This document shows positions 1 through 64,000 of a stretch of DNA of 64,000 bases, piece after piece. Below the pieces are notes generated by a model. It worked only from the letters and a program-made list of their open reading frames with translations. It had not been told where the DNA came from and did no database searches. The DNA is from a virus (lineage: Duplodnaviria > Heunggongvirae > Uroviricota > Caudoviricetes), in the IMG/VR virus record IMGVR_UViG_3300031853_000004, positions 37,319-101,318 of that record. One strand, 5' to 3'. The number at the start of each line of letters is the position of its first letter. Position 1 is the stretch's first letter. The position numbers and the translations under genes are program-made.

Positions 1-36
1 AGTATCTTTATAAAAATGATTTTTAATAAATTCCAT
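1..36 (-). CDS. 5' end of a hypothetical gene truncated by the window start (MEFIKNHFYKDT...), start codon at 34-36
   Basis: ATG preceded by AAAGGAAAA RBS and a TTGACA-18-TATAAT promoter on the minus strand. Confidence 0.3.
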   Translation of the reverse strand, partial: MEFIKNHFYKDT

Positions 37-59
37 AATTTTCCTTTCTTTATAAGAAA

Positions 60-89
60 ATTATATCATATAAAAACATGATTGTCAAG
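60..89 (-). promoter_or_regulatory. sigma70/sigmaA-like promoter (TTGACA-N18-TATAAT on minus strand)
   Basis: tgtcaa at 84-89 and attata at 60-65 on the plus strand. Confidence 0.45.
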
Positions 90-96
90 AAAAATT

Positions 97-330
97 TTAA
101 AAGAAATTTTTAATGCGGTCTTTATCGTGATCTATACCAATTAAAGATGGAATGTATGTAACTTTTAATTTTCCATCATCTGTTATCCCATCTATTTTAA
201 TATTTACTTCAGAAGTATTTTTGCAATTTTCACAAAATATAGGCATTTTATTAATATTAACATCAGGCATCCCTGGATAAACATTTAGACTGCCGCATTT
301 AGGGCAACATAATTGTGGTTGATTGTTCAT
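97..330 (-). CDS. small zinc-ribbon protein (CPKCG...CENC)
   Basis: ATG 328-330 with AGGAG RBS 6 nt upstream; two CxxC pairs; TAA stop. Confidence 0.5.
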   Translation of the reverse strand: MNNQPQLCCPKCGSLNVYPGMPDVNINKMPIFCENCKNTSEVNIKIDGITDDGKLKVTYIPSLIGIDHDKDRIKNFF

Positions 331-340
331 GCATATACTC

Positions 341-697
341 CTAACCCATATATCCATGTTTACCAAATATAATATAATCATTATTTTCAATATTTACTTC
401 TTCTTCATAATTATATAAATCATAATCATTATTATAATCATTAATTGATACAAACATCTCATTAAAATCCCAATAATCAGGACAATATTCATAAACTTTT
501 TTTGCATCTTCTTCTGTTATAAAAGATTTATTATTTAAATACTTTTCTTTTATATCATTTGGTAAATCATAAGGATAATCTTCAATTAATAATACTTTAT
601 TATTTAACCAATCTTGATATTCAGATTTTTTACAAATAGTTAAAGTATGAACTGAACTTGAATTAGTCTCAAATACATCTTGTCTAATTTGAATCAT
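341..697 (-). CDS. hypothetical protein, MIQIR..FETNSSS family, paralogue 1
   Basis: GGAAAT RBS; N-terminal 25 aa nearly identical to the next gene; TAG stop. Confidence 0.55.
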   Translation of the reverse strand: MIQIRQDVFETNSSSVHTLTICKKSEYQDWLNNKVLLIEDYPYDLPNDIKEKYLNNKSFITEEDAKKVYEYCPDYWDFNEMFVSINDYNNDYDLYNYEEEVNIENNDYIIFGKHGYMG

Positions 698-1294
698 TTA
701 ATTTCCTTTCACATATATGGCATAACGTCCTGGCATACGAATAATTTGTTCTTCATTATAAGGAAGAAAAGCTGTAATAAAATTAGGATATTCGTCTCCG
801 GTTATTTCAATAAAACTCTCATCATCCAATAGACAATGAATATATCTTGGATCATTCTCACAAATCTTTATAAAATTTTCCATTTGTGCGGCATGGTCAA
901 TCCATGGAAAATCTATTGCATTATATTCATCATAATAATCGTCTTTTAAAGTAGAGTTTTCTGGAAGCTCATTTAAGATTTGTTCTTTCCACCATTCAAG
1001 TTTTTCTTTATTGGTGCATATATAATAACTTTTATTATTTTCATCGTCCCAATGAAATTTACCATAATAATCTAAAACTGCTGTTCAAAGATAATTAGCT
1101 TTTTCTTCTAATTCCACTAATGACTTTTGCGGACTTCTTCCATACTCTCCGCCAATTATATGTAATGGTTTAGCATGTTTTCTCCATTGTTTGTATTCTG
1201 GAATTTCTAAACGATAAAAATCATTCATTGATATACAGAGTGCATGAGTTGAAGAAGAATTAGTTTCAAATATTGAATTTCTAATTTGAATCAT
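698..1294 (-). CDS. hypothetical protein, MIQIR..FETNSSS family, paralogue 2 (one in-frame TGA at 1085-1087 read as Trp)
   Basis: AGGAAGGAAAG RBS before ATG 1292-1294; ORFs 1085..1345 and 698..883 are in the same frame and join through a single TGA with no TAA/TAG in between; TAA stop at 698. Confidence 0.5.
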
Positions 1295-2201
1295 TATACT
1301 TTCCTTCCTTATATGAAACAATATCTTTAAACATTGTTTGAACATTAAAATCTGTGATTGGGAATCTTACAATTGAAGTTGAATTAGTTGCATATGTTTC
1401 TTCTACTAAATCAACATAAAAAGTATAATTACCATCGTCTCCCATGTAAAAACGTCTCCATAAATCTTCTGATAATTTATTCTTCATATCAAGTTGTTCT
1501 AATGCAAGATTATCAAAAGCTATAACAGAGAAATGATTAGAAAAATCAACTACATTATTAGATAACCAATCAATATTTTTTTGGATTGATTTTTTAAATC
1601 CGTTATAATATGTATTACCTCTTCTAAAATGTTTATACCCAAGAATTAAAATTTTTAAATTTTTATCTTTTAAATATCTATAATTTTCATCAGAAAAAAT
1701 CCCTGCAATAACATGAAGTACAGAAGTCGGTAAACATTGTAGTTCTTTATAAAGTCTTTCATCTTTTGGATCAGATAAACTAACTCCAATCCCATAGATA
1801 AGTCCTTTTAAAAACCAATCTTTAATTGTTTCAATATATTTTAAAAAATCTTTTTGATGAATAGTGATTGATGGAATAGCATCTACCATTTTTAATTTAT
1901 GTAACATATATTCAGTATGTTCAATATTAACCATTAGATTACCACCACCTAAAGATAATTCTATATGCGGAGGTAGTGATTTTACAAACTTATCAATGGC
2001 TTCATAACTGGCTTGTTTACCACTTGGTATACTTGCTTCATGACAAAATAAGCATCCATGGTCACATTGATTTGTAATTTTTACATCAATTGATTCTGGT
2101 CTATCTGGAATAAAAATATCTTTATCATTATATCTAATTTTAGTACCAGTTCTTTTATTTAATAAAACAGTATAATTACCATTTTCATAATTAATCCACA
2201 T
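1281..2201 (-). CDS. radical-SAM enzyme, glycyl-radical-activase-like (CDHGCLFCHE = Cx3Cx2C-H)
   Basis: Canonical Cx3Cx2C cluster followed by His as in PFL-AE/NrdG family; AAGGAG RBS; TAG stop. Confidence 0.5.
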   Translation of the reverse strand: MWINYENGNYTVLLNKRTGTKIRYNDKDIFIPDRPESIDVKITNQCDHGCLFCHEASIPSGKQASYEAIDKFVKSLPPHIELSLGGGNLMVNIEHTEYMLHKLKMVDAIPSITIHQKDFLKYIETIKDWFLKGLIYGIGVSLSDPKDERLYKELQCLPTSVLHVIAGIFSDENYRYLKDKNLKILILGYKHFRRGNTYYNGFKKSIQKNIDWLSNNVVDFSNHFSVIAFDNLALEQLDMKNKLSEDLWRRFYMGDDGNYTFYVDLVEETYATNSTSIVRFPITDFNVQTMFKDIVSYKEGKYNDSN

Positions 2202-2297
2202 TATTTCTCCTTAATTTGAATTTTATGTCTATATAAATTATATTTTATTTATTTAATTTTGTCAATAGATAATTTTTCACATCTAAAAAAAATACAC

Positions 2298-2327
2298 TTG
2301 ACAAAATTAAAAAATATATATTATAAT
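2298..2327 (+). promoter_or_regulatory. TTGACA-N18-TATAAT promoter
   Basis: Exact -35 and -10 hexamers in the divergent intergenic region. Confidence 0.5.
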
Positions 2328-2357
2328 ATTATTAAGAAAAATAGAAAGGAGAATTTT

Positions 2358-2726
2358 ATGTCAGATATTTTTAAAGAAAAAGAAGTTATATATGTCGATG
2401 ACTGTAGAAAATTAAGTTATTTAGAATGTATTGGATTAATAACTAACGGAATTCAATTTAATAAAGTAGTTCCAACATATATAGTTTCTGAAATTACATA
2501 TTTTGAAGAAATTTTTTTATTAATTAATAAATATATTTTTAAAAGTGATCCTTATAATAAAACAAATATAATTACAATATTATGTAAAAATGGTATTGAA
2601 TATGAAATATATTTTATTCCAAAAGATACAAATGGAATTCAAATTAATATTATTAACACTATACATGGAGGAAGAATAGGTTATATAAAATATTCGGTTG
2701 AAGAATTAGAAGATTTATTAATTTAA
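2358..2726 (+). CDS. hypothetical protein
   Basis: AAAGGAG RBS 6 nt before ATG 2358; the listed ORF 2259 start lacks an RBS. Confidence 0.5.
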   Translation: MSDIFKEKEVIYVDDCRKLSYLECIGLITNGIQFNKVVPTYIVSEITYFEEIFLLINKYIFKSDPYNKTNIITILCKNGIEYEIYFIPKDTNGIQINIINTIHGGRIGYIKYSVEELEDLLI

Positions 2727-2736
2727 GGAGGATTAA

Positions 2737-3108
2737 TTGAAAACTATTAATATTCAAGATATAGATAAATATCCAGATGATTATAGTTGGTTATCATCAG
2801 AAGAACAAATTAAAATTCTTAGTTATATGCGTGGAATGCAAGATTTGTGTGAACGTTATTATCGCAAATATTTTGAAGAGACAGAAGAAAAAGATTTACG
2901 TTTATACCAACACACATTAACAGGTTTAACAGGTGCTAAAAATGCTTATGCAACACTTGGTATTATGGTTGAAAAGTGGGGAGATAATGGAGAATGGATT
3001 CTTGCAACTAAAATAGATGCAGAAACATATAATAATGAAGATGATAGCTCCGCAGAAGTTATAGAACAAATTAATAATCTTTTAGATTATACAGATGTTG
3101 GTCAATAA
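2737..3108 (+). CDS. hypothetical acidic protein (TTG start)
   Basis: AAGGAGG RBS then TTG; open to TAA. Confidence 0.45.
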   Translation: MKTINIQDIDKYPDDYSWLSSEEQIKILSYMRGMQDLCERYYRKYFEETEEKDLRLYQHTLTGLTGAKNAYATLGIMVEKWGDNGEWILATKIDAETYNNEDDSSAEVIEQINNLLDYTDVGQ

Positions 3109-3114
3109 TTTTCT

Positions 3115-3142
3115 TGACAAACATAATTCTATATGTTATAAT
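3115..3142 (+). promoter_or_regulatory. TTGACA-N16-TATAAT promoter
   Basis: Exact hexamers. Confidence 0.45.
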
Positions 3143-3166
3143 TTTATAAAAGAGAAAGGAGATTTA

Positions 3167-3364
3167 ATGCCTAATAATTGAAACAAACTTGAATATGATG
3201 AACAAGTTATGATTGTTGATGCGGCTAATAGACTAATGGGACTCTATATGATAAAGGATATAGTCGAGACTTTTAATAAAATAAATCTCCCTTTACTCTA
3301 TAGTCAACCAGGATTTCATGAAAGATTGAGCCCTGATACAGATAGTTGGAGAAGAAAGGATTAA
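3167..3364 (+). CDS. small hypothetical protein with in-frame TGA (MPNNWNKLEYDEQ...)
   Basis: GAGAAAGGAG RBS; absent from ORF track because of TGA at 3179-3181; TAA stop. Confidence 0.4.
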
Positions 3365-3365
3365 A

Positions 3366-3572
3366 ATGCGTAAACAAATTAAAATGCCTAATCTAATTGA
3401 AAACAAAAGTGTAGTGCGTTGGGGTGATAATGATTATCTTTATCATTGCGCTCTAGTATCGGAGAATGGAAAACATATTAAATATATCGTTTCTGCACTT
3501 CACGGTAACAAAGTCCGCATTATTCATGATAGAGATCGAAACAAAGTTACTCTAAAATATCATATGAATTAA
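3366..3572 (+). CDS. hypothetical protein
   Basis: ORF with AAGGA RBS. Confidence 0.4.
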   Translation: MRKQIKMPNLIENKSVVRWGDNDYLYHCALVSENGKHIKYIVSALHGNKVRIIHDRDRNKVTLKYHMN

Positions 3573-3573
3573 T

Positions 3574-3903
3574 ATGGATTATGTTGTAATAATTCCTTTT
3601 GCACATACGGAAGATGTTGATAGATTTGCAAGAGAACATAATGTTAAGAAATATACTGGTATGTATCTTCCTGCAAGAGGAATAGACTGTCCTAAAAAGT
3701 TTCTGATAGTGATTGAAGAGATAGAAGAACAATTAATTTTTTCTACTATTGGAGGATATTATTTTAAAGATTTGAATAGTCTAAATTCTTTTAGGAAAAT
3801 AGCCTTTAAAAATAAAGTTTCTGTCTATTGGAAACTTACTAATGGAGATTATATATTATTTGATGCTAATATAAAAGAGCCATTAGGAATACATAGAATT
3901 TAA
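3574..3903 (+). CDS. hypothetical protein
   Basis: ORF immediately following previous stop. Confidence 0.4.
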   Translation: MDYVVIIPFAHTEDVDRFAREHNVKKYTGMYLPARGIDCPKKFLIVIEEIEEQLIFSTIGGYYFKDLNSLNSFRKIAFKNKVSVYWKLTNGDYILFDANIKEPLGIHRI

Positions 3904-3908
3904 TTTTA

Positions 3909-3948
3909 AAGCTTGTTGATACTTTGTATTGACAAGCTTTATTTTTTA
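3909..3948 (+). terminator. intrinsic terminator hairpin (AAAGCTTGT...ACAAGCTTT + T-run) whose 3' arm contains the next -35 box
   Basis: 9-bp inverted repeat followed by ATTTTTT. Confidence 0.45.
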
Positions 3949-3957
3949 TGCTATAAT
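3929..3957 (+). promoter_or_regulatory. TTGACA-N17-TATAAT promoter
   Basis: Exact hexamers with 17-nt spacer. Confidence 0.5.
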
Positions 3958-3990
3958 TATATAAATGATAAAGAAAGTAGGTGAATTTAA

Positions 3991-5883
3991 TTGTCTAATA
4001 ATTTATATAATGAAGATAGTATTCAATCTTTAAGTCCGTTAGAACACGTTCGTACTAGGCCATCAATGTATATCGGAGCTACAGATACTCCGTATCAATT
4101 AGTTATTGAAATTTTAAGCAATGCAATTGATGAATACCGTATTGGTAACGGAAAAGTTATCATCTTAGATATTACAGATGATGGAAGAATTTCTTGTCAA
4201 GATGAAGCTCAAGGATTTATTGTTGATTCTTACAGAGAAGATGGTAAATCTATTCTGCAAGCGTCATTTGATACTCTAAATACATCAGGAAAATTTTCAT
4301 CAGATGGCGTGTATGAAGGTTCAGCGCTTGGTTTGCACGGCCAAGGATCGAAAATCGCGAACTTCTTATCACATGAGATGATAGTAGAATCTACAAGAGA
4401 TGGTATTAAAGAGACTGTCTTTTTTAAAGAAGGCGAATTTCAAGGAAGAATTGTAGAAAATGTAACGGCTCATTCTGGGACTAGAGTAACTTTCAAACCA
4501 AGTGAAGAATTTTTTACATCAACAAAAATTGATATTAAAAAATTAAAGAATTTTTGTGATGATATTACTTGTTTATGCGAAGGATTAGCAATTGTTGTTA
4601 ATGGAGATTGTTTAGAACATAAAAATGGTATTCAAGATTTACTTGAAAAAAATTTAAGTGATATAGAAATTATTGATAATCGTTTTATCTTCCAAAAGAA
4701 GAAAGATAAACAATCACTTAAAGTTGCTATGACATATAGCGGTAAAAATAGTTCTACAATTATTCCATATGTTAATTGCGGAATTACTACAGCAGGCCCG
4801 CACATCACATCTATTAAGTCAACTATCACAAGAATTTTAAATAAATGGGCTAAAGAGCAAGGTATCTTAAAGTCCAAAGATAAAAATCTTGATGGAAATT
4901 CTTTACAAGAAGGTATGATTTTTATTGCAGATATTACCGCAGATGAAGTAGCATATAATGCTCAGATTAAAGATCACGTTGCAAAAATAGACACTTCTTT
5001 TATTTCTTCTACTCTTGGAGAGCAGTTAGAAATTTGGCTTGATAATAATCCTGATGATGGAAAAGCTATTATTGAAAAAGCATTAGTTTCTAGAAAGGCT
5101 GCGGAAGCTGCTAAACGTGCTCGTGAAAGAGTTAGAAATAAAGCTGCGGCTAATACTAAAAAGAAAAATATTCAACTTCCTACTACTCTTACAGACTGTT
5201 GGAGTAAAGATAGGTTATCTTGTGAATTACTTGTATCAGAAGGTAAGTCAGCCGCGAGCGGTCTAGTGGCTGCTAGAGATTCAGAGACACAGGCTGTATA
5301 TGGTGTTCGTGGCAAAATGTTATCAGTGTTAAAAACTTCACCTGCTAATATTTATAAAAATCAAGAAATTAATAATCTTGTTCAAGCTCTTGGACTTGAA
5401 GTTGAGCCTTCTACATGTAAATTAAAGTATGACAAATCAAAATTACGTTACGGAAAAATAATAGCATGTGCTGATGCAGATTTTGATGGATTTGCTATAG
5501 AAAATCTTTTGTTTAATATTTTATGGTATATGTGTCCAGAACTAATTTTAAATGGACATGTTTATTCTGCGGTTCCTCCGTTATTTCGAGTAACTACAAA
5601 AAAGAATGAATATGTATATCTTAAAGATGAAAAAGCATTAGAAGAATATAAAAAACAAAATCCAAACAATATCCAAACTATTGGTAGAATGAAAGGCTTG
5701 GGTGAGTGCGATTCTGACGAGCTTGCCTATTGTCTACTTGACAAAAAGACTAGAAATGTGTTACAATTAAAAGTAACAGATAGAGATAAAACAGATGAAA
5801 TGTTTAATAATCTTTATGGTAAGGCAGTTGGTCCAAGAGTAACATTCTTGGCAGAACATTTAGAGGAGGCGCGTGTTGAGTAG
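3991..5883 (+). CDS. type IIA DNA topoisomerase ATPase/TOPRIM subunit (GyrB/T4 gp39-like)
   Basis: LEHVRTRPSMYIG, GyrB-like ATPase lid, SEGKSAASG, GVRGKMLSV motifs; TTG start after GGTG RBS. Confidence 0.7.
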   Translation: MSNNLYNEDSIQSLSPLEHVRTRPSMYIGATDTPYQLVIEILSNAIDEYRIGNGKVIILDITDDGRISCQDEAQGFIVDSYREDGKSILQASFDTLNTSGKFSSDGVYEGSALGLHGQGSKIANFLSHEMIVESTRDGIKETVFFKEGEFQGRIVENVTAHSGTRVTFKPSEEFFTSTKIDIKKLKNFCDDITCLCEGLAIVVNGDCLEHKNGIQDLLEKNLSDIEIIDNRFIFQKKKDKQSLKVAMTYSGKNSSTIIPYVNCGITTAGPHITSIKSTITRILNKWAKEQGILKSKDKNLDGNSLQEGMIFIADITADEVAYNAQIKDHVAKIDTSFISSTLGEQLEIWLDNNPDDGKAIIEKALVSRKAAEAAKRARERVRNKAAANTKKKNIQLPTTLTDCWSKDRLSCELLVSEGKSAASGLVAARDSETQAVYGVRGKMLSVLKTSPANIYKNQEINNLVQALGLEVEPSTCKLKYDKSKLRYGKIIACADADFDGFAIENLLFNILWYMCPELILNGHVYSAVPPLFRVTTKKNEYVYLKDEKALEEYKKQNPNNIQTIGRMKGLGECDSDELAYCLLDKKTRNVLQLKVTDRDKTDEMFNNLYGKAVGPRVTFLAEHLEEARVE

Positions 5884-7972
5884 TATAGATATTATACAGG
5901 AAGTTCAACAGAACTTTATTGATAGTTCATATGATGTTAATACCAATCGTGCATTCCCAGATATTCGGGACGGTCTGAAACCTGGACAAAGAGCATGCCT
6001 GTGGGAAATGTATACAAAGAAATACAATAGTAAAAAACCGCATGTTAAATCTGCAAAGATTTCAGGTGGTGTAGCAGCCTTATGGTGGCCGCACGGAACA
6101 ACTGCAATATACGAAACTTTTGCAAGAATGTCGCAGACTTTTATTAATAATATTCCAGAGGTAGATTTTCATGGTGCAAATGGTAATATTATTCTTGGCG
6201 GAGATGCAATTGCAGCTGATCGTTATACTGAAGCAAGACTTTCTCCAATAGTAGAAGAAGGAATGTTAAAAAGTGTAGAAAAAGATACCGTTCCAATGAT
6301 TCTAAATTTTAGTGAAGATGAAAAATGGCCTAAAGTTTTACCTGCGGTTTTTCCTCGGCTACTTGTTAATGGAGCACAAGGTATTGGCGTCTCTTTATCT
6401 AATTATTGGGGATTGCATAATTTTACAGAAACCGCACAAGTTATTGAAAAATATCTTGAAGATGGGACAGTTGATAATGAAAATTATTATCCAGACTTTC
6501 CAACTGGCGGCGTTATTGTAAATAAAAATGATTTATCGCAAATTAACAAAACTGGTAAAGGTAAAATTGTAATTGAAAGTAAATATACAATTAATAAACA
6601 AGAAATTAATTTTTATGAACTTCCATATCAAATATATATAGAACCAGTTATTGATGAAATTAAAAAAGCTATTGAAGAAGAAAAAGTTACTGGAATTGAA
6701 GAGATTTTTAATAAGTCTGATAAAAGACGAATCTCTCTAGTTGTAACTGTTGCAAATGGTTTTGAACCAGAAAAAGTTGTAGAACAACTATTTCAAGAGA
6801 CAAACCTACGTAAACAAATTAATGTAAATCAAAATGGTATTATTTCAAAAACTCCTATTATGATTAATTTGTCTAAATATTTAGAGGTATATAAAAATCA
6901 TAATATTGATTGCATTAAAAAAGAAATAACTTTTGATATTAAAAAACTTCAAGATAGAATTGAAATTCTTGAAGGATTATCAAAGGCACTTGAAAATATT
7001 GATAATGTAATTAGGATTATTAAAGAATCTAAAAATTCAGCAGAAGCTAAATCTAATCTTGTAAAAAAATATGATTTGACAGAATCTCAAGTTAATGCTA
7101 TACTTAATATGAAATTAAATAGATTAGCTAATATGGAGAGAATAGCAATTAATAATGAACTCCAAGAAAAGAAAGAAAAGTGTCTTGAATTAGAAAACAT
7201 TTTAGAATCTGAAGATAAACAAGTTGATATTCTAAAAAACAGATTGCGGGAGTTAGTTAAAAAGTTTGGTGATAAACGTCGTACTGAAGTAATTCAGAAA
7301 GAAATCATTAAACCAAATTCTAAAAAAGCTAAAGAAAAAATTGTTGAAGATGTAGTCATTACATTTAATCAAAAAGGATATATAAAGAGTATTCCTGTAA
7401 AAATGTATCGCAAGTCTTTTGATGATATCTTTACATTTAAAGCCCGCACAGATGAAATGATTTTATTGTTTTCTACTCTTGGGAAATGTTATCGTCTAAA
7501 AGTTAGTGAAATTAAGCAATGTGGAGTTAAAGATAAGGGTTCTGCTATTGGTTCAATAATAAACCTTGATAATGATGAATCTATTCTTTATATCACTTCT
7601 ATGAATGTAGATGATAAGCATCCATTTATTACTTTTGTTTCTAAAAATGGTAAAATTAAGAAAAGTGATAAAACTATTTACTTTGGTTCTACTCAAAATA
7701 AAAATGGATTAAAGTGCGCTGGTTTAGTAGAAGAAGATTATTTTGTAAAAATCGCAGAAACTAATGGAGATTATATTACTATTATATCTACTGATAATAA
7801 AGCATTACAATTTAAACTTGATTCTATTAATGCTACTGGCAAAACTTCTACTGGTGTAATTGCTATGAAATTTAATGATGGACAATCTGTAAAGAATGTT
7901 ATCATTAATACTTTAGAAGATAAAAAGATTCCTGTTCGCAATCGCGGTGGAAAAGGAGTTAATATTGAGTAA
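5873..7972 (+). CDS. type IIA DNA topoisomerase breakage-reunion subunit (GyrA/ParC/T4 gp52-like)
   Basis: NRAFPDIRDGLKPGQR and AADRYTEARL (active-site Tyr) motifs; GAGGAGG RBS. Confidence 0.7.
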   Translation: MLSSIDIIQEVQQNFIDSSYDVNTNRAFPDIRDGLKPGQRACLWEMYTKKYNSKKPHVKSAKISGGVAALWWPHGTTAIYETFARMSQTFINNIPEVDFHGANGNIILGGDAIAADRYTEARLSPIVEEGMLKSVEKDTVPMILNFSEDEKWPKVLPAVFPRLLVNGAQGIGVSLSNYWGLHNFTETAQVIEKYLEDGTVDNENYYPDFPTGGVIVNKNDLSQINKTGKGKIVIESKYTINKQEINFYELPYQIYIEPVIDEIKKAIEEEKVTGIEEIFNKSDKRRISLVVTVANGFEPEKVVEQLFQETNLRKQINVNQNGIISKTPIMINLSKYLEVYKNHNIDCIKKEITFDIKKLQDRIEILEGLSKALENIDNVIRIIKESKNSAEAKSNLVKKYDLTESQVNAILNMKLNRLANMERIAINNELQEKKEKCLELENILESEDKQVDILKNRLRELVKKFGDKRRTEVIQKEIIKPNSKKAKEKIVEDVVITFNQKGYIKSIPVKMYRKSFDDIFTFKARTDEMILLFSTLGKCYRLKVSEIKQCGVKDKGSAIGSIINLDNDESILYITSMNVDDKHPFITFVSKNGKIKKSDKTIYFGSTQNKNGLKCAGLVEEDYFVKIAETNGDYITIISTDNKALQFKLDSINATGKTSTGVIAMKFNDGQSVKNVIINTLEDKKIPVRNRGGKGVNIE

Positions 7973-8171
7973 AAAATATTACAGCATTAAAATTAAAGAA
8001 AAGAAATTTCATTATCGTTATATTAAATTTTTTGTTTGTAAAGCAAAAAATAAAAACAAAGCAGTTGAAAAATTTTATAAAGAATTTGACGAAAAAGATG
8101 AGTATGAAATAAAAGAGATTTATCTATTAAGTAAAATTAAATACGGAGATACTATATTTTGTTTAAAATAA
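7965..8171 (+). CDS. hypothetical basic protein
   Basis: AAAGGAG RBS then TTG 7965; the listed GTG 7947 start lacks an RBS. Confidence 0.35.
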   Translation: MSKKYYSIKIKEKKFHYRYIKFFVCKAKNKNKAVEKFYKEFDEKDEYEIKEIYLLSKIKYGDTIFCLK

Positions 8172-8193
8172 TATAGAAAGGAGTCTTTATTTA

Positions 8194-8424
8194 ATGGATA
8201 AAATAAATTTAACTCTTAAAAATCTTTTATTATATTCATATGGGTGTAAATTATGTCAAGAGAAAGCTCTTGACTTATTTTGTGATATAAATTTTGATGC
8301 AGACGAAGCTTTTGAAATGTATAAAAATATATTTTGTAAAAAATGTATTGCTGCTAAATTTGCTACAGAACATGAAAAAGCCGAAGAAACAATTGACAAT
8401 TGGAGAAAAAATATAAAACTCTAA
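8194..8424 (+). CDS. hypothetical Cys-rich protein
   Basis: AAAGGAG RBS; CxxC...CxxC. Confidence 0.45.
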   Translation: MDKINLTLKNLLLYSYGCKLCQEKALDLFCDINFDADEAFEMYKNIFCKKCIAAKFATEHEKAEETIDNWRKNIKL

Positions 8425-8439
8425 TATTAAGGAGATTTA

Positions 8440-9588
8440 ATGGAAACACTTTATCCTGAATCATGGCAAGTTCCACCTATGAAATATTGCTCTAAAGCTT
8501 CTGACGCAGCGGCTAAACGAGCCTTTGAAAGTGGAGATTGGATCGGTCAAGAGAAAAAAGATGGAGCTTTGTACGTTCTAGAGAAAACTGATTCTGGATA
8601 CGTCTATCTTTTTTCTAGAACAAAATCAAGAAAAACTGGTGAGCTTGTAGAAAAATCTAAAAACTTCCCGCATATCAAAGAGTGGGCAGAAATGTTTGTC
8701 CCTAATGGTACTATTTTTATTGGAGAGATTTATATTCCAGGCGGTCATTCAAATACTGTTACAAAACTTTCTGGATGCCTTCCGACTAAAGCATATAAGA
8801 GACAATTTGATAGAACTGATCCAGAGTATATTGGAAAAGCACATTACTATATTTTTGATATAATCCGTTATCGTGGTGAAGATATCCAAGAGAAAGGGAC
8901 TTTGGACAGAATTGAAAACTATCTTTATAATGAAAGTCTTGAATATACCTTTGCAGATCAAAAGTATATAGAGCGTGCGGAAACCTTTTATAATAATTTT
9001 GAAGAACATCTTCAAAGAATCTTCAATGAAGGAGGAGAAGGTATTGTTTTTAAAAATAAGTCATGTCCATATCGTGCTGGGAAACGCTCTACATCATCTC
9101 AAATGTTTAAGTGGAAACAAAACCTAGACAGTGTTGATTTAATTTGTATAGGTTTAGAAGATCCAATATTTGAATATACGGGTAAAGAAATTGAAACTTG
9201 GCCTTACTGGATGGAACGTGCGGAATCTGTTGATAAAGAAGAGTTATGGTATCCTTCAGAGGGTCAATATTACAATGACTACAAACGAAATCCGCTCATA
9301 TATAAACCAGTAACGAAACCAGCTTTCTATGGATGGAAAAATTCTCTCTCTCTTGGATGCTATAAAGATGGGAAAGTTGTTTATATTGGAAAAGTTGCAT
9401 CTGGCTTGACTGATGCTATGCGACAGGATATGGCCGAGCATCCAGAAAACTATCTTAATAAAGTTATTCAAGTAAGTTGTATGTCAGTAGATCCTAAAGA
9501 AGGAACTTTGAGACATCCATGTTTTAAGCAAGTAAGAGATGATAAAAATCCAGAAGAATGTCTTTGGGAGGAGATTTTTGCATGTTAG
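8440..9588 (+). CDS. ATP-dependent DNA (or RNA) ligase
   Basis: KxDG adenylation motif (EKKDGALYV) and EGIVFK motif; AAGGAG RBS. Confidence 0.65.
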   Translation: METLYPESWQVPPMKYCSKASDAAAKRAFESGDWIGQEKKDGALYVLEKTDSGYVYLFSRTKSRKTGELVEKSKNFPHIKEWAEMFVPNGTIFIGEIYIPGGHSNTVTKLSGCLPTKAYKRQFDRTDPEYIGKAHYYIFDIIRYRGEDIQEKGTLDRIENYLYNESLEYTFADQKYIERAETFYNNFEEHLQRIFNEGGEGIVFKNKSCPYRAGKRSTSSQMFKWKQNLDSVDLICIGLEDPIFEYTGKEIETWPYWMERAESVDKEELWYPSEGQYYNDYKRNPLIYKPVTKPAFYGWKNSLSLGCYKDGKVVYIGKVASGLTDAMRQDMAEHPENYLNKVIQVSCMSVDPKEGTLRHPCFKQVRDDKNPEECLWEEIFAC

Positions 9589-9752
9589 AAAATATTTTAG
9601 AACAAATAGATTCTAAATTAAACAGTGGATTTTTCCCCGATGATTTAACTATAAAGGGTGATAGATTTTTTTCTACTGGAATATATTTAACTAAACAAGA
9701 ATGTCTTTTTTTAAAAAATATATTAGAAGATGTTAAAAAAATACTTGACTAA
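9582..9752 (+). CDS. hypothetical small protein
   Basis: GGAGGAG RBS before ATG 9582. Confidence 0.35.
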   Translation: MLENILEQIDSKLNSGFFPDDLTIKGDRFFSTGIYLTKQECLFLKNILEDVKKILD

Positions 9753-9768
9753 TTTATAAAAATATATT
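9740..9768 (+). promoter_or_regulatory. TTGACT-N17-TATAAT promoter
   Basis: Hexamers with 17-nt spacer. Confidence 0.4.
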
Positions 9769-9808
9769 ATAATATATTTAAAAGTAAAATAAAATGAGAG
9801 GAGGAATT

Positions 9809-10222
9809 TTGAATAATGATATAATTACTAATTGTTTTTGTTTTGAGCTAGAAGAAAAAGCTATTGAATATTTAATGGCAAATGAAAAAAATCAAAAACT
9901 TATTTTAAAAGTTTATAAAAAAATTCTAAAACAAGTTGAAAAGAACCCAATGCAAACTTGGTTTGAAATTAATATTAATGATTACTCTCCAAAAGAAATG
10001 AGACTTATTAAAAGATATTTCTGTGATTGGTGCGGATTTGGTTTTTCAGAATCTATCCCACATGATAAGATGTTTAAACAAAAAATGTCTATAAGTTATA
10101 CATCATCAATAACTGGTGTTATTGATAATACTTCTTATACTACTACTAGTACTTCTTATACTACAAAGTCAGAAAAAACACCTATAGAAAAATTTTATAT
10201 TACATGGTTTAATGAAAATTAA
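9809..10222 (+). CDS. hypothetical protein
   Basis: AGAGGAGGA RBS then TTG. Confidence 0.4.
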   Translation: MNNDIITNCFCFELEEKAIEYLMANEKNQKLILKVYKKILKQVEKNPMQTWFEININDYSPKEMRLIKRYFCDWCGFGFSESIPHDKMFKQKMSISYTSSITGVIDNTSYTTTSTSYTTKSEKTPIEKFYITWFNEN

Positions 10223-10225
10223 ATC

Positions 10226-10254
10226 TTGACAAACTAAATAAAATAATATATAAT
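10226..10254 (+). promoter_or_regulatory. TTGACA-N17-TATAAT promoter
   Basis: Exact hexamers. Confidence 0.5.
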
Positions 10255-10298
10255 ATAATTAAGAAAGTTAAAAACAAGAGAGAAAAGGAGAAAATATA

Positions 10299-10550
10299 AT
10301 GGCTAAACTTTCTGATAATGCAAAAATCGTTTTAACCTATCTAAAAGATCATGATGGTGAAGAGTTCAATCATAAAGTGATTGCTGAGGATACTGGTCTT
10401 TCACCACGCAGTGTTACAGGTACAGTAACTGGACTTCAGAAGCGAGGATTTGCAGAGCGTATTGAGACTGAGGGTAAGGAGCCCAATTTAATTCGCGCTA
10501 CTGCTGCGGGTCTTGCATTCAATGTAGATGATGATCTACCTGAGAATTAA
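10299..10550 (+). CDS. small winged-helix/HTH-like DNA-binding protein (GC-richer than surroundings)
   Basis: AAAAGGAG RBS; HTH-like segment; local GC clearly above genome background. Confidence 0.45.
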   Translation: MAKLSDNAKIVLTYLKDHDGEEFNHKVIAEDTGLSPRSVTGTVTGLQKRGFAERIETEGKEPNLIRATAAGLAFNVDDDLPEN

Positions 10551-10562
10551 AATAGTTAGGAA

Positions 10563-10600
10563 GTAAAAGGAGAAGCGAGGGTGTTTGTATCCTCGCTTAT
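10563..10600 (+). terminator. hairpin terminator (GCGAGG...CCTCGC + T-run)
   Basis: Inverted repeat followed by TTATTTTG. Confidence 0.4.
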
Positions 10601-10621
10601 TTTGTATTGAAAGGAGTAAGA

Positions 10622-11284
10622 TTGACTTCTTTTAAAACTTTAGAAATTGCAGGTTGGAGAGCAGCAATTCATGGAATGCGGCATCCATTAAAATCACATT
10701 ATAAGTCAGATAGTTATTTTGATCCAGATTTAGATGATTTTATTGTTGGTGAAAATGATTTAGACTTAATGCGTAGGCTTTGTCAAGCTGCTGAAAAAGA
10801 AAATAATCCCGCGCATAATAAATTTCTTAGGATGATTCAAGTATGGGTTGATATTCGTGCTGATCGTGGATGGTGGCAGGAATTTGATACATATAAAGTA
10901 GGAACAACTACTAATAGTGAAAGTACTATGCACAGACTTATGAAAGATGGCATTTCACGTGATGATTTAAATTATGAGTGGGGTTTTGACAAATGGATGG
11001 ACGACGAAATGATAGGAAATATTAATACTGTTAATACTATCATTGATATTTATCATAATGAAAATCTTACCCAAGAGGAAAAAGAAAAATATTTTATTGC
11101 GGCAAAAGCTTTTCTTCCTGAGTCGTTCCTGCAGACGAGGATGGTAAATCTCAACTATCAAGTTTTAAGAAACATGTATAATCAAAGAAAAAATCATAGA
11201 CTTCCTCAATGGAGAATTGATTTCACAGAATGGATAAAAACTTTACCATTAGGTAAAGAATTAATAATGAATATTTGGGATTAA
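10622..11284 (+). CDS. hypothetical protein with weak ThyX-like RH..S...SY segment
   Basis: AAGGAG RBS then TTG 10622; RHPLKSHYKSDSYF resembles the ThyX RHRx7S motif only loosely. Confidence 0.35.
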   Translation: MTSFKTLEIAGWRAAIHGMRHPLKSHYKSDSYFDPDLDDFIVGENDLDLMRRLCQAAEKENNPAHNKFLRMIQVWVDIRADRGWWQEFDTYKVGTTTNSESTMHRLMKDGISRDDLNYEWGFDKWMDDEMIGNINTVNTIIDIYHNENLTQEEKEKYFIAAKAFLPESFLQTRMVNLNYQVLRNMYNQRKNHRLPQWRIDFTEWIKTLPLGKELIMNIWD

Positions 11285-11367
11285 TTGGGCAAAATTGTGT
11301 TAGTAATAATTATTAATTTTTATTTTATATAGTATAAAGTTAATAATTATTAAGAAAGGAGTATATT

Positions 11368-11553
11368 ATGACCAGACATAAAGTTGAAGAGCCAAAAACA
11401 GCTCGAACTTCTATGGCTTTTAAACAGAGTGAACTGGATACTTGGCGCAATTTTGCTACTAAAAATGGTTTTAAATCTTTTAGTGACTTTGTGCGTCAAT
11501 CTATTAATCATTATATAGATTGGAGTAAAAATGCCAAAAAGGATTGAATATAA
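11368..11553 (+). CDS. small ribbon-helix-helix-like protein (terminates TGA-ATA-TAA; TGA probably Trp)
   Basis: AAGAAAGGAG RBS; not in ORF track (<60 aa). Confidence 0.4.
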
Positions 11554-12448
11554 AAAATGAGAAGAAGTAGGTCCTTATAAATGCTTATACATAAAAGAAA
11601 GACCTAAACAAAAGAGTAGTGCAAGAAGGGCTTTATTTCTATGTGGAAGATGTGGAATTAGAGCTTTTGAAGCTCAAATTAATTCAATAAAATGTGGTTA
11701 TCAAAAAAGTTGCGGATGCGCAAAGTCCAATTATAGACCAGGTAAAATAAAAGATTTAACAGGGAAAAAATTTGGAAGATTAACTGTAATAGAGCAGGTT
11801 CCTCATAAAATAGGAGAAAGAGTAAAATGGAAATGTTTGTGTGAGTGTGGAAATGAAACAATTGTAAGTAGTGAACACTTATCTGAAAAAAATTATACAA
11901 AATCTTGTGGATGTTATGCTCTTGAACAAGCAGGGAATTATCAAATAAAAGATATAACTAACCAGCGTTTTGGTCTTTTAACTGTTTTAAAAAGAAATGG
12001 AAGTAAAAGATATAGTGATGGACATACTACAAGTTTATGAACATGCAAATGTGACTGTGGAAAGGAAAAAGATATATCTTATCATCCATTAGTTGGTGGT
12101 TTAACAATTTCTTGTGGTTGTAGAAAAATATCAGCAGGAGAATTAAAAGTAAAAACAATTTTAGAAAAATTAAATATTCCATTTGAGCAAGAATATAAAA
12201 TAGAAAATAATCAAAGATTTGATTTTTATCTTCCTGACTATAATTGTTGTATTGAATATCAAGGAGAACAGCACTATAGAGCAGTTGATTATTTTGGTGG
12301 AGAAGAAGGTTTTCAAAAATGTCAAGAAAGAGATTTTAGAAAAAAAGAATATTGTCAAAAAAATAATATAAAATTTTTAGAAATAAAATATACAGATTTT
12401 GATAAGCTTAATTTAGATTATATCTCTAATTTATTAAAGATAAGTTAA
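11531..12448 (+). CDS. putative homing-type nuclease: two zinc-finger DNA-binding modules plus a PD-(D/E)xK/DUF559-like C-terminal domain (two in-frame TGA)
   Basis: Modules GRLTV..C.CECG..SCGC and GLLTV..*.CKCDCG..SCGC; C-term RFDFYLPDYNCCIEYQGEQHY matches the DUF559/Vsr-like motif; TGA at 11558 and 12038. Confidence 0.5.
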
Positions 12449-12457
12449 AAACAACAC

Positions 12458-12486
12458 TTGACAAATTTAAAAAAATATATTATAAT
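12458..12486 (+). promoter_or_regulatory. TTGACA-N17-TATAAT promoter
   Basis: Exact hexamers. Confidence 0.5.
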
Positions 12487-12529
12487 ATAATTGTTAGATA
12501 AAACGCATGGAGAAAAGGAGATTTTGTTT

Positions 12530-13483
12530 ATGAAACAAATGACAAATCAGATTGATTTACAAGGATACGTTTTTTCAATTAGCGGGAATGGACTTTTTCA
12601 TAATACTGTAAATAATGTTGAATCAAAAATGAATGGTGTCGAATATATTAATGGTACTATTAATGTAGCAACAGATGAAGATGGTGCCAATGTAGTTCCT
12701 GTACGTTTTAATTTTGTAACCGAGAAATATGGCAAGAGTGGTAAAGAGAATCCTGCTTGGGCCGTACTTAATGATATTGAGGATGGAGATAAAACCTGGG
12801 AAGCTCAAGGTAAAGAAGGAGCTTATAAGATTCGTCTAACTTGTTCTGCAAGTTCTAATCCTTTTGTTGGTCAGGATGGTAAGATGGTTGATCGTCCATC
12901 AATTAACGTTAATTTTTCGCATCCTGCTAATAATGGTTTTAATGAGAATCAACGTAATACTTTTAAGTTTGATATGGTTATAGTAAACTTTGCAATGCGT
13001 GAAGTTGAAGATGGAGACGATTATGGCGTAATTAATGGTTATGTCTTTGATTCTTATCGTAAGGAAGCTACTCCTGTTTCACTTGTAGTACGTATGCCTG
13101 AAGCTATTTCATATTTTGAAGGACTTGATGCTTCTACTGCTAACCCAGTATTCCAAACAGTTTGGGGCAATATTGTTTCTACTACTATTCGTCGTGAGCA
13201 AGAGGTTGAGAGTGCATTTGGTGCTCCACAGATTACTTACACAACTTCTACTCAGCGTGAGTGGGTTGTAACTGGAGCTGCGATGGATCCAGGTGAGTTT
13301 GGAGACGAAGCTATTATTACTGAGGACGAACTTGTTGAGTGTCTTAATAATCACGAAAATGTAATTGCAGCAGCTCAAAAGCGTTATGATGATAAGCAGA
13401 ATGCTGGCAATGCTTTCAACGCTCCTAAACAGAATAATACTCCTAAGAAAACATTCGGTTCTGCAAGTGATTTTCAATTTTAA
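12530..13483 (+). CDS. hypothetical protein (GC-richer)
   Basis: AAAAGGAG RBS before ATG 12530. Confidence 0.45.
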   Translation: MKQMTNQIDLQGYVFSISGNGLFHNTVNNVESKMNGVEYINGTINVATDEDGANVVPVRFNFVTEKYGKSGKENPAWAVLNDIEDGDKTWEAQGKEGAYKIRLTCSASSNPFVGQDGKMVDRPSINVNFSHPANNGFNENQRNTFKFDMVIVNFAMREVEDGDDYGVINGYVFDSYRKEATPVSLVVRMPEAISYFEGLDASTANPVFQTVWGNIVSTTIRREQEVESAFGAPQITYTTSTQREWVVTGAAMDPGEFGDEAIITEDELVECLNNHENVIAAAQKRYDDKQNAGNAFNAPKQNNTPKKTFGSASDFQF

Positions 13484-13530
13484 AATATAGGCTTCTTTTA
13501 ATATTGGATTAATTAGAGAAAGGAATCTAT

Positions 13531-14541
13531 ATGGCTATTGATATTGATATTTTTAATATTCAGCCACATAAAGTTTCAAGGAATCTGTGTGGGTATACAG
13601 TACTTCTGTATGGTCAGCCGAAGACAGGTAAGACTACGATAGCATCGCAATTTGAGGATGCCCTATTATGTGCCTTTGAGGCTGGGTATCTTACGTTACC
13701 AAATGTCAAGGCACAACCAGTTAATCGCTGGTCTGAATTTAGACAAATTATCAAACAGTTAGATTCAGAACAAGGTCATCAAACCTATAAAAATGTTATT
13801 GTAGATACTGTTGATATTGCTTATGATCTCTGTGAAAAATATATTTGCTCAGCTAACGGAGTGTCTTCAATCGGTGATCTGTCTTATGGGAAAGGTTATA
13901 ATCTTGCTAAGAAGGAATTTGATGAAGCTCTTAGAAAAATTCCGCAGATGGGATATGGTCTTGTAATGATCAGTCACGCTCAAGACAAAACTTTTAAAGA
14001 TGAAAATGGAGACGAATATCAGCAAATTGTTCCTACTCTTGCTAATCAACCAAGACTTGTAGTAGATAGAATGTCTGATATTATTCTTTATGCTCATCCA
14101 GTTGAGGATGATGAAGGCCGTGTACATACTATCGGTTATATGCGTGGCACTCCTCGATTTGTAGCTGGCTCAAGATTTAAATATACTCCAGATTGGATTG
14201 AATTTAGTTATCAAAATCTTGTAGATGCTATTGGTGATGCAATTGATAAGCAAGCTATAGAGTTTAATGGAAAATATGTAACTGATGAACCTACTACAGC
14301 TCACAATCCTTCTCCAGACTATGATTTCGATGAATTAATGGATACGTTTAAAACATTAGTATCCAAACTTCAAGAAGCAACAGGTTCTGCTTTTGCTATT
14401 AATTGGGCACCGAGAATTATGGAAACTGTGGAACGATATCTTGGGAAGGGTAAAAAAGTAAATGATATGACCAGAGATCAAGTTGAACAATTAGTTTTAA
14501 TTGTTGATGATTTAACTGAGCAGGTTGGTAATGGAATTTAA
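13531..14541 (+). CDS. RecA-fold/Sak4-like ATPase
   Basis: Walker A GQPKTGKTT and Walker B-like VIVDTVD. Confidence 0.5.
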   Translation: MAIDIDIFNIQPHKVSRNLCGYTVLLYGQPKTGKTTIASQFEDALLCAFEAGYLTLPNVKAQPVNRWSEFRQIIKQLDSEQGHQTYKNVIVDTVDIAYDLCEKYICSANGVSSIGDLSYGKGYNLAKKEFDEALRKIPQMGYGLVMISHAQDKTFKDENGDEYQQIVPTLANQPRLVVDRMSDIILYAHPVEDDEGRVHTIGYMRGTPRFVAGSRFKYTPDWIEFSYQNLVDAIGDAIDKQAIEFNGKYVTDEPTTAHNPSPDYDFDELMDTFKTLVSKLQEATGSAFAINWAPRIMETVERYLGKGKKVNDMTRDQVEQLVLIVDDLTEQVGNGI

Positions 14542-14869
14542 TGATGTTAGTCGTCCTTCACACTATTGTGAGGGACGTTTATTCGAGCCAATAGAAGTGA
14601 TTAATGATTGGCAACTTGACTTTGATTTAGGCAATGTTGTTAAATATATTTCTAGGGCAGGCCGCAAAGATAATAAAATAGAAGACTTGGAAAAAGCATT
14701 GTTTTATCTTAATCATGCCATTAATAAGGAAAAAGATAAAATAGCAAAAGGATCATCATCTATTAATACTAAAATGTATGATACCTATAATTGCGGGCCT
14801 ATTGCGATAGATACTTCTATCCCTGTAAATTATATGAAATATTGTTATGAGGATAAAAATGATAAATAA
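14525..14869 (+). CDS. DUF3310-like protein (PSHY...VKYISRAGRK)
   Basis: Motif resemblance only. Confidence 0.4.
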   Translation: MVMEFNDVSRPSHYCEGRLFEPIEVINDWQLDFDLGNVVKYISRAGRKDNKIEDLEKALFYLNHAINKEKDKIAKGSSSINTKMYDTYNCGPIAIDTSIPVNYMKYCYEDKNDK

Positions 14870-15065
14870 CTATATAATGAATATAAGCAATGAATTGGCT
14901 CAAGCAAAATATTGTAAAACATTAGAAGAATTAGAAGATTTTTGTAAACAACATAATTTCTATTGTCAAAGTGCAAGTATTTATCCAGATGATTTTCCAA
15001 GAGTGGAAGGTTATATGGATGATGGTGATGTAGAAATTACATTTAAAGTGCAATCAAGATATTAA
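14859..15065 (+). CDS. hypothetical small protein
   Basis: GAGGATAAAA RBS before ATG 14859. Confidence 0.35.
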   Translation: MINNYIMNISNELAQAKYCKTLEELEDFCKQHNFYCQSASIYPDDFPRVEGYMDDGDVEITFKVQSRY

Positions 15066-15150
15066 TGTAAATGGCGTTTACAGAACTCCCGTAGTTGAGC
15101 CAGGTCTGGGTTAGGGACTGTAAACATATATTAGTAAGGAGGGGACTAAT

Positions 15151-15546
15151 ATGTATACTTATAAAGGAGTTATTACTAATGTAATTGATGGAGATACTTA
15201 CGATGTAGACATTGATTTAGGTTTTCATATTCATATACATGAAAGAATTAGAGTATTAAATTTAGATACACCTGAGTGCCGTGGAGAAGAAAAAAACTTT
15301 GGACGTATCTGTAAAGAATATGCAGAATTTTATTTTTTAAATAAAGAAATTCTATTAAAGTCAGAAGAAGAGATTAAAGAACCAAAAACAGATAGCTTTG
15401 GCAGATGGCTTTGTAGAGTATTCTTAGATTCAAATAAATTAAGTATTGCTAAAATATTTTCTGATTTAGGATGTAATAAATTGGAAGATAATTATTCAGA
15501 AGAAAATGTACGAAAGTTAAGTATGTATGTGCATTACTGGGAGTAA
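15151..15546 (+). CDS. staphylococcal-nuclease (SNase/thermonuclease)-like nuclease
   Basis: VIDGDT and NLDTPE motifs; AAGGAGGGG RBS. Confidence 0.6.
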   Translation: MYTYKGVITNVIDGDTYDVDIDLGFHIHIHERIRVLNLDTPECRGEEKNFGRICKEYAEFYFLNKEILLKSEEEIKEPKTDSFGRWLCRVFLDSNKLSIAKIFSDLGCNKLEDNYSEENVRKLSMYVHYWE

Positions 15547-15549
15547 AAA

Positions 15550-16047
15550 ATGATATATTTTATAGCTGATACCCATTTTAATGAAAAAAATATTTTATTT
15601 TGGAGTAAAAGACCTTTTTGTAATATTGAAGAAATGAATCAAACTATTATAACTAGATGGAATAATACAGTTTCTACAGAAGATACTGTATATCATTTAG
15701 GAGATGTTGGAATTAACTTTGGCAATATTTTATCTAAACTCAATGGAGATAAAATTCTTATAAAAGGAAATCATGATTTTGAAAATTATTTAAATGAAAA
15801 TTTTAAACAGTATTTTTCAGAAGTAATTAGTTATCCAATTATATTTAAAAATTTTTGGATTTTAAGTCATAAACCAATATATTTAAATGAATATATGCCA
15901 TATGTAAATATTTTTGGGCATGTTCATGGTAATCCTATTTATAAAGATTATAGCCCGCAAAGTTATTGTGTAAGTGCAGATAGAATTGACTATACTCCAA
16001 TATCATTTAATAAAATTAAAGAAAAAATAAATTCTTTTATGGAATAG
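15550..16047 (+). CDS. calcineurin-like metallophosphoesterase
   Basis: ADTHF, LGDVG, GNHD, GHVHG metal-ligand motifs. Confidence 0.65.
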   Translation: MIYFIADTHFNEKNILFWSKRPFCNIEEMNQTIITRWNNTVSTEDTVYHLGDVGINFGNILSKLNGDKILIKGNHDFENYLNENFKQYFSEVISYPIIFKNFWILSHKPIYLNEYMPYVNIFGHVHGNPIYKDYSPQSYCVSADRIDYTPISFNKIKEKINSFME

Positions 16048-16136
16048 GCAACTAGTAGGGAACTAGGAGAGACTGCTAATCTCATCGTAGATATTTAATT
16101 ATCTATTCGGATCGTAACCGAGCTATTCCGCCATAT

Positions 16137-16227
16137 GGAGTATTGGCCGAGTGGTTGAAGGCAACTGCCTAGAAAGCAGTAGAATGATAATCGCGTTCCG
16201 GAAGTTCAAATCTTTCATGCTCCGCCA
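16137..16227 (+). tRNA. tRNA-Ser (type II, long variable arm, G73), anticodon read as AGA
   Basis: Cloverleaf folds by hand: acceptor GGAGTAT/ATGCTCC, D-arm GCC-GAGTGGTTGAA-GGC (near-identical to E. coli tRNA-Ser), anticodon stem ACTGC/GCAGT with loop CTAGAAA, long variable arm, T-loop TTCAAAT, encoded CCA. Confidence 0.75.
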
Positions 16228-16240
16228 TATAATTATTTAA

Positions 16241-16272
16241 GCCGATCCGCTTATTGCGGGTCGGCTATATTT
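16241..16272 (+). terminator. rho-independent terminator (GCCGATCCGC-TTATT-GCGGGTCGGC + T-run)
   Basis: 10-bp stem then TATATTT. Confidence 0.55.
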
Positions 16273-16277
16273 ATATC

Positions 16278-16306
16278 TTGACAAAATTAAAAAATTATGA
16301 TATAAT
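16278..16306 (+). promoter_or_regulatory. TTGACA-N17-TATAAT promoter
   Basis: Exact hexamers. Confidence 0.5.
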
Positions 16307-16348
16307 TTAATATAAGAATAAAAATGTTTTAAAGAAAAGAGGTATAGT

Positions 16349-16828
16349 TTGCCAAATCAAGTAAAATGTTTATATTGCGGCAAACCATTTTACAAAGAAA
16401 ATACAGATTATGTGACGCCGCAATATCGAAGGTATGCACATAGAAAATGTGCGGTTGGAGTTGAAAAGATACAATGGTTAGCTAAGCAAGTATTAGGTGA
16501 TTATTATATCGAAGCGGTAGTAAATAGAAATATTAAAGATTTTTTATCACAAGGTATGACTTTAGAAGATATATATGAAGCAACTGATTATTGGTATAAT
16601 ATTCAAACACATAAAGAGACTGATCCATCTGCTTCTAGGGGCGGTATAGGTATTATTCCATTTATTCTACCAGAATATAGAGCATATAAAAAAAATCAAG
16701 AATTAAAAAAGAGAATTAATAAAGGTAAAAAGATTGAAGATTATGTAAATAAAAAAGGTAGAAATGTAATATTTTCAATTCCTCCAATTAAAAAACCTAG
16801 AGGTATGAATTTTTTTGAATTGAGGTAA
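16349..16828 (+). CDS. hypothetical protein with N-terminal zinc ribbon
   Basis: GAGG RBS then TTG; CLYCG...HRKC. Confidence 0.45.
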   Translation: MPNQVKCLYCGKPFYKENTDYVTPQYRRYAHRKCAVGVEKIQWLAKQVLGDYYIEAVVNRNIKDFLSQGMTLEDIYEATDYWYNIQTHKETDPSASRGGIGIIPFILPEYRAYKKNQELKKRINKGKKIEDYVNKKGRNVIFSIPPIKKPRGMNFFELR

Positions 16829-16831
16829 AAT

Positions 16832-16924
16832 ATGAGTGATGCAAGTAATATTGTTTTTTTTATAGCTATAATAGTTCTTTCATTACATATGCTACTTATT
16901 ATTTATACCCTCAGTAATAATTAA
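16832..16924 (+). CDS. possible 30-aa hydrophobic peptide
   Basis: GAGGTAAAAT RBS then ATG; single TM-like segment; short. Confidence 0.25.
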   Translation: MSDASNIVFFIAIIVLSLHMLLIIYTLSNN

Positions 16925-16944
16925 AATAAAGGAGGTAAACAAAT

Positions 16945-18462
16945 TTGAATGAAGGAAAATATGTTGACTCCGAATCATGTGTTCAAATAATTGGATGCGC
17001 AATGCAAGACCCGTCATTAATGGATGATGATGGTGCTTATTTTTATAATGAAGAAGATTTTACATCTGAATTTCATAAAGTAATTTTTGGTGCGATATAT
17101 AATCTTTATATCATGGGAGCTACTCATATAGATGTAAAAACTGTTGATAGTTATCTTAAAGATAGACCTCAAAGTTATGCTACATTTAAACAAGGTAATG
17201 GGGCGCAATGGTTGATGCAAGCCGCAGATAATGCAGATTTAGCTAATTTTGATTATTACTATAATAGAGTTAAAAAAATGACTTTATTAAGAGGTTATAT
17301 TAGAGTTGGTCTAGATGTATCTTGGCTCTTGGATATGGATAATATTACTAACTTAGAAAAAAAGCAAAAACAATTAGAATATTTTGATAACCTATCCTTG
17401 GAAGAAGTAGCTGATAAACTTGAAAATAAAATACTTGATATACGATCTACATATGTAGATAATAGCATTGAAGATGGAACTTTATTAGGAGATGGGATGA
17501 TGAATTTAATACAGTCTCTTGGAAGAGTTCCTGACGTAGGATATCCAATGTTTGGAGATTTAATTAATCCAATTACTCGTGGAATGAGGCTCGGTAAATT
17601 TTATCTTCGGTCGGCACCTACTGGACTTGGTAAAAGCAGAACAATGATGGCAGATTTTTGCAATGCTGCATGTAATAAAATTTGGAAAGATGGTCAATGG
17701 ATAGATAATGGTCCAGCTCTTCCAAGTATGTTTATTAGTACAGAACTAGAAATTGATGAACTTCAAACATTAGCTGTAGCTTTTTTAGCTGATGTAGAAG
17801 AGCATAAGATTTTAACGGGTGAATTAGATTTTGATGAAACTCAAAGAGTAGCTAAAGCAATTGAAATTTTTCAAAATGCTCCAGCATACATATATGTGGT
17901 GCCAGATTTTGGTGTTAAAGATATTGAGAACCTGATTAAAAGAAATATCAGAACACGAAAAGTTCGTTGGATTTTTTATGATTACTTACATAGCTCAATG
18001 AAAATTATTTCAGATATAGCTAGAGCGTCTGGCGGAATGAAATTAAGAGAAGATTTAATATTATTTCTTTTATCAGTTAAATTAAAAGAAATTGCTACAT
18101 CTTTTGGAGTTTTTATTATGACAGCTACTCAATTAAATATGTCATATAAAACGGACAGTATTCCTGATCAAAATCTATTAAGAGGATCAAAAGCGATTGC
18201 AGATAAAATTGACTGGGGAGCTATTTTATTGCCTGTTTCACAAGATGATTTAGATAAATTGGAAACAGTTTTAACAGACCAAGGATCGATTACTCCAAAT
18301 GTAAAAATGTCAATATATAAAAATCGTAGAGGAAAATATTCAAATTGTTTTCTTTGGATGTATGCTGATAAAGGTACTGCAAGATTTAATGGACTATTTT
18401 TAACTGACTGGAACTATGAATTAATTCCAATAGAAGAGTTAAACATAGATACAATGGTGTAG
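16945..18462 (+). CDS. DnaB-like replicative DNA helicase
   Basis: Walker A SAPTGLGKS, H1a ISTEL, DYLH, MTATQLN motifs; GGAGG RBS then TTG. Confidence 0.6.
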   Translation: MNEGKYVDSESCVQIIGCAMQDPSLMDDDGAYFYNEEDFTSEFHKVIFGAIYNLYIMGATHIDVKTVDSYLKDRPQSYATFKQGNGAQWLMQAADNADLANFDYYYNRVKKMTLLRGYIRVGLDVSWLLDMDNITNLEKKQKQLEYFDNLSLEEVADKLENKILDIRSTYVDNSIEDGTLLGDGMMNLIQSLGRVPDVGYPMFGDLINPITRGMRLGKFYLRSAPTGLGKSRTMMADFCNAACNKIWKDGQWIDNGPALPSMFISTELEIDELQTLAVAFLADVEEHKILTGELDFDETQRVAKAIEIFQNAPAYIYVVPDFGVKDIENLIKRNIRTRKVRWIFYDYLHSSMKIISDIARASGGMKLREDLILFLLSVKLKEIATSFGVFIMTATQLNMSYKTDSIPDQNLLRGSKAIADKIDWGAILLPVSQDDLDKLETVLTDQGSITPNVKMSIYKNRRGKYSNCFLWMYADKGTARFNGLFLTDWNYELIPIEELNIDTMV

Positions 18463-18474
18463 AAAGGAGGGATA

Positions 18475-19551
18475 ATGAGCTACTCAAAGGAAGAAGTTAA
18501 AGAACAAATTAGTATAGAAGATGTATATAATTTATTAGATTTTTATTCCGCGGAGCCGCAAATATTTGGAGACTATATAGTTGCTAAAACAATTTGTCAC
18601 AATGGAGTAGGAGAAGGAAGTCGTAAACTTTATTATTATGACAACACCGGATTATTTAGATGTTGGACTAGCGATTGCGGAACATTTGATATATTTGAAT
18701 TAGTTCAAAAAGTTGAAAGTATAGAAGATTTAAATAAAGCAATTTATTTTGTAGTAAATTTTTTCAATCTTCAAAGTTATTTAGAAGAATCAGATTTAAC
18801 AGAAACCGCAGAAGATTGGAAAATCTTTAAAAGATATGACAAAATAAATGATTTAAGTGTTAATAAAGATAAAGTAATTTTGCCAGAAATTCCAAATTAT
18901 ATAGAACATTATCCTTCCTTTAATTTTCCTGCTTGGGAAAGAGAATATATTTCAAAGGAAATAATGGATTATATGGGAATAAAATATGATCCTGTTAATG
19001 GAAATATATTAATCCCGCACAAAGATGAAAATAATAGATTAGTTGGTATACGTCAAAGAACCTTAATCCAAGAGAATGAAGAATTTGGTAAATATCGACC
19101 TGCAAGAATTGATGGTCATTTGTGTAATCATCCTTTATCTTTTAACTTATATGGATTAAATATTTCTAAAGAGAATATTAAACGTGCGGGAACTGCTATA
19201 GTAGTTGAATCAGAGAAGGCCGCTCTACAAATAATGAATTATTTAGGTATTGAAGGGACTATAGCTGTTGCAATATCTGGTAGTCAATTATCTAAATATC
19301 AATTTCAGCTTCTATTGGATAATGGAGCTAAAGAGATATGTATAGGATTAGATAAAGATTTTCATGAAAATGGTGATGATGATTTTAAAACATTAGTTAA
19401 TAAATTAGAAAAACTTTATCAAAAATACTCTACTTATGCAAATATTAGTTTTTTATTTGATAAAGAAGATTTATTGGATTACAAATTCAGCCCAACTGAC
19501 GCCGGGAAGGATATATTTTTATATCTATGGCGAAACCGGGTGATATTATAA
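18475..19551 (+). CDS. DnaG-like DNA primase (zinc-binding + TOPRIM)
   Basis: CHxn...CWTSDCG zinc motif; VVESEKAA and GLDKD TOPRIM-like acidic motifs. Confidence 0.55.
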   Translation: MSYSKEEVKEQISIEDVYNLLDFYSAEPQIFGDYIVAKTICHNGVGEGSRKLYYYDNTGLFRCWTSDCGTFDIFELVQKVESIEDLNKAIYFVVNFFNLQSYLEESDLTETAEDWKIFKRYDKINDLSVNKDKVILPEIPNYIEHYPSFNFPAWEREYISKEIMDYMGIKYDPVNGNILIPHKDENNRLVGIRQRTLIQENEEFGKYRPARIDGHLCNHPLSFNLYGLNISKENIKRAGTAIVVESEKAALQIMNYLGIEGTIAVAISGSQLSKYQFQLLLDNGAKEICIGLDKDFHENGDDDFKTLVNKLEKLYQKYSTYANISFLFDKEDLLDYKFSPTDAGKDIFLYLWRNRVIL

Positions 19552-19745
19552 TGTTTATTTTTCCATGTAATGAATGTAAATATAAAATAAATAAAAATAG
19601 TAATTTTACATATACTTATGTACCACGTGAATTATGATTTTATAAAAAACCTAAAAAAGATATATGCTCATATATAAATTATTATATTCCAATTACCAAA
19701 GGAATATTTTGTTTATATTATCAAGAAAAGGAAAATAATGAATAA
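19551..19745 (+). CDS. small Cys-rich protein, family member 1 (one TGA)
   Basis: TAATG overlap with primase stop; CNECKYK motif; TGA inside. Confidence 0.35.
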
Positions 19746-19935
19746 ACTTATAAAATATAGAAAGAATCATCCTAGATGTAGATATTGTAAATATAGTTAT
19801 TTATTAAATGCTCCAAAATATCTTAATATTTGGATTCATAAATGTGATTTAAAGGATGAAATAATAAGATTTTTTGATTGGAAATACTGCGGTTGTTTCT
19901 GCGACTATTTTGAACTGGAGAATTTAGATGACTAA
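19738..19935 (+). CDS. small Cys-rich protein, family member 2
   Basis: AAAAGGAAAATA RBS; RCRYCKY...WKYCGCFC. Confidence 0.45.
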   Translation: MNKLIKYRKNHPRCRYCKYSYLLNAPKYLNIWIHKCDLKDEIIRFFDWKYCGCFCDYFELENLDD

Positions 19936-20176
19936 TGAAGAAAAACAAAAAATTTTAGAATATAGAATGAAACAAAGACTAAAACATAAAAGATGTAAAT
20001 ATTGTAAATATAGAGAAAATAAAAGAAAAATTACTTATCTATTAGCAAAAAGTGTAGATTGGATTTTTTATTGTCCTTGAAAAGAAAAACTTTTATCAAC
20101 TGAATGGAGTCTTGGATATCAAGGATGTTTTTGTAAATTCTATGAGCCAAAGGAGTTAACTATAGATGAAATATAA
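19928..20176 (+). CDS. small Cys-rich protein, family member 3 (two TGA)
   Basis: GGAG RBS; CKYCKY...GCFCKFYE; TGA codons at positions matching Trp in member 2. Confidence 0.4.
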
Positions 20177-21929
20177 ATTATATAATGAAAATATTCAAAT
20201 AAATAATATAGATGATATTCTTAAAAGTAGAGGAATTAACGATGTAGATAAATGGAAGAATGCTGGATGGAATGAGATTAATTCACCTTTTACTTTTGGA
20301 GCGAGAGTTTATAAAGCTGTGGATCTATTAGCAGATGCTACAAAGAATCATTGGAAAATTTGCACCATTGTAGACGCCGATGCTGACGGTTTTACGTCCA
20401 GTGCAATAATTATTAATTTCCTGTATAAATTATATGGATGGAATCTTTCAAAAGAGAAATGTCAAGATAAACTAACATATATTTTACATGCTGGAAAGGG
20501 CCATGGTCTAAGCGATACATATGATAAAATTCCAGAAGATGTTCAATTAGTTGTTATTCCGGATGCAGCTTCAAATGATGTAGAAGAGCTTGAGAAACTT
20601 TCCAAGAGAGGAATAAAAGTTTTAGTAATGGATCACCATCATGCGGGTGAGACTTATGAAGATGAAAATGTAATTGTAATTAACAATCAAATTACAGAAT
20701 ATCCTAATAAAGATTTATCAGGCGCGGGCGTAACGTGGCAAATATGTCGAGCATATGATGAAATTTATGGATTAGACTTCTCAAAAGATTTAATTGACCT
20801 TGCGGCATTGGGGATTTTGTCGGATATGGAGCCCTATACATCTACAGAAAACAGAGCTATTATCAGGATGGGACTAGAGAATATTAAGAATCCATTTATG
20901 TATTATATGTGTGACAAAAATAAATTTAGTATAGATAAACGTGGTGGTATAAATTATATGTCTATGGCTTTCTACGTAACACCATTCATTAATTCTGTTG
21001 TTAGATCAGGAACAATTGAAGAAAAAAATTTAGTTTTTAAATCTATGTTACAGATGTATGCTTTTGATAAAATTCCATCTGAGAAACGTGGGCATAAAGG
21101 AGAAATGGTCGATCTTGTAGAAGAAGCTGTTAGAGTAATCGGCAATGTTAAGGCAAGGCAGACTCGATTGCAAGATGCCACTATGGAACTTTTAGAAAAG
21201 AAGATTGAGGAAGAGGATATGTTAAAAAATGATATCCTAATCTTTAAATGTCAACCTGGAGACGTTGAAAAAAATCTCGCAGGGTTGGTGGCAAATAAAT
21301 TGATGGCTAAGTATCAACGACCAGTAATGGTTTTAATTTATTCTAAGACTAAGGATGATAAAGAACCGGTATATAGAGGATCTGCAAGAAACTATGGGTT
21401 GTCTGATATTGAAGATTTAAGACAGGCTTGTGAAGATAGCGGTTTAACAGAACTCGCCCAAGGTCATAACTCTGCCTTTGGTTGTAACATTGCCGCATCT
21501 AAGATTGATGAATTTCAAGACTGGTTTAATGAAAACTTTGATGAAGCATCCAGTGAACCTACTTATATTGTAGACTTTATTTGGAATCAAAATCAAGTGG
21601 ATCCTCAAATGATTTTAGACGTTGCTTCAAAAAAAGAATGGTGGGGTCAAGATCTTCAAGAACCATCTTTTTGTCTAAAAGATATTCCGATAGGAGTGGA
21701 TAATGTTCAGTTATTAAGCAAGGATAAAAATCCTACGGTGAAGATTCACTTAAATAATGGAGTTGACATCATGAAGTTTCGCAGCTCAGAGGAAGAGTAC
21801 ATGAAATTAACTGAGCCTAATACTATGGTCACTATTATTGGAACGGCTAATAAAAATGAATGGTGCGGAAGAATAACTGCGCAGATTATGTGTGATGCAT
21901 ACGATATTAAACAAGAATGGATTTTTTAA
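20166..21929 (+). CDS. DHH-family phosphoesterase, RecJ-like exonuclease
   Basis: DADADG, VIPDAASND and MDHHH motifs. Confidence 0.65.
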   Translation: MKYKLYNENIQINNIDDILKSRGINDVDKWKNAGWNEINSPFTFGARVYKAVDLLADATKNHWKICTIVDADADGFTSSAIIINFLYKLYGWNLSKEKCQDKLTYILHAGKGHGLSDTYDKIPEDVQLVVIPDAASNDVEELEKLSKRGIKVLVMDHHHAGETYEDENVIVINNQITEYPNKDLSGAGVTWQICRAYDEIYGLDFSKDLIDLAALGILSDMEPYTSTENRAIIRMGLENIKNPFMYYMCDKNKFSIDKRGGINYMSMAFYVTPFINSVVRSGTIEEKNLVFKSMLQMYAFDKIPSEKRGHKGEMVDLVEEAVRVIGNVKARQTRLQDATMELLEKKIEEEDMLKNDILIFKCQPGDVEKNLAGLVANKLMAKYQRPVMVLIYSKTKDDKEPVYRGSARNYGLSDIEDLRQACEDSGLTELAQGHNSAFGCNIAASKIDEFQDWFNENFDEASSEPTYIVDFIWNQNQVDPQMILDVASKKEWWGQDLQEPSFCLKDIPIGVDNVQLLSKDKNPTVKIHLNNGVDIMKFRSSEEEYMKLTEPNTMVTIIGTANKNEWCGRITAQIMCDAYDIKQEWIF

Positions 21930-21931
21930 AT

Positions 21932-21972
21932 AGGTTGTTGAGTGTAAGGCTTGACAACCTTTATTTTTTATG
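21932..21972 (+). terminator. terminator hairpin (AGGTTGT...ACAACCT + T-run) embedding the next -35
   Basis: Inverted repeat then TTTATTTTTT. Confidence 0.45.
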
Positions 21973-21979
21973 ATATAAT
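21951..21979 (+). promoter_or_regulatory. TTGACA-N17-TATAAT promoter
   Basis: Exact hexamers. Confidence 0.5.
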
Positions 21980-21993
21980 ATTATAGAAAATTA

Positions 21994-22010
21994 GGGCAAA
22001 ATATTATAAT
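21994..22010 (+). promoter_or_regulatory. GGGCAA-N5-TATAAT motif (candidate phage-specific promoter)
   Basis: TAGGGCAAAATATTATAAT; same architecture at 38763-38779(-) and 63883-63900(-). Confidence 0.4.
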
Positions 22011-22078
22011 TTATTTATTCAATCTTTTATTAATTATATAGAGAAATAAAAGAGATTAAATTAAATAAAGGAGTGCTT

Positions 22079-22927
22079 ATGGGAACTCGACAAGAAATTA
22101 ACAATATATACCAAAAATATTATCACAAAGATTTTCCTTCTTCTACTTTATCAAAATGGAAAAAGGAAGGAAAAATAAAAGCTGTTAAGGAAGGTAATTT
22201 TTATAACTATGATTTAGAGAGTTTTGAACAATTAATTTTAAGTGATGAATATAAAAAGAAAATTAGAGCTTCAAAATTAAAGCCAGAAGATTTTATCGGA
22301 AAACGATGTGGAGATTTATTAATTAAAAGTATTGTTCCAAAAGAAGAGTATAAAGAAAATTATATTGGAACTTTAATGTATTGCGATTGTTTAAGATGCG
22401 GAAAATCAAAAAATATTCAGGTAAGATTTTCATATTTATCTGGAAATGGTAATTATCAACAGACAACTTGTGGTTGTGGGAGGAAAGAAAGAGCATTTCT
22501 AGCTTCTGCAAGGCAAGATATACGTGAAGAGTTTTTAATTCAATTTAGAGATAATTTTGAACATTACTTATTTTTACATAAATTTTTAACAACCTCTGTT
22601 ACAGAAAAATATTTTACTTCTTGTCCGATTGAAGAATATGAACAAGCTATTTTATCTTTAGATAAAGATAAACAGTTTAATGCGGTTTATAACTTTTGGA
22701 AAAAACAAGATAGAACTTCTACTTTTTATGATTTAGCTAAACCTAGTTTAGATCATATTATACCAAAAAGTAAAGGTGGAAGCAATGATTATTCTAATTT
22801 ACAAGTTTTAACAGTGTTTGAGAATTTATGTAAAAGAGATATGACTTGGGACGAGTGGCAGCTTTTTAAAAAAAATACTAATACTCAATCAGATTTTTTT
22901 ATTGAAAATATATTAAAACAATATTAA
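22079..22927 (+). CDS. HNH homing endonuclease with zinc-module DNA-binding region
   Basis: DHIIPKSKGGSNDYSNLQ..N HNH motif; CDCLRCG/TCGCG modules like the 11531 gene. Confidence 0.6.
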   Translation: MGTRQEINNIYQKYYHKDFPSSTLSKWKKEGKIKAVKEGNFYNYDLESFEQLILSDEYKKKIRASKLKPEDFIGKRCGDLLIKSIVPKEEYKENYIGTLMYCDCLRCGKSKNIQVRFSYLSGNGNYQQTTCGCGRKERAFLASARQDIREEFLIQFRDNFEHYLFLHKFLTTSVTEKYFTSCPIEEYEQAILSLDKDKQFNAVYNFWKKQDRTSTFYDLAKPSLDHIIPKSKGGSNDYSNLQVLTVFENLCKRDMTWDEWQLFKKNTNTQSDFFIENILKQY

Positions 22928-22952
22928 AAAAGAAAGGAAGTGGTGCTATTTT

Positions 22953-22997
22953 ATGAGTGATAATCGTGTAAGTCTACATAATCATTCATATTATTAG
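22953..22997 (+). other. N-terminal PHP-motif fragment (MSDNRVSLHNHSYY*) of the DnaE gene, in a different frame, ending at TAG
   Basis: Good GGAAG RBS; encodes the HxH PHP motif that DnaE otherwise lacks; a +1 shift at 22995 joins it to the main ORF. Confidence 0.4.
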
Positions 22998-23046
22998 GTA
23001 CAGCAATCTACGTTTACTTGATGCTCTTCCATCTCCAGAATCTATA

Positions 23047-26000
23047 ATGGACAAGGCTTTAGAACTTGGTATTAATATGATTGGGATTAGTGAGCACGAA
23101 TCTTTGTCAAGTCATATTAGAGTAAATAAATATGGATTAAAACTCCAAGAACAGCATCCTGATTTTAAGACTATGTTATGTAATGAAATCTATTTAACAG
23201 AAAATCGAGATAAAGGACAAAAATATTATCACTTTTTACTAGGAGCAAAAAATGCTCAAGGGCATCAAATGTTGCGTGAAGCATCTTCCGTAGCATGGCT
23301 TAATGGATATTTTGATCGAGGGCTGCAACGAGTTCCTTTGTTATATGAAGAGCTTGCAGAGATTATTAAAAAATATGGAAAAGGAAATCTTATTGCATCT
23401 TCCGCATGTATCGGTTCGATCATTGGACAACAAATTCTTGCTATGAAAAAAGCTGAAACAGTTGGAGATATAAATGGTCGCAAAGAAGCGCATGATAAAA
23501 TTGTTCAACATGTCCTATTTTGTAAAGAATGGTTTGACGATGATTTTTATTTTGAAATAGCTCCAGCAACTTATCAAGATCAAATTTATGTTAATAAAAA
23601 AACTTTAGAACTATGCAAAGTTTTTGATGTAAAAGCCACTGTTCAAGATGATAGTCATAGATTAACTCAAAAAGATTTTATCGCTCATAAAGCTCTTTTG
23701 AATAGTAAGCAAGGTGAAAGGGAAAGTATCGAATCCTTTTATGGTTTTACATATTTACAATCATATGATGATATTAGAAAGCATTTAGAGCCAGTAGGCT
23801 GTAATGTTGACGAATTGTTTGCAAATAGTATGGAAATATATGATAAAGTAGAGATGTATTCATTATTACATAATCAACAAGTGCCGCAAGTTTCAGTACC
23901 AGATTTTCCAAAAGTAAAAGGTAACACAGGATATCAACATTTAGATTCTCTATTGGAAAGCGATAATCAACAAGAGCGATATTGGGTTAATTTTTGTCTT
24001 GATAAAATGAAAGAAAAAGATATTTATAACGAAACATATCTTTCAGAGCTTGATAATGAAGCTAGAATTCAAAAAGTTGTTGGAGAAAAATTAAATACTT
24101 GTATTTTTTCATATCCAATCTTCTTGCAACATTACTTTGATTTAATCTGGGAATGCGGAGGCTGTATTGGAACTGGACGCGGATCATCTTCTGCAGGTCT
24201 TGATAATTATTTAATGAACTTGACGCAATATGATCCTATTAAAGCAGGAGTTAATAATTATTTTAGATACTTAAATGAAAATAGATTTGAGCTTCCTGAT
24301 TTAGATTTTGATTTGCCTCCAACTGTTCGTCCAAAATGGTTTCAGAAAATTAGAGAAGAAAGAGGTTCGCTAGGATTAATCCAAGTCTGTACTTTTTCTA
24401 CTATGTCAAGCCGTGCAGCGATTTTATCAAGCTGTAGAGGATATAGAAGTGAAGATTATCCTAATGGAATTGATGTGGATACTGCGCAGTATTTAACTTC
24501 ATTAGTTGGAAGCCAGCGAGGTTTTACCTATTCAATTAAAGACATGATTGAGGGTAATAAAGAAAAAGGTATACAACCAAATAAAATTTTTATAAATGAA
24601 GTAAATAAGTATGAAGGTTTATTAGATATTATTAAAAAATTAGAGGGAACTGTATCAAGCAGATCTATACATGCTAGTGGTTGTGTATTTAATGATCCTG
24701 GGCATGAATTTGATAAAGGAGCTATTATGACTGCTCCAGACGGAACATTAATTACTCAATGGTCATTACATGATGCAGAAGCGGCAGGTTTTGTTAAGGT
24801 CGATGCACTTGTTACAGATATTATGGAAAAAATTACTCAATGTCTTTTACTATTACAAGATAAAAATAAAATTGAACAAGATTTATCATTAAAAGAATTA
24901 TATGATAAATATATTCATCCTGATATTCTGCCAATTGATGATCCATCTATTTGGAAAGCTATTGATAATGTTGAAGTATTATCCCTTTTTCAATTTGATA
25001 CTCAAGTTGGATCTCAAGCTGTTAAAAAATTAAAACCACAAAATGTAAAAGAATTATCTGCTATTAATGCTTTAATTCGATTAATGGCTCAGGAAAAGGG
25101 ATCTGAGACTCCTGTTGATCGTTATTATAGAATTAAACATCATCCAGAACAATGGGACGAAGAAATGAACAAAGCAAGTGTTCCACTAGAGTATCAAAAA
25201 ATAATTAAAGAATATTGCGGACATACTTATGGGACTTTACCATTACAAGATGATTTAATGTTAATGATGATGGATGAAAGATTATTTGGCTTTGATCTTG
25301 AAACTACCAATTCAGCGAGAAAAATAATCGGCAAAAAACTTATGGATAAAATTCCAGAATTAAGAAATAAAGTTCTACAAAAAGCAAAAACTCCTGAAGT
25401 AGGAAGATATATATGGGACGTTTTATTTTCACAAGAACTTGGTTATGCGTTTAATGCCGAGCATACATATAGCTATAGTCTTATTGGCGTTCAATGTGCG
25501 TATCTTGCGACATACTTTCCATCTATCTTTTGGAATACTGCTTGCTTAAGAGTTGACGCAGGACTTGAAGATGATACTTCAAGTAATTATGGAAAAATTG
25601 CAAAAGCTGTAGGTAATATTATCCATAGAGGAATTTCAGTATCATTAATTGATATTAATAAATCTGAATATATGTTTGAGCCAGATTTAGAAAATAATAC
25701 AATTTTATATAGTCTAAAAGCATTGTCTAATGTAAATGGAGATATTATTGAAGAGATTATAAATAATAGACCATATACAAGTTTAGCAGATTTCCAAAAG
25801 AAAGTAAAAGCAAATAAAAAAGTAATGATTTCATTAATTAAATCTGGGGCTTTTGATCAATTTGCTCCAAGAGAAGAAGTAATGAAAGAATATATTTGGA
25901 CTCAATGTGAACCTAAAAAAAGAATTACTCTCCAAAATTTTAATGGTTTGATGGAAAGGAATTTAATTCCTGAATCATTAAATTGGGAGAAAAGATTATT

Positions 26001-26781
26001 TGTCTTTAATAAAGCATTGCGGAAAAATTGCAAAGTTACAAATTATTATATAATTCAAGATAACTATTATGATTTTTATGAACAATTTTTTGATATAGAT
26101 TTATTGGAGCCATGCGGCGATACTATAGGAATTTCGCAAAAAATTTGGCAAAAACTTTATAGTAATGGGATGGATAAAGCTAGAGATTATTTTAAAGAAC
26201 ATCAACAAGAATTGTTAGATAGTTTAAATAATACATTATTTCAAGAAATATATGATAAGTATGCTTTAGGGAATTTAGCAGATTGGGAAATGGATAGTTT
26301 AGCTTTCTATTATCATGAGCATCCTCTTGCTCATATTAAAAAATATGAATATAATATTAAAGAATATAATGAACTACCTTCTAGTCCCAAAATTGCAAAA
26401 ACTTTCAGACGTGGGGAAAAAGTGTTTCATACGTTTGAAACTTGTAGAATCGTAGGGACAGTAATTGCTAAAGATGATACTAAATCTTGTATTAGTTTAT
26501 TAACAGTTAAATCTGGCGTAGTTACTGTTAAAATGAGTAGAGATTATTATGCAAGACTTAATAAACAAATTTCTGAAATGCAAGCTGATGGTAAGAAAAA
26601 AGTCATGGAAAAATCTTGGTTTACTCGCGGGACAATGTTAATGATAAATGGATTCGCTCGTGGCGGAATGTTTTTCAGTAAAAGCTATAAGAATCAAAAT
26701 AGTCATCAAGTCTATAAAATTATAAATATAAATGATGATAATACAATAGAAACTGTTTGGCAGAGGTACGGTGAAGAATAA
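23047..26781 (+). CDS. dnaE: DNA polymerase III alpha subunit (DnaE-type), main frame
   Basis: IGISEHE PHP motif, polymerase core and OB region by pattern; 1244 aa with 16 TGG and no TGA. Confidence 0.7.
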   Translation: MDKALELGINMIGISEHESLSSHIRVNKYGLKLQEQHPDFKTMLCNEIYLTENRDKGQKYYHFLLGAKNAQGHQMLREASSVAWLNGYFDRGLQRVPLLYEELAEIIKKYGKGNLIASSACIGSIIGQQILAMKKAETVGDINGRKEAHDKIVQHVLFCKEWFDDDFYFEIAPATYQDQIYVNKKTLELCKVFDVKATVQDDSHRLTQKDFIAHKALLNSKQGERESIESFYGFTYLQSYDDIRKHLEPVGCNVDELFANSMEIYDKVEMYSLLHNQQVPQVSVPDFPKVKGNTGYQHLDSLLESDNQQERYWVNFCLDKMKEKDIYNETYLSELDNEARIQKVVGEKLNTCIFSYPIFLQHYFDLIWECGGCIGTGRGSSSAGLDNYLMNLTQYDPIKAGVNNYFRYLNENRFELPDLDFDLPPTVRPKWFQKIREERGSLGLIQVCTFSTMSSRAAILSSCRGYRSEDYPNGIDVDTAQYLTSLVGSQRGFTYSIKDMIEGNKEKGIQPNKIFINEVNKYEGLLDIIKKLEGTVSSRSIHASGCVFNDPGHEFDKGAIMTAPDGTLITQWSLHDAEAAGFVKVDALVTDIMEKITQCLLLLQDKNKIEQDLSLKELYDKYIHPDILPIDDPSIWKAIDNVEVLSLFQFDTQVGSQAVKKLKPQNVKELSAINALIRLMAQEKGSETPVDRYYRIKHHPEQWDEEMNKASVPLEYQKIIKEYCGHTYGTLPLQDDLMLMMMDERLFGFDLETTNSARKIIGKKLMDKIPELRNKVLQKAKTPEVGRYIWDVLFSQELGYAFNAEHTYSYSLIGVQCAYLATYFPSIFWNTACLRVDAGLEDDTSSNYGKIAKAVGNIIHRGISVSLIDINKSEYMFEPDLENNTILYSLKALSNVNGDIIEEIINNRPYTSLADFQKKVKANKKVMISLIKSGAFDQFAPREEVMKEYIWTQCEPKKRITLQNFNGLMERNLIPESLNWEKRLFVFNKALRKNCKVTNYYIIQDNYYDFYEQFFDIDLLEPCGDTIGISQKIWQKLYSNGMDKARDYFKEHQQELLDSLNNTLFQEIYDKYALGNLADWEMDSLAFYYHEHPLAHIKKYEYNIKEYNELPSSPKIAKTFRRGEKVFHTFETCRIVGTVIAKDDTKSCISLLTVKSGVVTVKMSRDYYARLNKQISEMQADGKKKVMEKSWFTRGTMLMINGFARGGMFFSKSYKNQNSHQVYKIININDDNTIETVWQRYGEE

Positions 26782-26784
26782 AGA

Positions 26785-26822
26785 GTTATCCTTTTATAGG
26801 ATAGCTCTTTTTTTATTTAGTT
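26785..26822 (+). terminator. hairpin + T-run terminator
   Basis: AGAGTTATCC...GGATAGCTCT then TTTTTTTATTT. Confidence 0.45.
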
Positions 26823-26838
26823 TTTTATAAATTTTTAT

Positions 26839-26868
26839 TTGACAAAAATAAAAAAATATGATATAATT
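26839..26868 (+). promoter_or_regulatory. TTGACA-N18-TATAAT promoter
   Basis: Exact hexamers. Confidence 0.45.
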
Positions 26869-26892
26869 ATATAGTAAAAAGAAAGGAGATAT

Positions 26893-27303
26893 ATGGAATA
26901 TTGGTGCATAAATGATAATTTTAAATCACAATGAGTACAAGATTTAATTGATAGAGGATTATTGATACATCATCCCACTCCCGTATCAAATTGTTATGAA
27001 TTTCATCGAACAACAATGTCTACATCTCCTATATATTTATATGATGGAGACGGTTTGTGCTACTGTGACAATAAAATAGGAGTAGTTTTTAATTTATATA
27101 CAAATTTTAAAAGAATGAAAGCGGCGGTGCCAATGGTAAAATATTATTGTGATATGTGCGAAAAAGAAGTATTTATAAAAGAGCATCTGTATAAATTGAC
27201 TTTGAGTAAAAATGACAATATTTATAATTCAATTAGTAAAGATATTTGTAGAGAATGTTATGAGAAAATTAAAAACATGGTAAAAAGAAAATCTAAAAAT
27301 TAA
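26893..27303 (+). CDS. hypothetical Cys-rich protein (one TGA at 26932)
   Basis: AAAGGAGA RBS before ATG 26893, in frame with ORF 26962 through a TGA. Confidence 0.4.
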
Positions 27304-27396
27304 AAAATCATAGGGCAAAAATGAATTAATACTATATATTGATTTTATATATATTAATAGAGGTAAAAAATACAAAATATAGTATAGGAGGTTTAT

Positions 27397-27594
27397 ATGA
27401 TTACTTTATATTCAACAGGTTGTCCTCGCTGTAAAGTTCTGACGCAAAAGCTGGATGCCGCAAACATCAGTTATTCAATCAGTAATAATATTGATGAAAT
27501 TATGATAAAAGGATTTATGTCCGTTCCAGTTCTTAAAGTTGATGATGAATATATGGACTTTGGAACTGCAATTAAGTGGGTGAACAATCAATAA
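27397..27594 (+). CDS. NrdH/glutaredoxin-like redoxin
   Basis: CPRC active-site motif; 65 aa; GGAGG RBS; sits upstream of nrdD. Confidence 0.55.
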   Translation: MITLYSTGCPRCKVLTQKLDAANISYSISNNIDEIMIKGFMSVPVLKVDDEYMDFGTAIKWVNNQ

Positions 27595-29519
27595 TGAAAA
27601 TTAATGTAAAATTAAGTAAAAATTTTCAAACACAATTAAATCGTCTTAACGAAAAATATGGTGAAGATTTTGCAAAACTAAATGGCTTAAGTGAAAGCGA
27701 TTTAGATTTTACAAATTTTATTGATAATTTTGTAGATGAAGATACCGTTGCAGACGTTTCTGTAGATGGTAATGCGAATGTGGGTCATAAAGATATTGTA
27801 ACTATGATTAACGAAATGCCTAAAGCTCATCAGAAGTTACTTGCATTTAATAAATTATATTATGAAATGCAAAAAAAATATGGATTTAAAGAAGCAAATA
27901 AATGGTTAGAGCTTGAATGGACTAAAGCACTTGGTATGCATGACGCGCATTCAAGTACAGAAACAAGCTATTGCTTCGCCTATGATTTAAAAGACTTGGC
28001 AGAAAAAGGTCTATATTTTATTGAAAACTTTAATGCAGAACCTCCGCAACATTTAGCAACTTTTGTTGATTTTGTAAAAGAGCATTGTTCTTACGCATCT
28101 AATAGAAGTGCTGGCGCAGTAGCCTACCCAAATTTAATTCCTTACTTCTATTACTTTTGGAAAAAAGATATAGAAAATCATTATATGGGAATTACAGAAG
28201 AATATGCAGAAGATTTTGCGAAGCAGCAAATTCAAAGATTAATATACTCATTAAATCAGCCATTTCTCCGTAACTCAATTCAAAGTGCTTTTACTAATAC
28301 AAGTATATTTGATCATCCATATTTTGAAGCTATTTTTGGTGGAGCAATTTTCCCAGATGGTTCTTTTATGATAGATAGTGAAGAAGAGATTATAGAATTT
28401 CAAAAAATATTCTTAACAGAAATGAGCGACATTAGAAGTCAAAATATGATGACTTTTCCTGTGAACACCATTTCACTTCTCACTGACATTAATGGAAACT
28501 TTGTAGATGAAGATTTTGCAAAATGGGCTTGTGAGCATAATAGAAAATGGAATGATAGTAATTGGTTTGCAGATAGTTCAGTAACTTCTTTGTCATCCTG
28601 CTGTAGACTTCGTAATGATATTCAGGAGCTTGGCTATACTAATAGTATTGGCGGGGCAGCTTTAAAAGTTGGTAGCGTGAAAGTTTCTACTATTAATCTT
28701 GCAAGAATAGCTTATCAAAGTCAAAATGAGCAAGAATATTTAGCGTTACTTAAAGATACAGTTGAAACTAATTGTAAGATTCTTGATGTTCAAAGACATA
28801 TTATTCAAAGAAACATTGAAAAAGGACTTTTGCATAATTTTGATACAAAAATGGTTGAAATGAAATATCTTTATTCTTCACATGGAATTTTAGGTTGTTA
28901 TGAAACAATGAAATATTTTGGTTATACCTATGAAGATGAATTAGGTAATACTTACTATAAAGATGAAGCATATGACTTCGGAAGAAAAATATTTAAAATT
29001 ATTCATGCAGTAAAAGATGCTTTCCTTGCAGATAAAGATTATCATATGAATCTTGAAGCAATTCCTGGAGAGACAATGGCTGCCAGATTTCAGCATGCAG
29101 ATGAAATGCTTTATCCAGATCAAGTAATTAAAGATTTGCCGCTATATGCTAATCAATGGATTGGACTTGGAATAAAAACTACCATCCAAGAGAGAGTAAA
29201 AATAGCTGCCGCCTTTAGCGAATATTGCTCAGGAGGTGACATCTTACACATAAACGTAGATGCGCCATTTGATTCATTTGATAAAGCATGGAAAATGTTA
29301 AACTATGTCGCGCAAGCTGGGGTTAAATATTTTGCTTTTACTGGTAAAATTAATGCTTGTGAAAATAATCATGGTTTTTATGGAGATATATGTCCTATAT
29401 GCGGCAAACCTGTAAAAACACAATATGCCAGGATTGTGGGTTTCTTTGTCCCCATCCAGACTTGGAGCCAAACTAGAAAACAAGAATTTGCTATGAGAGA
29501 ATGGGCTAATGTTAATTAA
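27594..29519 (+). CDS. nrdD: anaerobic ribonucleoside-triphosphate reductase
   Basis: C-terminal Zn ribbon CENNHG..CPICG and glycyl-radical motif RIVGFF; ATGA overlap with upstream stop. Confidence 0.7.
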   Translation: MKINVKLSKNFQTQLNRLNEKYGEDFAKLNGLSESDLDFTNFIDNFVDEDTVADVSVDGNANVGHKDIVTMINEMPKAHQKLLAFNKLYYEMQKKYGFKEANKWLELEWTKALGMHDAHSSTETSYCFAYDLKDLAEKGLYFIENFNAEPPQHLATFVDFVKEHCSYASNRSAGAVAYPNLIPYFYYFWKKDIENHYMGITEEYAEDFAKQQIQRLIYSLNQPFLRNSIQSAFTNTSIFDHPYFEAIFGGAIFPDGSFMIDSEEEIIEFQKIFLTEMSDIRSQNMMTFPVNTISLLTDINGNFVDEDFAKWACEHNRKWNDSNWFADSSVTSLSSCCRLRNDIQELGYTNSIGGAALKVGSVKVSTINLARIAYQSQNEQEYLALLKDTVETNCKILDVQRHIIQRNIEKGLLHNFDTKMVEMKYLYSSHGILGCYETMKYFGYTYEDELGNTYYKDEAYDFGRKIFKIIHAVKDAFLADKDYHMNLEAIPGETMAARFQHADEMLYPDQVIKDLPLYANQWIGLGIKTTIQERVKIAAAFSEYCSGGDILHINVDAPFDSFDKAWKMLNYVAQAGVKYFAFTGKINACENNHGFYGDICPICGKPVKTQYARIVGFFVPIQTWSQTRKQEFAMREWANVN

Positions 29520-29970
29520 ATATATTATAGATGAAGATTTTATTAATTATAAAAAAACTTGTATGACAATAGGTTTCCCTCACTGTGACCTCAAATGTGG
29601 AAAAGAACTTTGTCAAAACAGTCCAATAGTAAAGATGAAAGATATAGAGATAAGCTATGCGGCCATTGTTAAAAGATATTTAAACAATCCTTTATCAGAA
29701 GCCATTTGCTTTCAGGGCATGGAACCCTTTGATAGTCCGCATGATTTATTTCTATTAATTGAAGAATTTAGAAAATACACTAAGGATGATATAGTTATAT
29801 ACACTGGATATTATTGAGATGAAATTCCTACATATGTAGCTATGTTATGGGATTATAAAAATATTATCATAAAATATGGAAGATATATTCCTAATCAAAC
29901 TCCGCACTATGATGAAGTACTAGGAGTGAATTTAGCAAGTGATAATCAATATGCGGAAAGGATAGGCTAA
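29509..29970 (+). CDS. NrdG-like small radical-SAM activase candidate (divergent Cx3Cx4C; one TGA at 29815)
   Basis: Size and position after nrdD; FPHCDLKCGKELCQN cluster; continues through TGA to TAA 29968. Confidence 0.4.
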
Positions 29971-30383
29971 TGGAAAAAGATAAAAAAATTGAGGTTGGCA
30001 CGCTGTATGATTTAAATAAACAAGTGATTAGTCAATTGCCAGAGATGCCGCAAGAGCAGATTCAAGAACAGTTAACTAAAATACAAAAATGGTTTGCCGA
30101 ATCTAAAGGAAAGTATTTTATGCTACTTTGTCGAGAAAAAGCAGATTATACTTTATTTAACTTTAACGGTAAAGATATTCCAGATGTGTTTTTAGAGTTT
30201 ATAAGAAAAATGTCTATTAAAGCCATCAAAGAGTTAGAAAAATGTATTAAAAATAGAGGCATCTTAATGTCAATTAATAAAGCAACAGAAGATGCTTGGG
30301 AGATTTGGATTAAAGATTTCTTTAACAAAGAAGTTCATATGTATATGTTATTTGAATGCGATCCAATGGTAATTGAAATTTAA
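29970..30383 (+). CDS. hypothetical protein
   Basis: TAATG overlap. Confidence 0.4.
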   Translation: MEKDKKIEVGTLYDLNKQVISQLPEMPQEQIQEQLTKIQKWFAESKGKYFMLLCREKADYTLFNFNGKDIPDVFLEFIRKMSIKAIKELEKCIKNRGILMSINKATEDAWEIWIKDFFNKEVHMYMLFECDPMVIEI

Positions 30384-30395
30384 GAAGGTGATATA

Positions 30396-30638
30396 ATGAA
30401 GGTAGTAATAGATGCAAGTCCAGAGAGACTAAGTAGTATTACTTATTATGATGGGATTGGTAATCAAATTTATCCTCCACGTCAAATAGCTATAGATGAT
30501 ATTAAAAACTATATGCTTGGAGTTTCTAATGAATTTGATATTAATGAAATTGTAGTAGCAGGTCCGCAAAATTATACTGAAAAATTAGTTAAAGACTTAA
30601 AAGCAACTTTTAAAACAGTTAATTTTACACTTGCTTAA
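30396..30638 (+). CDS. hypothetical protein
   Basis: AGAAGGTG RBS. Confidence 0.4.
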   Translation: MKVVIDASPERLSSITYYDGIGNQIYPPRQIAIDDIKNYMLGVSNEFDINEIVVAGPQNYTEKLVKDLKATFKTVNFTLA

Positions 30639-30659
30639 AGATATAAAGGAGATAAAAGG

Positions 30660-30929
30660 ATGATTAAATATTTACTAAAGACAACTAATGAAATTTTTGT
30701 GCTTACTGAAGAAGATGCTAACACTTTACATAAAGAGATTGAAGAGTTTGCGCATTCCAATAATTTTACTCTTTACTCTTGGACTCAAACTTTAAAAGAG
30801 AAAAAGTCAAAAGGAGAAGTAATTGATAGCTGGGTAATTTGTAAATATACGTTAGTATTCAACGATCCTAAAGAGCCAGAAATTCCTCTAAAAGATATTG
30901 AATACAATATGGGAGGTCAATATGAGTAA
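30660..30929 (+). CDS. hypothetical protein
   Basis: AAAGGAG RBS. Confidence 0.4.
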   Translation: MIKYLLKTTNEIFVLTEEDANTLHKEIEEFAHSNNFTLYSWTQTLKEKKSKGEVIDSWVICKYTLVFNDPKEPEIPLKDIEYNMGGQYE

Positions 30930-31356
30930 TGAAGTAGATATTAAAATTCATTATTTACAAGGTTCTCCGCATTTAGAAAAAACAGATATTGGCTCTTGGA
31001 TTGATTTATATGTTTATGAAGATACCACTTTAAAGGCTGGACAAAGAAAATATATTTCTTTAGGAGTTAGTATGCAACTTCCAGAAGGATATGAAGCCTT
31101 AATGGTTTCTAGGAGTTCTACTTTTAAACGTTGGGGACTATTACAAACCAATGCAATTGCAATAATAGATAATTCTTATTGTGGAACAGACGATATATGG
31201 ATGTATCCTGCATTAGCAACTAAAGATGTAGTAATTCCAAAAGGTACAAGAATTTGTCAATTCAGAATTCAAAAAGAACAGCCTAAAATTAAATTTATTG
31301 AATCAGATTATTTAAATTCTATTTCAAGAAAAGGTCTAGGAAGTACTGGTGTGTAG
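30922..31356 (+). CDS. dut: dUTP diphosphatase (trimeric dUTPase)
   Basis: SRSSTFKRWGL and GLLQTNAIAIIDNSYCGTDD motifs; GGGAGG RBS. Confidence 0.65.
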   Translation: MSNEVDIKIHYLQGSPHLEKTDIGSWIDLYVYEDTTLKAGQRKYISLGVSMQLPEGYEALMVSRSSTFKRWGLLQTNAIAIIDNSYCGTDDIWMYPALATKDVVIPKGTRICQFRIQKEQPKIKFIESDYLNSISRKGLGSTGV

Positions 31357-31364
31357 GAGGTAAA

Positions 31365-31547
31365 ATGATTTGTTGTTGTACCTTAGCTGGGACTAAAGCA
31401 TGTAAACATTGTTTTAATAATAGTAATAGTTATAGTTGGACTCAAACAATAACTACCAATATTCCAATAGATGAAGATTTTACAAAAGAAGATTACAAAG
31501 AAATTTTAAAATATATTATTGATAAAGAGAAAAAGGAGGTTCTTTAA
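31365..31547 (+). CDS. hypothetical small Cys-rich protein
   Basis: ORF with GGAGG RBS. Confidence 0.35.
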   Translation: MICCCTLAGTKACKHCFNNSNSYSWTQTITTNIPIDEDFTKEDYKEILKYIIDKEKKEVL

Positions 31548-32456
31548 ATGAATCCTGTTTCTGTTGCGGTACTTTTTTTTGGAATAATAATAATTGTATT
31601 ACTTTTTATAATAAATTTTAATAAAATTTATAAAATCATTGGAGCAATTTTAGGTACTTTATTAATTTTATTATCTTTTTGCATATATACGCAAGACGTA
31701 GGTGAAGTTGTAGTATTAAGAAATCTGGGAGGAGAACTTGCGGGGTATACAGAAGCTGCTGGTTTTCATATAAAGACGCCTTGGCAAAATACAATTGAAT
31801 ATGATGTAAGAAATAACATTATTAATTTATATAGAGAAGATGAATACAGTTATGATAATGGAAAGGCATCTGGTTCAGAGGTAACAGTATATGATAAATC
31901 TGGAGCTCAAGCAAACGTAGATGTTCAAGTTATTTATAGTTTGGATGCGGATGCTGCTATAGAGTTATATACTAAATATCAAGAACAATCTAACTTTGTA
32001 CAAATTGTAGCGGTGAATAATGTACGAGACGCTGCAAGAAATGTTTCAGGTCAATTTTCAACCATTCAAATGCTAACAAGTAGAGAAGATTATGCAAAAG
32101 CAATCTATGATAAATTAGTAAAAGATTGGGATGAACTTGGACTTCATGTTGAAGAAGTTAATGTTCAAGATATTAGATATAATCAAGAAATTATTGGTGC
32201 ATATAATTCAGCTCAGAAAACAGAAATTAGCAAAGTTGAAGCACAAAATCAGCAAGAAGCTGAAAAAATTAAAATGGATACAGAGGTAATGAAAGCTCAG
32301 AAAGAAGCTGAAGCTAATGAAATTAGATCAAAATCATTAACTCCAGAAATTCTTGAACAACAATATATTGATGCTTTAAAAAATGGACAAAATGTTTATG
32401 TTGTACCAGAAAATAGTATGCCTTTAATTAATTTACAACAAGAAACAAAAGAGTAA
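31548..32456 (+). CDS. SPFH/band-7 (stomatin/prohibitin-like) membrane protein
   Basis: N-terminal TM helix, SPFH-like core, C-terminal coiled coil. Confidence 0.55.
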   Translation: MNPVSVAVLFFGIIIIVLLFIINFNKIYKIIGAILGTLLILLSFCIYTQDVGEVVVLRNLGGELAGYTEAAGFHIKTPWQNTIEYDVRNNIINLYREDEYSYDNGKASGSEVTVYDKSGAQANVDVQVIYSLDADAAIELYTKYQEQSNFVQIVAVNNVRDAARNVSGQFSTIQMLTSREDYAKAIYDKLVKDWDELGLHVEEVNVQDIRYNQEIIGAYNSAQKTEISKVEAQNQQEAEKIKMDTEVMKAQKEAEANEIRSKSLTPEILEQQYIDALKNGQNVYVVPENSMPLINLQQETKE

Positions 32457-32463
32457 GATAAAA

Positions 32464-32500
32464 AGCTGCGAACAAAAAAAAATGTTCGTAGCTTTTTTTA
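32464..32500. terminator. bidirectional rho-independent terminator (A-run, 11-bp stem, T-run)
   Basis: AGCTGCGAACA-A9-TGTTCGTAGCT flanked by A and T tracts. Confidence 0.55.
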
Positions 32501-32507
32501 TTTTAAT

Positions 32508-32517
32508 ATTCGGTGGA
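32508..32517 (+). repeat. cassette-boundary repeat copy 1 (TATTCGGTGG)
   Basis: Exact 10-mer; heads segment 1 in x-S-V frame. Confidence 0.6.
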
Positions 32518-32810
32518 AAATGTGGTGACTCCAACAAGCGGTGTCAAATTCATACAACTTGGACGACTTGTTGTTATATCACTTGACCTGGTTGTTTCTG
32601 GCGTGACGGGCTTAGGAGCGCCACCAGCATTAGCACAGTTTCCTTTCATAGCAAGAAATAGCTCCACTGGTGATATGGCTGCGTTTTGGGTTAATAATAC
32701 TTCTGATGGAAAACTCACTCTGCAAGTTTATAAGGCTACTGGGTATACGCAAGGCGGAACCTATGCCGCCAGCTTTGCATATATGACAAGTAGTTCGTCT
32801 CTGTGATTTG

Positions 32811-32820
32811 TATTCGGTGG
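32811..32820 (+). repeat. cassette-boundary repeat copy 2 (TATTCGGTGG)
   Basis: Exact 10-mer inside the 3' end of segment 1 in another frame. Confidence 0.6.
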
Positions 32821-33164
32821 GCAACGTCAATAGTGATATTGCACCATTAGGAACCACAGTATACAATTTAAGAAATACCTCTCAAAAAGATACATTAGTC
32901 GGTCGCGGAACTTTACTTACTAATGCAAATATGAATGATTATAAAATTCCTGGGATGTATACTTTATCAGCGAAGAATTATACAGCTTCTCCTTCTGGAG
33001 TTAACACTCAGTGAGGATTATTTATTATTTTTAGAGCTGCTGAATCTGGAAGTACACAACAAGTAATTATAGGAACAAGCGCTGAACCTCAGACTATTTA
33101 TTTTAGAAGATATGGAGGAGCTGTTTGAGGCTCTTGAATGAAAATAAGTGGGCAATTGGTTTAA
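32811..33164 (+). other. cassette segment 2 (three TGA)
   Basis: Open in S-V frame from repeat to TAA 33162-33164. Confidence 0.45.
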
Positions 33165-33435
33165 ACTAATTATGCTGTTGTTGTAATTTTATTTTAATAA
33201 CTTCAACTGATTGGACTTCCGCTGTAAGATTGAAAATACATTTTAACATTAACGGCGTAGTAATGCCTGTTCTTATATTAAAAAATAAGAAAATTGTCTC
33301 TGAATTTGGAAAAGTTATATTAAAAATTATAATATTATCAGACACAAATTATAAGAGATTTTGCTTTAAAATCCATGTTATTTATTAAATTCCATCAAAT
33401 ATTAAAAATATTTCATTGGAATTAAAAAATAAAAT

Positions 33436-33460
33436 TTGACAACCAATTAGTTTTATATTA
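33436..33460 (+). promoter_or_regulatory. TTGACA with weak -10 (TATATT)
   Basis: -35 exact, short spacer. Confidence 0.3.
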
Positions 33461-33515
33461 AAATTTAATTAATAAAAGAAAAAGAAAAAAATTTTAGTAG
33501 AAAGAAGGTTGTCAA

Positions 33516-34367
33516 ATGTCTGAAAAAATGACAGTCCAAGAGTTCCATGATGAAATTTGGTGGCCACGTTGTTTAAAAAATTTAAGAGAATGTACGCAAG
33601 TAGGATATGATAGTGCATATAGACTACATATTGCCCCTTTTATGAAAGATAAATATCTTACTGAAATTACTCCTAGATATTTAGACCATTGGTTTAAAGA
33701 AGGTAATATTAAAGCTTCTACTTGGAAAATTTTCAAAGCAATGATTAGAGTGGCATATAAACTTGAATTAATTCCTACTGATCCGTGTGATAAGGTTCTA
33801 GATGCTCCTCCAAGAGGGACACCAAATCCTCCAACTCTAAATAGAATTGAGATGCAACAAATGTTAGATGGTCTTACTGATGTTCCATATTACGCGGCAA
33901 TTGTTTGTTCTGCAACGATGGGACTTCGTAGAGAAGAATCTTGCGGACTTCGTTGGGAAGATTTTAATTGGAGAACTAATGTTGTCCATATTCAGAGAGG
34001 TATGCAATTTGTAAATGGGCATATTGTTGTTGGCCCTACAAAGACTGTTATGAGTAATCGCAAATTACCAATGCCGCAAGATTGTATCGTTAGACTTTTA
34101 CCTATTAGAAAAGAAGAAGGATATATCATTGGTGATTTAAATCCTTCTCAAGTAGCTGGAAGATATAGAAGAGCTTGCATTTCTAGAGGACTTCCATATG
34201 TTCCCATGTCTAATCTACGGACCTCTTGGTGCACAATGTTAATTGGAGAAGGAGTTCCAGTTAGTAAAGTTAGTAGATATATGGGTCATACAGATGTTTC
34301 TACCACTGTTAGATGGTATACTAAACCTAGAGAAGATGAATTAATTGATGTTGCTGCATCTTTTTAA
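33516..34367 (+). CDS. tyrosine site-specific recombinase (Xer/Rci/integrase family)
   Basis: GLRREE (Arg I), NLRTSWCT (box II), SRYMGHTDVSTTVRWY (catalytic Tyr); no TGA; GAAAGAAGG RBS. Confidence 0.7.
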   Translation: MSEKMTVQEFHDEIWWPRCLKNLRECTQVGYDSAYRLHIAPFMKDKYLTEITPRYLDHWFKEGNIKASTWKIFKAMIRVAYKLELIPTDPCDKVLDAPPRGTPNPPTLNRIEMQQMLDGLTDVPYYAAIVCSATMGLRREESCGLRWEDFNWRTNVVHIQRGMQFVNGHIVVGPTKTVMSNRKLPMPQDCIVRLLPIRKEEGYIIGDLNPSQVAGRYRRACISRGLPYVPMSNLRTSWCTMLIGEGVPVSKVSRYMGHTDVSTTVRWYTKPREDELIDVAASF

Positions 34368-34387
34368 TAAAATTTAAATAAAAAAAG

Positions 34388-34425
34388 AACCCTACTTTCT
34401 TAATTGAAAGTAGGGTTTTATTTTT
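34388..34425. terminator. bidirectional terminator (GAACCCTACTTTC-loop-GAAAGTAGGGTT)
   Basis: 12-bp stem with A-run before and T-run after. Confidence 0.55.
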
Positions 34426-34427
34426 AT

Positions 34428-34700
34428 TTATATTCTTTTTATTTTTAATACTATATAACGAATATCAAATGTTGCATTATTAATTGTTGCCCCAGTATTC
34501 GGATTTGTAACAGTTAAAAATCATGCATTACTTTCTGCTGCTACTCACGCTTTAACAAAATAATTTTGACCTAATACAAATGGTGCTAAAATATATGTAT
34601 ATCCATCATTAGTTTCAGGTAAATATATATTTCCACTGTTACCAGTTGTAAAGTTTTCTGCTTTTCTATATACTTGAGATAAATTCATCGGAACCACCGA
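34428..34700 (-). other. cassette segment 3 (contains a possible independent GTG/ATG start; two TGA)
   Basis: Repeat GATTCGGTGG at 34691-34700 heads an ORF in the S-V frame to TAA 34428. Confidence 0.45.
34691..34700 (-). repeat. cassette-boundary repeat copy 3 (GATTCGGTGG)
   Basis: 9/10 match, inverted relative to copies 1-2. Confidence 0.55.
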
Positions 34701-34702
34701 AT

Positions 34703-34898
34703 CTTATTTGACCCAGATTTGTTTTGAACTATTTTCACCTTGCAGTTTTCTTCGTAGTTCAATAGTTGTATCTGAAAAATTTAGATAATAAGCTTTTGAG
34801 GTTTGAGGTGCTAAAAATTGTAGTTGTAATAAATCATCTGCACTGTTTACAACAAAAGCATATGTTCATCCTTCATATACAATTCTATCCACCGAATA
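34703..34898 (-). other. cassette segment 4 (one TGA)
   Basis: Repeat TATTCGGTGG at 34889-34898 then 64 codons to TAA, which directly abuts repeat 3. Confidence 0.45.
34889..34898 (-). repeat. cassette-boundary repeat copy 4 (TATTCGGTGG)
   Basis: Exact 10-mer, minus orientation. Confidence 0.6.
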
Positions 34899-34942
34899 TT
34901 AATTTCACCAGCTTTATTAAATTGGTAATCTTTACATTATCA

Positions 34943-35247
34943 TTATTCCGCACATGTATATGTAACAGAGCTGTCTACATACTGTATGTTAATTGTTGAG
35001 AAAAATTCAAAAAATGTAGTATGCACGCTAAAATACCCAATTACGGCAGTGCCTGAGAATAACGCTGATATTGCGTATGTACCATCGATAGGTTTTGCCC
35101 AACTAGGAACAATATCTCACAGTTTCTTTCCTGTATTCGCAGTTAAATCCTCCTTTGACCAAACAACGTTAATATTGACAATTCGTCCAAATCGCTGTAC
35201 GTGTATTGAATGTTCACTAATATTCTGCGATTTATATTCCACCGAAG
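34943..35247 (-). other. cassette segment 5 (one TGA)
   Basis: Degenerate repeat CCTTCGGTGG at 35238-35247 then about 100 codons to TAA. Confidence 0.4.
35238..35247 (-). repeat. cassette-boundary repeat copy 5 (CCTTCGGTGG, degenerate)
   Basis: 8/10 match, minus orientation, directly downstream of terminator. Confidence 0.4.
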
Positions 35248-35258
35248 GCTAAAAAAAT

Positions 35259-35295
35259 AAACCCCTTGACTTATCACTCAAGTCAAGGGGCTTTT
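35259..35295. terminator. bidirectional terminator (CCCCTTGACTT-loop-AAGTCAAGGGG) ending the minus-strand late unit
   Basis: 11-bp stem, A7 before and T6 after. Confidence 0.55.
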
Positions 35296-35697
35296 TTAAT
35301 TATCATTGGTAATTGTTAATGGTTCACTTGGTAAAGACATTATTTCTTCATACATTGCTTTACCTAAACCATTCCCTCCAAGTTTTGCATATGCAGTTTC
35401 AATTTTTTCTACATATTCTTTTGTAGTCGTTGAAGCATATTTATTTTGTTTAGCTTTTCTGTATTCAGAAATTAGCTCAGCTCTTAACATTGCTCGCATT
35501 CCGGCAGTCATTGAATCATGTCATTCAGTATCAAGTTCACGATTTTTTTTCTGTTCTTCACGTGCCTGTTCTCTTTTATTATCAAAGTCATCCAATTTTC
35601 TACCCATGCCTCTTTGCATTAAAAAGATAATCAGTGGCACTAAAAAGATTTCAAGCAAGTTAAGGACTGCGGTCACCGTTGAATCCAATGGTACCAC
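35296..35697 (-). CDS. membrane-anchored small protein (N-terminal TM; one TGA)
   Basis: AGGAAAGAGG RBS then GTG 35697; extends ORF 35296..35511 upstream through TGA 35521. Confidence 0.4.
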
Positions 35698-35713
35698 CTC
35701 TTTCCTTTCTTTT

Positions 35714-36124
35714 TTAATTTCTAAACATTTTTACTGAAAGTCTTGGGTTTGCTCCAAGATTAATCTCTGTAGTCCCGGTGTTTGTCAATAGAACAGTATC
35801 ACCATTTCCGCAACAACATGTTTTAACAAACGTAGAAGCGGAAACATTTTGTAAATCACCTGCTGCGGCAGTTACAACTGTACTATTTGTTTCAGGAAGA
35901 GGCGCACCATCTAAAGTAATACCAATAGTAGCGTCACCAGCAGCTGTCCCTCCAATATTACCATTAAAGGAAACTTCATAAACAACATTGTTTTGGTTTA
36001 GATTTATAGAACCAGAGTTGTTTCTATGACATTCTGTACAGCCGACATGTAAAATAACTGTATCAAAAACTGCTGATTGACCAGGAGCTAATGTTTGAGC
36101 AATTGAATTAGAGAGTTCAATCAT
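35714..36124 (-). CDS. hypothetical Cys-rich (CCC) protein
   Basis: ORF; no TGA. Confidence 0.45.
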   Translation of the reverse strand: MIELSNSIAQTLAPGQSAVFDTVILHVGCTECHRNNSGSINLNQNNVVYEVSFNGNIGGTAAGDATIGITLDGAPLPETNSTVVTAAAGDLQNVSASTFVKTCCCGNGDTVLLTNTGTTEINLGANPRLSVKMFRN

Positions 36125-36149
36125 TATAAGTCCTCCTATCTACTTTAAA

Positions 36150-36815
36150 TTAGAAATTGCAGCCGCACCCATTAGGACAGAAGGGATTTGGGCCAGCGTT
36201 ATAAGCAGTAGAATTAGGATAACGCACAACACCAGCTACCGCATTTTGAAGCTCTAACTGATTAATTCTATTTTGCATATCATCCATTCTATTGGAAGTA
36301 ATAGCATCAAGAATTCTTTGAGTTTGTTCAGTAGTATTAGCATTAATAGCCGCAGTATTCATAGCAGCATTGAAGTTAACACCATCAATAGCTCTTAAAG
36401 TATTACAACAGCATTCTTGCTGATTGGAAATTATCTGTTGATCTATTAAAGCAATTCCACTAATATCACGTTGAAGTTCATTATATTTATCATTAAAAGC
36501 ATTCATTAGATATTGAGTATTTTGATTAGCATTTTGCATACCTTGAAGAGAATTACTATTAATAGCTGCTAAAATTTCTCTTTCATTAGCCATAGAATTT
36601 TGATTATCAAAACCACGCTGAACTTCATTAGAAGTAGCTAAATTTTCATAACCAATAGCATTAGCGAAGCCATTTCCACCAAAACCAAAACCACCATTAG
36701 CAAGAATAAGTAGAGCAAAAATCCACATAAAGCCCATACCATTTCCCCAGCCATCTTCATTTCTTGCCATTAACGCAACATCACTTGCAGTGAGCCCACC
36801 ATTCATATCAGCCAT
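36150..36815 (-). CDS. membrane protein with Gly-rich TM segment and CCC/CGC motifs
   Basis: FMWIFALLILANGGFGFGG; no TGA. Confidence 0.45.
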   Translation of the reverse strand: MADMNGGLTASDVALMARNEDGWGNGMGFMWIFALLILANGGFGFGGNGFANAIGYENLATSNEVQRGFDNQNSMANEREILAAINSNSLQGMQNANQNTQYLMNAFNDKYNELQRDISGIALIDQQIISNQQECCCNTLRAIDGVNFNAAMNTAAINANTTEQTQRILDAITSNRMDDMQNRINQLELQNAVAGVVRYPNSTAYNAGPNPFCPNGCGCNF

Positions 36816-36834
36816 GATGTACCCCTCTCTTCTT

Positions 36835-37092
36835 TTATTTTAATTGGTTTAAAATAGTATTTGGATCTACTCCTTTTTGAGCAGCCAAATTATAGAAAGC
36901 AGTCTTAGCATCTCCACCATTTTGATTTATATAATTTACTATACCTTGAAAATTAGGATTATTTGTTAACATTTTTTCCATAGCTTCTGTTGGATTAGAA
37001 GAATTTTTTATCTGTTTCATTAAATCCAATAGAGAGTTAGAATGCGGAGCTACTGACTGCTTATTAAAAGAAGAAAAAATAGGATTACTCAT
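36835..37092 (-). CDS. hypothetical protein
   Basis: ORF with RBS. Confidence 0.4.
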   Translation of the reverse strand: MSNPIFSSFNKQSVAPHSNSLLDLMKQIKNSSNPTEAMEKMLTNNPNFQGIVNYINQNGGDAKTAFYNLAAQKGVDPNTILNQLK

Positions 37093-37519
37093 TCTTCATC
37101 ACCAAGTCTTCCATTAATTGTTTAAATTCATTGAACTCAGTCTTCGTTACAAAATCACTAACGTCCTGTGCTTGAGTTTGAATAATTTCTCTTTGCATTA
37201 AAGGAATTTCTTCAAATTTAAATGCTTTGGTCTCTGAATAACCTGAATCATCGCTTTGTTTAAAATAAAAAACAGGTCTGTTAGTATCCATTAAAATTAC
37301 TCTAGAGTTGGGTCCAACTTGATATGCCTGTGCGCTTTCAGGTCCCATAACCTCTAAAACATTATTAATTGGTTGTCTTTGATTTTGCATCTGCGGATTT
37401 TGCTGCATTTGAGGATAATTATTTCTTGACATTTGAGAATAACCGGAAGAATAATTATTCCCCACCCATAAGTTGTTAGCAGGTTGCGGCATTTGTCCCG
37501 CGAAAGAATTTTCATACAT
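37085..37519 (-). CDS. hypothetical Q/N-rich protein
   Basis: AGGAGG RBS. Confidence 0.45.
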   Translation of the reverse strand: MYENSFAGQMPQPANNLWVGNNYSSGYSQMSRNNYPQMQQNPQMQNQRQPINNVLEVMGPESAQAYQVGPNSRVILMDTNRPVFYFKQSDDSGYSETKAFKFEEIPLMQREIIQTQAQDVSDFVTKTEFNEFKQLMEDLVMKNE

Positions 37520-37547
37520 ATCTTTTCCTCCTTTTATCTCAAATTAT

Positions 37548-37805
37548 TTATTTTTCTATTAAATTTTTGAATGCTTCGTATGCACCAGTGGAAGCTAAAC
37601 CACTAGCCATACCTATCATTACTGTATTAAAATCAAAAGTGTGTAAACCCCACGCATTGAAAATTATTCCAAGAATAGCTACGATTAATGGGATAAAACG
37701 ATTGATTCTATCATCTGGATAAATGTTCTTTAAAATATATCCTATCATTAAACAAGCTATTACAATTATTGGAGAAATTAAACTAGTAAAAACTTCTAAA
37801 TCCAT
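37548..37805 (-). CDS. holin-like protein (two TM helices, 85 aa)
   Basis: Two hydrophobic helices and a charged C-terminus; GGAGAATAATT RBS. Confidence 0.4.
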   Translation of the reverse strand: MDLEVFTSLISPIIVIACLMIGYILKNIYPDDRINRFIPLIVAILGIIFNAWGLHTFDFNTVMIGMASGLASTGAYEAFKNLIEK

Positions 37806-37807
37806 AA

Positions 37808-37975
37808 TTATTCTCCTACAATGTAGCCTTCTTGAATTAGTTCTTCAATCATTTGTGCACGTTGACCCGCGGAAAGTTTAGGATATGAATCAAGAATATC
37901 CTCTATATTTTCACCTTTCTTTAGGCGAACGATTACAGCTTTTTTAATAATTTTGTAAGCAGTATTTGTAACCAT
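37808..37975 (-). CDS. hypothetical 55-aa protein
   Basis: ATG overlapping upstream TAG; not in ORF track (<60 aa). Confidence 0.3.
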   Translation of the reverse strand: MVTNTAYKIIKKAVIVRLKKGENIEDILDSYPKLSAGQRAQMIEELIQEGYIVGE

Positions 37976-37977
37976 AA

Positions 37978-38661
37978 CTACACCTCTTCTTCCTCGCCGC
38001 CAACTAGCTCCGCAAGCATAAGAAGTAGATCTTCGATTGTCTCTTGGGCTTCTGCTAATTTAGCAGGACCATTTGCCATAAACTCTCTATCCGCAAGTTC
38101 TTTTTCTGTAAAAAGAACATAACGATAGAAGATAGTTTGTTCATCATAAGCTGGAATAGCCTGTTGATCAACAACAGATGTAATTGTTTGTCCTGTTACA
38201 ATATGCACTTCTTCGCCGTCAAGATTTATATATTCAAAAATGCCTTTTTTGGCATCAATTACTCGAATATGTGGATCATCTTCAGACTCAGGAACATAAA
38301 TTTCACCATTAGAGAAGTCAAAAGATACAATCTTGTAGTGCCATTCTTCAGGCACTGAAGGATGATGTACTGTAAATACTTCTTTTCTTAAATATCCTAA
38401 ATCTAAATCAGGATTAAGAATTTCTTCATTGTTCTGATCTATAACAGGATATTCATAAGAAAATCCACTATTTTGAGTAACTTTATTTGAAATCTCTTCA
38501 TTGTTTTGATCTATAACAGAATCTTCATTTGAAATTTCTTCATCATCTTGATTTATAGCAGGGTCTTCGTTTGAAGTCTCTTCATTATTTTGATTTATAG
38601 TAGGATCTTCATAAGAAAATTCACTATCTTCAGTAACTTCATTTAAAATCTCTTCATCCAA
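37978..38661 (-). CDS. acidic protein with N-terminal Asp/Glu-rich repeats
   Basis: Repeated ..NEE(I/T)SNED.. units; TAG stop. Confidence 0.5.
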   Translation of the reverse strand: MDEEILNEVTEDSEFSYEDPTINQNNEETSNEDPAINQDDEEISNEDSVIDQNNEEISNKVTQNSGFSYEYPVIDQNNEEILNPDLDLGYLRKEVFTVHHPSVPEEWHYKIVSFDFSNGEIYVPESEDDPHIRVIDAKKGIFEYINLDGEEVHIVTGQTITSVVDQQAIPAYDEQTIFYRYVLFTEKELADREFMANGPAKLAEAQETIEDLLLMLAELVGGEEEEV

Positions 38662-38762
38662 TTCCTATACTCTCCTTTCTTTTTCCTAGTTTTACCAATA
38701 ATATTTAGAGAGTTTTCTTTTTTTGACCCTCTCTATTATTATATAAAAATTAGCTAAAGAAA

Positions 38763-38779
38763 ATTATAAAAAATTGCCC
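38763..38779 (-). promoter_or_regulatory. GGGCAA-N5-TATAAT motif promoter (minus strand)
   Basis: Minus strand reads TAGGGCAATTTTTTATAAT upstream of gene 37978..38661. Confidence 0.4.
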
Positions 38780-38892
38780 TAGAAATTTTTTAAAGAAGCT
38801 TAAAATTTTAAATTTTATTAACTTTTACATTGTCTCATGAGATCCTTTTGGATTGCTTATAATAAATCTATCTAATATAAAGACTTATGTTG

Positions 38893-39204
38893 TTATATAA
38901 ATTCATTAGTTGCATATATACATGTGCCACCCAACCAACCAGCTAAAGAGATGTCTCCATTAGCTCTAAGGGTTTTGTCGTTGGATAAAGAAAGTCCACG
39001 GTGATTATTTGAATTAGATACAGTGAAAAAGTTCTCGTCTTTCAATGGCGTAGGTATATTAGAAAATGTTGCGAGAACAGCACCATTGGTTGCGTTAGGA
39101 ATGGTTATTTGTACAGTAAAAATAACCAGATTTCCTATGCGAGTCCATTTGGTACCTGGACGCACAGTGACTCCAGATATTGCTGTATACGAAGGAGTCT
39201 TATA
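38893..39204 (-). CDS. fibre-tip-like ORF / cassette segment 7
   Basis: Same frame as segment 6, preceded by CCTTCG; GTG start 39163; TAA stop. Confidence 0.35.
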   Translation of the reverse strand, partial: YKTPSYTAISGVTVRPGTKWTRIGNLVIFTVQITIPNATNGAVLATFSNIPTPLKDENFFTVSNSNNHRGLSLSNDKTLRANGDISLAGWLGGTCIYATNEFI

Positions 39205-39387
39205 TTATAAACTATTCCAACCTGCAATATCCTTTTGACCTTTCCACTTTCCATCCATGTAAATATCAGCGACAAGTTTATTATCTGCTCTCAATGTAAA
39301 AAGCAGTATAACACCGTTACTAGCAGTAAAATGGGCACTAATCGGATTCGTTGTTGTGGAGGTGACACCAAACTTATCCACCGAATT
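39205..39387 (-). other. cassette segment 6 (NSVDKFGVTSTT...), begins at repeat copy 6
   Basis: Open in the S-V frame for 60 codons to TAA 39205-39207. Confidence 0.4.
39378..39387 (-). repeat. cassette-boundary repeat copy 6 (AATTCGGTGG)
   Basis: 9/10 match; its first nt pair is part of the TAA stop of the upstream fibre gene. Confidence 0.55.
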
Positions 39388-40075
39388 ATATTGATGCTAA
39401 ATAAGTTGCTTGTCCATACCAATGTCCTCAAACATTCCCGCAATATCAAGGCATAGCTTTCCCATCTGTGCCAAAATTTATATTAGCTAATACTGTATCA
39501 GCATTTCCATTTGCTAAAACAATAGTTCCACCGACTAAAGCTTTAGGAAAATTGGTTCCAATTACAGCTGTGTTATTAGATGAATATTTACTTTTAAAAT
39601 TAAAATCATAAGTAACTTGAACAATAGCATAACTATTACAGTTTTGTTTTCTTCAAGCAAGGGTAGCTCCACTACTAATATAACTACCATGCAAAGTTCC
39701 ATTTCCAGATGAGACCCCCATATTATAAGTAGTATTATTATCTTGTTGGGTAAAAGTAAATTTGCCACCAGAATATCTGGTAGCAGTAAAAGTAGTGCCT
39801 GAACGAGTAATACTTTTTATTGCATCTGGATATGTACTATTGTTATCCTGTTGAGTGAACGTAAAAGTTGTACCGTTAGCTCTAGTTGCCGTAAAAGTAG
39901 TTCCACTTCTTGTTATATTTTTTATACTATCAGAAGTAGAAGCTTTACTAGCCACCGAAGACTCTAAAGCTGTCACACGCGTATTGAGTGCCGATACTGC
40001 GGATAAGGTGTTAGCGTCTAATAAATCATAAGTTGTACCATTTACTGTTACTTGAGATATAGTATTATTTGCCAT
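39386..40075 (-). CDS. tail-fibre protein with internal 33-aa duplication (one TGA at 39653); candidate constant region of the cassette system
   Basis: AAAGGAG RBS; duplicated IK(N/S)ITRSGTTFTATR..FTFTQQDNN(S/T)TY; TAA stop overlaps repeat 6. Confidence 0.5.
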
Positions 40076-40164
40076 ATCTTATCTCCTTTCATTTTAATAT
40101 ACTTTTTATATTAAATAGAAGGAGACACAATGGTTCCTTCTATATCATTTTATTTCCTAAAGTC

Positions 40165-42486
40165 CTAAACAGGACTAACAACATTACTAAAACTTAAAAC
40201 ATAATCAGTGGTTCCCGCAGGTTGAGAAGTTGGTTGAATAGTATTAATAGATATTTCTGCTCTTGGAGCGCCAATATTAACTCTAACTTCTTCAGCAGTT
40301 GTACCACCAGTCCCTCCAAGAGAAATAGGTAAGATTCCAAATTGTGGTTCTATATTACTACCAGTAGAATAAAAGGCTCCTTTGGAACTGCTAATTTGTT
40401 TTAAGCCATTATCTTGATTACCAACTACAATAGCATTATTTACAAAACCTGTTTTCCCAGTACCACCTTGTTGAACTGGCAATGTGCCAAAATGCGGAGC
40501 ATCTGTTGAGTTAGTAGCATATAAAGCTCCTGAAATAGTTTCAATGCTACCAATGCTATTATTTTGACCTTGACCTAAAAGAATCTGATTTCTAGTGAAT
40601 CCAATTTGACCAGTTCCTCCAAGAGTAATAGGTAATACACTAACAGTTTTTACTGGATCAGTTCCATTGCCTAAAAGTATATTATCTAACGCAAATGAAG
40701 TTTGTCCGGTTCCACCTTTAGAAACCTGAACTGTTTGATTAGCAATATTATTTACATATGTTTCTGTTGCAAATTGATAATCTTTTTTAACAGTTAATAC
40801 TCTATTTACATAAGTTAAGTCAGAGACTGCATTTCCTGAACCAGATTGAATTATAGAAGCAATATTGCCATCTTGACCTTTAATATTGGTTAAAGAAAGA
40901 TTTAAAACTTTCTTACCATCTTCATCTGATCAACTCGCTGATCCAGTCGGGTCGGAAGATACATCACCAGGTGTTACAGTTAAATTAACTTCTGGTCTTA
41001 ATTGCGGCATCGGACCTTGAATGCCTTGTTCACCTTTGATCCCTTTAAAATCAAAATGTAACTTTTGTTTAGTATTATTATCATAAACTGATGGTGTTAT
41101 CGTAACTCTAGGATTACCTACTGTATTATCTACTGTCCCATCCGCGCTATCAATAACAACTCCCATATTTTTAAAATTAAAAGTTAAATTTTGTTTACGA
41201 GTATCAGATCCATCATCAATATTTTCTGTATCAATATTTACTTGCGGAACTCCATATTTTTTATCTATTGTAGCAGAATGTGTTCCAAAATCCATAGGCT
41301 TTCCCCGAGGTAAAGTAAAACTTAATTTAGGATGATCTAATTGTGTATTATCTATGCTAACTTCACCTGTTTGATTTCAAGGAATTATTGACACATTTTT
41401 TTCAACTACAAACTCTGGTTGAGTTGGAGACATATCAGTGATAAATATTAACCTATCATTTCCTAAAGATGAATCAATTAATTCTAATGGTCTGTAATAT
41501 AATTCACCATTAGTGGGATCAGATTGAGAAAGAATTAATAAAACAAAAGTACCTAGAGGAATTCCAGATGGATTTTCTTCATCTTCAACGATTTCTTCAT
41601 CTAAAGCCGCATACATCTCTTCTTTAGAGTTAAAAGTTCTTGAAATTCTAAAAGAATCTCCTTTATCTCCTTTTTCTCCTTGTGGAATAGTAACTATGTA
41701 AGTTGTCTTTTTGATAACCTCAGAATCTTCTTCATCGAATTCATCTATCTTTTCAACTTCTACGGAATTTCCTGATTTAAACTTAAAATCAACATTTGCG
41801 ACTTTGCCTTGAGCCCCTCGCGGTCCTACAGGTCCTATTCCACCTTGATCGCCTTGTTCTCCTTTAAAATTAGAAAAAACAAAATCAATATCTGTAGTAA
41901 AGAAATCTTCATCTTCTACAGTATCGCCCATAATGACTTCTACGTTAGGTTCTCCGCCGTCCTCTACCACGGTGGCCCGCACTTCTCCAATTTTACTATC
42001 TTTACCTCTTGGACCAATAGGGCCAACATTACCAGTTTTACCTTGAGGAATGTTTAAATATAATATTAATTTAAATTTATTATTTAAAGTTTCAACTATT
42101 TCTACTCTACTCTCTTGGATGGGGTCGTCACTCTCTACTGGAATAACCTCAACGCCTGCAATAGAATCTTCTGTTAAAACTTTTTTATTGTCAATTTTTA
42201 TATTTTTTAGAAAATTAAAATCATTTTCTGCATTTATCTTTACATCGCTATTACTAAATTTTTCAACAGTAATAGGAATTAATTTCTTTTTATCCTCCGC
42301 AGTCATCAATCCTGAATTTTCAGAAGTAGCTTCTGGAATTACAGGAGTAACTGTGTATCTATTATTATTTAAATCTACTTTTAAAGAAGCTATATTATTT
42401 TCTTGTAAAACAAAATAGATAGCTCCTTCTTCTATCGTCGCAGGTAATTCTGCAACGGAATGATAAAATTTTATATTATTTGCCAT
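40165..42486 (-). CDS. large tail-fibre protein with collagen-like Gly-X-Y stretches (773 aa, two TGA)
   Basis: GGAGG RBS; ORFs 41377..42486, 40930..41295, 40165..40482 in one frame; the 448-nt gap was translated by hand and has no stop; GPIGPRGKD and GEQGDQGGIGPVGPRGAQG. Confidence 0.55.
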
Positions 42487-42542
42487 TATAAACCTCCAAA
42501 TCCAATATAATAGGGGCTTTTATCAAGCCCCTATTTAAATCA

Positions 42543-42872
42543 TTAAGAGGCTGTAATGCCTGTAACAACAGTTTGACCACTAGAGGTCAAATCTGAAATT
42601 GTAGCAGCCGTTTGTCCAGTAGCTGTTAAACTATTAATCACTCCTGTTAAATTTAATTTATAATTTGTTACTGTATTGCTACCTATAGTAACAGTACCTA
42701 AAGAAGTTAATTCATTACTACCTAATGTCGTAGATGAATATGTTTCTAATCCAGTAATAGGAATGATAGTCTTTGTTGATGGAGTAATCTCATGAAGGGC
42801 TGCATTATCTTTTAAATTGTAAGTTGCAGTACTATTACCATTTGGAATAGTAATTTTTGAAATATCAGCCAT
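42543..42872 (-). CDS. structural protein sharing the MADIS N-terminus with the next gene
   Basis: MADISKITIPNG vs MADISQITLPSG. Confidence 0.5.
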   Translation of the reverse strand: MADISKITIPNGNSTATYNLKDNAALHEITPSTKTIIPITGLETYSSTTLGSNELTSLGTVTIGSNTVTNYKLNLTGVINSLTATGQTAATISDLTSSGQTVVTGITAS

Positions 42873-42912
42873 TTAACCTCCTTTCACCTATCTTTTAAAA
42901 AGATAAAGAAGA

Positions 42913-44019
42913 TTATTCAACTGTAACAGTTCCAGCAGTGCCAGTAAATGTAGGCTGTGATACTGTACCAGCAGGAGTAAATCCTTCTGTTTCAAGGTGA
43001 GCCCCTGTACCTGTAAAGGTAGGTTGAGAAACTGTGCCTTCAGGAACAAAATCCGTCTCAATTGTTGCGGTAGTGCCTGCAAATGCACCTGTAAGTTCAA
43101 CGCCTGTACCACTAAAGGTAGGTTGTGATACACTACCGGCAGGAGTGTAAGTAGCAGTTAGACGAGTACCAGTGCCGGTAAACGCTGGAGTACTAGCAAG
43201 CTCAGCAGAAGCACTTGTCATTACTGTAGTAGCTGTTCCAGCAGTTGGAAGAGTACCTTGACTAAACCCAATAGTAAGAGTTTCATTGGCAACAGTTGTT
43301 GTTAATTCAGGAAGAGTTCCTACACTAGCAATTGGAGTAACAGAAGTTGTAGAAGGAGTTACTGTAATATCTGGCTTAGAAACGCTACCTGCGGGAGTGT
43401 AAGTAGCAGTACCAGCTCCGCCAGAAACTGCGATTGTAGCTTCTGTACCTGAGAACGAAGGCTGAGTTACTGTACCAGCAGGAGTATAATTAGCAGCGCC
43501 AGTACCAGTTCCAATAGAAACATTACCAGCAGGGGTATAGGAAGCACTTCCTGTACTTGTTGCTCCAGTAAAGGTGGGTTGAGAAACTGTACCCGCAGGA
43601 GTATATGTGGCATCACCAGAACCTGCGCTAACTTCTAAACCAGTATTAGCTGTGCCAGTAAAAGTGGGTTGAGATACAGTGCCAGAAGGTGTAAAGCTAC
43701 CTGTCGCAGAACTCTTAAAAGCTAAAGCTCCAAGAGAACCTAAATCACCAAACTCATGCCATTTATTATCAATATCAGAAAATACAAATTCTTTATCACC
43801 TTTAATTGCTACATCACCTGCGACAGCAGTAACATTTTGAGAATCAATTACAATTGGATTAGTTGTACTGCCATCTGCAATGTCGCTTGTAGTTACACCA
43901 AGAAAATGCAGTGCACCACTCAAGGAACCTGTTAAAGTTTCGATATCTTGACGTGCTTGAGCGTCTTTAATTGTATAAGTCGATCCACTAGGGAGCGTAA
44001 TTTGAGAAATATCTGCCAT
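42913..44019 (-). CDS. structural (fibre/decoration-like) protein with about eight tandem 15-aa repeats (YTPAGTVSQPTFTGT)
   Basis: Tandem repeats at protein and DNA level; GGAGG RBS. Confidence 0.55.
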   Translation of the reverse strand: MADISQITLPSGSTYTIKDAQARQDIETLTGSLSGALHFLGVTTSDIADGSTTNPIVIDSQNVTAVAGDVAIKGDKEFVFSDIDNKWHEFGDLGSLGALAFKSSATGSFTPSGTVSQPTFTGTANTGLEVSAGSGDATYTPAGTVSQPTFTGATSTGSASYTPAGNVSIGTGTGAANYTPAGTVTQPSFSGTEATIAVSGGAGTATYTPAGSVSKPDITVTPSTTSVTPIASVGTLPELTTTVANETLTIGFSQGTLPTAGTATTVMTSASAELASTPAFTGTGTRLTATYTPAGSVSQPTFSGTGVELTGAFAGTTATIETDFVPEGTVSQPTFTGTGAHLETEGFTPAGTVSQPTFTGTAGTVTVE

Positions 44020-44037
44020 GTTATTCGACCTCCTTTA

Positions 44038-44478
44038 TTAATTAGAATAAACCACGTCTGCGGCAAGTATAAGTCTTACCTCTCCAGAACCAGAATTAAT
44101 TTCATCTACTATTGGTGCAGCATATGCTTTAACATGTCTTTGAATACTTAAAAAATCTACCATTGGTAAATCAATTATATAAGCACTTCCATCACCAATT
44201 TTTACACCAACTTGATCTCCATTAGAATCTGTTACTATATAAATAGCACCTCTTTTAGAAACTATTCCTATTAAGGCTGACATTTGAGATTCTGTATAAA
44301 TATAAGTTGGTTGGGCGCCTATCCGCAGACGTTTAATACCAGAGTCTACATATAACTCTCCTCTAGTTAGGCCGTTAACGGCAGCTTCTCCTGTGTCAAC
44401 GACGTAAATGGCGCCATCATGTTGTTCTTGAGGTAAGGAGGATTCAGAGCCGCGAAAGAATTTAACTTGACTTGGCAT
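44038..44478 (-). CDS. hypothetical structural protein
   Basis: AAAGGAGG RBS; TAA stop. Confidence 0.5.
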   Translation of the reverse strand: MPSQVKFFRGSESSLPQEQHDGAIYVVDTGEAAVNGLTRGELYVDSGIKRLRIGAQPTYIYTESQMSALIGIVSKRGAIYIVTDSNGDQVGVKIGDGSAYIIDLPMVDFLSIQRHVKAYAAPIVDEINSGSGEVRLILAADVVYSN

Positions 44479-44553
44479 ATAACCTCCTTTTAAATAAATA
44501 AACTAAGAAGGGAGGAAAAAATTTTTTCTCCTCCCAAGATATTACAAATAAAA

Positions 44554-46128
44554 TTAAGCTAAGCTGCCCCACTGTAATGCTGCATCGGTGTAAGCTTTAG
44601 CATTAGCTTCCGCAGCAGTAGCAGAACCAGCAGCGTCAACGGCAACACTATCAATTGCAGTAATTTCACCATCAACTTGAGTAACACCAGTTACAACAGC
44701 AACGGCATTAGTATCCGTATCAGCAACACTAAGGGCTGCATCAAGATCTGCATCAAGAGCTTCAACAGCTGTGGTAACAGCATCGTCAGCATAAGCTTTA
44801 GCACCATAGATAGTATTAGCAGAAGCCGCATCAGTGCTAGCGCCAATTACAGCAGCTTTAGCACGAGTAGCTGCACCGGCAGCATCGGCAGCAACACTAT
44901 CAACACCAGTGATGATACCAGCAACCTCTGTTACGCCAGTAACTACTGCAACAGCTTCAGCATCTGTATCACCAGCACCAAGAGCAGCATCAACATCAGC
45001 ATTAAGTGAGCCAACGCCATCGCCAACTTTCTCATCTACATAACCAACGACAGTTGTAGCTTGAGAAGTACCAGGAATAGCGCCAATAGTATCAAGCGCA
45101 GCAGCTGCTGTTGTCTGACCATAAGCTACATTAGCAGCAGTAAGAGCAACTTCGTCAACGCCAGTAATAACACCGTCAACCTCGGTGATACCAGTAATTA
45201 CTGAACCAGCAGTAGCATCAACATCAGCATCAAGAGCACCAATGGCCGCGGCAATTTTACCATCGACACCGGTGGAAGCGGCAGTCTCAAGAGCATTGAT
45301 AGCTTGAGCTACTGTCTGCTTAGCAACGTACCCATCCTCACCAGGAGTACCAGACTCAGCACGATAAACAATCTTGGAAGCCGCAATCTCTCCAACAGTA
45401 GCAGAGATTGTATGGTTTGTATCAGTTAGAGTGATTTCATCTGTGCTCTGAACAGCATTATACTCAATTAGGTCAGCAACAGGGATGTAGAAAGGTGTAC
45501 CATTTGCAATGGTCATCTTAATGAATGTGCCTGCATTACCCTGACCGTCTTCATTAACAAGCTCACCATTAGTAGCAACCATATCTTTAGAGATATCAAT
45601 TGTACCATTGGTAATAGCAACGCCACCTTGACTAAAAGTATAACGAGTAGCAAAATCATCATTTGTACCACCAGTTGTTTTAGTAACAGTTACAGCAGAA
45701 GCACTCTGTGCGGTACCAATTTTACCAACAATTTCAGCAAGAGCAGCTTCTACGTTAGTAGAGTCAAGATTGCCAGCAGTATCAACAACAGCTACATCTG
45801 CGGCAGTACCGCTTTTAGCTACAGCAGCAAGAGAATTGTCAAGTGTTTCAACAAGACCTGTAACTGTTTCATCACCAGCCGCAATTGACTTATCAATGTA
45901 ATCAATAAGATCAGTATACCCAGCATCTACAGGGAGTGTACCAATCTGCTCACGAAGGAGAGCAAGATCAGCAGCAGCACTTGAAGAGCCACCGTCATAA
46001 AGAACTGTACCCTTATAGATCTGATGCGTACCAGCAATAAAATAAATTGTATTAGCATCAAAAGCTGCAATTTGCTCGGCTGTTACTGTACCAGGAACAT
46101 AGACAAATTTAACTAAATTAGTAGCCAT
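44554..46128 (-). CDS. GC-rich Ala/Val/Thr/Asp-rich structural protein with three about 39-aa repeats
   Basis: Repeats DADVDA..AVVTGVTEV.G.ITG.DSVA; about 50% GC in a 30% GC genome; no TGA. Confidence 0.55.
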   Translation of the reverse strand: MATNLVKFVYVPGTVTAEQIAAFDANTIYFIAGTHQIYKGTVLYDGGSSSAAADLALLREQIGTLPVDAGYTDLIDYIDKSIAAGDETVTGLVETLDNSLAAVAKSGTAADVAVVDTAGNLDSTNVEAALAEIVGKIGTAQSASAVTVTKTTGGTNDDFATRYTFSQGGVAITNGTIDISKDMVATNGELVNEDGQGNAGTFIKMTIANGTPFYIPVADLIEYNAVQSTDEITLTDTNHTISATVGEIAASKIVYRAESGTPGEDGYVAKQTVAQAINALETAASTGVDGKIAAAIGALDADVDATAGSVITGITEVDGVITGVDEVALTAANVAYGQTTAAAALDTIGAIPGTSQATTVVGYVDEKVGDGVGSLNADVDAALGAGDTDAEAVAVVTGVTEVAGIITGVDSVAADAAGAATRAKAAVIGASTDAASANTIYGAKAYADDAVTTAVEALDADLDAALSVADTDTNAVAVVTGVTQVDGEITAIDSVAVDAAGSATAAEANAKAYTDAALQWGSLA

Positions 46129-46146
46129 ATTTTAATGTCCTTTCTT

Positions 46147-46575
46147 CTAATCGCTAATACTTTCTCAAGTATTAGCATTTGCAATTAGATTATATTTATC
46201 AGATGAATTTTTTCATCTATAAATACCATCATCAGTATAATACAAAGTATTACCTATACCCTCTTGCGGAAAATCTTCTTCTTTTTCCGCTTCTACTACT
46301 GAACTATTTTTAGAGGACGAAACTTTAGTTCAGCGTTGATTCCATCTTCAAAGAGTCTCAGTTTCTTCTACCCAATAGAAGCCAATTATTGGAAAAGGAG
46401 TCGCAGCTCTTTGAGCATCTGTGTCGAAACTTTTAATCATTTGATAATAGAATCTTTGCCCATATAAATCCATTGCAATTGTGGATAATTCTGGAACGAA
46501 AATAATTTGACCATCTTCTACAGGCAAATCATTCATCTTTGCAGAAGTGGTATAAACAAATTGTACTGTAGCCAT
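46147..46575 (-). CDS. hypothetical protein (about 142 aa, about five TGA)
   Basis: AAAGGAGTGG RBS; extends ORF 46348..46575 through TGAs to TAG 46147. Confidence 0.45.
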
Positions 46576-46586
46576 TTACCACTCCT

Positions 46587-47582
46587 TTAAATAAATTCTT
46601 TAATAGTTAACATTTTAGCTAAGTCATTTGTATGTCAAGTTTTTACATTATCTTCAACTTGTCCAATAGCATCGACTAACTCTTGACGAACCGCGTCTAT
46701 ATTTTCATCTTGCTCTTGGATTGCGGCGCTTATTGCTTCATTCATTTGTTCTTCAGTTACTCCGCATTGACATTGATGTTCTTCAATTGCCTCTGCGATT
46801 TCTAAAGCACTCTGCGCGACTCTGTCAATTGCCGCAACCACATTTTCTTCGCGATCCATCCTTTCTTTCAGTTCTTCAATTTCTTGATTCGCTTGTGCAA
46901 CATCATCTTTAGCTTCTTGAGCGATATCTCTAGCATCTCTAGCTACATCTGTTAAATCAACAATTGTATTTAGAGCTTCTCTAGCAGTTGTTAAAGCTTG
47001 TTCGGCAATCTCGCGAGCCTGAGTAGAGACATCCTCAGAATTTTGAGCTATACGCCGCACATCCATAAACTCCAATTGCATATCTTCAAATTCAATCTTC
47101 TGATTTGCCATTTGACGTTTCATTTCATCAGAAAGAGTTGTTAAAGATATAACAGCTTTTTGGAACTCTGAAAAATCATCTGTTGCAGTATATCTTGAAC
47201 CATCATTAGGATTCATCAATACATGTATCATAAAATTAGTAGAAGTTGCAATACTTACACTATCAACTAATTGAATACAAGCTAAAACATTTCCTTCATA
47301 TAACATTGATTTAGGAAATTTTATCTCTCAAGTAGGAGGAAAATCTTCATCATCGTCATTTATAATATGAGTAAAAACATTATAGCCTTTTATATCAACT
47401 TCTTGATGATACCAAGAAAGATATACCTTTGTATCCTCGGTTAGTTGTGCTGCGGCTTCTTGTGTAAAAATAATTCTTAATGTACGACCATTTGCGTCTC
47501 CCGCGCCTACAATAACTGGGTCAGGTATATTCTGGCTTAAAGATTTCATATTAATAACAGTAGTTTTTAACTCATCAGCCAT
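46587..47582 (-). CDS. coiled-coil protein (scaffold/assembly-like; two TGA)
   Basis: ORFs 47328..47582 and 46635..47306 in one frame; long acidic heptad-rich helix; TAA at 46587. Confidence 0.45.
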
Positions 47583-47830
47583 ATGTTACACCTCCTCTCG
47601 ACTATAAAACAGTTCTTTAACTTTCTTTTCTGTTTTAATACAAGTGTTTACGCTCTAATGATAAAAATATAATAAATCAATCTTAATTCTTGATAACCGC
47701 TTATTAGATATTTCTTGTATTCTTTTGGAGTAAGGAGGTAATTAGCTTTAAAACTATATCGCCAATGTTGCTTTAAAGAACTAAAAGCACATTTTTTTCT
47801 CTTGTCTCCAAATATATATAAAAAAATAAA

Positions 47831-47858
47831 GGGCAAAATTATTCAATTTTGCCCTAAG
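47831..47858 (-). terminator. hairpin made of two inverted GGGCAAAAT motifs plus a T-run (terminator for the minus transcript)
   Basis: GGGCAAAAT-TATTCA-ATTTTGCCC with T-rich tail on the minus strand. Confidence 0.5.
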
Positions 47859-47862
47859 ATTT

Positions 47863-48366
47863 TTAATAATTGAATGTTAATCTATAACTTCCATTATATC
47901 TTCCAGTTCCATCTGGATCTAATGGATTCATAATAGTTCCAATATCTGATTCAAGTTTTTCTGGAGAAATAGAATTATTTGCAATTTTATTTTTAGTTAC
48001 AGCTTCATCTGCTATTTTATCAGTTTCAATAGCTTGATAAGCAATTTTATTAGTGTCAACTGCGGAATCAATAATTTTTGCAGTTGATATGGAATTACTT
48101 GCAAGAGAATCTTGAGTTACTTCTCCTGGCTTAATTTTCTCATTTGTAATTGCATCATCTTGAATTTTATCTGTCGTAACTGCCTCATTCACAATTTTTT
48201 CTGTTATAATTGCATTATCTTGAAGATTTTGAGTTTTTACAGCTCCTTCTGTTTCTAAAAAACCATTTATATGAATTTTATTATCATCTGTTACATAAAA
48301 AGGTGTAATCCAAATTTCTTCATTCTGCGGATTACGAATTTTTTCTTTTAAAATTACATTAGCCAT
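47863..48366 (-). CDS. fibre-like protein with nine 10-aa repeats (T-x-K-I-x-x-x-A-I/V-T)
   Basis: AAGGAGG RBS; 30-bp DNA periodicity across 47960-48240. Confidence 0.55.
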   Translation of the reverse strand: MANVILKEKIRNPQNEEIWITPFYVTDDNKIHINGFLETEGAVKTQNLQDNAIITEKIVNEAVTTDKIQDDAITNEKIKPGEVTQDSLASNSISTAKIIDSAVDTNKIAYQAIETDKIADEAVTKNKIANNSISPEKLESDIGTIMNPLDPDGTGRYNGSYRLTFNY

Positions 48367-48378
48367 TTATTTACCTCC

Positions 48379-48648
48379 TTAATCCGCAGTTTCATAAGCT
48401 AAATCAATTATTAAATACGGATTATTTGTATCTAATACTTGTACAGTGGATGTTCCACTTATATCACTAAATTCTAATATTTCTTTATCTGTAATAGAAT
48501 AAGTATTTGAATTAATTCTTACAGCTATCTGATATGGTTCATATGGCAATTCTATAGGTATATTATGCGGACGTTCTATACCAATTTGTAAATATTTAGC
48601 TGATACAGCTGTTTCAAGAAAAGGATAAATTAATTGTTTAACTCTCAT
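48379..48648 (-). CDS. hypothetical protein
   Basis: GGAG RBS; TAA stop. Confidence 0.5.
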   Translation of the reverse strand: MRVKQLIYPFLETAVSAKYLQIGIERPHNIPIELPYEPYQIAVRINSNTYSITDKEILEFSDISGTSTVQVLDTNNPYLIIDLAYETAD

Positions 48649-48651
48649 AAG

Positions 48652-50925
48652 TTATCTCCAAACATCAACCAATTCCATTTCAGAGTTTTTATTTGGACTA
48701 ACTTCAAAATAAAATCCTTTTCTATGTATAGCATAATCTGACGGAATTTCTTGTCCATTCTCTTTAACCTTTAATTGCATAGAAGCATCACTGCTTGACC
48801 AAGAGCCCGCATATTTTCATCCACGTCTATTTTCACTAGTTCCATTTGATTGTCCTTGGAAATCATAAAAATAAGAATCACCTTTATGGAAAATAATTTG
48901 TCCCATTCTATCTTCTATTGGAATAGCATTTAAATCATCGGCTTCTCCGATTTGATAAATAAAAATATGTCCGTTCATATATGGATTTTTTTCTTTATCA
49001 TTAACTATTCAACTGCTATTTAAAATATCTAAAATTTGTTCAATATTAAGATTATCTCAATCTAAAGGATTTTCTCCAATAGCAATTCTATATGCATCGT
49101 GTCTAGAAGTATTTAATTCAGAAGCAACTCTAACTCCATTAACCGTCTGCTTTACGACCCCTAAATCCTGTCACCAAGATCAATCTTCTTCTTCAGTTCC
49201 AATAGAGTCAGGTAAGTCTCCACCTTTATATCAAACAGCTCCATCTTCTTCGATATGAATATATCTAATATTTTGAATATAAAATTCTCCTTCATTATCT
49301 GCATTACCTATATAACGATATTCGGAAGAAGAATATAAAACATATAAATGTCCATCATTTCCTACAAACATATCTTCAATAAAATTTAAGAAAGTAGGAT
49401 TTTCAAAACTTCTATACTCTTCTTTAGATTGATTCATATAGGGTTCAAGAATTGCATTAACAGGATCTGTATGATATTTAATTTCTTTAGTTTCTTCATC
49501 TATAGCAATCCCATCTATATGAAATAATGAAAACCCTGGTATATCTTTAGGACGTGTCTCATCTGTATATCTTGCTTGTAACATTTTTTCAGTATAGTCA
49601 GAATTATTAACAATTTGAAGAGACTCTAAAAATCTTAAAGGAGAAAAGTTCTTCTCTTCCCCAGTATTATAAGTAATCTTAAAAGAGTCTAAAACATTAT
49701 TTTCTTTACTAGAAAACATTTCTGTTTTATTAATTCATTTTAAAGTATTAAGAGTTTCACTATTCCCAGATGAATATTCAATATTAAAAGAACCATCATC
49801 TTCCAATTTAATATTTTGTATGTCAGTAATTTTACCAAGATAACAAGTAACTATTTTAGTTTTATTATCTGTATCATAATCTTTATCATACATGTAAAAA
49901 GTATAAACAAGAATAGAGCTGTCCGCACTTAAATTATCTTCTTCAAATTGCGGATAATCACCTTGATAATCTCTAATATCAAACTGACCTGTTTCACTAT
50001 TATATAAATCTTTATAATCATAAAGAATTTCTGTTTTTTCAGAGTTTGCATTAATAAAATCTCCAAAAGAAACTCTTCTTATAAAACCGACTTGGTTACC
50101 TTTTGTTCCTCTTGGAATACCAATATTCCATTTTTGATAAAAAGGCTGTCTACCATCTAAAAATTCATTTTCATTAATAAAGTTAGTATATAAAGTATTT
50201 TCTTTTCAATCAATATCTGAAAAATTAAAATCAAAGATTGTATAAGGAACTTCAAATCCTAAATATACATAAGTTTCTTGGTCTTCCCCATCAATGTTAT
50301 TTCTTACATTTACTCAAGAATATTTTATTCCTGTTTGATATTCGCCTGTTTCAGTGTCATATCCAGGGACAAGACCATTATCTTTTTTAGCTAACAGCTT
50401 TTGAATATTACCGCCATTATCTTTATAATTTAATTCATTTATGTCTTCTACATATGTATCATCTTGAGATGCGCCATCTTCATTAATAGGATAAATATAT
50501 TCTGAATCTCCAGCTTTAGTGTAAGAATTTTTTACTCTTGTAATCATACTTCCAAGAGAACCAATCTCTACACGAGGATACCCTTCGGATGGTCCTACAA
50601 TTCTACCTATATATTCTCCATGTAAAGTTCCGCCATCTATTTGAATTTCTGATTCTTCTCTTGGAAGAACTCTGCGGAAAAGCTTGCCATTATTAGGATT
50701 CCTTTTATTCGTTGTATCAATAATAGCTAGTTGTCCATATCAAACTTGCTCATATGAACTATCTGCAAAGCATCTCTCCATTGTTTGTTCTTTTAAGACA
50801 TTATCTGCTATCCCATCATTTACTGCTTTTTGATATGCAGGATCATTAGTGTCTACATATTTAAATCTTGCTTTAACAACTGGGGAAACGCCTTGTTTAC
50901 CACCATAAAAACTTTCTAAAGACAT
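48652..50925 (-). CDS. large late structural protein (757 aa, many TGA), baseplate/tail-like
   Basis: GAGGGGG RBS; ORFs 50740..50925, 50314..50547, 49231..49719 in one frame; 48661-49230 translated by hand to TAA 48652; Trp-rich stretches (EEDWSWW). Confidence 0.5.
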
Positions 50926-50939
50926 TTTTTACCCCCTCG

Positions 50940-51914
50940 TTAACTCGTTTTATATTGATAATCTAAAGAAAATCTATCTTTAGCACTTTTTACGACCATA
51001 CAAAAATTAGTTATATCAAAATCGTTTAATTCATAATAACCACTTTGACCGACCCGAATTTCTTCTCCATTTATAGCCATAATAGAGTCGGCGTGAGATC
51101 ATACTCCAATATTGCTAAAAGAAGAAATATCGTTTGTTCCGAAGTTAATATTATTAACCATATTAACTAATCTATAACATTGAACATCAACTTTAGTTGG
51201 ATCAATGTACAAACCTTTATATTGTTGTCCATCTTCGCCTTCATATGATACATCATCGTCATATGAATTTCTATTTAATTCTACTAAAATAGAATTAAAA
51301 GCTTCACCAGAGACTTTGTTAGAAAAAACAAAATCAAAGTAAACTAAATCATCACTTTCATTATCTTTTCAAGTATGATTTAATAGAATGTCATTTCTGT
51401 ATAAAATTTCTATATCATTATCATCTGATTTTTTAATATAGTAATTCCCATCTTTATAATAAACACCATTATTTTGTGTCTCTGACCTGCTGTCTTTTAC
51501 CACAACTGCAATTGGCTCTGCTTCTTTATCAAGCCCTCCGGTCGGATATAATATTACTCTACTAAAACTTAAACTTCCAGATGAGTCTCTTGGAACAACA
51601 AAACGTTTTACTTCTTGATATTGATTTCTATTTACAAAATAAAAATTTTCAGAGTCTAATCCTCTTAATAACTTTAAATCAAAAGTCATATTGAAGGAAA
51701 GATTACGTGGTATACCAAGCCTTAAATAGTATGACTCATTTAATGAAAAAGGATTATTTAAATCTCCATACAATACTATATCTTGATAATTAATAGTGCT
51801 TGATAAACTAGGTGTTACAACCGAATGAGGTGTAAAACTTAAATCATTCATATATTTAGAATAAGGATCTGAATATCTAATTTGACCCATATTGTAAGAA
51901 ACTGTACTCGCCAT
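50940..51914 (-). CDS. late structural protein (324 aa, two TGA)
   Basis: AAAGGAGGT RBS before ATG 51914; TAA 50940. Confidence 0.5.
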
Positions 51915-51926
51915 TGGCACCTCCTT

Positions 51927-54224
51927 TTATAATCTTTCCGCGACTTCATTTAATACTACTGACATATTAGCACCAGGACCAAAAGATAAATTAATATTTT
52001 GAATCATGAAGTCTCCATAGGTATTTGTACTATTACTGCTTAATTCAACTCTACTATTAGGAGCTAAATAAAACACTGGGATAGACGTAATAGAAACTGT
52101 CTTTTGATATCTTGTGTGACAAAAAAGTTCATACCTAATAGCTTCATATGCACTGTTCTTATATCCCCCAATATCAAGATTAGAATATATCTCATTACCA
52201 ACTTGTGTTCACGGTTGAGTATTTAAAATACATTCATGTCTTTGTAAAGCTAATAACTTTGTCTCTTTAGTTAATTTCTCTGGTTGCCCGCCAAAAACTT
52301 CTCTATATTTATTATTGAGTTCACTTTCAGTAAGTAGACCCGCAGTATTTTCTGTCCAATTCTCCTCTGGATTATCTTTATTTAAAAAAATAACATTTGG
52401 AATCTCTGGAATAAAGAGACAATTAACTTTATCATCTACTACAATATCTTGTCTGCGGCCAATCGCTTGTATACTATACTCTCCAAGAGCAGCAGAGTTA
52501 GCATCAATAAAATCTAAGAAATAATTGCCCTCTGTCAAACCATATCTAATAATTTTATCATCTTCTCCAAAGAAATGTTGATTATTAGGATCTAAACAAT
52601 ATTCTAATGGTCAAAAAGCATTAAGTTCTTGATAGTAATAGCCAGCGTCCACACCATTGTTCTCAGCTTCTAATCCTTGTAAATATAGTTCTGTTCTTCA
52701 ATCTCTTGAATAATATTTTATTGGAGAAACTAGTTTAGACTCTTTATCCTCATTTATAAAAACTAGTTTTTTATAAGTAGTCCCATCCCAATAATAAACA
52801 ATATTATTAACATAATATAATTTATCAAAATTACCTACATCTGGTAATTTATTCATATATTGCACAATACCTAGTTTGTTTACTTGCTTAATATCATTTT
52901 CTCTAGTATCTGTGTAATAAACAACATTTTCATGCACACCGTAATATGCACCTTTATTATCTACATCTATAATCTGCGGCTTGTCGTCAATTGCTAAATG
53001 ATATCTAACAGTATATTTTATATCAGAGCTAGTCCCTTGCCGCAATCCTTCTATAATATAATCATTTTTAATATTTTGATATTGCGGAGTTACTGTGATA
53101 GAAGTTACATTAACATCGTCAGTAAAAGAGTACAAGGTTTTTTCATTTGTTACCTCTATTAAATATTGATTTTCAGATTGCTCATCTAACAGAAAATTGC
53201 CCCCACCAAATTTTATTCTTCTTCCGGGGTTCTGCATTTCTTCTTCTATGATTTGTGCTTGAGTAATATTTAAATAATTTTTAATTTCTCTAAAAATAAA
53301 AACACCAAACTCATTAAAAAAATATTCATAATTTCCTAAGATATTTTTTATTTGATCCAATATAGATGTTATTGTATTACCAGCAGCTCCTACTAACTCA
53401 TCTAATACCACAAAATCTTTATATATATAACCGACATCTTCTCCTGTTGTATATTCTTGTCATGAATGATCTCCTGGATGATTATCTGTTGTATATATCC
53501 AATTGTCCGTCTCTGTCTCTGCGCTAATATTTTTTCCATATAAGTTATTTTTTCCTGTCCATTTCATCACTTGACGTATTCTTAAAGGAACATCTTGAAT
53601 GATAATGTTAGCAATATCGATTCCGCCATAATGATTAACCAACTCAAGAATAATATTATAAATTAAAACTTTTTGTTGAGTTCATTCTCCACTTGGTAAC
53701 TGAGTATCCATCATATCAAATCTAACTGAAGCAGGAAGTTTTCCACCTATATCTCCATTTAAAAGACACATTTTATCTTTTAGAGAAATATTTAAATTAA
53801 TTGCAGAAGTACTGGAAGAATTTAAAGAAAAATCTGATATTAAAAATATACCTTGAGGGAATCATAATATCGGTCAATCTAAATATTGATCAGTTTCATT
53901 CTTTACACCAATTTCAATAAAAACTTTTTTATTTAAAGAAAAATCCATATTTAATGAATCAATATTATATTCTTCTGCGCTAACGGTACAAGAAAGACTG
54001 CCAGTAACTCTAACAGGAGAGGCTCCATCTTTTGATAAAGAGCCTCCTGAAATAATACCTTGAACATCTTTTAAAGGATTTTCTTCTCAATCCAATAAAG
54101 TAATTTGTATATATTGCCGTTGATTCACAAAATTATCTAGTTGTTTTAAAAAATTTCTTTTATTTTGTTCCTCATTTAAATTATAAACATATTGTTCTTG
54201 AAGATATGGATATTGTTTTCTCAT
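51927..54224 (-). CDS. large late structural protein (about 765 aa, several TGA)
   Basis: AAGGAG RBS; ORFs 53460..53642, 52698..53411, 52209..52538 in one frame; 51921-52208 translated by hand to TAA 51927. Confidence 0.5.
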
Positions 54225-54334
54225 TTTTTGCTCCTTATCTTCTATTCATATTTAATATTGACAATGTTGCCACGATAATTTACCATGCCATAAACTGGAA
54301 CATCCGCCAATATTAATGTTTTATTTTTTTCATC

Positions 54335-57300
54335 TAAAAAAGTTACGTCATATCAACTTTGATCAATATAATATATTTTATATTTTTTAGAATCTCCATT
54401 TTTAAATCCATATATTGTATTATATTCAGGATTTCTAATATTATCAGTTGATAAGTAACCATCTATTGCTGGAATAACAATATCATCATTAATATCTACA
54501 ATATAGTTGCTGATATCTGTTGTTCCATTAATTACAACCCTTGTATCGGTTTGACCAACAAAAGTTTTATACCAAAGCAAATCTTCAGATTGACCTTCTA
54601 CAGACTCATCTAATGAAAATTCTCATTCTTCCAGGAAAAATCTTTTCTTTTTAGAGTGTAAAGTTTTATCATATCCGTCTAAACCAATAACAGTGTGTGA
54701 ACCATCGTTTACAAGTTCTACTTGAATCCACTCTTTTTCTGAAGTATAAAGCATTAATACAACGTCATTATCTTTATAAACACCATAAATTGTATTAATA
54801 CTTGGATTTACTATCTGATCAATAGAATCATATGGATAACTATCTTCACCAATAAAATTTCTTACGATCTGGTTTCTTTCTGGCGTACTCATTCTATCAT
54901 TAAATACAACTAAAACATCTAAAGCTTCTCCTGAATCAATACTATATCACCCCAATGAGTCAATTGGAGTAGCTTGGTAACCCGCAGTTGATTTATCAAA
55001 GATAAAATTGTCCATTTTTTGATCATTATAATCTTCGTTATCTTTTCTAAACATTCTTCGTCCAAGAAAAACTACATCTTCTATTGGAAAATCAGTCATT
55101 AAATTATATACACCAGTTCGACCAACTAAATATTGACTATATTGTTCTTCATTTTCAAATAAAATTCCTAACATAGTATAAGAAGTTCCATCAAAACCAA
55201 AAGCAGTAATTTTATCAAGATATTGTTTCTCCAATAGACCGTTAAAACCTTTTTTCTCTGTTGTCGTTCTATAATATTCATATTTATTTTTAATTTCATC
55301 TGCGATTGTCTGTCCTTTTATTCACTTACCAGACAATTGACCAACAATTTTTTGAGCAATTTCTGATGCGCTTGGAACAGAACTTTCATCATACTGTCTC
55401 TTATAATTTAATTTAAAATCTAAAGTAGCTACAGCATTATCGTATAAAATTACATCAGTAATTTCTAAATTACTTGGTACTTGATAATACCCTTTTTCTT
55501 CTACAAAAATTATTACTTCATTTTCTAATTTTTTAGATTCAACGTAAATTTTTAAACCAACTTTATAACCATAAATTAAATTATTTACATTAGATGTACT
55601 AGTCATTAATTCTTTAGAACTTACATCATATCATTGAGGAGTTGATGTAAATTGTATATGTAAATCCTTTAATCTGTATGTTCCTGCAATTACTTTATAA
55701 TTACTATATGCACCCTGATAAAATAAACCATTATAGTAATTATCTAAAGTATATGACTCTACACTTGGCTTTTCAATTAAATCTACATTATCAAAAATTA
55801 ACGCATCATTAGTTCCTGATTTCTTATATATTTGAGAAATAACTTTTTCTTCAATTGCTCCTTCAGAATCATCTCCGCTTTCTTCTTCAGAAGATGATCC
55901 AGAGCCTGCATTAATATATTCACTATACTCATCTGGAATATCTATAATTCCAAGAGAAGAAAGAACATCTAAAGAATATCCATCTCCAACTTCATAAGCT
56001 GTCATTGATATATTATAAGTGCGGCGCCCTATTTGTGCGTTTGGAGTTAATGATATATCAGTTAACATAACAACTAAATTTCCTTCTGACATTGAACGTA
56101 GAAGTTTTGGTTCTCCATCATTTAATCAACTTAAAGCTTCTTCTCTAAATAGTCTTTCAAACCATCAATTATCTTTAGGAGCTAAGTCATGTCGAGTTGT
56201 TAATAAATGTTCAGTTGCTTCTTGAGTATATTCATTTGTCGCTATATCATGATTGTATGTAAAAACATTATCTGCAATAGTATCATTTCTAACTTCATAC
56301 TTACCATCCATGAATCTGTCATAGTCATTCATTTCAGAAGCAAAATCTCTATCATTCAAAAACTTTCTATTAAAGTCAGATTCAGATGTTATTAAACCAG
56401 ATATTGTAAATTTTTTATAATTCATTTGAGCATTCTCTGCAAATTTAGGATACTTACTTCCTAAAGTATTAATTACTTGTCTATTAACAACTGCGGAATA
56501 GCTAGTTATTTGAGTATTATATCTTAAAGCTATTTGTTTACCTTGTCTGTAGATTAACATATCATAAAAATCTGGATAAACAATTTGACTAATATAGGTT
56601 TTTGTCCAAGCATTATTTTTCTTTAATCTATATTGACAAGCATATTTATACGTAGTTAAACTTCCAACGGTTGGATCAATAATTGTTTCATTTACTTGTC
56701 CAATATTTTCAGTACAGCTAATCAACTCTCAATTTTTATAATTATCTAAACTAGTTGCTCTCTTTACATAAAGGAAACCTTGCGGAAGTTCTTGTGTAGT
56801 TGTAATAGTAAACTCAACCATACCATCTTCTTCTGTCACAATTTTATTCTCAACAGACTCATATTTATCTAATGCTATTTTCTTAAATTCAAAAGTAGGA
56901 GTAAAAGATAGCGCATCAAAATTTGCAGTTTTTAGTTGATAATTTTTGCTAAAATAGAATTGATTTTTTGTAATAACTTCTATTTTAACTGTAAAAAGTT
57001 TATCAGGGTCTGCATTTGTTATATCCGCAAGTCAATAAATTCTATTAGGATCAGTATTGTTTGTTGTATATACTCAATCATCAGTTTCATCAATTATTTC
57101 GTTATTGTCGTCTGAAATAATCGTTATACGATATCTTTGCAGAGTTTCCGCGTTTTTAGTAGATAAAATTTCTTTATAAGAAAATATGACACTTCCTACT
57201 ATTGGAACGATACCAGGCTGTACTGTTCTAACTTTAGATATCACATTTCCGCTTTGGATATTATCAAATTCATCATCAAAATCTACCATTCCAATTTGTA

Positions 57301-57784
57301 TATTTGGAATAGCTTTTATTAAACAAACACTTGACCATTCAGAAAAATATTGTCTATTTTCTTGTAAATATGTTGTAGATGTAGGAGTAGTTGTAGAGCT
57401 ATCTAATCTAATTTGTACTTTGTAATAACTATCTACCACAAAACCATCTTTATCTCCCTTGAGAAGTTCTCTTGGAATATCAATAGTACAAACATTATTA
57501 ACGGCATCTACTGTTAAAACACTTGTACCGTTTATATTAAAAGGAATGATTCAAATGTTATCAAGTAAAATTTGATCAACACTAGCAGGTAAAGCTTTTG
57601 AATTATTTTCAAAAGCACTTTGGTTAGTTCTTTGATTAACTAAAGACACATGTATTTTTTTAATATCTCCTAAACTATTATAAGGAGAAAAAGAAAAGGA
57701 AACGGGAGCCGGCCCTTCATATTGAAAAGCCGACATGAAAGTATCAATTAAAGGAGGATATAGTGTACTTACTATAGTAGCCAT
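54335..57784 (-). CDS. giant late structural protein (about 1149 aa, at least 9 TGA)
   Basis: GGAGG RBS; eight ORF fragments in one frame; three gaps translated by hand contain only TGA; TAG stop at 54335. Confidence 0.5.
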
Positions 57785-57794
57785 ATTATACCTC

Positions 57795-58031
57795 CTATTC
57801 TGATTCTACTGTTGTATCATATCAAATTTTTATTCTTTCATCTTGCGGTTCCGCATTTGAATACTTTACAAATGTGCCATTATTAAAAAATCTTTTTAGA
57901 TATTCATATAGATCTTTAAGTGTAAAACGTTTTGTTCCATTATTGTAATCATAAGTAACATTTTCAAAAGTTGCACCTATGTCATATTTATCGGTACTAC
58001 CGTTCTGCTGTATTTGTGTTATCCTGCTCAT
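57795..58031 (-). CDS. small late protein (78 aa, one TGA)
   Basis: GGAGG RBS; continues through TGA 57822 to TAG 57795. Confidence 0.45.
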
Positions 58032-58242
58032 CTGGTACCTCCTCTACATCTTCTTGTTGATTGGAAGATGCCATCTGAGCCGCAATTAAATACTCTTGAA
58101 TAACTAATTCTTTAATATTAAGCAGCGCTTTTGACAAAGCATCATCCATCATCGCAGGTGATACATTGTATTCTTGCATGAAAGAGTCAATCCATTGCTG
58201 GACAGCTCCTTGTAACTCTAAACGTGTTTGTAATGTATTCAT
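57997..58242 (-). CDS. small acidic helical protein (81 aa)
   Basis: AAAGGAG RBS; TAG stop. Confidence 0.5.
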   Translation of the reverse strand: MNTLQTRLELQGAVQQWIDSFMQEYNVSPAMMDDALSKALLNIKELVIQEYLIAAQMASSNQQEDVEEVPDEQDNTNTAER

Positions 58243-58262
58243 TTTTAATCTCCTTTTCTCTC

Positions 58263-61200
58263 TTAACTTGCAGAAAAAGTAACTGATTTATCAACACCAG
58301 TAACCTTTCCTTCTGAATTATAAACAACATTTCTTACATAACCACCATCTGGATTATTAATAGTATAATTAACATCTTTCTTTAGATAATTGTCTAAATC
58401 ACTTGATTTAGCATAGTCATTTAATTCACTCTCTGTTACATAATTTGATAAAGCACTATTAATAGCACTAGAAACTTCTCCAGATATTGCATTTCATATT
58501 TCTCAAGATGTAGGCATGTTTACTGTTAAAGTTCTTGTTCCAAAAAATGGTCTACCATTAGTTAAATCTATTAATGGTACAGTTATTCAATCGCTGCCGC
58601 CAACACCTTCTACTATAACATCTCCACCTGAGATTCCAGTACCACCAGCAGTATTAGAAATATTAGAGCCATCACCACTAAAGGTAGCTGCATTAATATT
58701 ATTATCACATGTAATATTATTATCTACTTTTAAACCATAATCATTGCCTAAAAAATTACCATTAATCTTTAACCCCATTGCAATTTCTTGATTCATACCG
58801 GTGTATCATTTAGCAATGCTATTGCTTGGTTCAAATTCTACTCAAACATTACCAGCATTTCCAAGAGCTAAATCAAATGGGTGACTTGAGCCTCCGCTAT
58901 AGTGCGGACGTAGTTTCAACGAAACACTTTTATTTGCTGTATCGTTTGATATTAAAATAATGCCATAATCACCAGCATCATTATTTCCTTTTCCTGTTAA
59001 TGTTAGTCTTTTATTTGATGTAACACTAATAGCTGCATCAGACTTTAATTGAGTAGTTTGTCCAGTATTATTCGTAATAGCTAACATATTATTGTTATTA
59101 TTTCCAGTTCTTAAGTACGTTCATTCTGTTTGAAGTTCAACATTACTACCATTCTGTCTAGTTAACTTAATATTATTATTTCCTGTTGTATTAATATTAA
59201 TAGCACCTACTGAATTAATAGTATAAGTTCCCCCAGAATTTATTCCTATTGCTCCTGAAGCGCTGAAAGTTTGAGCGGCACTAGACAATGTGAAATTTTT
59301 CCTAGCACTTGATAAACCTGAATTAATAGTAAATGCTTCAAATGTTGTAATAGAACTAGCTGTACTTCTATTAAAATCTATATTTGTATTCCCTACTTTT
59401 CCAGAAAAATTATTCTCACTAATTTTTATATAAGAATCAGAAGTTTTTGCATGAGAATTATTATTATCTGCATATAAATCAATACTTTTTCCGTGTATAC
59501 TAATCGGCCTTACATAATCACTATTATTATTATACCCCGCTGTGATATACAATTGCCCAGAAGTATTATTATCTGTATTATCTATAAAAGCTTTAAAGAA
59601 AGATGTACCAATTTGGTCAATTCCTCTACCTTTTGAAACTGACAAATTTAAACCAACATAAGTTGGATTAGGACTTCCAAAAGCTTTAAGTAAATTAACT
59701 CCCATAGTTGTAGTTGTTGGATTAGTAGAAGAAGATGGAGCAGACTGTACCTTATTTGCAACTAATTCTCCTTGATTATTAATACCACTAAGAAGGACTC
59801 TTGTTCAATTATTATTTTCTTTATAATGTCTATAAATTCCAAATGCTCTATAATTTTGTGGGTCTAATTGTACACCAATAGAATCGCCTTCTTTAATTTG
59901 ACTAACACTGGCATCTCCCCCACTTAAATCATCGTCGGTAATAGTTCTACTTTTTACATATATATAAGGTTTGTCGGCAGAAAGTAAAATTCCTCGACTA
60001 CCGCCAGCTATATCCTTTGTATGGTCTGTCCCATCCACGGAATATGCATTTCCTAAAGTATTTTCAACTTGATCATTATCATTATTAATAGAATAAAACA
60101 ATGAACGTCTTCCTAATCTTCATCCACCAATGATACTAACATCGCCTGGGCGTAATTGAATTTCGCCTTCATTATAATTGTCAATCTCGACTCATTTACC
60201 ATTAATAAATTTTCTAACCTTTTTTTCATCAGTATTTAAAGAAGGATAACCGAAAGTAGCATCTCCTGTCTCAGCGTCAATAAAGAATGAACGCATACCA
60301 TTTTTATATCCTAATAATCCAGTATATAGATGCTCTTCTCCAGAGCTGTAATCATCAGCTTGCCCCATTACAACACCAGTAAAAAGATTTGTAGAAGTAT
60401 CTTTATAGCCAGCCCCAATTTGCGGAGCCATGATATAACCTTCATCTTCATCAATAGTAATAGAATTTCCATCTCAAGCATTTAAAGACGCCAAACCAAA
60501 AGTATTTAAAGACATACTAATTGGAGCACATACTGTTGCAAATAAAGTATTATTTGAATAAATAATAGCTTCAATATAATTATTAGTTACACTGCCATTA
60601 AATTCATCATTTGGCAAAACAAATACTTTTGTTTGAGTAGAATTTGAAATAGTTGTTTTAGGACTACCATTTTTTTCCAATAGAAGCGAAAAATTAGGTT
60701 TCGTTTCATTCGTAACATATCCACCTTTAGCTCTTCAATCAATTCTATAATTCTTTGGAAGATTAATTAATTCTAATCCTTGATTATGATTATACAAAGG
60801 ATCGCGGCCGTCCGCATTATAAATAATCTCTTTAAGATATGTATTATTTTTAATTGCTATTCTATTGGAATCAAAGCGTGGAACAGCACTATTATATCTA
60901 ATATACGGCAAATTAAAGAAAGCATAATATGATTTAGATTCATATTTCAATTCTGCTTTTAAGATATTTTGTCGATATTGTTTTGCTCCTGTTGTTCAAA
61001 TTAAATTGTTATCAATTATTTGAATATTATGTCCATATTTATTAGATGCTGTGCTAGTATTTCCTGCTATATTTCATCTAATGCTATCAGGATTTACCTC
61101 TTGATTTTTTTGATAAAGTTTAGGAATTACAATTCCATTATTATCAGTTAAATTAAAAGGAATATCTTTGGCAACGTTAGAGCCTGTAAATAAAATTTTG

Positions 61201-63770
61201 TTATCAGTACCATAATATAATGTTAATGGTTGCTCCGCATAAATAGTATTTTCTACTCTTGGAATAATTTTAGCAACCACATCTGTACCATTAGTTCCGT
61301 TGTTTCCAACTTTAGTAAAAGTTAAATTAGTATTTGCATACCGAGTAGTATCATTAAAATCAACCTGACACCTTATTTGATTGTCTATAGAATTATAATC
61401 ATATAAAGATTTTATGTCAAATACTAATTCATTTCCTTCATACATATTTGCAATACTTGTTGCAGGATCAATTTTAGCATTGCTATATTGTAATAAAGTA
61501 TCTGATGTAGGAAGGTATCATTTTACTCTATAACTGGTATTTTGAATTTCTATATTATTTGGTGCAAATAAATGTACCCTCAATGGCAAAATTTCTTGCG
61601 GATCTTTATACTTGGCTGCATTAGGTGCATTACCATATTCATCATATTGAAATACTTGATCGCCATTCTCTATAAAAATTCTAAAATCACTAGGACTTAA
61701 AGATTTAAAGTTCTCTAGTGTTATAGATGTTTTTCCAATAGAAGAGAAACTATCAGTCTCTTTCTTTCTGTATTCTATATAACATTCAAAAGTAACATTC
61801 GCGGCAGTTCCTATATTGGACATTGGATATTTTATTCGTGTTGCTTTACTTTTATTACTGGCTGACGTTATATCTCTATCACCGCAATATCATTTAATAT
61901 TTTTTAATAATTTACTTGAATTAGTATAATTATTATATGTACTTATACTAATATTAGTTAAATCTAATTTATTAATTTCATCTAAAAATACTTTTTGATT
62001 ATTACCATCAATTAAAGCTCATTTAAAGTTATAAAGGGGACTATCAATTATTTCAACTAATTCTTCATCCTCTTCTTTGTATATTGTTAAAGTTGGTATA
62101 CCCGCATCAAAAGTAAAATTAGTACCTAAATCCGACTCTAATGTAAATACCTGTCCGCCATTATTATATACAATAAAATCGTATCTTAAAATAATTGGTG
62201 TTTCTTCCCCTAAGTAAACCACTGTACACCTGTAGTGATTTTCATAACAGAGATTATCTTTTGCAGTTAAAGTTAATTGATAAGAATAATTATTTTGTAT
62301 TTCTTTTCAACCAATTCCACCATATATATTATAATTTGCATTCGCGGGAGATGTAACGGAGTCGCTCTGCTTAAATCAATATATCTTAGTTTTTGAATTT
62401 TTAGTCAAATCTTCATAATATTGTTTTAAGAAAGTAGCTTCCGCAATAATTTCTTGATCATCGTCTTCACTATCAAAAATCATTCCAGTGTCAGTTGCTT
62501 CAACCTTTAATTGATATCCTGAGCTAATTTCTGAGATAGGCTTCATTAAATACATTTGAACATTTCTTACTCAAATATCTGGATCACCTTCACGTCAAGT
62601 TGATTCCTTAACGCTATCTTCTATAAAGCCTTCTTTATAAAATAATATACTATCTATTCTTAAAAGATTTTCTAAATCAATTTCAAAAACTCCATATTGA
62701 CTCATCCAAGAGGAAAAAGAAAAAGGATTGCCAATCATATCATTTGAACTTAAATAATATGATACATTCTTTTCTGCGGGTTCTCCTATCTGAACGTTTC
62801 TTCACTCTAATCTAGAGTCTAGCATATTTTGCGTTGTAGAGGCAGTCCGCATATTATTAATCATCGTTATATATTTTGAAATTAAATCTTCAACTTCGGC
62901 AGTATATTCAACTTTTTTATTATTCTTAAAGACTCTTTCCAGCTCTTGGATTTGACTAATTAATTCATCAAATTTTCCATCCGATTTAATTAAATTTCCC
63001 ACGGAATTATTCTTTATAATTGATATTAATTGCTCATCACAAGTTTTTAAACTTGTAGAATTTGCTGCTATTTTTTCTTTATAATAGTCAAATATAGCCC
63101 CTTGAGTATCACCAATTCCAGAAGCTAAATTTTTAAAAACTAAATTAAAAACTAATCCATACTCACCAGTTGCTCTATTCTGTTGTTCTGTGGTTAATTG
63201 AGTCATAAAATCTGCTCTGAACATCACTGCTTGAGCATCTTTTTTGTACAAAGATAATTCACCCAGCGCAGGAGTAAGTTCTGATTCAGTATCTCCGCCA
63301 TATAAAAAATTATATCTATGATCAATTTTATTAATTTTATTTCCATTAATACTTTCTTCTGTCGGACTGTGATATGAATACAAACCAACTTTTTGTGCAT
63401 TGTTTTCTAAAATATTTTTTCCTATAATACCATAGTTATTAGATAAAGCTGAAACAACAGAAATCTGTTCATTGGTTGCTAACTTACTGGCTTGACCTAA
63501 GATAAATTTTTCTTTAGAAAAATCTCCTTGCGGGACTTGTACATATACAGCCATTCTTGGTAAATATGCGTCGTTTTCATTCTGAGCTGTGGCATTAAAA
63601 AAGCCACCTTCATATTCCACTTTATAGATGTTCCTTTTATTGGCAACACCAACTTTGGAATTAATAATAGCTACAATTGTTTTATCTAATTGTAACTGAT
63701 CGATGCGCCGTTGCGCTATTGTGTCTATAGCTTCTAAAATGCTATTCCTTATATCATCGGTTTTGCTCAT
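58263..63770 (-). CDS. giant late protein (about 1835 aa, 15 or more TGA) with beta-helix-like Ser/Thr/Asn/Gly-rich C-terminal region; tail-fibre/host-adhesin candidate
   Basis: AAGGAGG RBS; eleven ORF fragments in one frame; the 579-nt and final gaps translated by hand with no TAA/TAG until 58263. Confidence 0.5.
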
Positions 63771-63791
63771 CGACGCCTCCTTATCTTTAAA

Positions 63792-63826
63792 TAAAAAAAC
63801 GGGAAGAGTAGATTATACTCTTCCCG
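63792..63826 (-). terminator. strong hairpin + T-run (GGGAAGAGTA-loop-TACTCTTCCC) between a promoter and the giant gene
   Basis: 10-bp stem; minus strand reads the hairpin then TTTTTTTATTT. Confidence 0.5.
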
Positions 63827-63882
63827 CAAATAAAATCCTTTTATAATCTCACTCTTTAATAATTGAAAATTAAAGTATACAG

Positions 63883-63900
63883 ATTATAGAATTTTGCCCT
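63883..63900 (-). promoter_or_regulatory. GGGCAA-N5-TATAAT motif promoter (minus strand)
   Basis: Minus strand reads TAGGGCAAAATTCTATAAT. Confidence 0.4.
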
Positions 63901-63911
63901 AAAATTTTTAT

Positions 63912-64000
63912 CTAGTTCTATAACTATATTGATAAGCAGAATCAGCAATATTGAGCAGGGCTTGCTCAATTTCGCCAGAACTTTGAACATTGGGGAATTC
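63912..64000 (-). CDS. 3' end of an upstream late gene (...YQYSYRTR*) truncated by the window
   Basis: Open frame to TAG at about 63912. Confidence 0.3.

What the first reader, a model, noticed from the sequence alone, without database searches (positions are those of the whole stretch)
21994..22010. Recurrent TAGGGCAAAAT-N4/5-TATAAT motif: candidate phage-specific promoter class
GGGCAA followed 5 nt later by TATAAT occurs at 21994(+), 38763-38779(-) and 63883-63900(-). Weaker -10 versions occur at 11287(+), 27313(+) and as both arms of the 47831-47858 hairpin. Orientation always matches the downstream gene. The 5-nt spacing excludes a normal -35. Early promoters in the same window are canonical TTGACA-N17-TATAAT, so this looks like a second promoter class, perhaps for a phage sigma or activator, or an operator. 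At 21951-22010 a canonical promoter and a motif promoter sit in tandem.
Basis: seen in the sequence. Interest (0 to 1): 0.6.

Follow-up and report, generated by a model that had tools for sequence, protein, structure and literature searches.

The report
Conserved phage-specific promoter-like element
A roughly 50-base signal, repeated in the gaps before late genes of an uncultivated 130-150 kb phage family and conserved in its relatives, is most likely a second class of promoter that needs a phage-made helper protein; it is real and new in sequence, but phages often have such signals.

Summary
GGGCAA-N5-TATAAT occurs 3 times against 0.07 expected. The refined motif TAGGGCAAAAW-N3-ATAAT has five strong copies (21992+, 27311+, 38781-, 47856-, 63901-). 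All are intergenic and point the same way as the next gene. A sixth copy lies just outside the window.

The element is larger than reported. Exactly 17 nt after ATAAT there is a second -10-like hexamer (yAwwwW), usually behind a T-run. A purine run (AGAG) follows 4-6 nt later, as it does after the window's canonical -10s.

Copies are kept at orthologous positions in relatives with 44-60% protein identity: upstream of Trx-NrdD, of a 1835-aa structural gene and of the lysis cassette. Several copies are built into terminator hairpins.

Thirteen perfect TTGACA-N17-TATAAT promoters all lie in the early/replication block. The minus-strand late block, whose genes carry in-frame TGA (=Trp), has none between genes.

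Best reading: a factor-dependent middle/late promoter class. This register is inferred, and 5'-end mapping would decide it. No sigma, RNA polymerase or activator was identified.

Rivals are a lambda-Q-like arrangement, an RNA-level antitermination site and an operator.

The parts
21992..22043 (+). Composite copy 1. Box TAGGGCAAAAT 21992-22002; hex1 ATAAT 22006-22010; 17-nt spacer; hex2 TATTAA 22028-22033; purine run AGAG 22040-22043. It lies 13 nt downstream of the -10 of a canonical promoter (21951-21979) and upstream of the HNH endonuclease gene 22079-22927.
   Evidence: (28.9 bits)
27311..27363 (+). Composite copy 2, the weakest. Box TAGGGCAAAAA 27311-27321; hex1 ATTAA 27325-27329; T-run plus AT-rich hex2 around 27343-27352; AGAGG 27359-27363. 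It lies upstream of thioredoxin (27397) and NrdD (27594-29519).
   Evidence: 20.9 bits. Orthologous copies upstream of Trx-NrdD in L016, L017, L027, L032-34, L159-161, L165, L168 and L182
38731..38781 (-). Composite copy 3. Box TAGGGCAATTT 38781-38771; hex1 ATAAT 38767-38763; hex2 TATATA 38745-38740; AGAG 38734-38731. It lies upstream of the 227-aa gene (38661-37978) that heads the cluster containing the holin gene (37805-37548).
   Evidence: 23.5 bits; holin. A degenerate ortholog AAGGGACAAAAATAGTAAT with AGAGAG at the same distance is present in L036-38
47806..47856 (-). Composite copy 4, built into a terminator. Box TAGGGCAAAAT 47856-47846; hex1 ATAAT 47842-47838; hairpin AGGGCAAAATT/AATTTTGCCCT 47855-47830 (-13.6 kcal/mol), followed by a T-run that doubles as the T-run before hex2 TATATA 47820-47815; then GGAGAC. 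It lies between the end of the structural operon (gene end 47863) and the 331-aa gene (47582).
   Evidence: (30.3 bits). Analogous terminator-embedded copies at L032 3981, L036 3029 and in many IMG/VR relatives
63852..63901 (-). Composite copy 5. Box TAGGGCAAAAT 63901-63891; hex1 ATAAT 63887-63883; hex2 CAATTA 63865-63860; AGAG 63855-63852. It lies between the stop codon of the upstream gene (about 63911) and the 1835-aa TGA-containing structural gene (63770-58263).
   Evidence: 29.3 bits. Orthologs in L022, L023, L029 and L031 with identical 27-nt spacing to AGAGTGAG
63793..63857 (-). Conserved leader AAAGAGTGAGATTATAAAAGGA (63857-63836), then an intrinsic-terminator hairpin (63826-63800, -19.5 kcal/mol) with a T-run (63799-63793), ahead of the ribosome-binding site and ATG at 63770.
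   Evidence: Nucleotide identity is 81% across relatives whose proteins are 44-57% identical. The stem is invariant and the loop varies
11285..11295 (+). Doubtful or degenerate copy. TTGGGCAAAAT without ATAAT at the right spacing, upstream of small TGA-containing ORFs 11368-12448.
   Evidence: Below 12 bits

Best explanation
The motif is the upstream half of a roughly 50-bp, phage-specific middle/late promoter. Its layout is: box TAGGGCAAAAW, 3 nt, ATAAT (hex1), 17 nt (13 variable plus usually TTTT), a weak -10-like hexamer yAwwwW (hex2), 4-6 nt, then a purine-rich start (AGAG / AAGA / GGTAAG).

I propose that host RNA polymerase uses hex2 as the -10 and starts in the purine run. The 19-bp box-plus-hex1 element would then span about -48 to -30, where a -35 hexamer would normally lie. 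A phage-encoded specificity factor would bind it, either a class-II-type activator or a sigma-appropriation or sigma-like protein made from the early genes.

This would switch on the TGA-recoded structural genes, the lysis cassette and a few genes in the replication block (HNH, Trx-NrdD). Where the 13 variable spacer bases have become complementary to the box, the same DNA also encodes an intrinsic terminator, so one unit ends and the next begins on the same 50 bp.

Shown: the element, its statistics, its anatomy, its placement and its conservation. Inferred: that it is a promoter, which hexamer is the -10, and that a phage factor exists.
For: - Enrichment: 3 matches against 0.07 expected. Five sites of 20.9 bits or more, with a clean gap to background.
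- Placement: all five sites are intergenic (7% of the window) and co-oriented with the next gene.
- Division of labour: the 13 perfect canonical promoters all lie at 1-33.5 kb. No canonical promoter lies between genes in the late block at 35-64 kb. The motif occupies 3 of the 5 large gaps in that block.
- Orthologous conservation at three independent sites, in relatives with 44-60% protein identity, while the intervening bases diverge.
- Downstream half: the 17-nt spacing, the T-run, the A at hex2 position 2 and the purine run were not part of the search matrix, yet they recur in 19 of 19 sites found in 668 kb of protein-anchored loci.
- Start-site geometry: the purine fraction 5-10 nt after hex2 is 0.80. 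After hex1 it is 0.32, and after the canonical -10s it is 0.65.
- Terminator-then-motif order in L016 and L017. Terminator-embedded copies keep the T-run exactly where non-hairpin copies have it.
- The same composite recurs in IMG/VR contigs of 88-146 kb that encode a polymerase 47-54% identical to the window's.
Against: - There are no transcript data, so the start site is inferred.
- hex2 is a poor sigma-A -10: T at its last position in only about half of the copies. hex1 is far better conserved and looks more like a -10.
- No sigma, RNA polymerase or late activator was found. The only DNA-binding candidates in the window are an 83-aa winged-helix protein (10299-10550) and a tyrosine integrase (33516-34367).
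- At 63901 a strong terminator lies between the element and its gene, so extra antitermination or read-through must be assumed.
- The element is missing at the orthologous sites of some relatives (L026; the lysis site of L033; the Trx-NrdD site of L036).
- GGGCAAAA...TTTTGCCC is also a common terminator stem in the family, sometimes without ATAAT.
Confidence: 0.5

Rival explanations
1. hex1 (T)ATAAT is the real -10, and the GGGCAAAA box at -25 to -15 is bound by a factor that loads onto RNA polymerase. The second -10-like hexamer, about +12 to +17 in the transcript, is a sigma-dependent pause site. The overall arrangement is like lambdoid late promoters (PR' with the Q-binding element, a promoter-proximal pause and tR').
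For: - hex1 is the best conserved -10-like sequence: A, T, A, A in 12-13 of 13 copies.
- A -10-like repeat at a fixed distance downstream matches what Q-type systems use for pausing (established knowledge of lambda, 82 and 21).
- The 63901 copy is followed about 50 nt later by a strong terminator conserved in five relatives, like PR'-tR'.
- More terminators lie inside the late block.
Against: - There is no -35 and no TG extension, so the promoter could not be constitutive as PR' is.
- The bases 5-10 nt after hex1 are pyrimidine-rich (purine fraction 0.32), unlike this phage's canonical start regions.
- Only one of the five window copies has a terminator soon after it.
- No Q-like protein was found by the Pfam and PHROG scans of window proteins.
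Confidence: 0.2
2. The box works in RNA, not DNA. It would be a strand-specific binding site for a phage antiterminator (nut- or RAT-like). Such a factor would prevent the overlapping hairpin from forming or make the polymerase ignore downstream terminators. Alternatively the element is simply a family of terminators and their remnants.
For: - Orientation follows transcription.
- The 21992 copy lies at +7 of a canonical promoter's transcript.
- Many copies form the left arm of a terminator hairpin.
- At 63901 a terminator follows.
Against: - In the five orthologs of the 63901 site there is no right arm, yet box and ATAAT are conserved while the 13-nt spacer drifts. This is the opposite of what a decaying hairpin would show.
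- In L016 and L017 the box lies after the terminator's T-run, where an antitermination site would be useless.
- An RNA site does not explain the fixed 17-nt spacing to a -10-like hexamer and the purine run that follows it.
Confidence: 0.12
3. The box is an operator, or a 'stoperator' as in mycobacteriophage L5. A repressor would bind this asymmetric site and block transcription, for example in a lysogen.
For: - It is an asymmetric site in short intergenic gaps, oriented with transcription.
- At 21992 it sits just downstream of a canonical promoter's start, a typical operator position.
- The window encodes a tyrosine-recombinase-family protein. In SPbeta the master repressor MrpR has that fold and binds a repeated promoter element (PMC10516654).
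Against: - Only one of the five sites is next to a canonical promoter.
- The window's integrase shows no similarity to MrpR (E = 0.076), and no homolog of it was detected in any related locus examined.
- The SPBRE-like element of this phage is the stereotyped canonical promoter itself, not this motif.
- Operator function would not need hex2 and a purine run at a fixed spacing.
Confidence: 0.1

Closest known systems
T4 MotA/AsiA-dependent middle promoters (sigma appropriation)
   Same: Both have a phage-specific box in place of the -35 hexamer, combined with a host-type -10. Both are used for a later temporal class, while early genes use canonical promoters.
   Different: The MotA box is 9 bp (TGCTTtA type), centred at -30, 11-13 bp from the -10. 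Here the upstream element is 19 bp and bipartite (GGGCAAAA plus ATAAT), ending 17 bp from hex2. No MotA or AsiA homolog was seen.
Class-II activator-dependent phage promoters (lambda cII at PRE/PI; Mu Mor and C at about -43)
   Same: There is a weak -10, no usable -35, and an activator site that overlaps the -35 region at a strictly fixed spacing.
   Different: The sequence is unrelated: cII uses TTGC-N6-TTGC, and Mor and C use dyads. The host is a low-GC Gram-positive-type organism. The factor is unknown.
SPbeta SPBRE / MrpR system (Bacillus phage SPbeta)
   Same: The window's replication module is colinear with SPbeta yorE-yorL. SPbeta also carries a repeated element at about ten promoters.
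   Different: SPBRE is a sigma-A promoter (TAGACAAA-N-ATATGTATATAAT). Its counterpart here is the canonical TTGACAAA...TATGATATAAT class. The GGGCAA motif is absent from the 50 kb of SPbeta that was searched.
Lambdoid late promoter PR' with Q-binding element, promoter-proximal pause and tR'
   Same: There is a box next to a -10, a second -10-like hexamer downstream, and at one site a terminator about 50 nt further on.
   Different: There is no -35. Only one window site has the terminator. No Q homolog was found. The hosts of known Q systems are enterobacteria.
Mycobacteriophage L5 stoperators
   Same: Both are asymmetric repeated sites in intergenic gaps, oriented with transcription.
   Different: Stoperators number 20-30 per genome, are 13 bp long and have no attached -10-like hexamers or start-like purine run.

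Membership tests
Canonical sigma-70/sigma-A promoter | -35 hexamer TTGACA-like, 16-18 bp upstream of the -10 | tested here: not met
   With hex1 taken as the -10, the hexamers at the -35 position are TATAGA, ATAAAA and AAAAAT (my reading). With hex2 taken as the -10, that position holds nATAAT, a 2/6 match.
Canonical sigma-70/sigma-A promoter | -10 hexamer TATAAT-like, with a purine start 5-8 nt downstream | tested here: inconclusive
   Both hex1 (ATAAT) and hex2 (yAwwwW) are -10-like. Only hex2 is followed by a purine run like the one after the canonical promoters.
Extended -10 promoter | TG at -15/-14 | tested here: not met
   The base at the corresponding position is A or T in all 17 copies; G never occurs there.
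Sigma-54 (-24/-12) promoter | GG at -24 and GC at -12, as TGGCAC-N5-TTGCW | tested here: not met
   GGGCAA-N5-TATAAT has the same spacing and a GGCA core, but the near-invariant -12 GC is absent in every copy.
SPbeta SPBRE (MrpR operator) | Sequence TAGACAAA...AATATGTATATAAT at early promoters, bound by an MrpR-like repressor | tested here: not met
   The SPBRE sequence was read from SPbeta. The motif has no match above chance in SPbeta. The window's integrase is not similar to MrpR.
Promoter of a YonO-type phage RNA polymerase | A YonO homolog encoded by the phage, and transcription of late genes that depends on it | tested here: inconclusive
   tblastn found no YonO hit in the window or in 1.65 Mb of family loci. 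However, those loci are fragments and the rest of this genome was not available. The YonO promoter sequence is not defined in the literature (PMC5467207).
Lambdoid Q-dependent late promoter | A Q protein, a Q-binding element, a sigma-dependent pause and a downstream terminator | tested here: inconclusive
   A downstream -10-like hexamer is present in all copies, and a terminator at one site. No Q-like family hit was found in the proteins scanned. Pausing cannot be tested with these tools.
Intrinsic terminator | GC-containing hairpin followed by a T-run | tested here: not met
   Met only at 47856 (-13.6 kcal/mol). The other four window copies fold at -0.4 to -5.7 kcal/mol.

The most novel reading that the evidence does not exclude
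The composite may be the promoter of a phage-encoded, non-canonical RNA polymerase of the YonO (single-chain, two-barrel) kind. The gene would lie in the part of the genome outside the window. No promoter sequence has yet been defined for such an enzyme. In that case the terminator-embedded copies and the terminator in the late leader would reflect an enzyme that ignores hairpin terminators. This rests on one link only: the replication module is colinear with SPbeta, whose late genes are transcribed by YonO.
Probability: 0.1. Interest if true: 0.75.

Novelty: new variant of a known kind. Interest (0 to 1): 0.5.

Why it matters
- It gives a concrete, testable handle on gene regulation in an uncultivated family of large (roughly 130-150 kb) phages recovered from metagenome assemblies. 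These phages read TGA as tryptophan in their late genes.
- The element marks where later transcription units probably start. It suggests that an unidentified phage-encoded specificity factor exists.
- It shows a compact design in which a single 50-bp stretch encodes both a terminator and the next promoter.
- If the element is confirmed as the late promoter class, the timing of the TGA-recoded genes could be linked to one defined switch.
- It would also help annotate related metagenomic phages.

Tried and rejected
- Chance: rejected by shuffles and by the weight-matrix gap.
- SPBRE equivalence: rejected. SPBRE corresponds to the canonical class.
- Sigma-54: same spacing, but the -12 GC is missing.
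- Extended -10: no TG.
- Rfam: no family in the window except a tRNA.
- Literature search for the sequence string: nothing relevant.
- Exact-pattern scan of IMG/VR with TAGGGCAAAATNNNTATAAT: only unrelated single hits, mostly coding.
- A looser composite pattern did find the family. About a third of its hits are a coding-sequence artefact (a conserved protein motif), and its hits are biased towards ATAAT loops.
- Search for the cognate factor:
  - PHROG and Pfam scans of 60 window ORFs found no sigma, RNA polymerase, Q, MotA, or late-activator-like (RinA/ArpU-type) family.
  - The 220-aa protein next to the 11285 site has no regulator-like hit.
  - SPbeta YonO, YonN, MrpR, AimR and others have no tblastn hit in any family locus.
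  - The YonO searches of the protein database and of IMG/VR were swamped by Bacillus relatives and could not reach this family.
- The exact SPbeta YonO start site could not be mapped onto the phage record, so no comparison with it was made.

Full report
**1. Observation.**
GGGCAA-N5-TATAAT is present exactly where reported: 21994-22010(+), 38779-38763(-) and 63899-63883(-). That is 3 matches against 0.07 expected from dinucleotide shuffles. Reading all 20 GGGCAA occurrences in context refines the motif to TAGGGCAAAAT-N3-ATAAT. It matches perfectly at 21992(+), 47856(-) and 63901(-), and with two mismatches at 38781(-).

A weight matrix built from window and relative copies gives five window sites of 20.9-30.3 bits: 21992+, 27311+, 38781-, 47856- and 63901-. 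Everything else scores below 12 bits, apart from the opposite arm of the 47830-47855 palindrome at 13.4 bits. Shuffled windows give 0-3 hits of 12 bits or more.

The copy at 300(+) is antisense inside an ORF. A sixth, perfect copy lies about 8 kb beyond the left edge of the window in the same phage (L024 13839).

**2. What the window is.**
The plus-strand block at 2.3-33 kb encodes replication functions:
- topoisomerase II, ligase, a YorF-like protein and Sak4;
- DnaB, primase and RecJ;
- an inserted HNH endonuclease;
- a DnaE-type polymerase, thioredoxin, NrdD and dUTPase.

The order is colinear with Bacillus phage SPbeta yorE-yorL.

The minus-strand block at 35-64 kb looked fragmented under the standard code. 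When TGA is read through, it resolves into large contiguous genes. Examples are 58263-63770 (1835 aa, 21 in-frame TGA), 54242-57784 (11 TGA), 51927-54224 (8 TGA) and 48652-50925 (10 TGA). The replication genes have no in-frame TGA.

In relatives these TGA codons align mainly with TGA or with Trp. This is the known pattern of late-gene stop-codon recoding in phages (PMC11210395, PMC10879173). The block ends with a holin-containing cluster, so it holds the late genes (structural and lysis).

No cultured phage is close. The best polymerase matches are 36-38% identical. The structural proteins have essentially no matches.

**3. Two promoter classes.**
Thirteen perfect TTGACA-N16-18-TATAAT sites lie in intergenic gaps. 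All are at 1-33.5 kb and co-oriented with the next gene. They have stereotyped spacers (cTTGACAAA...TATGATATAAT). These are the counterpart of SPbeta's SPBRE promoters, which I read from the SPbeta sequence as TAGACAAA-N-ATATGTATATAAT (PMC10516654).

In the late block there is no canonical promoter between genes, and sigma-70-like matches are at shuffle level. The GGGCAA motif occupies three of the five gaps of 60 nt or more in that block. The other two gaps hold only terminators.

All five strong sites lie in the 7% of the window that is intergenic and point the same way as the next gene.

**4. Anatomy.**
Aligning the copies shows that the motif is only the upstream half of a composite. The layout is:
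- box T(A/T)GGGCAAAA(A/T);
- 3 nt;
- ATAAT (hex1);
- 13 variable nt;
- TTTT (AAAA, AAGA or AATA in the Trx-NrdD orthologs);
- yAwwwW (hex2), with A at position 2 in 16 of 17 copies;
- 4-6 nt;
- a purine run (AGAG, AAGA, GGTAAG or GAAA).

The hex1-hex2 spacer is therefore 17 nt throughout. These downstream features were not in the search matrix. They nevertheless recur in all 19 distinct sites found in 668 kb of loci that had been fetched through proteins and not through the motif.

**5. Conservation in relatives.**
- **Trx-NrdD site (27311).** The element is kept upstream of thioredoxin-NrdD in L016, L017, L027, L032-34, L159-161, L165, L168 and L182. Their polymerases are 54-55% identical to the window's and their NrdD is 58-60% identical. 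In L016 and L017 it directly follows the T-run of the polymerase terminator.
- **Late site (63901).** Four relatives have the box, ATAAT and exactly 27 nt to AGAGTGAG. The bases in between diverge. The whole non-coding stretch is 81% identical, although the flanking protein is only 44-57% identical.
- **Lysis site (38781).** L036-38 have a degenerate copy (AAGGGACAAAAATAGTAAT) with AGAGAG at the same distance.
- **Absent.** L026 lacks the element at both sites examined, L033 lacks it at the lysis site, and L036 lacks it at the Trx-NrdD site.
- **Wider family.** A looser composite pattern found many further copies in IMG/VR contigs of 88-146 kb. Nine of those contigs also appear among the polymerase relatives at 47-54% identity. 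About a third of the pattern hits are a coding-sequence artefact.

**6. Terminator-embedded copies.**
At 47856 the box is the left arm of an 11-bp hairpin (-13.6 kcal/mol). ATAAT spans the loop and the start of the right arm. The terminator's T-run is the same T-run that precedes hex2.

L032 3981 and L036 3029 have the same design with different stems (-20.7 and -20.2 kcal/mol). So do 18-20 distinct IMG/VR sites. The 13 'free' spacer bases are the ones that have become complementary to the box.

GGGCAAAA...TTTTGCCC stems without ATAAT also exist, so the box is additionally a favoured terminator arm. However, the four other window copies do not fold (-0.4 to -5.7 kcal/mol). In the late-site orthologs the box is conserved with no right arm at all. 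The box therefore has a function other than hairpin formation.

**7. Mechanism.**
I read the composite as a factor-dependent promoter and favour hex2 as the -10. Three arguments support this register:
- The hex2-to-purine-run geometry matches this phage's canonical promoters. The purine fraction 5-10 nt downstream is 0.80 after hex2, 0.65 after the canonical -10s and 0.32 after hex1.
- The strictly fixed distance between the box-plus-hex1 element and hex2 plus the start is what an upstream recognition site requires.
- Conserved leaders begin at the purine run.

In this register hex1 sits at -34 to -30 and the box at about -48 to -38. That is the position of a class-II activator or of a sigma-appropriation factor.

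Against this register, hex2 is a weak -10 and hex1 is much better conserved. Combined with hex2 as a sigma-dependent pause site and the terminator at 63826-63800, it would resemble lambdoid PR'/Q.

An RNA-level antitermination site and an operator ('stoperator') are weaker rivals, for the reasons listed under each.

No sigma, RNA polymerase, Q, MotA or late activator was found in the window. The only DNA-binding candidates are an 83-aa winged-helix protein (10299-10550), which has a homolog in L027, and a tyrosine integrase (33516-34367), which is not MrpR-like.

SPbeta's late RNA polymerase YonO has no detectable homolog in the window or in 1.65 Mb of family fragments. Those fragments do not cover whole genomes, and the YonO promoter is not defined in the literature (PMC5467207).

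**8. Verdict.**
The 'second promoter class' interpretation is the best-supported reading but remains unproven. Its proposed anatomy (TATAAT as the -10, with the box 5 nt upstream) is probably incomplete and possibly mis-registered.

In kind this is a familiar thing: a phage-specific later-class promoter. It has a new sequence, a bipartite upstream element, an unknown factor and a neat terminator-promoter overlap, and it belongs to an uncultivated TGA-recoded phage family. Interest is moderate.

Noticed in passing
window 39386-63770 (-) and 11531-12448 (+): In-frame TGA codons (up to 21 per gene) occur in the late structural genes and in one plus-strand ORF, while the replication genes have none. 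The TGA codons align with TGA or Trp in relatives, so this is late-gene TGA-to-Trp recoding. No suppressor tRNA lies in the window.
   Followed up: partly
window 63793-63857 (-): A highly conserved leader AAAGAGTGAGATTATAaAAGGA and an invariant-stem intrinsic terminator lie between the motif and the 1835-aa gene. This stretch is more conserved than the flanking protein (81% nucleotide identity against 44-57% protein identity). It could be an attenuator, an antitermination target or a small RNA. It has no Rfam match.
   Followed up: partly
window 60, 2237, 2327, 3142, 3957, 10254, 12486, 16306, 21979, 26867 and others (coordinate of the last base of the -10): The early promoters are unusually stereotyped (cTTGACAAA-N-TATGATATAAT, 13 perfect copies). 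They resemble SPbeta's SPBRE promoter/operator element, so they may also carry an operator for a master repressor.
   Followed up: partly
window 22079-22927 (+) and 11531-12448 (+): An HNH endonuclease gene is inserted between RecJ and the polymerase, with its own tandem promoters. A Cys-rich 305-aa ORF with two in-frame TGA sits in an otherwise 'empty' 1-kb gap. Both look like mobile endonuclease insertions.
   Followed up: no
window 16137-16227 (+): A tRNA-Ser (anticodon AGA, long variable arm) lies inside the replication module, followed by a hairpin and a canonical promoter.
   Followed up: no
L024 5620-15279 (same phage, beyond the window's left edge): This stretch holds a TROVE/Ro60-like plus VWA gene, tRNA-Gly, tRNA-Lys, several tRNA-like fragments each behind a canonical promoter, and a GC-richer non-coding stretch of about 1 kb (12400-13430) that looks structured. 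It may be a Ro60/Y-RNA-like module.
   Followed up: no
window 44000-46000: GC content is 42.6% here, against about 30% elsewhere. The stretch coincides with a 524-aa gene (44554-46128) that is 69-72% identical in relatives but matches no PHROG or Pfam family. It may be a highly expressed structural protein.
   Followed up: no
window 33516-34367 (+) and 35259-35293: A tyrosine integrase with its own canonical-like promoter sits at the junction of the two convergent blocks, next to a bidirectional terminator. No homolog of it was detected in any related locus examined, so it appears to be an accessory gene of this phage.
   Followed up: partly

Follow-up and report, generated by a model that had tools for sequence, protein, structure and literature searches.

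Among the systems described so far, the closest relative of the locus analysed here is the Rin shufflon, which is known from Bifidobacterium breve/longum prophages and also from Eggerthella lenta prophages (Mavrich et al. 2018, PMC6109161; PMC8778435). Like Rin, the locus in our window (the whole stretch of phage DNA that was analysed, 64 kb in length) contains a phage-encoded XerD-like tyrosine recombinase without an arm-binding domain, and a constant N-terminal part of a receptor-binding protein (RBP; this part is termed Rc in Rin) together with several dissimilar variable C-terminal cassettes (Rv). In both systems a short asymmetric repeat, the 11-bp rix in Rin, directly precedes each cassette and occurs in both orientations, and cassettes resemble the head of the TP901-1 RBP (in the window, at least cassette 6b). 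The repeats themselves differ, rix reading TTCCCTAACCC and the core in the window (A/C)TTCGGTGG. The rix sequence is not matched and intermediate relatives carry ATTCCGTAACCC, which suggests that the locus represents a different specificity group of the same kind of system. Whereas the hosts of Rin are small, high-GC temperate siphoviruses, the phage in the window has a genome of about 90 kb with 31% GC, carries replication genes of its own and recodes TGA in its late genes. Moreover, the recombinase lies amid the cassettes in the window, but at one end in Rin, and the expression site in the window is located 4.7 kb from the main cassette cluster, so that the first switch would invert 7 kb together with a holin module. 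Lastly, Rin inversions have been seen in reads, whereas it is contigs and relatives that point to inversion in the window. Our verdict is that the locus is a Rin-type shufflon (tyrosine invertase, constant and variable RBP parts), a new member with an unusual layout.

Other inversion systems are more distant. The R64/IncI shufflon (Rci, sfx, pilV) resembles the window in combining a tyrosine recombinase with multiple inversions, a constant N-terminus with alternative C-termini encoded by tightly packed, overlapping cassettes, and short asymmetric sites with one conserved side. However, its target is a conjugative-pilus adhesin instead of a phage fibre gene, Rci has 384 aa with a C-terminal extension compared to 283 aa for the recombinase in the window, and the sfx site has 19 bp compared to 8-13 conserved bp. 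The Gin (Mu), Cin (P1), Pin (e14) and Min (p15B) systems share the logic that inversion swaps the receptor-specific C-terminus of a fibre, and Min, with six crossover sites and many cassettes, is a multi-cassette system like the window. These systems rely on serine invertases, 26-bp sites and a Fis-dependent enhancer, whereas the window enzyme is of the tyrosine type; no serine invertase was found in or near the locus, of which the tyrosine enzyme is the sole recombinase. An earlier note on this DNA, made from the sequence alone, had likened the locus to shufflons as well as to Min/Cin. The likeness to tyrosine-type multiple inversion stands, while with Min/Cin, whose invertases are of the serine type, the likeness is one of function only. 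In BV01-like Phocaeicola phages, a tail-fibre shufflon has been described of which all configurations were seen in reads (preprint PMC13596623). As in the window, a recombinase is located beside a multi-cassette stretch at the distal end of the fibre gene, and the 10-bp directional motifs are comparable to the short directional cores of the window, although their sequence differs (TGGGAGAACT). Unlike the window, that system comprises three cassettes in 1.7 kb of a temperate Bacteroidota phage.

Core repeats, recombinase and cassettes

The 8-mer TTCGGTGG is present in exactly seven copies in the 64-kb window, where shuffles gave an expectation of 0.45 and none reached seven, an enrichment of about 15-fold. 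All copies are confined to one 7.5-kb stretch at 32.5-40.0 kb; two are on the plus strand and five on the minus strand, with the 283-aa tyrosine recombinase amid them. The features of the locus are as follows.

32508..32516, plus strand: core R1, ATTCGGTGG, 10 nt past the terminator of the Band_7 gene (32460-32497)
32510..32833, plus strand: silent cassette 1, 107 codons with one TGA, traversing R2 in another frame
32812..32820, plus strand: core R2, ATTCGGTGG, exact match
32814..33164, plus strand: silent cassette 2, 116 codons with three TGA
33516..34367, plus strand: tyrosine recombinase, putative invertase, 283 aa with 8 TGG and 0 TGA
34386..34419: bidirectional terminator after the recombinase gene, from the promoter/terminator scan
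34428..34700, minus strand: silent cassette 3, 90 codons with two TGA
34694..34702, minus strand: core R3, ATTCGGTGG, exact match
34704..34895, minus strand: silent cassette 4, 63 codons with one TGA, stop one codon before R3
34889..34897, minus strand: core R4, ATTCGGTGG, exact match
34943..35245, minus strand: silent cassette 5, 100 codons with one TGA
35239..35247, minus strand: core R5, CTTCGGTGG, with the exact TTCGGTGG 8-mer inside
35259..35293: bidirectional terminator, separating the cassette cluster from the passenger module
35296..38661, minus strand: passenger module in the putative invertible segment, eight genes including a holin gene, from gene calls
37548..37805, minus strand: holin, Pfam Phage_holin_5_2 match
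38893..39204, minus strand: cassette 6b, 103 codons, TGA-free, own core decayed (CCTTCGTAT)
39205..39384, minus strand: silent cassette 6a, 59 codons counted from Ser-Val
39378..39386, minus strand: core R6, ATTCGGTGG, at the stop codon of the expressed cassette var0
39386..39958, minus strand: var0, the currently expressed head cassette, 190 codons with three in-frame TGA, its TAA overlapping R6
39952..39960, minus strand: core R0, CTTCGGTGG, the expression site, in-frame Ser-Ser-Val (...ALES-SV...)
39959..40075, minus strand: constant N-terminal part (MANNTISQ...TALES), from ORF and translation, with its own ribosome-binding site AAAGGAGA

The consensus of the cores is (A/C)TTCGGTGG. The seven cores are exact while their flanks are unrelated to each other, and conservation around them covers only about 8-13 bp, which is short for a tyrosine-recombinase site; no second binding arm was evident from a comparison of the core flanks. 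A stop codon lies one codon before R1, R3, R4 and R5 and three codons before R6, whereas R2 is without one. The repeat positions given in the earlier note were correct to within 1-9 nt, and it was right that the motif is not common genome-wide, that plus copies lie to the left and minus copies to the right of the recombinase, and that the outer repeats are found beside terminators (32460-32497 and 35259-35293). All copies listed there are real, but the statement that the motif occurs nowhere else overlooked a seventh copy at 39952-39960 on the minus strand. In addition, the copy at 39386 is no outlier, being placed at the stop codon of the currently expressed cassette.

The recombinase matched Phage_int_SAM_3 (4.5e-9) and Phage_integrase (4.4e-15) in Pfam, as well as PHROG families, and it consists of core-binding and catalytic domains only. 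NCBIfam gave only weak, sub-threshold matches to XerA, XerD and IntI. Residues R138, K176, R235, H258 and Y268 are invariant in 22 homologues; in this clade the HxxR motif has no conserved His, the window enzyme having Ser232 in its place. A sigma70-like promoter site (33436-33464; 11/12 matches) precedes the gene and the bidirectional terminator follows it, which agrees with the earlier description of a standalone tyrosine recombinase with its own promoter and terminators. The best annotated phage relatives, those of Siphoviridae sp. ctl617 (36% identity) and Bifidobacterium phage PMBT6 (34% identity), sit among tail-fibre genes and near short repeats of mixed orientation (ATTCCGTAACCC in seven copies, AGCTTTCCGTAA in three) that resemble the Rin rix site (PMC6109161). 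As a single query against IMG/VR, the recombinase retrieved no relative.

The expressed fibre/RBP gene extends from 40075 to 39386 on the minus strand and encodes 229 aa, namely the 39-codon constant part (an anchor or neck), which here takes the role of the Rin Rc, the Ser-Val of core R0 and var0. This gene, with its N-terminus at 40075-39959 and its in-frame site R0 at 39959-39952, was missing from the earlier note. After each of the other cores the Ser-Val frame stays open over 58-116 codons up to a TAA or TAG, provided that TGA is read as a sense codon; the probability of each frame being open by chance is 0.002-0.04. The silent cassettes have neither a promoter nor a ribosome-binding site. 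With var0 included, cassette lengths range from 58 to 190 codons. It had been claimed that the frame is open after every copy of the repeat; the ends at TAA/TAG were recovered, while the lengths hold only under the TGA proviso. The claimed close packing was also recovered, as segment 4 ends with a TAA at 34706-34704, one codon ahead of R3, and the 3' end of segment 1 contains repeat 2, read in a different frame. An elevated GC content of the module holds for the left cassettes (0.40), but not for the right ones (0.32, compared to 0.31 in the whole window), and the reported richness in Thr, Ser, Gly and Asn is borne out (11, 9, 8.5 and 8%, respectively). A +1 frameshift from the 229-aa ORF into cassette 6a was considered and dismissed, as a slippery context is absent.

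Cassette 6b, which is TGA-free and was covered by the homologue search with single cassettes, has the fold of a TP901-1/PSA-type RBP head, and its homologues are C-terminal domains that follow ...(D/E)SVS. Cassettes 1, 5 and 6b have a (W/F)xRxGxLV motif in common. Cassette 2 matched phrog_3971 at 7e-9 and, weakly, the C-terminus of a tail-fibre PHROG; these matches excepted, cassettes 1-5 and 6a have no detectable homologues, and their designation as putative receptor-binding heads is therefore by analogy. The concatenated cassettes gave nothing at E<=1e-3 against a set of 5.8 billion proteins, a search that also missed the ORFs of the contig itself, probably due to a limit in the collection of candidates. 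The cassettes are mutually dissimilar, the best pairwise match showing 27% identity at an E-value of about 1e-3.

The silent cassettes contain eight in-frame TGA codons. TGA/TGG counts are 8/8 in the cassettes, 64/21 in the late genes, 3/123 in the early genes and 0/8 in the recombinase gene, and all cassette frames are open under code 4. The cassette ORFs thus make sense only if TGA encodes Trp, as in the late genes of the same phage. A host with native code 4 was rejected as the full explanation in view of the 123 TGG versus 3 TGA in the early genes.

Contigs of the same phage and related loci

The same phage was found in metagenome SRR9036418, where Logan contigs have 0-1 mismatch to the window. 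One contig (L056) terminates at 32820, the final base of the R2 core, and overlaps the contig L038 by k-1 = 30 nt; another (L058) starts at 39959, where the R0 core has its first T. Contigs run through R1 and R3-R6 without interruption. Judged from the contig sequences, the ends at R2 and R0 are the assembly-graph signature of an R2 x R0 junction, of which one of the two expected signatures was recovered, L038 being unbroken at 32813. It should be noted that the two full, independent assemblies of this phage have an identical arrangement.

In related phages, the N-terminus of the fibre gene is joined to three other, unrelated cassettes (P0033, P0034, P0035). The fusion in L047 reads ...LES-SV-GNIRL, with 97% nucleotide identity reaching 6 nt beyond the core before homology stops at 39946. 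L044 and L045 carry ...LES-SV-DWDPW, with DNA homology ending at 39952 and restarting at 38791, and L046 carries ...LED-SV-FPIGYI. The breaks in DNA homology to L044, L045 and L046 at 39952/39953 coincide with the core boundary. A close relative (L039; recombinase 83% identical, neighbouring proteins 68-94%) has four exact ATTCGGTGG copies and keeps the stop-(Y/D)-SV design with cassettes unrelated to those of the window. Compared with the window, its 7-kb block spanning the recombinase and the holin module is flipped with respect to the early genes. The terminator and the R1 position are conserved and are accompanied by a silent Gp10_C-type fibre tip (Pfam 1.3e-14). The inverted arrangement could instead be a fixed evolutionary difference. 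A compact shufflon was found in a contig of 61% GC (L050), where the recombinase is 51% identical and the core ATTCGGTG is identical. Its 406-aa gene reads ...QIDTLRD-SV-, its four silent cassettes each open with stop-H/Y-SV, a single site has the inverse orientation, and cassette 6b has a homologue among the cassettes.

L012 and L034, with 60-70% aa identity in the structural module, contain numerous small fibre genes that are complete, and neither cores nor the recombinase were found in them; L040, with a recombinase 68% identical, is without the core and has its passenger genes in a different order. A megablast search of 30000-42500 against 50,697 phage records gave no match, and the pattern of N-terminus plus core junction had zero matches in IMG/VR and JGI metagenomes. 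A three-core spacing pattern retrieved L050 as the only real case in IMG/VR; the matches in L060 and L063 are tandem coding repeats and that in L061 is due to chance. Likewise, 36 IMG/VR fibre-protein loci were discarded as relatives, since they match only the common repeat ITRSGTTFTATR.

Taken together, the core design conserved in L039 and L050, the in-frame fusions in L044-L047, the inverted block in L039 and the contig breaks at two cores support the shufflon reading of the earlier note. It is very probable that the locus is a multi-site DNA inversion system through which a small tail-fibre/RBP protein changes its receptor-binding head at the C-terminus.

Alternative explanations

The cores could be scars or hot spots of past recombination and the cassettes remnants, with an ordinary integrase serving lysogeny or dimer resolution and no inversion today. 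Such a fossil mosaic would agree with the identical arrangement of the two assemblies, with the loss of the core of cassette 6b, and with the fact that the differences seen in L039 and L044-L047 are between lineages and not within one clone. It accounts poorly for seven exact cores amid unrelated flanks and seven cassette frames that are still open, for the persistence of core and design at 51% recombinase identity and 30% versus 61% GC, and for contigs of one sample that break precisely at two cores. Moreover, the nearest annotated relatives of the recombinase are all found in fibre-cassette loci, and neither an attP-like feature nor a prophage junction was seen. We therefore regard a fossil mosaic as unlikely and infer present-day inversion activity.

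Two further readings concern the repeat itself. The cassettes could be independent small tip genes that start at the GTG present inside every core, perhaps translationally coupled, the repeat being a shared start context. Indeed, a stop codon lies 1-3 codons upstream at most sites, and the TAA of the 229-aa ORF is 4 nt ahead of the R6 GTG. However, no Shine-Dalgarno sequence precedes these GTGs, whereas real genes of this phage carry AAAGGAGA, and the cassettes are located on both strands behind terminators and are promoter-less. In R0 of the window and in L044, L046, L047 and L050, Ser-Val is internal, at the joint between N-terminus and head, and the homologues of cassette 6b are C-terminal domains. 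Short ORFs starting at the repeat GTG, which the earlier note had offered as an option, are thus highly improbable, as the ribosome-binding site is absent and relatives carry in-frame fusions. Even less credible, to the point of being almost negligible, is the view that ATTCGGTGG recurs by chance or as the code for a common fibre peptide such as FGG(TW). The 9-mer does occur once each in 13 of the 36 IMG/VR fibre loci, within fibre genes and encoding ...SFGGTW..., and these occurrences were rejected as core sites because the coincidence is explained by the FGGTW motif. In the window, by contrast, 6 of the 7 copies are followed by a stop in the FGG frame only a few codons later, the cores are positioned at cassette boundaries and partly in non-coding DNA beside terminators, and the enrichment is limited to a single stretch.

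Proposed switching and its implications

In the shufflon that we favour, the recombinase would join cores lying in opposite orientation. As the sites are now arranged, the fibre product would change through just two events, R0 x R1 and R0 x R2, either of which would invert 7.1-7.4 kb that include the recombinase and the holin-containing module and yield a fusion of 146 or 155 aa. For R2 x R0, the predicted junctions are GTTCGTCTCTGTGATTTGTA-TTCGGTGG-CTAGTAAAGCTTCTACTTCTG (J1) and CGTGTGACAGCTTTAGAGTC-TTCGGTGG-GCAACGTCAATAGTGATATTG (J2). After the first flip R3-R6 would face R0, and short inversions could therefore install cassettes 3, 4, 5 and 6a, with predicted fusions of 129, 102, 139 and 98 aa. 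The outcome would be phage progeny differing in adsorption specificity; the about seven alternative tips are probably exchanged to alter which bacteria the phage attaches to. We infer that the 283-aa recombinase is the catalyst, that inversion is used exclusively and that host range is affected. Five of the cores are direct repeats of one another, so the system would have to avoid deletions, among them one that removes the holin module. Turning this module around with respect to the genes upstream of it may be costly.

The 7-kb invertible segment lies between the early (plus) and late (minus) transcription units, and both orientations of the block exist in nature, in the window and in L039. 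As the segment holds the recombinase and the holin module between these units, a flip could do more than change the tip, and since the cassettes carry in-frame TGA they would possibly be translated only once TGA-to-Trp recoding is active. A more speculative proposal, which we consider unlikely, is that the flip alters the transcription timing of the invertase and the holin module, which would link a change of host range to the time of lysis or make the switch self-limiting, with the shufflon layered on the genetic-code switch.

The invertible segment is unusual in carrying the recombinase and a holin module, and the cassettes in being TGA-recoded; expression in the two orientations is a testable question. 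One recombinase clade keeps the 8-bp core ATTCGGTG across genomes of 31% to 61% GC, which makes the core a simple signature for finding such systems and provides inversion tools with a defined pair of enzyme and site. Any assembly of such a phage shows one configuration among many, and breaks tend to fall at the cores. Host-range prediction from a single assembled fibre gene overlooks six alternative heads. Until now, descriptions of tyrosine-invertase RBP shufflons came from small temperate phages, those of Actinobacteria (Rin) and, as a recent addition, those of Bacteroidota. The present locus adds a phage that is large, low in GC and TGA-recoded in its late genes.

Core repeats and open reading frames of the cassette locus

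The 8-mer TTCGGTGG occurs exactly seven times in the 64 kb of the window, compared with 0.45 copies expected from shuffled sequences. It is common to ATTCGGTGG, which is exact at five of these sites, and CTTCGGTGG, which is found at the other two. The earlier note had listed six sites, which are confirmed with slightly corrected coordinates, and had overlooked R0, the copy at the expression site.

Core repeats, with the first core base in the repeat's own orientation, the strand, and the length of the open Ser-Val frame past the repeat
32509, plus strand: R1, 107 codons
32813, plus strand: R2, 116 codons
34701, minus strand: R3, 90 codons
34896, minus strand: R4, 63 codons
35246, minus strand: R5, 100 codons
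39385, minus strand: R6, 59 codons
39959, minus strand: R0, 190 codons

As had been proposed, the frame that reads the repeat as x-Ser-Val is open past every copy, and all seven frames end at TAA or TAG. The chance probability per open frame is 0.002-0.04, TAA and TAG together making up 5.2% of the codons in this DNA. Eight in-frame TGAs are present in the six silent cassettes and cassette 6b, and three more in var0, the head currently joined to the constant N-terminus. Neither an RBS nor a promoter was found at any of the six silent cores R1-R6. A guard stop lies one codon upstream at R1, R3, R4 and R5 (TAA-TAT-TCG-GTG or similar); at R6 the stop in the Ser-Val frame is three codons upstream, and R2 has no such stop. 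The arrangement described in the earlier note was also borne out: the stop of cassette 4 is one codon ahead of R3, the 3' tail of cassette 1 contains R2 in a different frame, and R1 and R5 each abut a terminator. In addition, the TAA of var0 and R6 overlap.

Cassette 2 is similar to phrog_3971 (7e-9) and has a weak match to the C-terminal end of a tail-fibre PHROG, and a (W/F)xRxGxLV motif is common to cassettes 1, 5 and 6b. For cassette 6b, 11 relatives were found among 1.8 billion representative proteins, and in the longer ones it constitutes the C-terminal domain after ...ALRDSVS or ...LQESVS. In the window, 6b directly follows 6a (39170-39230, minus strand; TAA TAT AAG ACT CCT TCG TAT...) and its sole core is decayed (CCTTCGTAT), so that this head is probably no longer movable alone.

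Recoded late genes of the phage

The window is a portion of a phage genome of about 90 kb. ENA contig ERZ27256883 k141_301414 (89,658 bp) has the same sequence, with two mismatches over 14.8 kb, as do several Logan contigs of SRR9036418. Replication genes occupy the plus strand from 2 to 32.5 kb (GyrB/GyrA-like, ligase, DnaB, RecJ, Pol III alpha, NrdD, dUTPase), and structural and fibre genes the minus strand between 64 and 39.4 kb. The late genes are open only with TGA as sense, whereupon adjoining ORFs 'ending' in TGA merge into proteins of 750-1835 aa. The ratio of in-frame TGA to TGG is 64/21 in the late genes (minus strand, 39386-63770) versus 3/123 in the early and replication genes (plus strand, 2259-32456). 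In relatives, Gp10_C-type tips have TGA at the conserved Trp positions of their FGGTW motif, so TGA encodes Trp; code 4 was used for all translations. This split code fits the published stop-codon recoding in phage late genes. ARAGORN detected no suppressor tRNA within the window, where none of the tRNAs reads UGA; the sole tRNA is the following.

16137-16227, plus strand: tRNA-Ser, anticodon AGA, 91 nt

The GC content of the window peaks (0.41-0.44) at 42913-46128 (minus strand), in Ala/Thr/Gly-rich fibre genes with repeated YTPAGTVSQPTF-like units that, in contrast to the adjoining late genes, contain no TGA. In a 773-aa fibre protein (40165-42486, minus strand), collagen-like runs of G-X-Y occur together with repeats of a GGTG(Q/K)T motif, and many fibre genes of the window start with an MA(D/N)xxxI..G..Y.(I/L).D anchor motif.

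The expressed gene and the recombinase family

R0 is located within a 229-aa gene (40075->39386) with a strong RBS, which reads in frame through the core as MANNTISQVTVNGTTYDLLDANTLSAVSALNTRVTALES-SV-ASKAS.... The 41-residue N-terminus used as a query retrieved three proteins, reading ...TALES-SV-GNIRLNV..., ...TTLES-SV-DWDPW... and ...TALED-SV-FPIGYI.... DNA homology between the window and the related contigs L044, L045 and L046 stops at 39952/39953, the last core bases; a fourth, L047, is 97% identical as far as the core end and loses homology 6 nt later. L044 and L045 become homologous to the window again at 38791, immediately ahead of the gene that comes next. These breakpoints make the core a mosaic boundary, at which interchangeable heads adjoin a constant anchor/neck. 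In L047 (232-555), only 20 residues follow Ser-Val in the shufflon gene, and the gene after it joins a similar N-terminus straight to a Gp10_C-like tip, with no core in between.

The 283-aa recombinase (33516-34367, plus strand) matches the Phage_integrase and SAM-like domains and, as previously suggested, has its own promoter-like site (matching the consensus at 11 of 12 positions) as well as a bidirectional terminator. About 30 homologs at 47-91% identity and three more distant ones were found in metagenomes. R138, K176, R235, H258 and Y268 are invariant in this clade (alignment A1), and the His of HxxR is not conserved across it, being Ser232 in the window protein. The best annotated-phage matches are Siphoviridae sp. 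ctl617 (36%) and Bifidobacterium phage PMBT6 (34%), in which the 'integrase' is sited between tail-fibre and lysis genes. Beside these are short mixed-orientation repeats (ATTCCGTAACCC, seven copies, 5 + 2; AGCTTTCCGTAA, three copies) resembling the 11-bp rix site of the Rin shufflon (TTCCCTAACCC; PMC6109161).

L050, an IMG/VR contig of 61% GC with a 51% identical recombinase, carries a compact form of the system that shares the core of the window. Its 406-aa gene reads ...QIDTLRD-SV-YREG... through ATTCGGTG and is followed by four silent cassettes (each starting with a stop, His or Tyr, and Ser-Val), one inverted core and the recombinase; one cassette is a homolog of 6b. The guard stops are TGA in L050 versus TAA or TAG in the window, a difference that fits with TGA being no stop in the cassettes of the window phage. 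In L040 (ENA ERZ14209547), whose recombinase is 68% identical, the order of the passenger genes differs, the 221-aa gene homolog carries a 254-aa insertion, and no TTCGGTG core was found in 5.4 kb; the system may have been lost or the contig misassembled.

Three genes of the passenger module (136, 221 and 144 aa; 35714-37519, minus strand) travel with recombinase homologs (L039, L040, L041-L043), even in a phage of 85 kb with just 50% recombinase identity. None of the three proteins has a Pfam match, and two have Cys clusters (CCC; C-terminal ...CPNGCGCNF). An acidic 227-aa protein (37978-38661, minus strand) contains imperfect 42- and 84-nt tandem repeats at 38423-38657 (...NQNNEE(I/T)SNEDP...), and L012, a relative from IMG/VR, has its homolog in duplicate. 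The 85-kb relative L041 encodes an RVT_1 reverse transcriptase (3214-4413), 6 kb upstream of the recombinase homolog; this enzyme may belong to a diversity-generating retroelement of the phage group.

Proposed rearrangement and relation to known shufflons

In the relative L039 (Logan SRR27107223), the recombinase shares 83% identity with that of the window, and the neighbouring proteins 68-94%. Four exact copies of ATTCGGTGG again show the stop-(Y/D)-Ser-Val-ORF design; the cassettes of L039 and of the window are unrelated. Compared with the Band_7/dUTPase early genes, the block of recombinase, cassettes and holin module has the opposite orientation. Next to the Band_7 terminator and R1 (core variant TTTCGGTGT), whose position is conserved, lies a complete fibre tip of the Gp10_C type, 163 residues long (Pfam 1.3e-14), after which comes the holin module. 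This layout is the one that would be expected from R1 x R0 recombination. In L046, the N-terminus is fused to this same tip type.

A single mismatch separates the Logan contigs of SRR9036418 from the window, and they cross R1, R3, R4, R5 and R6 unbroken. L056 corresponds to 30985-32820, so that its end coincides with the final base of the R2 core; L038 begins at 32791, overlapping L056 by 30 nt (k-1); and L058 (36636-39959) has the leading T of the R0 core as its first base. Because the repeats are far shorter than k, they cannot alone break the assembly graph. A branch directly behind '...GTA-TTCGGTGG' and a merge directly ahead of 'TTCGGTGG-CTAGT...' would arise from a 'cassette-1 flank / core / var0' junction, which an R2 x R0 inversion generates as one of its products. 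For the reciprocal junction no signature is seen in these contigs, L038 being unbroken at 32813. The breaks are thus good but indirect evidence for the R2 x R0 junction.

Every structural hallmark of the Rin system is found at the locus, although the core sequence differs, and the Rin variable (Rv) segments are about as dissimilar to each other as are the cassettes here, apart from the motif of 1, 5 and 6b. The system is neither of the Rci/sfx type nor of the serine invertase type (Gin/Cin/Min). The constant part, like Rc of Rin, ends in the R0 core, and we propose that recombination of opposed cores would invert the DNA between them and place a new head after ...ALES-SV. In the present state only R1 and R2 face R0, so that the first switch would invert 7.4 or 7.1 kb, including the recombinase and the eight passenger genes with the holin, and yield products of 146 or 155 aa. 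After this flip R3-R6 would face R0, and short inversions would reach cassettes 3, 4, 5 and 6a; R6 would reshuffle silent material only.

What has been observed comprises the core sites with their open frames, N-terminus fusions in relatives, the inverted block of L039, contigs that break at cores, and the head fold. It is very probable that the locus is an RBP-head shufflon. The earlier note, whose sites, frames, recombinase and terminators are real, was essentially right. That the shufflon is active today seems likely, albeit with somewhat less confidence. Presumably, recombination is carried out by the 283-aa tyrosine recombinase, direct-repeat deletion is avoided, and switching results in changes of host range.

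The mechanism class is already known, since tyrosine-invertase phage shufflons have been published for Rin in 2018 (PMC6109161), Eggerthella prophages in 2022 (PMC8778435) and BV01-like phages in 2026 (PMC13596623). What is unusual is that the expression site lies 4.7 kb from the main cassette cluster, so that the recombinase and the holin module ride in the invertible segment; that the locus resides in a large phage with TGA-recoded late genes, with TGA in the cassettes and none in the recombinase; and that the 8-bp core has been kept across very different GC contents.

What the first reader, a model, noticed from the sequence alone, without database searches (positions are those of the whole stretch)
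35296..63770. TGA is a sense codon (Trp) and is concentrated in late genes: stage-biased code-4-like recoding
On the minus strand almost every six-frame ORF ends at TGA. The next ORF continues in the same frame after a gap with no TAA/TAG (checked by hand for about 10 gaps, including a 579-nt and a 448-nt gap). Genes have an RBS+ATG only at the true 5' end and end at TAA/TAG, often overlapping the next RBS. Joined this way the late strand resolves into genes of about 1835, 1149, 766, 757 and 773 aa. TGA also appears sparsely in plus-strand early genes (3167, 11531, 19551/19928, 26893, 29509, 698..1294). The large replication genes have none: DnaE is 1244 aa with 16 TGG and 0 TGA, and the topoisomerase, primase and helicase genes are intact ORFs. 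Identity of the amino acid: in the duplicated zinc module of gene 11531..12448, TGA in module 2 (TSL*TCKCDCG) aligns with the TGG Trp of module 1 (VKWKCLCECG). The same holds between Cys-rich paralogues 19738 and 19928, and TGA sits next to TGG in W-rich runs (EEDWSWW). So Trp rather than Gly (code 25). No tRNA-Trp(UCA) is present in the window.
Basis: partly seen in the sequence, partly recalled or inferred. Interest (0 to 1): 0.8.

Follow-up and report, generated by a model that had tools for sequence, protein, structure and literature searches.

The report
TGA-as-tryptophan recoding in phage late genes
This is part of a roughly 140-kb gut or rumen phage that reads the stop codon TGA as tryptophan, mostly in its tail and baseplate genes; this kind of stage-biased recoding is already described, but chasing its missing decoder turned up an apparently undescribed class of phage suppressor tRNAs that carry a second, anticodon-like arm.

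Summary
With only TAA/TAG as stops, the minus-strand fragments at 35.3-63.8 kb fuse into genes of 1835, 1180, 765, 757 and 773 aa, and coding density rises from 0.67 to 0.93. The replication module barely changes (0.82 to 0.83).

In-frame TGA/TGG is 65/26 in late genes and 13/131 in early genes (Fisher p = 1e-23). Out-of-frame TGA is equally common in both, and TGA ends none of 66 called genes.

TGA means Trp. In 53 relatives with no in-frame TGA, sites opposite the window's TGA codons are TGG-encoded Trp. Some are invariant. Gly and Ser stay at background.

The phage belongs to a family of 125-147 kb Firmicutes-type gut and rumen phages that has recoded and standard-code members. This matches the published "Agate"-type recoding (Borges et al.), so it is a new member of a known kind.

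No tRNA(UCA) lies in the window or in 10.4 kb of its own left flank. A 96%-identical sister strain and a recoded relative each carry one.

About half of such IMG/VR tRNA(UCA) genes carry a covarying extra arm whose 7-nt loop copies the tRNA-Trp anticodon loop. Amber suppressors show the glutamine equivalent. I found no report of this in nature.

The parts
35296..63770 (-). Late (tail, baseplate and fibre) module written in code 4. 65 in-frame TGA against 26 TGG. All genes end in TAA or TAG.
   Evidence: Tail-fibre and unknown-function structural PHROGs. In relatives a tape-measure gene lies next to the 1835-aa homologue.
58263..63770 (-). 1835-aa tail or baseplate giant protein, 21 TGA / 1 TGG.
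   Evidence: TGA codons 465, 488, 751, 1099, 1217 and others lie opposite Trp in 40-52 of about 50 non-recoded homologues.
54242..57784 (-). 1180-aa structural protein, 11 TGA / 5 TGG.
   Evidence: phrog_30026. TGA codons 352 and 553 lie opposite Trp.
51927..54224 (-). 765-aa baseplate-like protein (weak DUF5048 match in homologues), 8 TGA / 4 TGG. This was the main test gene.
   Evidence: 2477 homologues. TGA codons 46, 121, 509 and 538 lie opposite TGG-Trp in 39, 53, 52 and 50 of 53 non-recoded homologues; the other sites are Tyr or Phe, never Gly.
50940..51914 (-). 324-aa structural protein, 2 TGA / 0 TGG.
   Evidence: Both TGA sites lie opposite Trp (39/40 and 31/41).
48652..50925 (-). 757-aa structural protein, 10 TGA / 4 TGG, containing EEDWSWW encoded TGA, TGG, TGA.
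46147..47582 (-). Two late genes (142 aa with 4 TGA/2 TGG; 331 aa with 2 TGA/1 TGG).
   Evidence: Trp opposite the TGA sites.
39386..42486 (-). Fibre-like genes (229 aa with 3 TGA; 773 aa collagen-like with 2 TGA).
   Evidence: tail-fibre PHROG. No non-recoded homologue covered these TGA sites.
2358..34367 (+). Early replication and nucleotide-metabolism module, readable in both codes: topoisomerase subunits, ATP-dependent DNA ligase, YorF, AAA_24, DnaB, RecJ-like, PolIII-alpha (DnaE), NrdD, dUTPase, tyrosine recombinase. 13 TGA / 131 TGG, and no TGA terminator.
11531..12448 (+). Early-block gene with two in-frame TGA (11558, 12038). The second aligns with the TGG-Trp of the duplicated zinc module.
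29509..29970 (+). Gene immediately downstream of nrdD (guessed to be NrdG-like; no family search was run), with one in-frame TGA at codon 103.
32706..33164 (+). Plus-strand gene with 4 TGA / 0 TGG, structural-like (phrog_3971). It shows that the bias follows the kind of gene, not the strand.
698..1294 (-).
   Evidence: Gene call on the identical contig L115.
16041..16227 (+). The only tRNAs in the window: a tRNA-like Ser(GCU) missed by ARAGORN (16041-16133) and tRNA-Ser(AGA) (16137-16227). Neither decodes UGA.

Best explanation
The window is about 45% of a roughly 140-kb tailed phage of the SPbeta/Enterococcus-EF1/phAss-1-like group of gut and rumen Firmicutes phages. In this phage TGA is a tryptophan codon and never a terminator.

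The early replication genes are written to be readable under the standard code as well, with almost no in-frame TGA. The tail, baseplate and fibre genes have about 70% of their Trp codons as TGA.

The most likely mechanism is the published one. The host uses the standard code, so late mRNAs terminate at the first UGA until a phage-supplied UGA decoder, a tRNA(UCA) charged with Trp, has accumulated. Code change then acts as a translational timer or lock on virion genes.

Shown here:
- the codon distribution;
- the Trp meaning;
- the absence of TGA terminators;
- close standard-code relatives;
- tRNA(UCA) genes with Trp acceptor identity in a sister strain and in a recoded relative.

Inferred:
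- that the host uses the standard code;
- that this phage carries its own decoder somewhere in the roughly 70 kb I could not see;
- the timing function.
For: ORF fusion and coding-density gain occur only in the late block.

TGA/TGG is 65/26 late against 13/131 early (p = 1e-23), with equal out-of-frame TGA.

TGA terminates 0 of 66 called genes. The gene caller allowed only TAA/TAG stops, so the real test is the ORF lists: the only two early table-11 ORFs of at least 100 aa that end in TGA (11561-12040 and 29497-29817) continue in frame into a longer gene. In non-recoded relatives 15-18% of ORFs of at least 100 aa end in TGA.

In the baseplate gene, TGA lies opposite TGG-Trp at invariant sites in 53 non-recoded homologues. 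Pooled, 46% of aligned residues are Trp against a 1.2% background.

In six further late genes with TGA masked as X, 46% of aligned residues opposite TGA are Trp, against 60% opposite the window's own TGG codons. Gly is 3.8% against 4.0%.

The family contains recoded members (GC 0.26-0.30) and standard-code members. The closest cultured relatives by DnaE and by the baseplate protein are Enterococcus and Bacillus SPbeta-like phages and the TAG-recoded phAss-1.

The published Agate description matches: TGA-recoded lineage of about 127 kb, replication genes in standard code, structural and lysis genes recoded, standard-code relatives above 90% ANI.

A tRNA(UCA) with A1-U72 and G73 is present in sister strain L121 (96% nucleotide identity) and in recoded relative L134/L006. 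In that relative the baseplate gene has 12 TGA and 0 TGG, covering every conserved Trp.
Against: No UGA decoder was found in the window or in 10.4 kb of this phage's own left flank, even with a dedicated covariance model and filters off.

At the spot where sister strain L121 has its suppressor, this phage's allele (L395) lacks it.

The host is unknown. Phage contigs of this family are binned with Bacilli, Erysipelotrichaceae and Mollicutes MAGs, so a code-4 host is not formally excluded.

A few early-block genes (11531-12448, 29509-29970, 698-1294) contain TGA. The early/late split is therefore a strong bias, not a clean switch.

Expression timing was not measured.
Confidence: 0.85

Rival explanations
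1. The host itself uses code 4 (a Mollicutes-like gut Bacilli lineage) and the phage simply shares its host's code. No phage-driven code switch exists.
For: No suppressor tRNA in the 74 kb of this phage that I could read. Family contigs are co-binned with Bacilli, Mollicutes and Erysipelotrichaceae MAGs. GC is low at 0.31.
Against: In a 31% GC genome with a code-4 host, TGA should dominate Trp codons everywhere. Instead 17 early genes of at least 150 aa have 6 TGA against 99 TGG, with DnaE at 0/16, while out-of-frame TGA is as common as in late genes. A sister strain and a recoded relative carry their own tRNA(UCA), which a code-4 host would make unnecessary. MAG binning of 100-kb phage contigs is weak host evidence.
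Confidence: 0.1
2. TGA is decoded as serine. The tRNA(UCA) genes of this group have a long variable arm plus G73, the bacterial SerRS identity set. The sister-strain tRNA also has a Sec/allo-tRNA-like skeleton.
For: L121:3419-3508 scores above the Rfam tRNA-Sec gathering threshold (49.7 vs 47 bits). It has a 6-bp D stem with a tetraloop and a possible 8/4 acceptor/T branch. Long V arm plus G73 is the SerRS identity set (PMC7609411; PMC5389517).
Against: Ser makes up at most 1.4% of the residues opposite TGA in non-recoded homologues, while Trp, Tyr and Phe together make up 70-97%. Invariant Trp sites are TGA in genomes that have no TGG at all in that gene. The V-arm loop copies the Trp anticodon loop, and position 1-72 is A-U as in bacterial tRNA-Trp.
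Confidence: 0.03
3. TGA encodes glycine (code 25) or selenocysteine, or the interrupted ORFs are pseudogenes, assembly errors or low-level programmed read-through.
For: Code 25 phages exist. TGA is the Sec codon.
Against: Gly opposite TGA is 3.8%, the same as opposite the window's TGG codons (4.0%), and Cys is about 0. Sixty-five in-frame TGA, all in one frame per gene, yield full-length homologues of about 2500 database proteins. The same pattern recurs in independent assemblies (L001-L006, L084, L088). Twenty-one TGA in one gene cannot be passed by leaky read-through.
Confidence: 0.02

Closest known systems
TGA-recoded 'Agate' phages and other stage-biased stop-codon-recoded gut phages (Borges et al., bioRxiv 2021.08.26.457843; Nat Microbiol 2022)
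   Same: TGA read as Trp. Genomes of about 127-154 kb with Firmicutes-type hosts, from cattle, pig and other animal guts. Replication genes in standard code, structural and lysis genes recoded. Very close standard-code relatives. Suppressor tRNA detectable in only about a third of code-4 genomes.
   Different: Clade membership could not be tested: there is no TerL in the window and no Agate reference sequence in the tools. Here a few early-block genes also carry TGA, and this phage's own decoder was not seen.
phAss-1 / proposed Phassvirus group and Enterococcus phage EF1-like phages (PMC10607447)
   Same: Same baseplate protein family (29-30% identity over 97% of the query) and the same PolIII-alpha type (about 38% identity). 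Genome size about 136-142 kb. Recoding concentrated in virion genes.
   Different: phAss-1 recodes TAG to Gln and carries three tRNA(CUA) genes. EF1 and the SPbeta phages are not recoded. The window recodes TGA to Trp.
Genetic code 4 of Mycoplasma/Spiroplasma and their phages
   Same: TGA is Trp and only TAA/TAG terminate.
   Different: In code-4 organisms TGA is the main Trp codon genome-wide (my own knowledge). Here it is nearly excluded from the early genes.
Engineered 'pseudo-anticodon' V-arm tRNAs (Mukai 2020, PMC7590224) and natural allo-tRNAs / tRNA-Sec-like tRNAs (PMC5389517)
   Same: A suppressor tRNA whose variable arm is shaped like an anticodon arm of the cognate amino acid. Mukai showed that such an arm can enhance aminoacylation by a synthetase variant fused to an extra anticodon-binding domain. 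The L121 tRNA shares the long D stem with tetraloop of allo-tRNA and tRNA-Sec.
   Different: The phage tRNAs are natural. Most have an ordinary 7/5 cloverleaf plus the extra arm, and they carry Trp (A1-U72, G73) or Gln (U1, G73) acceptor features. Their function is untested.

Membership tests
Translation table 4 usage (TGA = Trp) | In-frame TGA inside conserved protein-coding genes, giving full-length homologues when read through | tested here: met
Translation table 4 usage (TGA = Trp) | TGA positions correspond to Trp (not Gly, Ser, Cys or gaps) in homologues that do not use TGA | tested here: met
   Invariant Trp columns; 46% Trp pooled against 60% for the window's own TGG codons; Gly and Ser at background.
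Translation table 4 usage (TGA = Trp) | TGA not used as a terminator | tested here: met
   0 of 66 genes, against 15-18% in standard-code relatives. The two early table-11 ORFs that end in TGA continue in frame.
Translation table 4 usage (TGA = Trp) | A tRNA with anticodon UCA and Trp identity | tested here: inconclusive
   Absent from the window and from 10.4 kb of its own flank. Present in the 96%-identical sister strain L121 and in the recoded relative L134. About 70 kb of the genome was not available.
Stage-biased stop-codon-recoded phage (Borges-type) | Recoded codon enriched in structural and lysis genes; replication genes compatible with the standard code | tested here: met
   65/26 against 13/131, p = 1e-23. 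Functional annotation. No lysis gene was identified.
Stage-biased stop-codon-recoded phage (Borges-type) | Close relatives that use the standard code | tested here: met
   Among about 100 family loci, 53 distinct homologues have 0 in-frame TGA and 18 are recoded.
Stage-biased stop-codon-recoded phage (Borges-type) | Host uses the standard code | not testable with these tools
   No host link. It is inferred only from TGA avoidance in early genes and from phage-borne suppressors in relatives.
Stage-biased stop-codon-recoded phage (Borges-type) | Late genes untranslatable until the code switch (timing) | not testable with these tools
   Needs expression or ribosome-profiling data.
Agate clade (Borges et al.) | Placement inside the clade on the large-terminase tree | not testable with these tools
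   TerL is not in the window and no Agate reference sequence is held. megablast against GenBank phages found nothing.
Agate clade (Borges et al.) | Genome of about 127-154 kb from an animal gut, with TGA, TAG and standard-code members in one clade | tested here: met
   A protein encoded just left of the window on an overlapping contig of the same phage is recorded on a 143,542-bp contig. Relatives are 125-147 kb, many from rumen or gut samples. CUA and UCA suppressors both occur in the family's tRNA arrays.
Pseudo-anticodon-arm suppressor tRNA (class proposed here) | Cloverleaf with anticodon UCA plus an extra helix between the anticodon and T arms, supported by covariation | tested here: met
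   46 distinct IMG/VR sequences plus L121. All five pairs of the extra helix show changes on both sides. Covariation score 0.649 against 0.188 in shuffles, 0/500.
Pseudo-anticodon-arm suppressor tRNA (class proposed here) | The extra-arm loop is a 7-nt copy of the cognate anticodon loop (N-U-CCA-A-A for Trp) | tested here: met
   36 of 47 have a stem of at least 4 bp closing exactly that loop, with 32 distinct stems; shuffles give a mean of 1.6 and a maximum of 6. A37 is 44/47 and A38 is 39/47. Gln analogue: 25 of 33 long CUA tRNAs have Y-U-YUG-A-N, against 0.65 expected.
Pseudo-anticodon-arm suppressor tRNA (class proposed here) | The arm is needed for charging by TrpRS or GlnRS | not testable with these tools
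   Needs biochemistry.

The most novel reading that the evidence does not exclude
Phage opal and amber suppressor tRNAs solve the synthetase-identity problem with a built-in decoy. The problem is that TrpRS and GlnRS read the anticodon, which the suppressor has changed. The decoy is a covarying extra arm in the variable region whose 7-nt loop copies the cognate anticodon loop: U-CCA-A for Trp on tRNA(UCA), and U-YUG-A for Gln on tRNA(CUA).

The arm would present the expected anticodon to the host synthetase or to another anticodon reader, while the real anticodon arm reads the stop codon.

This class makes up about half of the Trp-type tRNA(UCA) genes sampled in IMG/VR. It occurs in TGA-recoded relatives of this phage. 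I found no description of it in nature; only an engineered analogue (Mukai 2020).
Probability: 0.4. Interest if true: 0.85.

Novelty: new member of a known kind. Interest (0 to 1): 0.45.

Why it matters
For the window itself the practical point is annotation. Any table-11 annotation of this phage family shatters its virion genes, while table 4 restores them. The window is also a clean example of the published idea that phages use a code change as a lock on late-gene translation.

The wider value is the lead on the decoder. It is not known how standard-code hosts correctly charge phage suppressor tRNAs whose anticodon, the main TrpRS/GlnRS identity element, has been altered. The pseudo-anticodon arm gives a concrete hypothesis that can be tested by mutation.

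It may also help explain why suppressor tRNAs are reported in only about 35-40% of recoded phage genomes. ARAGORN missed the L121 form entirely, and it and Rfam label others as tRNA-Sec.

Such tRNAs could also serve as natural scaffolds for genetic-code expansion.

Tried and rejected
Searches that gave nothing useful:
- megablast of 20 kb of the late block against GenBank phages: no match.
- The search for related loci with the 628-aa flank protein: nothing. With the TROVE flank protein: only distant hits.
- ARAGORN on 24 recoded structural loci: no tRNAs.
- JGI metagenome scan for the L121-type suppressor: two chance hits in high-GC DNA.

Decoder candidates in the window, rejected:
- tRNA-Ser(AGA): the anticodon loop is CUAGAAA, so it is not UCA or CUA in any register.
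- The neighbouring tRNA-like element: it reads GCU.

Hope abandoned: that this phage shares the sister strain's suppressor. Its own allele (L395, 100% identical to L115 in the overlap) lacks that block.

Interpretations rejected:
- Strand-specific mutational bias. Out-of-frame TGA is equal in both modules, and there are exceptions on both strands.
- Code 25, Sec, Ser and pseudogenes.

Literature searches for a natural pseudo-anticodon arm and targeted reading found only the engineered version. The library does not cover most subscription journals.

Full report
**1. Observation**

The window is 64 kb with 31% GC. Under table 11 the minus strand between 35.3 and 63.8 kb is a row of short ORFs. 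With TAA/TAG as the only stops they fuse into long genes:

| Gene | Length | TGA / TGG |
|---|---|---|
| 58263-63770 | 1835 aa | 21 / 1 |
| 54242-57784 | 1180 aa | 11 / 5 |
| 51927-54224 | 765 aa | 8 / 4 |
| 48652-50925 | 757 aa | 10 / 4 |
| 40165-42486 | 773 aa | 2 / 0 |

Coding density in ORFs of at least 100 aa rises from 0.67 to 0.93 in this block. In the plus-strand block at 2.2-34.4 kb it moves only from 0.82 to 0.83.

Standard-code relatives used as controls do not change (0.93-0.95 either way). Recoded relatives behave like the window's late block (0.34-0.64 rising to 0.93-0.97).

**2. Stage bias**

The plus-strand block encodes replication and nucleotide-metabolism functions:
- two topoisomerase subunits and an ATP-dependent DNA ligase;
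- YorF, AAA_24, DnaB and a RecJ-like protein;
- PolIII-alpha (DnaE) and NrdD;
- dUTPase and a tyrosine recombinase.

The minus-strand block encodes tail-fibre, baseplate and other structural families. In relatives a tape-measure gene sits next to it.

In-frame TGA/TGG is 13/131 in 42 early genes and 65/26 in 24 late genes (Fisher p = 1.1e-23). For genes of at least 150 aa the counts are 6/99 and 59/21.

Out-of-frame TGA is equally common in both blocks (35 and 33 per 1000 codons), so mutation or composition does not explain the bias.

The bias follows the kind of gene, not the strand:
- The minus-strand radical-SAM gene at 1281-2201 has 0 TGA and 4 TGG.
- The plus-strand structural-like gene 32706-33164 has 4 TGA and 0 TGG.

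The split is not absolute. Genes 11531-12448, 29509-29970 (immediately downstream of nrdD) and 698-1294 each carry one or two TGA.

TGA never terminates a gene (0 of 66). The only two early table-11 ORFs of at least 100 aa that end in TGA continue in frame into a longer gene. In standard-code relatives 15-18% of ORFs of at least 100 aa end in TGA.

**3. Which amino acid**

The 765-aa protein has 2477 database homologues. The closest ones are themselves recoded: their genes contain 7-8 in-frame TGA. The Trp residues in those database translations are therefore circular evidence.

I therefore fetched about 110 loci from IMG/VR and from GTDB genomes and split them by codon use. That gave 53 distinct homologues with no in-frame TGA and 18 recoded ones.

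In the 53 non-recoded homologues the window's TGA codons 46, 121, 509 and 538 lie opposite TGG-Trp in 39, 53, 52 and 50 sequences. The remaining TGA sites lie opposite mainly Tyr or Phe, and one (codon 255) is variable. None lies opposite Gly.

Pooled over all recoded members, 46% of aligned residues are Trp, against a 1.2% background.

I repeated the test on six more late genes with TGA masked as X, using tblastn against the non-recoded loci. It gave 46% Trp opposite TGA and 60% opposite the window's own TGG codons. Gly was 3.8% against 4.0%.

TGA therefore behaves as a synonym of TGG.

- The zinc-module duplication is confirmed.
- EEDWSWW is encoded TGA, TGG, TGA.
- In the 19738/19928 paralogue pair the TGA aligns with Leu, not Trp.

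**4. What the element is**

The closest cultured relatives by PolIII-alpha are Enterococcus EF1/VRE9-type phages and Bacillus SPbeta-type phages, at 36-38% identity.

By the baseplate protein they are a 176-kb human-gut phage record, phAss-1 and the same Enterococcus phages. phAss-1 is a 136-kb gut phage that recodes TAG to Gln in its virion genes (PMC10607447).

Family contigs are 125-147 kb, and many come from rumen or gut samples.

Contigs nearly identical to parts of the window exist in ENA and Logan assemblies. A protein encoded just left of the window on one of these contigs is recorded on a 143,542-bp contig.

All of this matches the published description of TGA-recoded "Agate" phages:
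- a TGA-recoded lineage of about 127 kb;
- a Firmicutes host prediction;
- replication machinery in standard code;
- structural and lysis genes recoded;
- standard-code relatives above 90% ANI.

Clade membership itself could not be tested.

**5. The decoder**

The window holds one standard tRNA, Ser(AGA) at 16137-16227. Next to it, at 16041-16133, is a tRNA-like Ser(GCU) that ARAGORN misses. Neither reads UGA.

Two overlapping contigs of the same phage extend the sequence 10.4 kb to the left:
- L115 has 1 mismatch in 5619 bases of overlap with the window.
- L395 is 100% identical to L115 where they overlap.

They show a non-coding RNA region:
- a TROVE/Ro60 gene;
- tRNA-Gly, tRNA-Lys and tRNA-Pro;
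- a ROOL RNA;
- an HNH gene with in-frame TGA.

There is no tRNA(UCA), even with a purpose-built covariance model and filters off.

A sister strain (L121, 96% nucleotide identity) has at the corresponding place an extra block: tRNA-Ala, tRNA-Pro, a mini-tmRNA-like element and a 93-nt tRNA with anticodon UCA. That tRNA has A1-U72, G73 and an encoded CCA end. ARAGORN misses it, and Rfam scores it as tRNA-Sec.

A recoded relative (IMG/VR 3300021426_000077) has a baseplate gene with 12 TGA and 0 TGG, with TGA at every conserved Trp. It carries a tRNA(UCA) with A1-U72 and G73 in its tRNA array.

**6. An unexpected feature of these tRNAs**

Both tRNA(UCA) genes have an extra hairpin between the anticodon arm and the T arm. 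Its loop reads UUCCAAC or CUCCAAA, which is a tRNA-Trp anticodon loop.

A complete IMG/VR scan for the Trp-type UCA anticodon arm, blind to the variable region, gave 87 distinct tRNA-like sequences:

| Group | Number |
|---|---|
| With the extra "CCA arm" | 46 |
| Ordinary class I | 21 |
| tRNA-Sec-like | 20 |

In the 46 with the arm, A1-U72 occurs in 36, G73 in 44 and an encoded CCA end in 34.

In 36 of 47 (the 46 plus L121) a stem of at least 4 bp closes exactly a 7-nt loop N-U-C-C-A-A-A. There are 32 different stems. Shuffled controls give a mean of 1.6 and a maximum of 6.

On a plain MAFFT alignment all five pairs of the extra helix change on both sides. The whole five-helix structure scores 0.649 against 0.188 in shuffles (0 of 500).

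Many host contigs of these tRNAs are themselves TGA-recoded. For example, coding density rises from 0.43 to 0.90, from 0.29 to 0.84 and from 0.35 to 0.93.

Amber suppressors with the same anticodon stem show the analogue.
- 25 of 33 long-arm tRNA(CUA) have a loop Y-U-YUG-A-N, the Gln anticodon loop. Shuffles give 0.65.
- It is closed by covarying stems of 2-6 bp.
- U1 occurs in 16 of 25 and G73 in 21 of 25, as in tRNA-Gln.

An engineered "pseudo-anticodon" V-arm has been shown to help recruit a synthetase variant fused to an extra anticodon-binding domain (PMC7590224). I found no report of a natural one.

**7. How it most likely works**

Shown:
- TGA is a Trp codon and never a stop in this genome.
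- It is concentrated in virion genes.
- Early genes are readable in both codes.
- Relatives include standard-code phages.
- Recoded relatives carry Trp-type tRNA(UCA) genes.

Inferred:
- The host terminates at UGA, so late proteins cannot be completed until the phage's decoder is expressed. Code change then acts as a timer or lock on virion production (the model).
- This phage's decoder lies in the unseen half of the genome.

Hypothesis: the extra arm lets the host TrpRS, which depends on the CCA anticodon, charge a tRNA whose real anticodon is UCA.

A caveat: a long variable arm plus G73 is also the SerRS identity set, and the L121 tRNA has a Sec/allo-like skeleton. The protein alignments argue strongly against Ser (at most 1.4%).

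**8. Verdict**

The finding is real and correctly interpreted, apart from one minor supporting detail. It is a new member of a known kind of system, so its own novelty is modest.

The follow-up lead, pseudo-anticodon arms on phage suppressor tRNAs, lies outside the window. It is apparently undescribed and directly testable.

Noticed in passing
L121:3418-3513, L134:6090-6181, and 46 IMG/VR loci (e.g. L230:290, L213:1370, L232, L277): Phage tRNA(UCA) genes with Trp acceptor identity (A1-U72, G73) carry a covarying extra arm whose 7-nt loop N-U-CCA-A-A copies the tRNA-Trp anticodon loop. They make up 46 of 87 distinct sequences in an unbiased IMG/VR scan.
   Followed up: yes
L154:17498-17587, L160:10704-10793, and L405-L511 (e.g. 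L413, L462): Amber suppressor tRNA(CUA) genes with a long variable region show the glutamine analogue. A short covarying stem closes the loop Y-U-YUG-A-N in 25 of 33, with U1 and G73 as in tRNA-Gln.
   Followed up: partly
window 16041-16227: Two tandem class-II tRNAs. One is tRNA-Ser with the unusual A34 anticodon AGA (16137-16227). Directly upstream is a tRNA-like Ser(GCU) with perfect acceptor stem, G73, a CCA end and a 4-bp anticodon stem; ARAGORN and the Rfam gathering threshold both miss it.
   Followed up: partly
L395:1412-2070 (same phage, about 9.1-9.7 kb left of window position 1); also L121:2317-2976: A full-length ROOL RNA (Rfam RF03087, 284 bits) sits inside the tRNA array of this phage.
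   Followed up: no
L115:6567-8015 and L115:11800-13400 (same phage, left of the window): A TROVE/Ro60-VWA gene, followed by several strong sigma-70-like promoters. These drive structured RNAs and tRNA-like fragments, including a weak tRNA hit at 12919-12991; weak YrlA hits (below gathering threshold) occur in L121 and L134. This suggests a phage Ro60/Y-RNA module.
   Followed up: no
L121:3260-3340 and L134:8661-8738: Elements of about 80 nt score above the Rfam tmRNA threshold (51 and 56.8 bits; gathering 47). They consist only of the tRNA-like domain, with no mRNA part.
   Followed up: no
L395:445-514 versus L121:1351-1420: The same tRNA gene in two 96%-identical strains differs by two bases in the anticodon loop and one elsewhere. 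This switches CUCUUAA (Lys, CUU) to CCGUUAA (Asn, GUU, with C33).
   Followed up: no
L395:2355-2762: An HNH homing-endonuclease-like gene next to the tRNA array contains in-frame TGA codons, so recoding also reaches mobile-element genes.
   Followed up: no
L126-L129 (e.g. L126:13511-13599): 89-nt class-II tRNA(CUA) genes with A73 and an ordinary long variable arm (Tyr- or Leu-like body). They hint that some relatives may read TAG as something other than Gln.
   Followed up: no
window 33516-34367: A tyrosine recombinase/integrase (8 TGG, 0 TGA) lies at the end of the early block. It could mean a temperate lifestyle or a Xer-like resolvase.
   Followed up: no

Follow-up and report, generated by a model that had tools for sequence, protein, structure and literature searches.

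A probable Rin-type tail-fibre shufflon, with a tyrosine recombinase and a holin block between its inverted sites, in a large uncultivated phage

Introduction

Does a short repeat that overlaps the stop codon of a phage tail-fibre gene mark the point at which alternative fibre tips are joined to a constant part, and if it does, how is the reading frame restored across the stop? The question arises at one locus of the 64,000-nucleotide stretch analysed here (the window; 31% G+C), which comes from a low-GC contig of at least 143 kb. An earlier note on this DNA had placed the sixth copy of a repeat at the fibre stop codon, with the downstream cassette offset by +1, and had proposed that the tip is reached by reinitiation at a GTG, by a +1 frameshift, or that the assembly carries a 1-nt error. 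We find instead that the region at 32.5–40.1 kb is very probably a Rin-type tyrosine-recombinase shufflon, in which a 41-residue constant part is joined to swappable tips at a further copy, core G, inside the fibre gene.

Results

Seven identical cores in a single phase

The 64-kb window contains seven exact copies of the 8-mer core TTCGGTGG, where 0.45 are expected, and this count was reached in 0 of 100 shuffles of the window (Table 1). All exact cores are confined to 32.5–40.0 kb, the rest of the 64 kb having none, with A and B on the plus strand and C to G on the minus strand. At 7/7 cores the phase is the same (T-TCG-GTG-G), and 59–190 open codons lie behind each; by comparison, 59 codons are open from just 17% of positions and frames drawn at random in the region. 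Across 24 distinct sites from eight loci the consensus extends to TAATA-TTCGGTGG-nTAA, core and flanks together measuring about 17 bp, with TAATATTCGGTGGATAA as the flanked form of the site. The flank ahead of core G on the constant side is GCTTTAGAGTC, and the right flanks of cores A and B are AAAATGTGG and GCAACGTC, respectively. No core has a Shine-Dalgarno sequence upstream, whereas the real genes of the region have AAAGGAG, and cores A and E sit right behind terminators with no promoter-like site called in between. One-mismatch variants of the core at 31.5–40.5 kb were also considered as sites and were rejected, there being no open cassette behind any of them.

Table 1. Position, strand and properties of the features of the shufflon locus in the window.
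Feature	Position	Strand	Properties
Band_7 gene terminator	32460..32497	+	directly upstream of core A; kept in L041 up to the core
Core A	32509-32516	+	exact TTCGGTGG
Cassette A	32509..32833	+	silent; 98 codons to TGA 32804-32806 or 107 to TAG 32831-32833; inverted relative to C-G
Core B	32813-32820	+	exact TTCGGTGG
Cassette B	32813..33164	+	core B plus 116 codons; silent; four TGA read as Trp; inverted relative to C-G
Tyrosine recombinase, presumed invertase	33516-34367	+	283 aa; without arm-binding domain
Terminator, bidirectional	34386..34419	.	serves both the recombinase gene and cassette C
Cassette C	34428..34701	-	core C plus 90 codons; silent
Core C	34694-34701	-	exact TTCGGTGG
Cassette D	34704..34896	-	core D plus 63 codons; silent; TAA 2 nt before core C
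Core D	34889-34896	-	exact TTCGGTGG
Cassette E	34943..35246	-	core E plus 100 codons; silent
Core E	35239-35246	-	exact TTCGGTGG
Terminator hairpin, bidirectional	35259..35293	.	separates the late block from core E
Late block, eight genes	35296..38661	-	between expression site and silent store
Cassette F'	38893..39193	-	tip domain after decayed core TTCGTATA (39186-39193); phase as in exact cores
Cassette F, short	39205..39377	-	silent; 59 codons from the core's TCG (39384-39382, outside this part); TAA 39205-39207
Core F	39378-39385	-	exact TTCGGTGG; the earlier note's sixth copy; 10-mer 39378-39387
Expressed cassette G	39386..39951	-	includes TAA 39386-39388; two 33-aa beta-hairpin modules and C-terminal head; three sense TGA
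Core G	39952-39959	-	exact TTCGGTGG; seventh copy, within the fibre gene; expression (fusion) junction
Constant 5' part	39960..40075	-	codons 1-39, residues 40-41 coming from the core; RBS and ATG

The fusion point lies within the fibre gene

The fibre ORF extends on the minus strand from 40075 to 39386 and, when TGA is read as sense, encodes 229 aa ending ATA-TAA (...ASI). The good ribosome-binding site (RBS) and the duplicated 33-aa module that the earlier note had described were both recovered, the former as a strong RBS, AAAGGAGATAAGAT, ahead of the ATG at 40075, and the latter as a module of about 33 aa present twice, as IKNITRSGTTFTATRANGTTFTFTQQDNNSTY and IKSITRSGTTFTATRYSGGKFTFTQQDNNTTY. 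The gene itself, with its ASI-TAA end, was likewise found, but it exists just when three in-frame TGA are taken as sense codons; the standard bacterial code would end the ORF at 39653. The second of these TGA aligns with the W of P0034 and P0035 (PWYCG), and the fibre homologues to that extent support the assignment of TGA to Trp. P0033 is a recorded protein identical over all 229 aa, and the gene caller of its source thus likewise took TGA as sense there. Along the window, the minus-strand late genes at 35–64 kb are full of in-frame TGA, while the plus-strand genes up to 32.5 kb contain none, 21/21 ORFs of at least 120 aa there ending in TAA or TAG.

Core G spans fibre codons 39–42 (S39-S40-V41-A42), dividing the protein into a constant N-terminus of 41 aa (40075..39953) and an expressed tip of 188 aa. 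Residues 1–41 are common to ten proteins (the window fibre and nine more) up to ...ESSV, and their C-termini are unrelated. The shared start reads MANNTISQV.NGTTYDLLDANTLSAVS...ESSV; 22 alignment columns within residues 1–41 are invariant and 8 nearly invariant, with essentially none of either kind beyond. At the DNA level, the match to the relatives L046 (93%), L047 (84%) and L050 (88%) reaches core G, and other cassettes lie beyond it. Homology links the C-terminal domain of the expressed tip with the C-termini of P0034, P0035, P0036 and P0038, which share its end point (...TYISS, ...TYVSN and ...TITYIS in the homologues, ...ATYLASI in the fibre). Since tip and homologues stop at the same place, the 229-aa protein is complete, and this, together with the divergence of the ten proteins after residue 41, puts the fusion junction at the internal core. 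On the evidence of these alignments, the real in-frame fusion point is core G, a copy that the earlier note missed, and not the copy at the stop codon. Because all cassettes are in phase with the fibre at core G, no frameshift is needed.

Structurally, an AlphaFold model of the fibre (16 sequences, mean pLDDT 77) predicts an N-terminal hairpin, a helix at residues 21–46 within which the junction residues fall, beta-hairpin repeats and a beta-sandwich head. The best fold matches were the receptor-binding proteins (RBPs) of Listeria phage PSA (gp15) and of the lactococcal phages TP901-1 (ORF49) and p2, all with weak E-values of at least 4e-3. No Pfam domains were found in the fibre or in the window's cassettes, and no PHROGs match was found for the fibre.

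The repeat copy at the stop codon

The repeat at the fibre stop is present much as had been reported: the 10-mer AATTCGGTGG matches there on the minus strand with no mismatch, its opening bases are the stop's two A's, and core F starts at the base after the fibre TAA. It is not the last copy. The offset that had been noted downstream is also as claimed, an ORF with a GTG start (39381..39205, minus strand, 58 aa) lying in the +1 frame relative to the fibre with its GTG 4 nt past the stop. Cassette D of the window and the cassette that L050 expresses are similarly short, at about 60 codons. Beyond the 58-aa ORF come one TAA and 13 codons and then a 90-aa ORF in the same frame (39165..38893). The sequence RIGNLVIFTV of cassette F' resembles QLGRLVVISL of cassette A and RFGRIVNINV of cassette E, and cassette F', behind its decayed core, has probably been immobilised.

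L047, L050 and cassette D have 2 nt between stop and core, and the window fibre has 0 nt. The expressed cassettes end TAA-TA-TTCGGTGG in L047 and TAA-TA-TTCGGTGA in L050, the next cassette being in frame in both, and cassette D ends TAA-GA ahead of core C. As the spacing differs between relatives, so does the frame relation from one side of the stop to the other; the rule in these sequences is a stop and then the core of the next cassette, with a variable frame between the two. No conserved frame relation or signal of the kind that a programmed +1 frameshift or reinitiation would need was found at the stop, nor was any slippery or stimulatory motif seen on inspection around ATA-TAA-T. Core F is an ordinary second direct site, at the head of the silent cassette that comes next; its frame with respect to the fibre stop is meaningless.

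The silent store and the recombinase

Cassette A has its homologues among the C-terminal tips of longer fibres, for example P0154 (456 aa, 52% identity); the homology search with this cassette returned such tips and no protein fusing the constant part to cassette A. A search with the silent cassettes joined end to end gave no match above threshold, its list of candidates probably being saturated. The Band_7 terminator is the fixed left border of the shufflon, and the homology of L041 and L046 to the window starts at core E. Cassettes also occur in several databases as stand-alone proteins of 89–181 aa.

The recombinase gene has a promoter-like site at 33436–33464. Its product matches the Pfam domains Phage_integrase (4.4e-15, residues 113–272) and Phage_int_SAM_3 (4.5e-9, residues 13–61) and resembles XerA and XerD in its length and in how it aligns. 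Set against XerA (4a8e), the two conserved Arg, the Tyr and the His that precedes the nucleophile have counterparts in the recombinase, and the first His of HxxR is not conserved. NCBIfam returned just XerA, XerD and integron-type models, all far under their cut-offs. Two annotated phages gave the best matches, an uncultured siphovirus (36%) and Bifidobacterium phage PMBT6, whose 'integrase' is 33.7% identical over 97% of the length (E 6e-44); both genes lie among tail-fibre and small ORFs just ahead of the lysis genes. The PMBT6 gene adjoins three copies of TTCCGTAACCC (0.08 expected), which is one mismatch from the published rix site. Closer homologues of the recombinase, 83–91% identical, are found on metagenome contigs that also bear TTCGGTGG cores. 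The sole recombinase found at the locus is of the tyrosine type, and the locus does not qualify as a serine-invertase system. Loci L043, L044 and L045, with a 50%-identical recombinase, were dropped as an inversion comparison, their DNA being identical.

Outside these contigs, close relatives were scarce. A blastn search of 32400–40200 against annotated phage genomes gave no match; in IMG/VR, neither the exact junction and constant-part patterns nor any relatives of the recombinase or of the constant N-terminus were found, and GTDB genomes held no relative of the constant N-terminus. Forty IMG/VR loci with the fibre repeat module were rejected, having the module or structural genes alone in common, and TTCGGTGG occurs in those 40 loci by coincidence of coding, within a gene of another kind (SFGGTW).

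A large invertible span and its arrangement in relatives

With respect to G and F, the only inverted cores are A and B, and any switch of the expressed tip must therefore flip 6.6–7.4 kb, the span of an inversion between A or B and G or F, which holds the recombinase, cassettes C–E and the late block. The flip of about 6.5 kb that the earlier note had envisaged for the recombinase and a late block would be slightly larger, and it is supported by the relative L041, in which this unit is flipped with respect to the Band_7 flank. The recombinase lies between A/B and C–G, hence it is flipped by any A/B by C–G inversion. Included in the late block is a holin gene (37548–37805; phrog_1129, E 6.8e-20). 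Of the suggestion that block and recombinase each have their own promoter and terminator, the terminators flanking the block and the promoter-like site of the recombinase could be located.

The block also follows the fibre in five relatives (L050, L051–L053 and L055), in which the order is as in the window: constant part, cassette or cassettes, block, terminator and silent cassettes. In L041 (80–93% identical), recombinase and block are arranged relative to each other as in the window, in order and in orientation alike, but the Band_7 flank runs the other way; the homology is interrupted at core A (window 32515) and at core E (35239), and the Band_7 terminator is joined via TTCGGTGT to a Gp10_C-type tip (Pfam 1.3e-14), which is followed by the block. 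This arrangement supports inversion, being the product that would be expected from a crossover between the expression site and an A-type site, although, with L041 just 80–93% identical, the flip may instead be ancient and fixed. In L046, the flank with the block terminator is joined at a core to a cassette resembling G, and the constant part has a different cassette that abuts the recombinase terminator; one of the L046 joins is not at a core, and the contig may be chimeric.

Closer to the window, the Logan unitig L059 (SRR9036418, 99.95–100% identical) stops exactly on the final base of core B, and the unitig that follows begins 30 nt (k-1) earlier. This break, the one sign of inversion within a population, is no more than suggestive: it is as for an assembly-graph branch right after core B, but the second unitig ends in a gene from an unrelated cause. 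The ENA contig L060 (sample ERZ27256883) is 99.987% identical over 14.8 kb, collinear with the window and has the same fibre-stop junction, so that both long assemblies of the phage share one arrangement. Assemblies of relatives repeatedly end within the array.

Discussion

Assignment to the Rin class

Our reading of the locus as a Rin-type shufflon is drawn from the sites, their common phase, the constant/variable boundary, the family of the recombinase and the rearrangements in relatives that break at cores, all of which are documented above. The wider proposal of the earlier note, that a tail-fibre gene is subject to inversion at several sites with the help of a recombinase, is supported by the tyrosine recombinase domains, the cores and the breakpoints in relatives. 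Rin shufflons are known from the Bifidobacterium prophages Bb423phi1, Bl157phi1 and Bl30698phi1 (Mavrich et al. 2018, PMC6109161) and from Eggerthella lenta prophages (PMC8778435). Their layout comprises a tyrosine invertase, one site in the receptor-binding gene and a second direct site right after its 3' end, and inversions at this second site rearrange cassettes for later use (PMC6109161). The window has the same elements, namely a tyrosine recombinase that lacks an arm-binding domain, a short asymmetric repeat before every variable C-terminal cassette, a constant N-terminal RBP part, a site in the gene, a direct site after the 3' end and further inverted sites. Resemblance to the TP901-1 RBP head is common to both as well, as weak sequence similarity in Rin (PMC6109161) and as a weak fold match in the window.

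The two differ in their dimensions. The core is 8 bp long in the window (TTCGGTGG) and 11 bp in Rin (TTCCCTAACCC), the constant part 41 versus 168 aa, and the cassettes number 7–8 of 59–190 codons in the window versus about five of 95–100 residues in Rin. In the window the invertible DNA includes the recombinase gene, placed between two groups of cassettes, and in Rin this gene flanks the array, which is a difference of layout and not of mechanism. In the window only, a late block of 3.4 kb with a holin parts the expression site from the store. As for phage type, the window belongs to a low-GC contig with TGA-recoded late genes, whereas Rin belongs to temperate actinophages.

Other inversion systems are less close. 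In Min, Gin (Mu), Cin (P1) and Pin (e14), as is proposed for the window, inversion fuses a constant tail-fibre 5' part to alternative 3' parts. Gin, Cin, Pin and Min are serine invertases that act on sites of about 26 bp and use an enhancer with Fis, in contrast to the tyrosine recombinase of the window. Min, of plasmid-prophage p15B, has six crossover sites and many isomers (summarised in PMC6109161). The R64/IncI shufflon (Rci, sfx, pilV; PMC11852207) uses a tyrosine recombinase and asymmetric sites, so that inversions alone are known to occur, and it resembles the window in having several segments with alternative C-terminal ends for one gene. Its target is the conjugative pilus adhesin pilV with 19-bp sfx sites, and that of the window is a phage fibre with an RBP-like head and the site TTCGGTGG; the window is not of R64 type, being set apart by target, site and NCBIfam models. 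Finally, BV01-like Phocaeicola phages carry a tail-fibre shufflon of which all configurations have been seen in reads (preprint PMC13596623), with a recombinase beside a multi-cassette region that overlaps the distal end of the fibre gene, as in the window. Their directional 10-bp motif, TGGGAGAACT, at which inversions bring different stops, is unlike that of the window, and their array measures 1.7 kb, with three cassettes and no passenger genes inside.

Proposed mechanism

Mechanistically, we posit that whichever cassette lies behind core G would be expressed through the constant part, with the junction read S-S-V, and that the remaining cores, F, E, D and C as direct and A and B as inverted copies, would each open a silent tip in the same phase that has neither promoter nor RBS. 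The recombinase presumably catalyses the reaction and would invert the DNA between oppositely oriented cores, an activity that may be ongoing in this phage and that would be expected to affect host range. Inversion between G and A or between G and B would yield ...ALESSVENVV... or ...ALESSVGNVN..., and the fusion peptides to expect would be VTALESSVASK for the present state and ALESSVENVVTPTSGVK and ALESSVGNVNSDIAPLGTTVYNLR for the others. Inversions at F or at other sites would reorder the store, so that the direct cassettes could be brought into reach later on. A point against the scheme is that direct repeats make up five of the seven sites, and deletions between these would have to be avoided.

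Alternative readings

We consider it extremely improbable that the copy at the stop codon is the junction between constant part and tip, with the tip reached by reinitiation at the GTG, by a +1 frameshift or only seemingly offset through a 1-nt assembly error. The geometry behind this idea (TAA, TTCG, GTG) and the 58-aa ORF in the +1 frame are real, and gene callers do start such cassettes at the GTG of the core (P0041–P0043); an in-phase core nevertheless lies inside the gene, the ten proteins part at residue 41 and not at the end of the 229 aa, and that protein has the same end point as its homologues. L047 and L050 differ in the frame across the stop, the GTG lacks a Shine-Dalgarno sequence, and no slippery or stimulatory motif was seen. 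None of the three devices is necessary, and they are contradicted by these observations and by the recurrence of the stop junction in the near-identical L060; the fusion point is core G, in phase with all cassettes.

It is also very improbable that the cassettes are independent small genes starting from the repeat's GTG, with the repeat serving as a start or N-terminal motif and not as a recombination site. Such genes would account for a GTG in the cassette frame at every core and for the stand-alone database entries of 89–181 aa, yet they would have no RBS, and two of the cores come right after terminators without a promoter-like site between. Against them speaks further that the motif also occurs inside the fibre ORF at the constant/variable boundary, that the homologues of cassette A are C-terminal domains of longer fibres, that the homology of relatives breaks at cores and that a dedicated tyrosine recombinase sits in mid-array. 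That the locus is a fossil, with remnant sites and cassettes in a now fixed arrangement and ancient differences between relatives, strikes us as unlikely. One arrangement in two long assemblies, the decayed core of F', the shortness of F and a recombinase without the usual first His of HxxR would suit a fossil; the seven cores, in contrast, are identical over 8 bp, the core is kept in relatives of 70–93% identity while the cassettes between are unrelated, the recombinase ORF is intact and 83–91% conserved in relatives, a unitig from a same-strain sample breaks at core B, and the assemblies of relatives repeatedly end inside the array. We therefore retain the Rin-type shufflon as the preferred reading.

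Implications

The locus is, in these terms, another case of the known Rin-type class, with features of its own in a very short constant part, an 8-bp core, 7–8 cassettes, a recombinase and a holin block in the invertible DNA, and TGA recoding. The apparent +1 offset is no recoding event and is not worth pursuing as one. In practical terms, gene calling breaks such loci up into numerous small orphan 'proteins', and assemblies are interrupted there. The one feature that might repay experiments is the invertible span, which is unusually large and includes the holin block and the recombinase. A speculative and on balance rather doubtful idea is that flipping these genes couples the choice of receptor to the transcriptional context of the lysis genes and of the invertase: each tip change would shift the lysis block from a position downstream of the late fibre operon to one downstream of the early/middle Band_7 operon, as is the case in L041, and such coupling, if true, would be a regulatory layer undescribed for Rin, Min or Gin systems. 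More broadly, a Rin-like tail-fibre shufflon beyond the temperate actinophages, in a large uncultivated phage, indicates that this host-range switching device is more widespread than has been described.

Proteins encoded beside and within the shufflon

The gene immediately upstream of the fibre gene encodes a 773-aa protein without a Pfam match, which contains collagen-like G-X-Y runs and, close to its C-terminus, at least four repeats of an L-P-x-x-x-G-G-T-G motif; it is probably a fibre or baseplate protein that serves as the attachment partner of the small variable protein. Two of the conserved late proteins carry cysteine clusters, CCCGNGD in the first and ECCCNT...CPNGCGCNF in the second, the latter also being glycine-rich and hydrophobic in its N-terminal part, and a homologue of a cysteine-cluster protein was found in the more distant locus L001. 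The acidic protein encoded by the first late-block gene had no family match and contains repeat motifs such as EEISNEDP.INQ, with tandem repeats of 72-84 nt at 38423-38657 of its gene. Upstream of this gene, a 230-nt stretch (38662-38892) is kept in two metagenome relatives of the locus (L041 and L050) and probably includes the promoter of the late block.

Features in and around the shufflon (window coordinates)
Feature	Position	Strand	Remark
773-aa protein gene	40165-42486	-	immediately upstream of fibre gene
In-frame TAA	39205-39207	-	between short cassette F and next tip domain
Decayed core TTCGTATA	39186-39193	-	at start of tip domain
Two conserved late proteins with cysteine clusters	35714-36815	-	function unassigned; inside invertible segment
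Acidic protein gene	37978-38661	-	first gene of late block

Possible cassette remnants and rearrangements in relatives

The tip domain behind the decayed core is complete (38893-39193) and seems to be an eighth cassette whose site for recombination has been lost. Among the metagenome relatives, L047 (1783-1910) contains a third core followed by a degenerate fragment similar to the constant part and then by a new start, ATG GCT AAT AAT ACA ATT TCA CAA GTT... (MANNTISQVTVNNE), with which this relative would encode the constant N-terminus a second time. In L046, the recombinase gene is broken ~285 nt before its 3' end and fused, away from any core, to the start of a cassette resembling that of core G (1347-1403), so that L046 is either a chimera or a genuine deletion derivative. 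L043, an 85-kb phage contig with a 50% identical recombinase, may carry a diversity-generating retroelement, since a reverse transcriptase gene (RVT_1, 3214-4413) lies 5.6 kb upstream of its recombinase gene.

Split genetic code and the end of cassette A

The genetic code is split across the window. In the early plus-strand genes (1-32456), TGA is absent both in frame and as a stop, and all 21 of the 21 long ORFs terminate in TAA or TAG; in the late minus-strand genes (35296-63770), a single gene can contain as many as 21 TGA codons in frame. Such usage resembles that of stop-codon-recoded gut phages (bioRxiv 10.1101/2021.08.26.457843). The sole tRNA in the 64-kb window is a tRNA-Ser(AGA) (16137-16227), and the window therefore encodes no suppressor tRNA. 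In cassette A, the TGA at 32804-32806 coincides with the C-terminal end of homologues (...SFAYMTSSSSL in cassette A versus ...SFAYLTNT and ...FSYIAK) and may serve as a stop there, although TGA is a sense codon elsewhere in this genome. Read as Trp, it would extend the ORF by nine codons, across core B and up to the TAG at 32831-32833, and every recombination at B would then alter the tail of cassette A.
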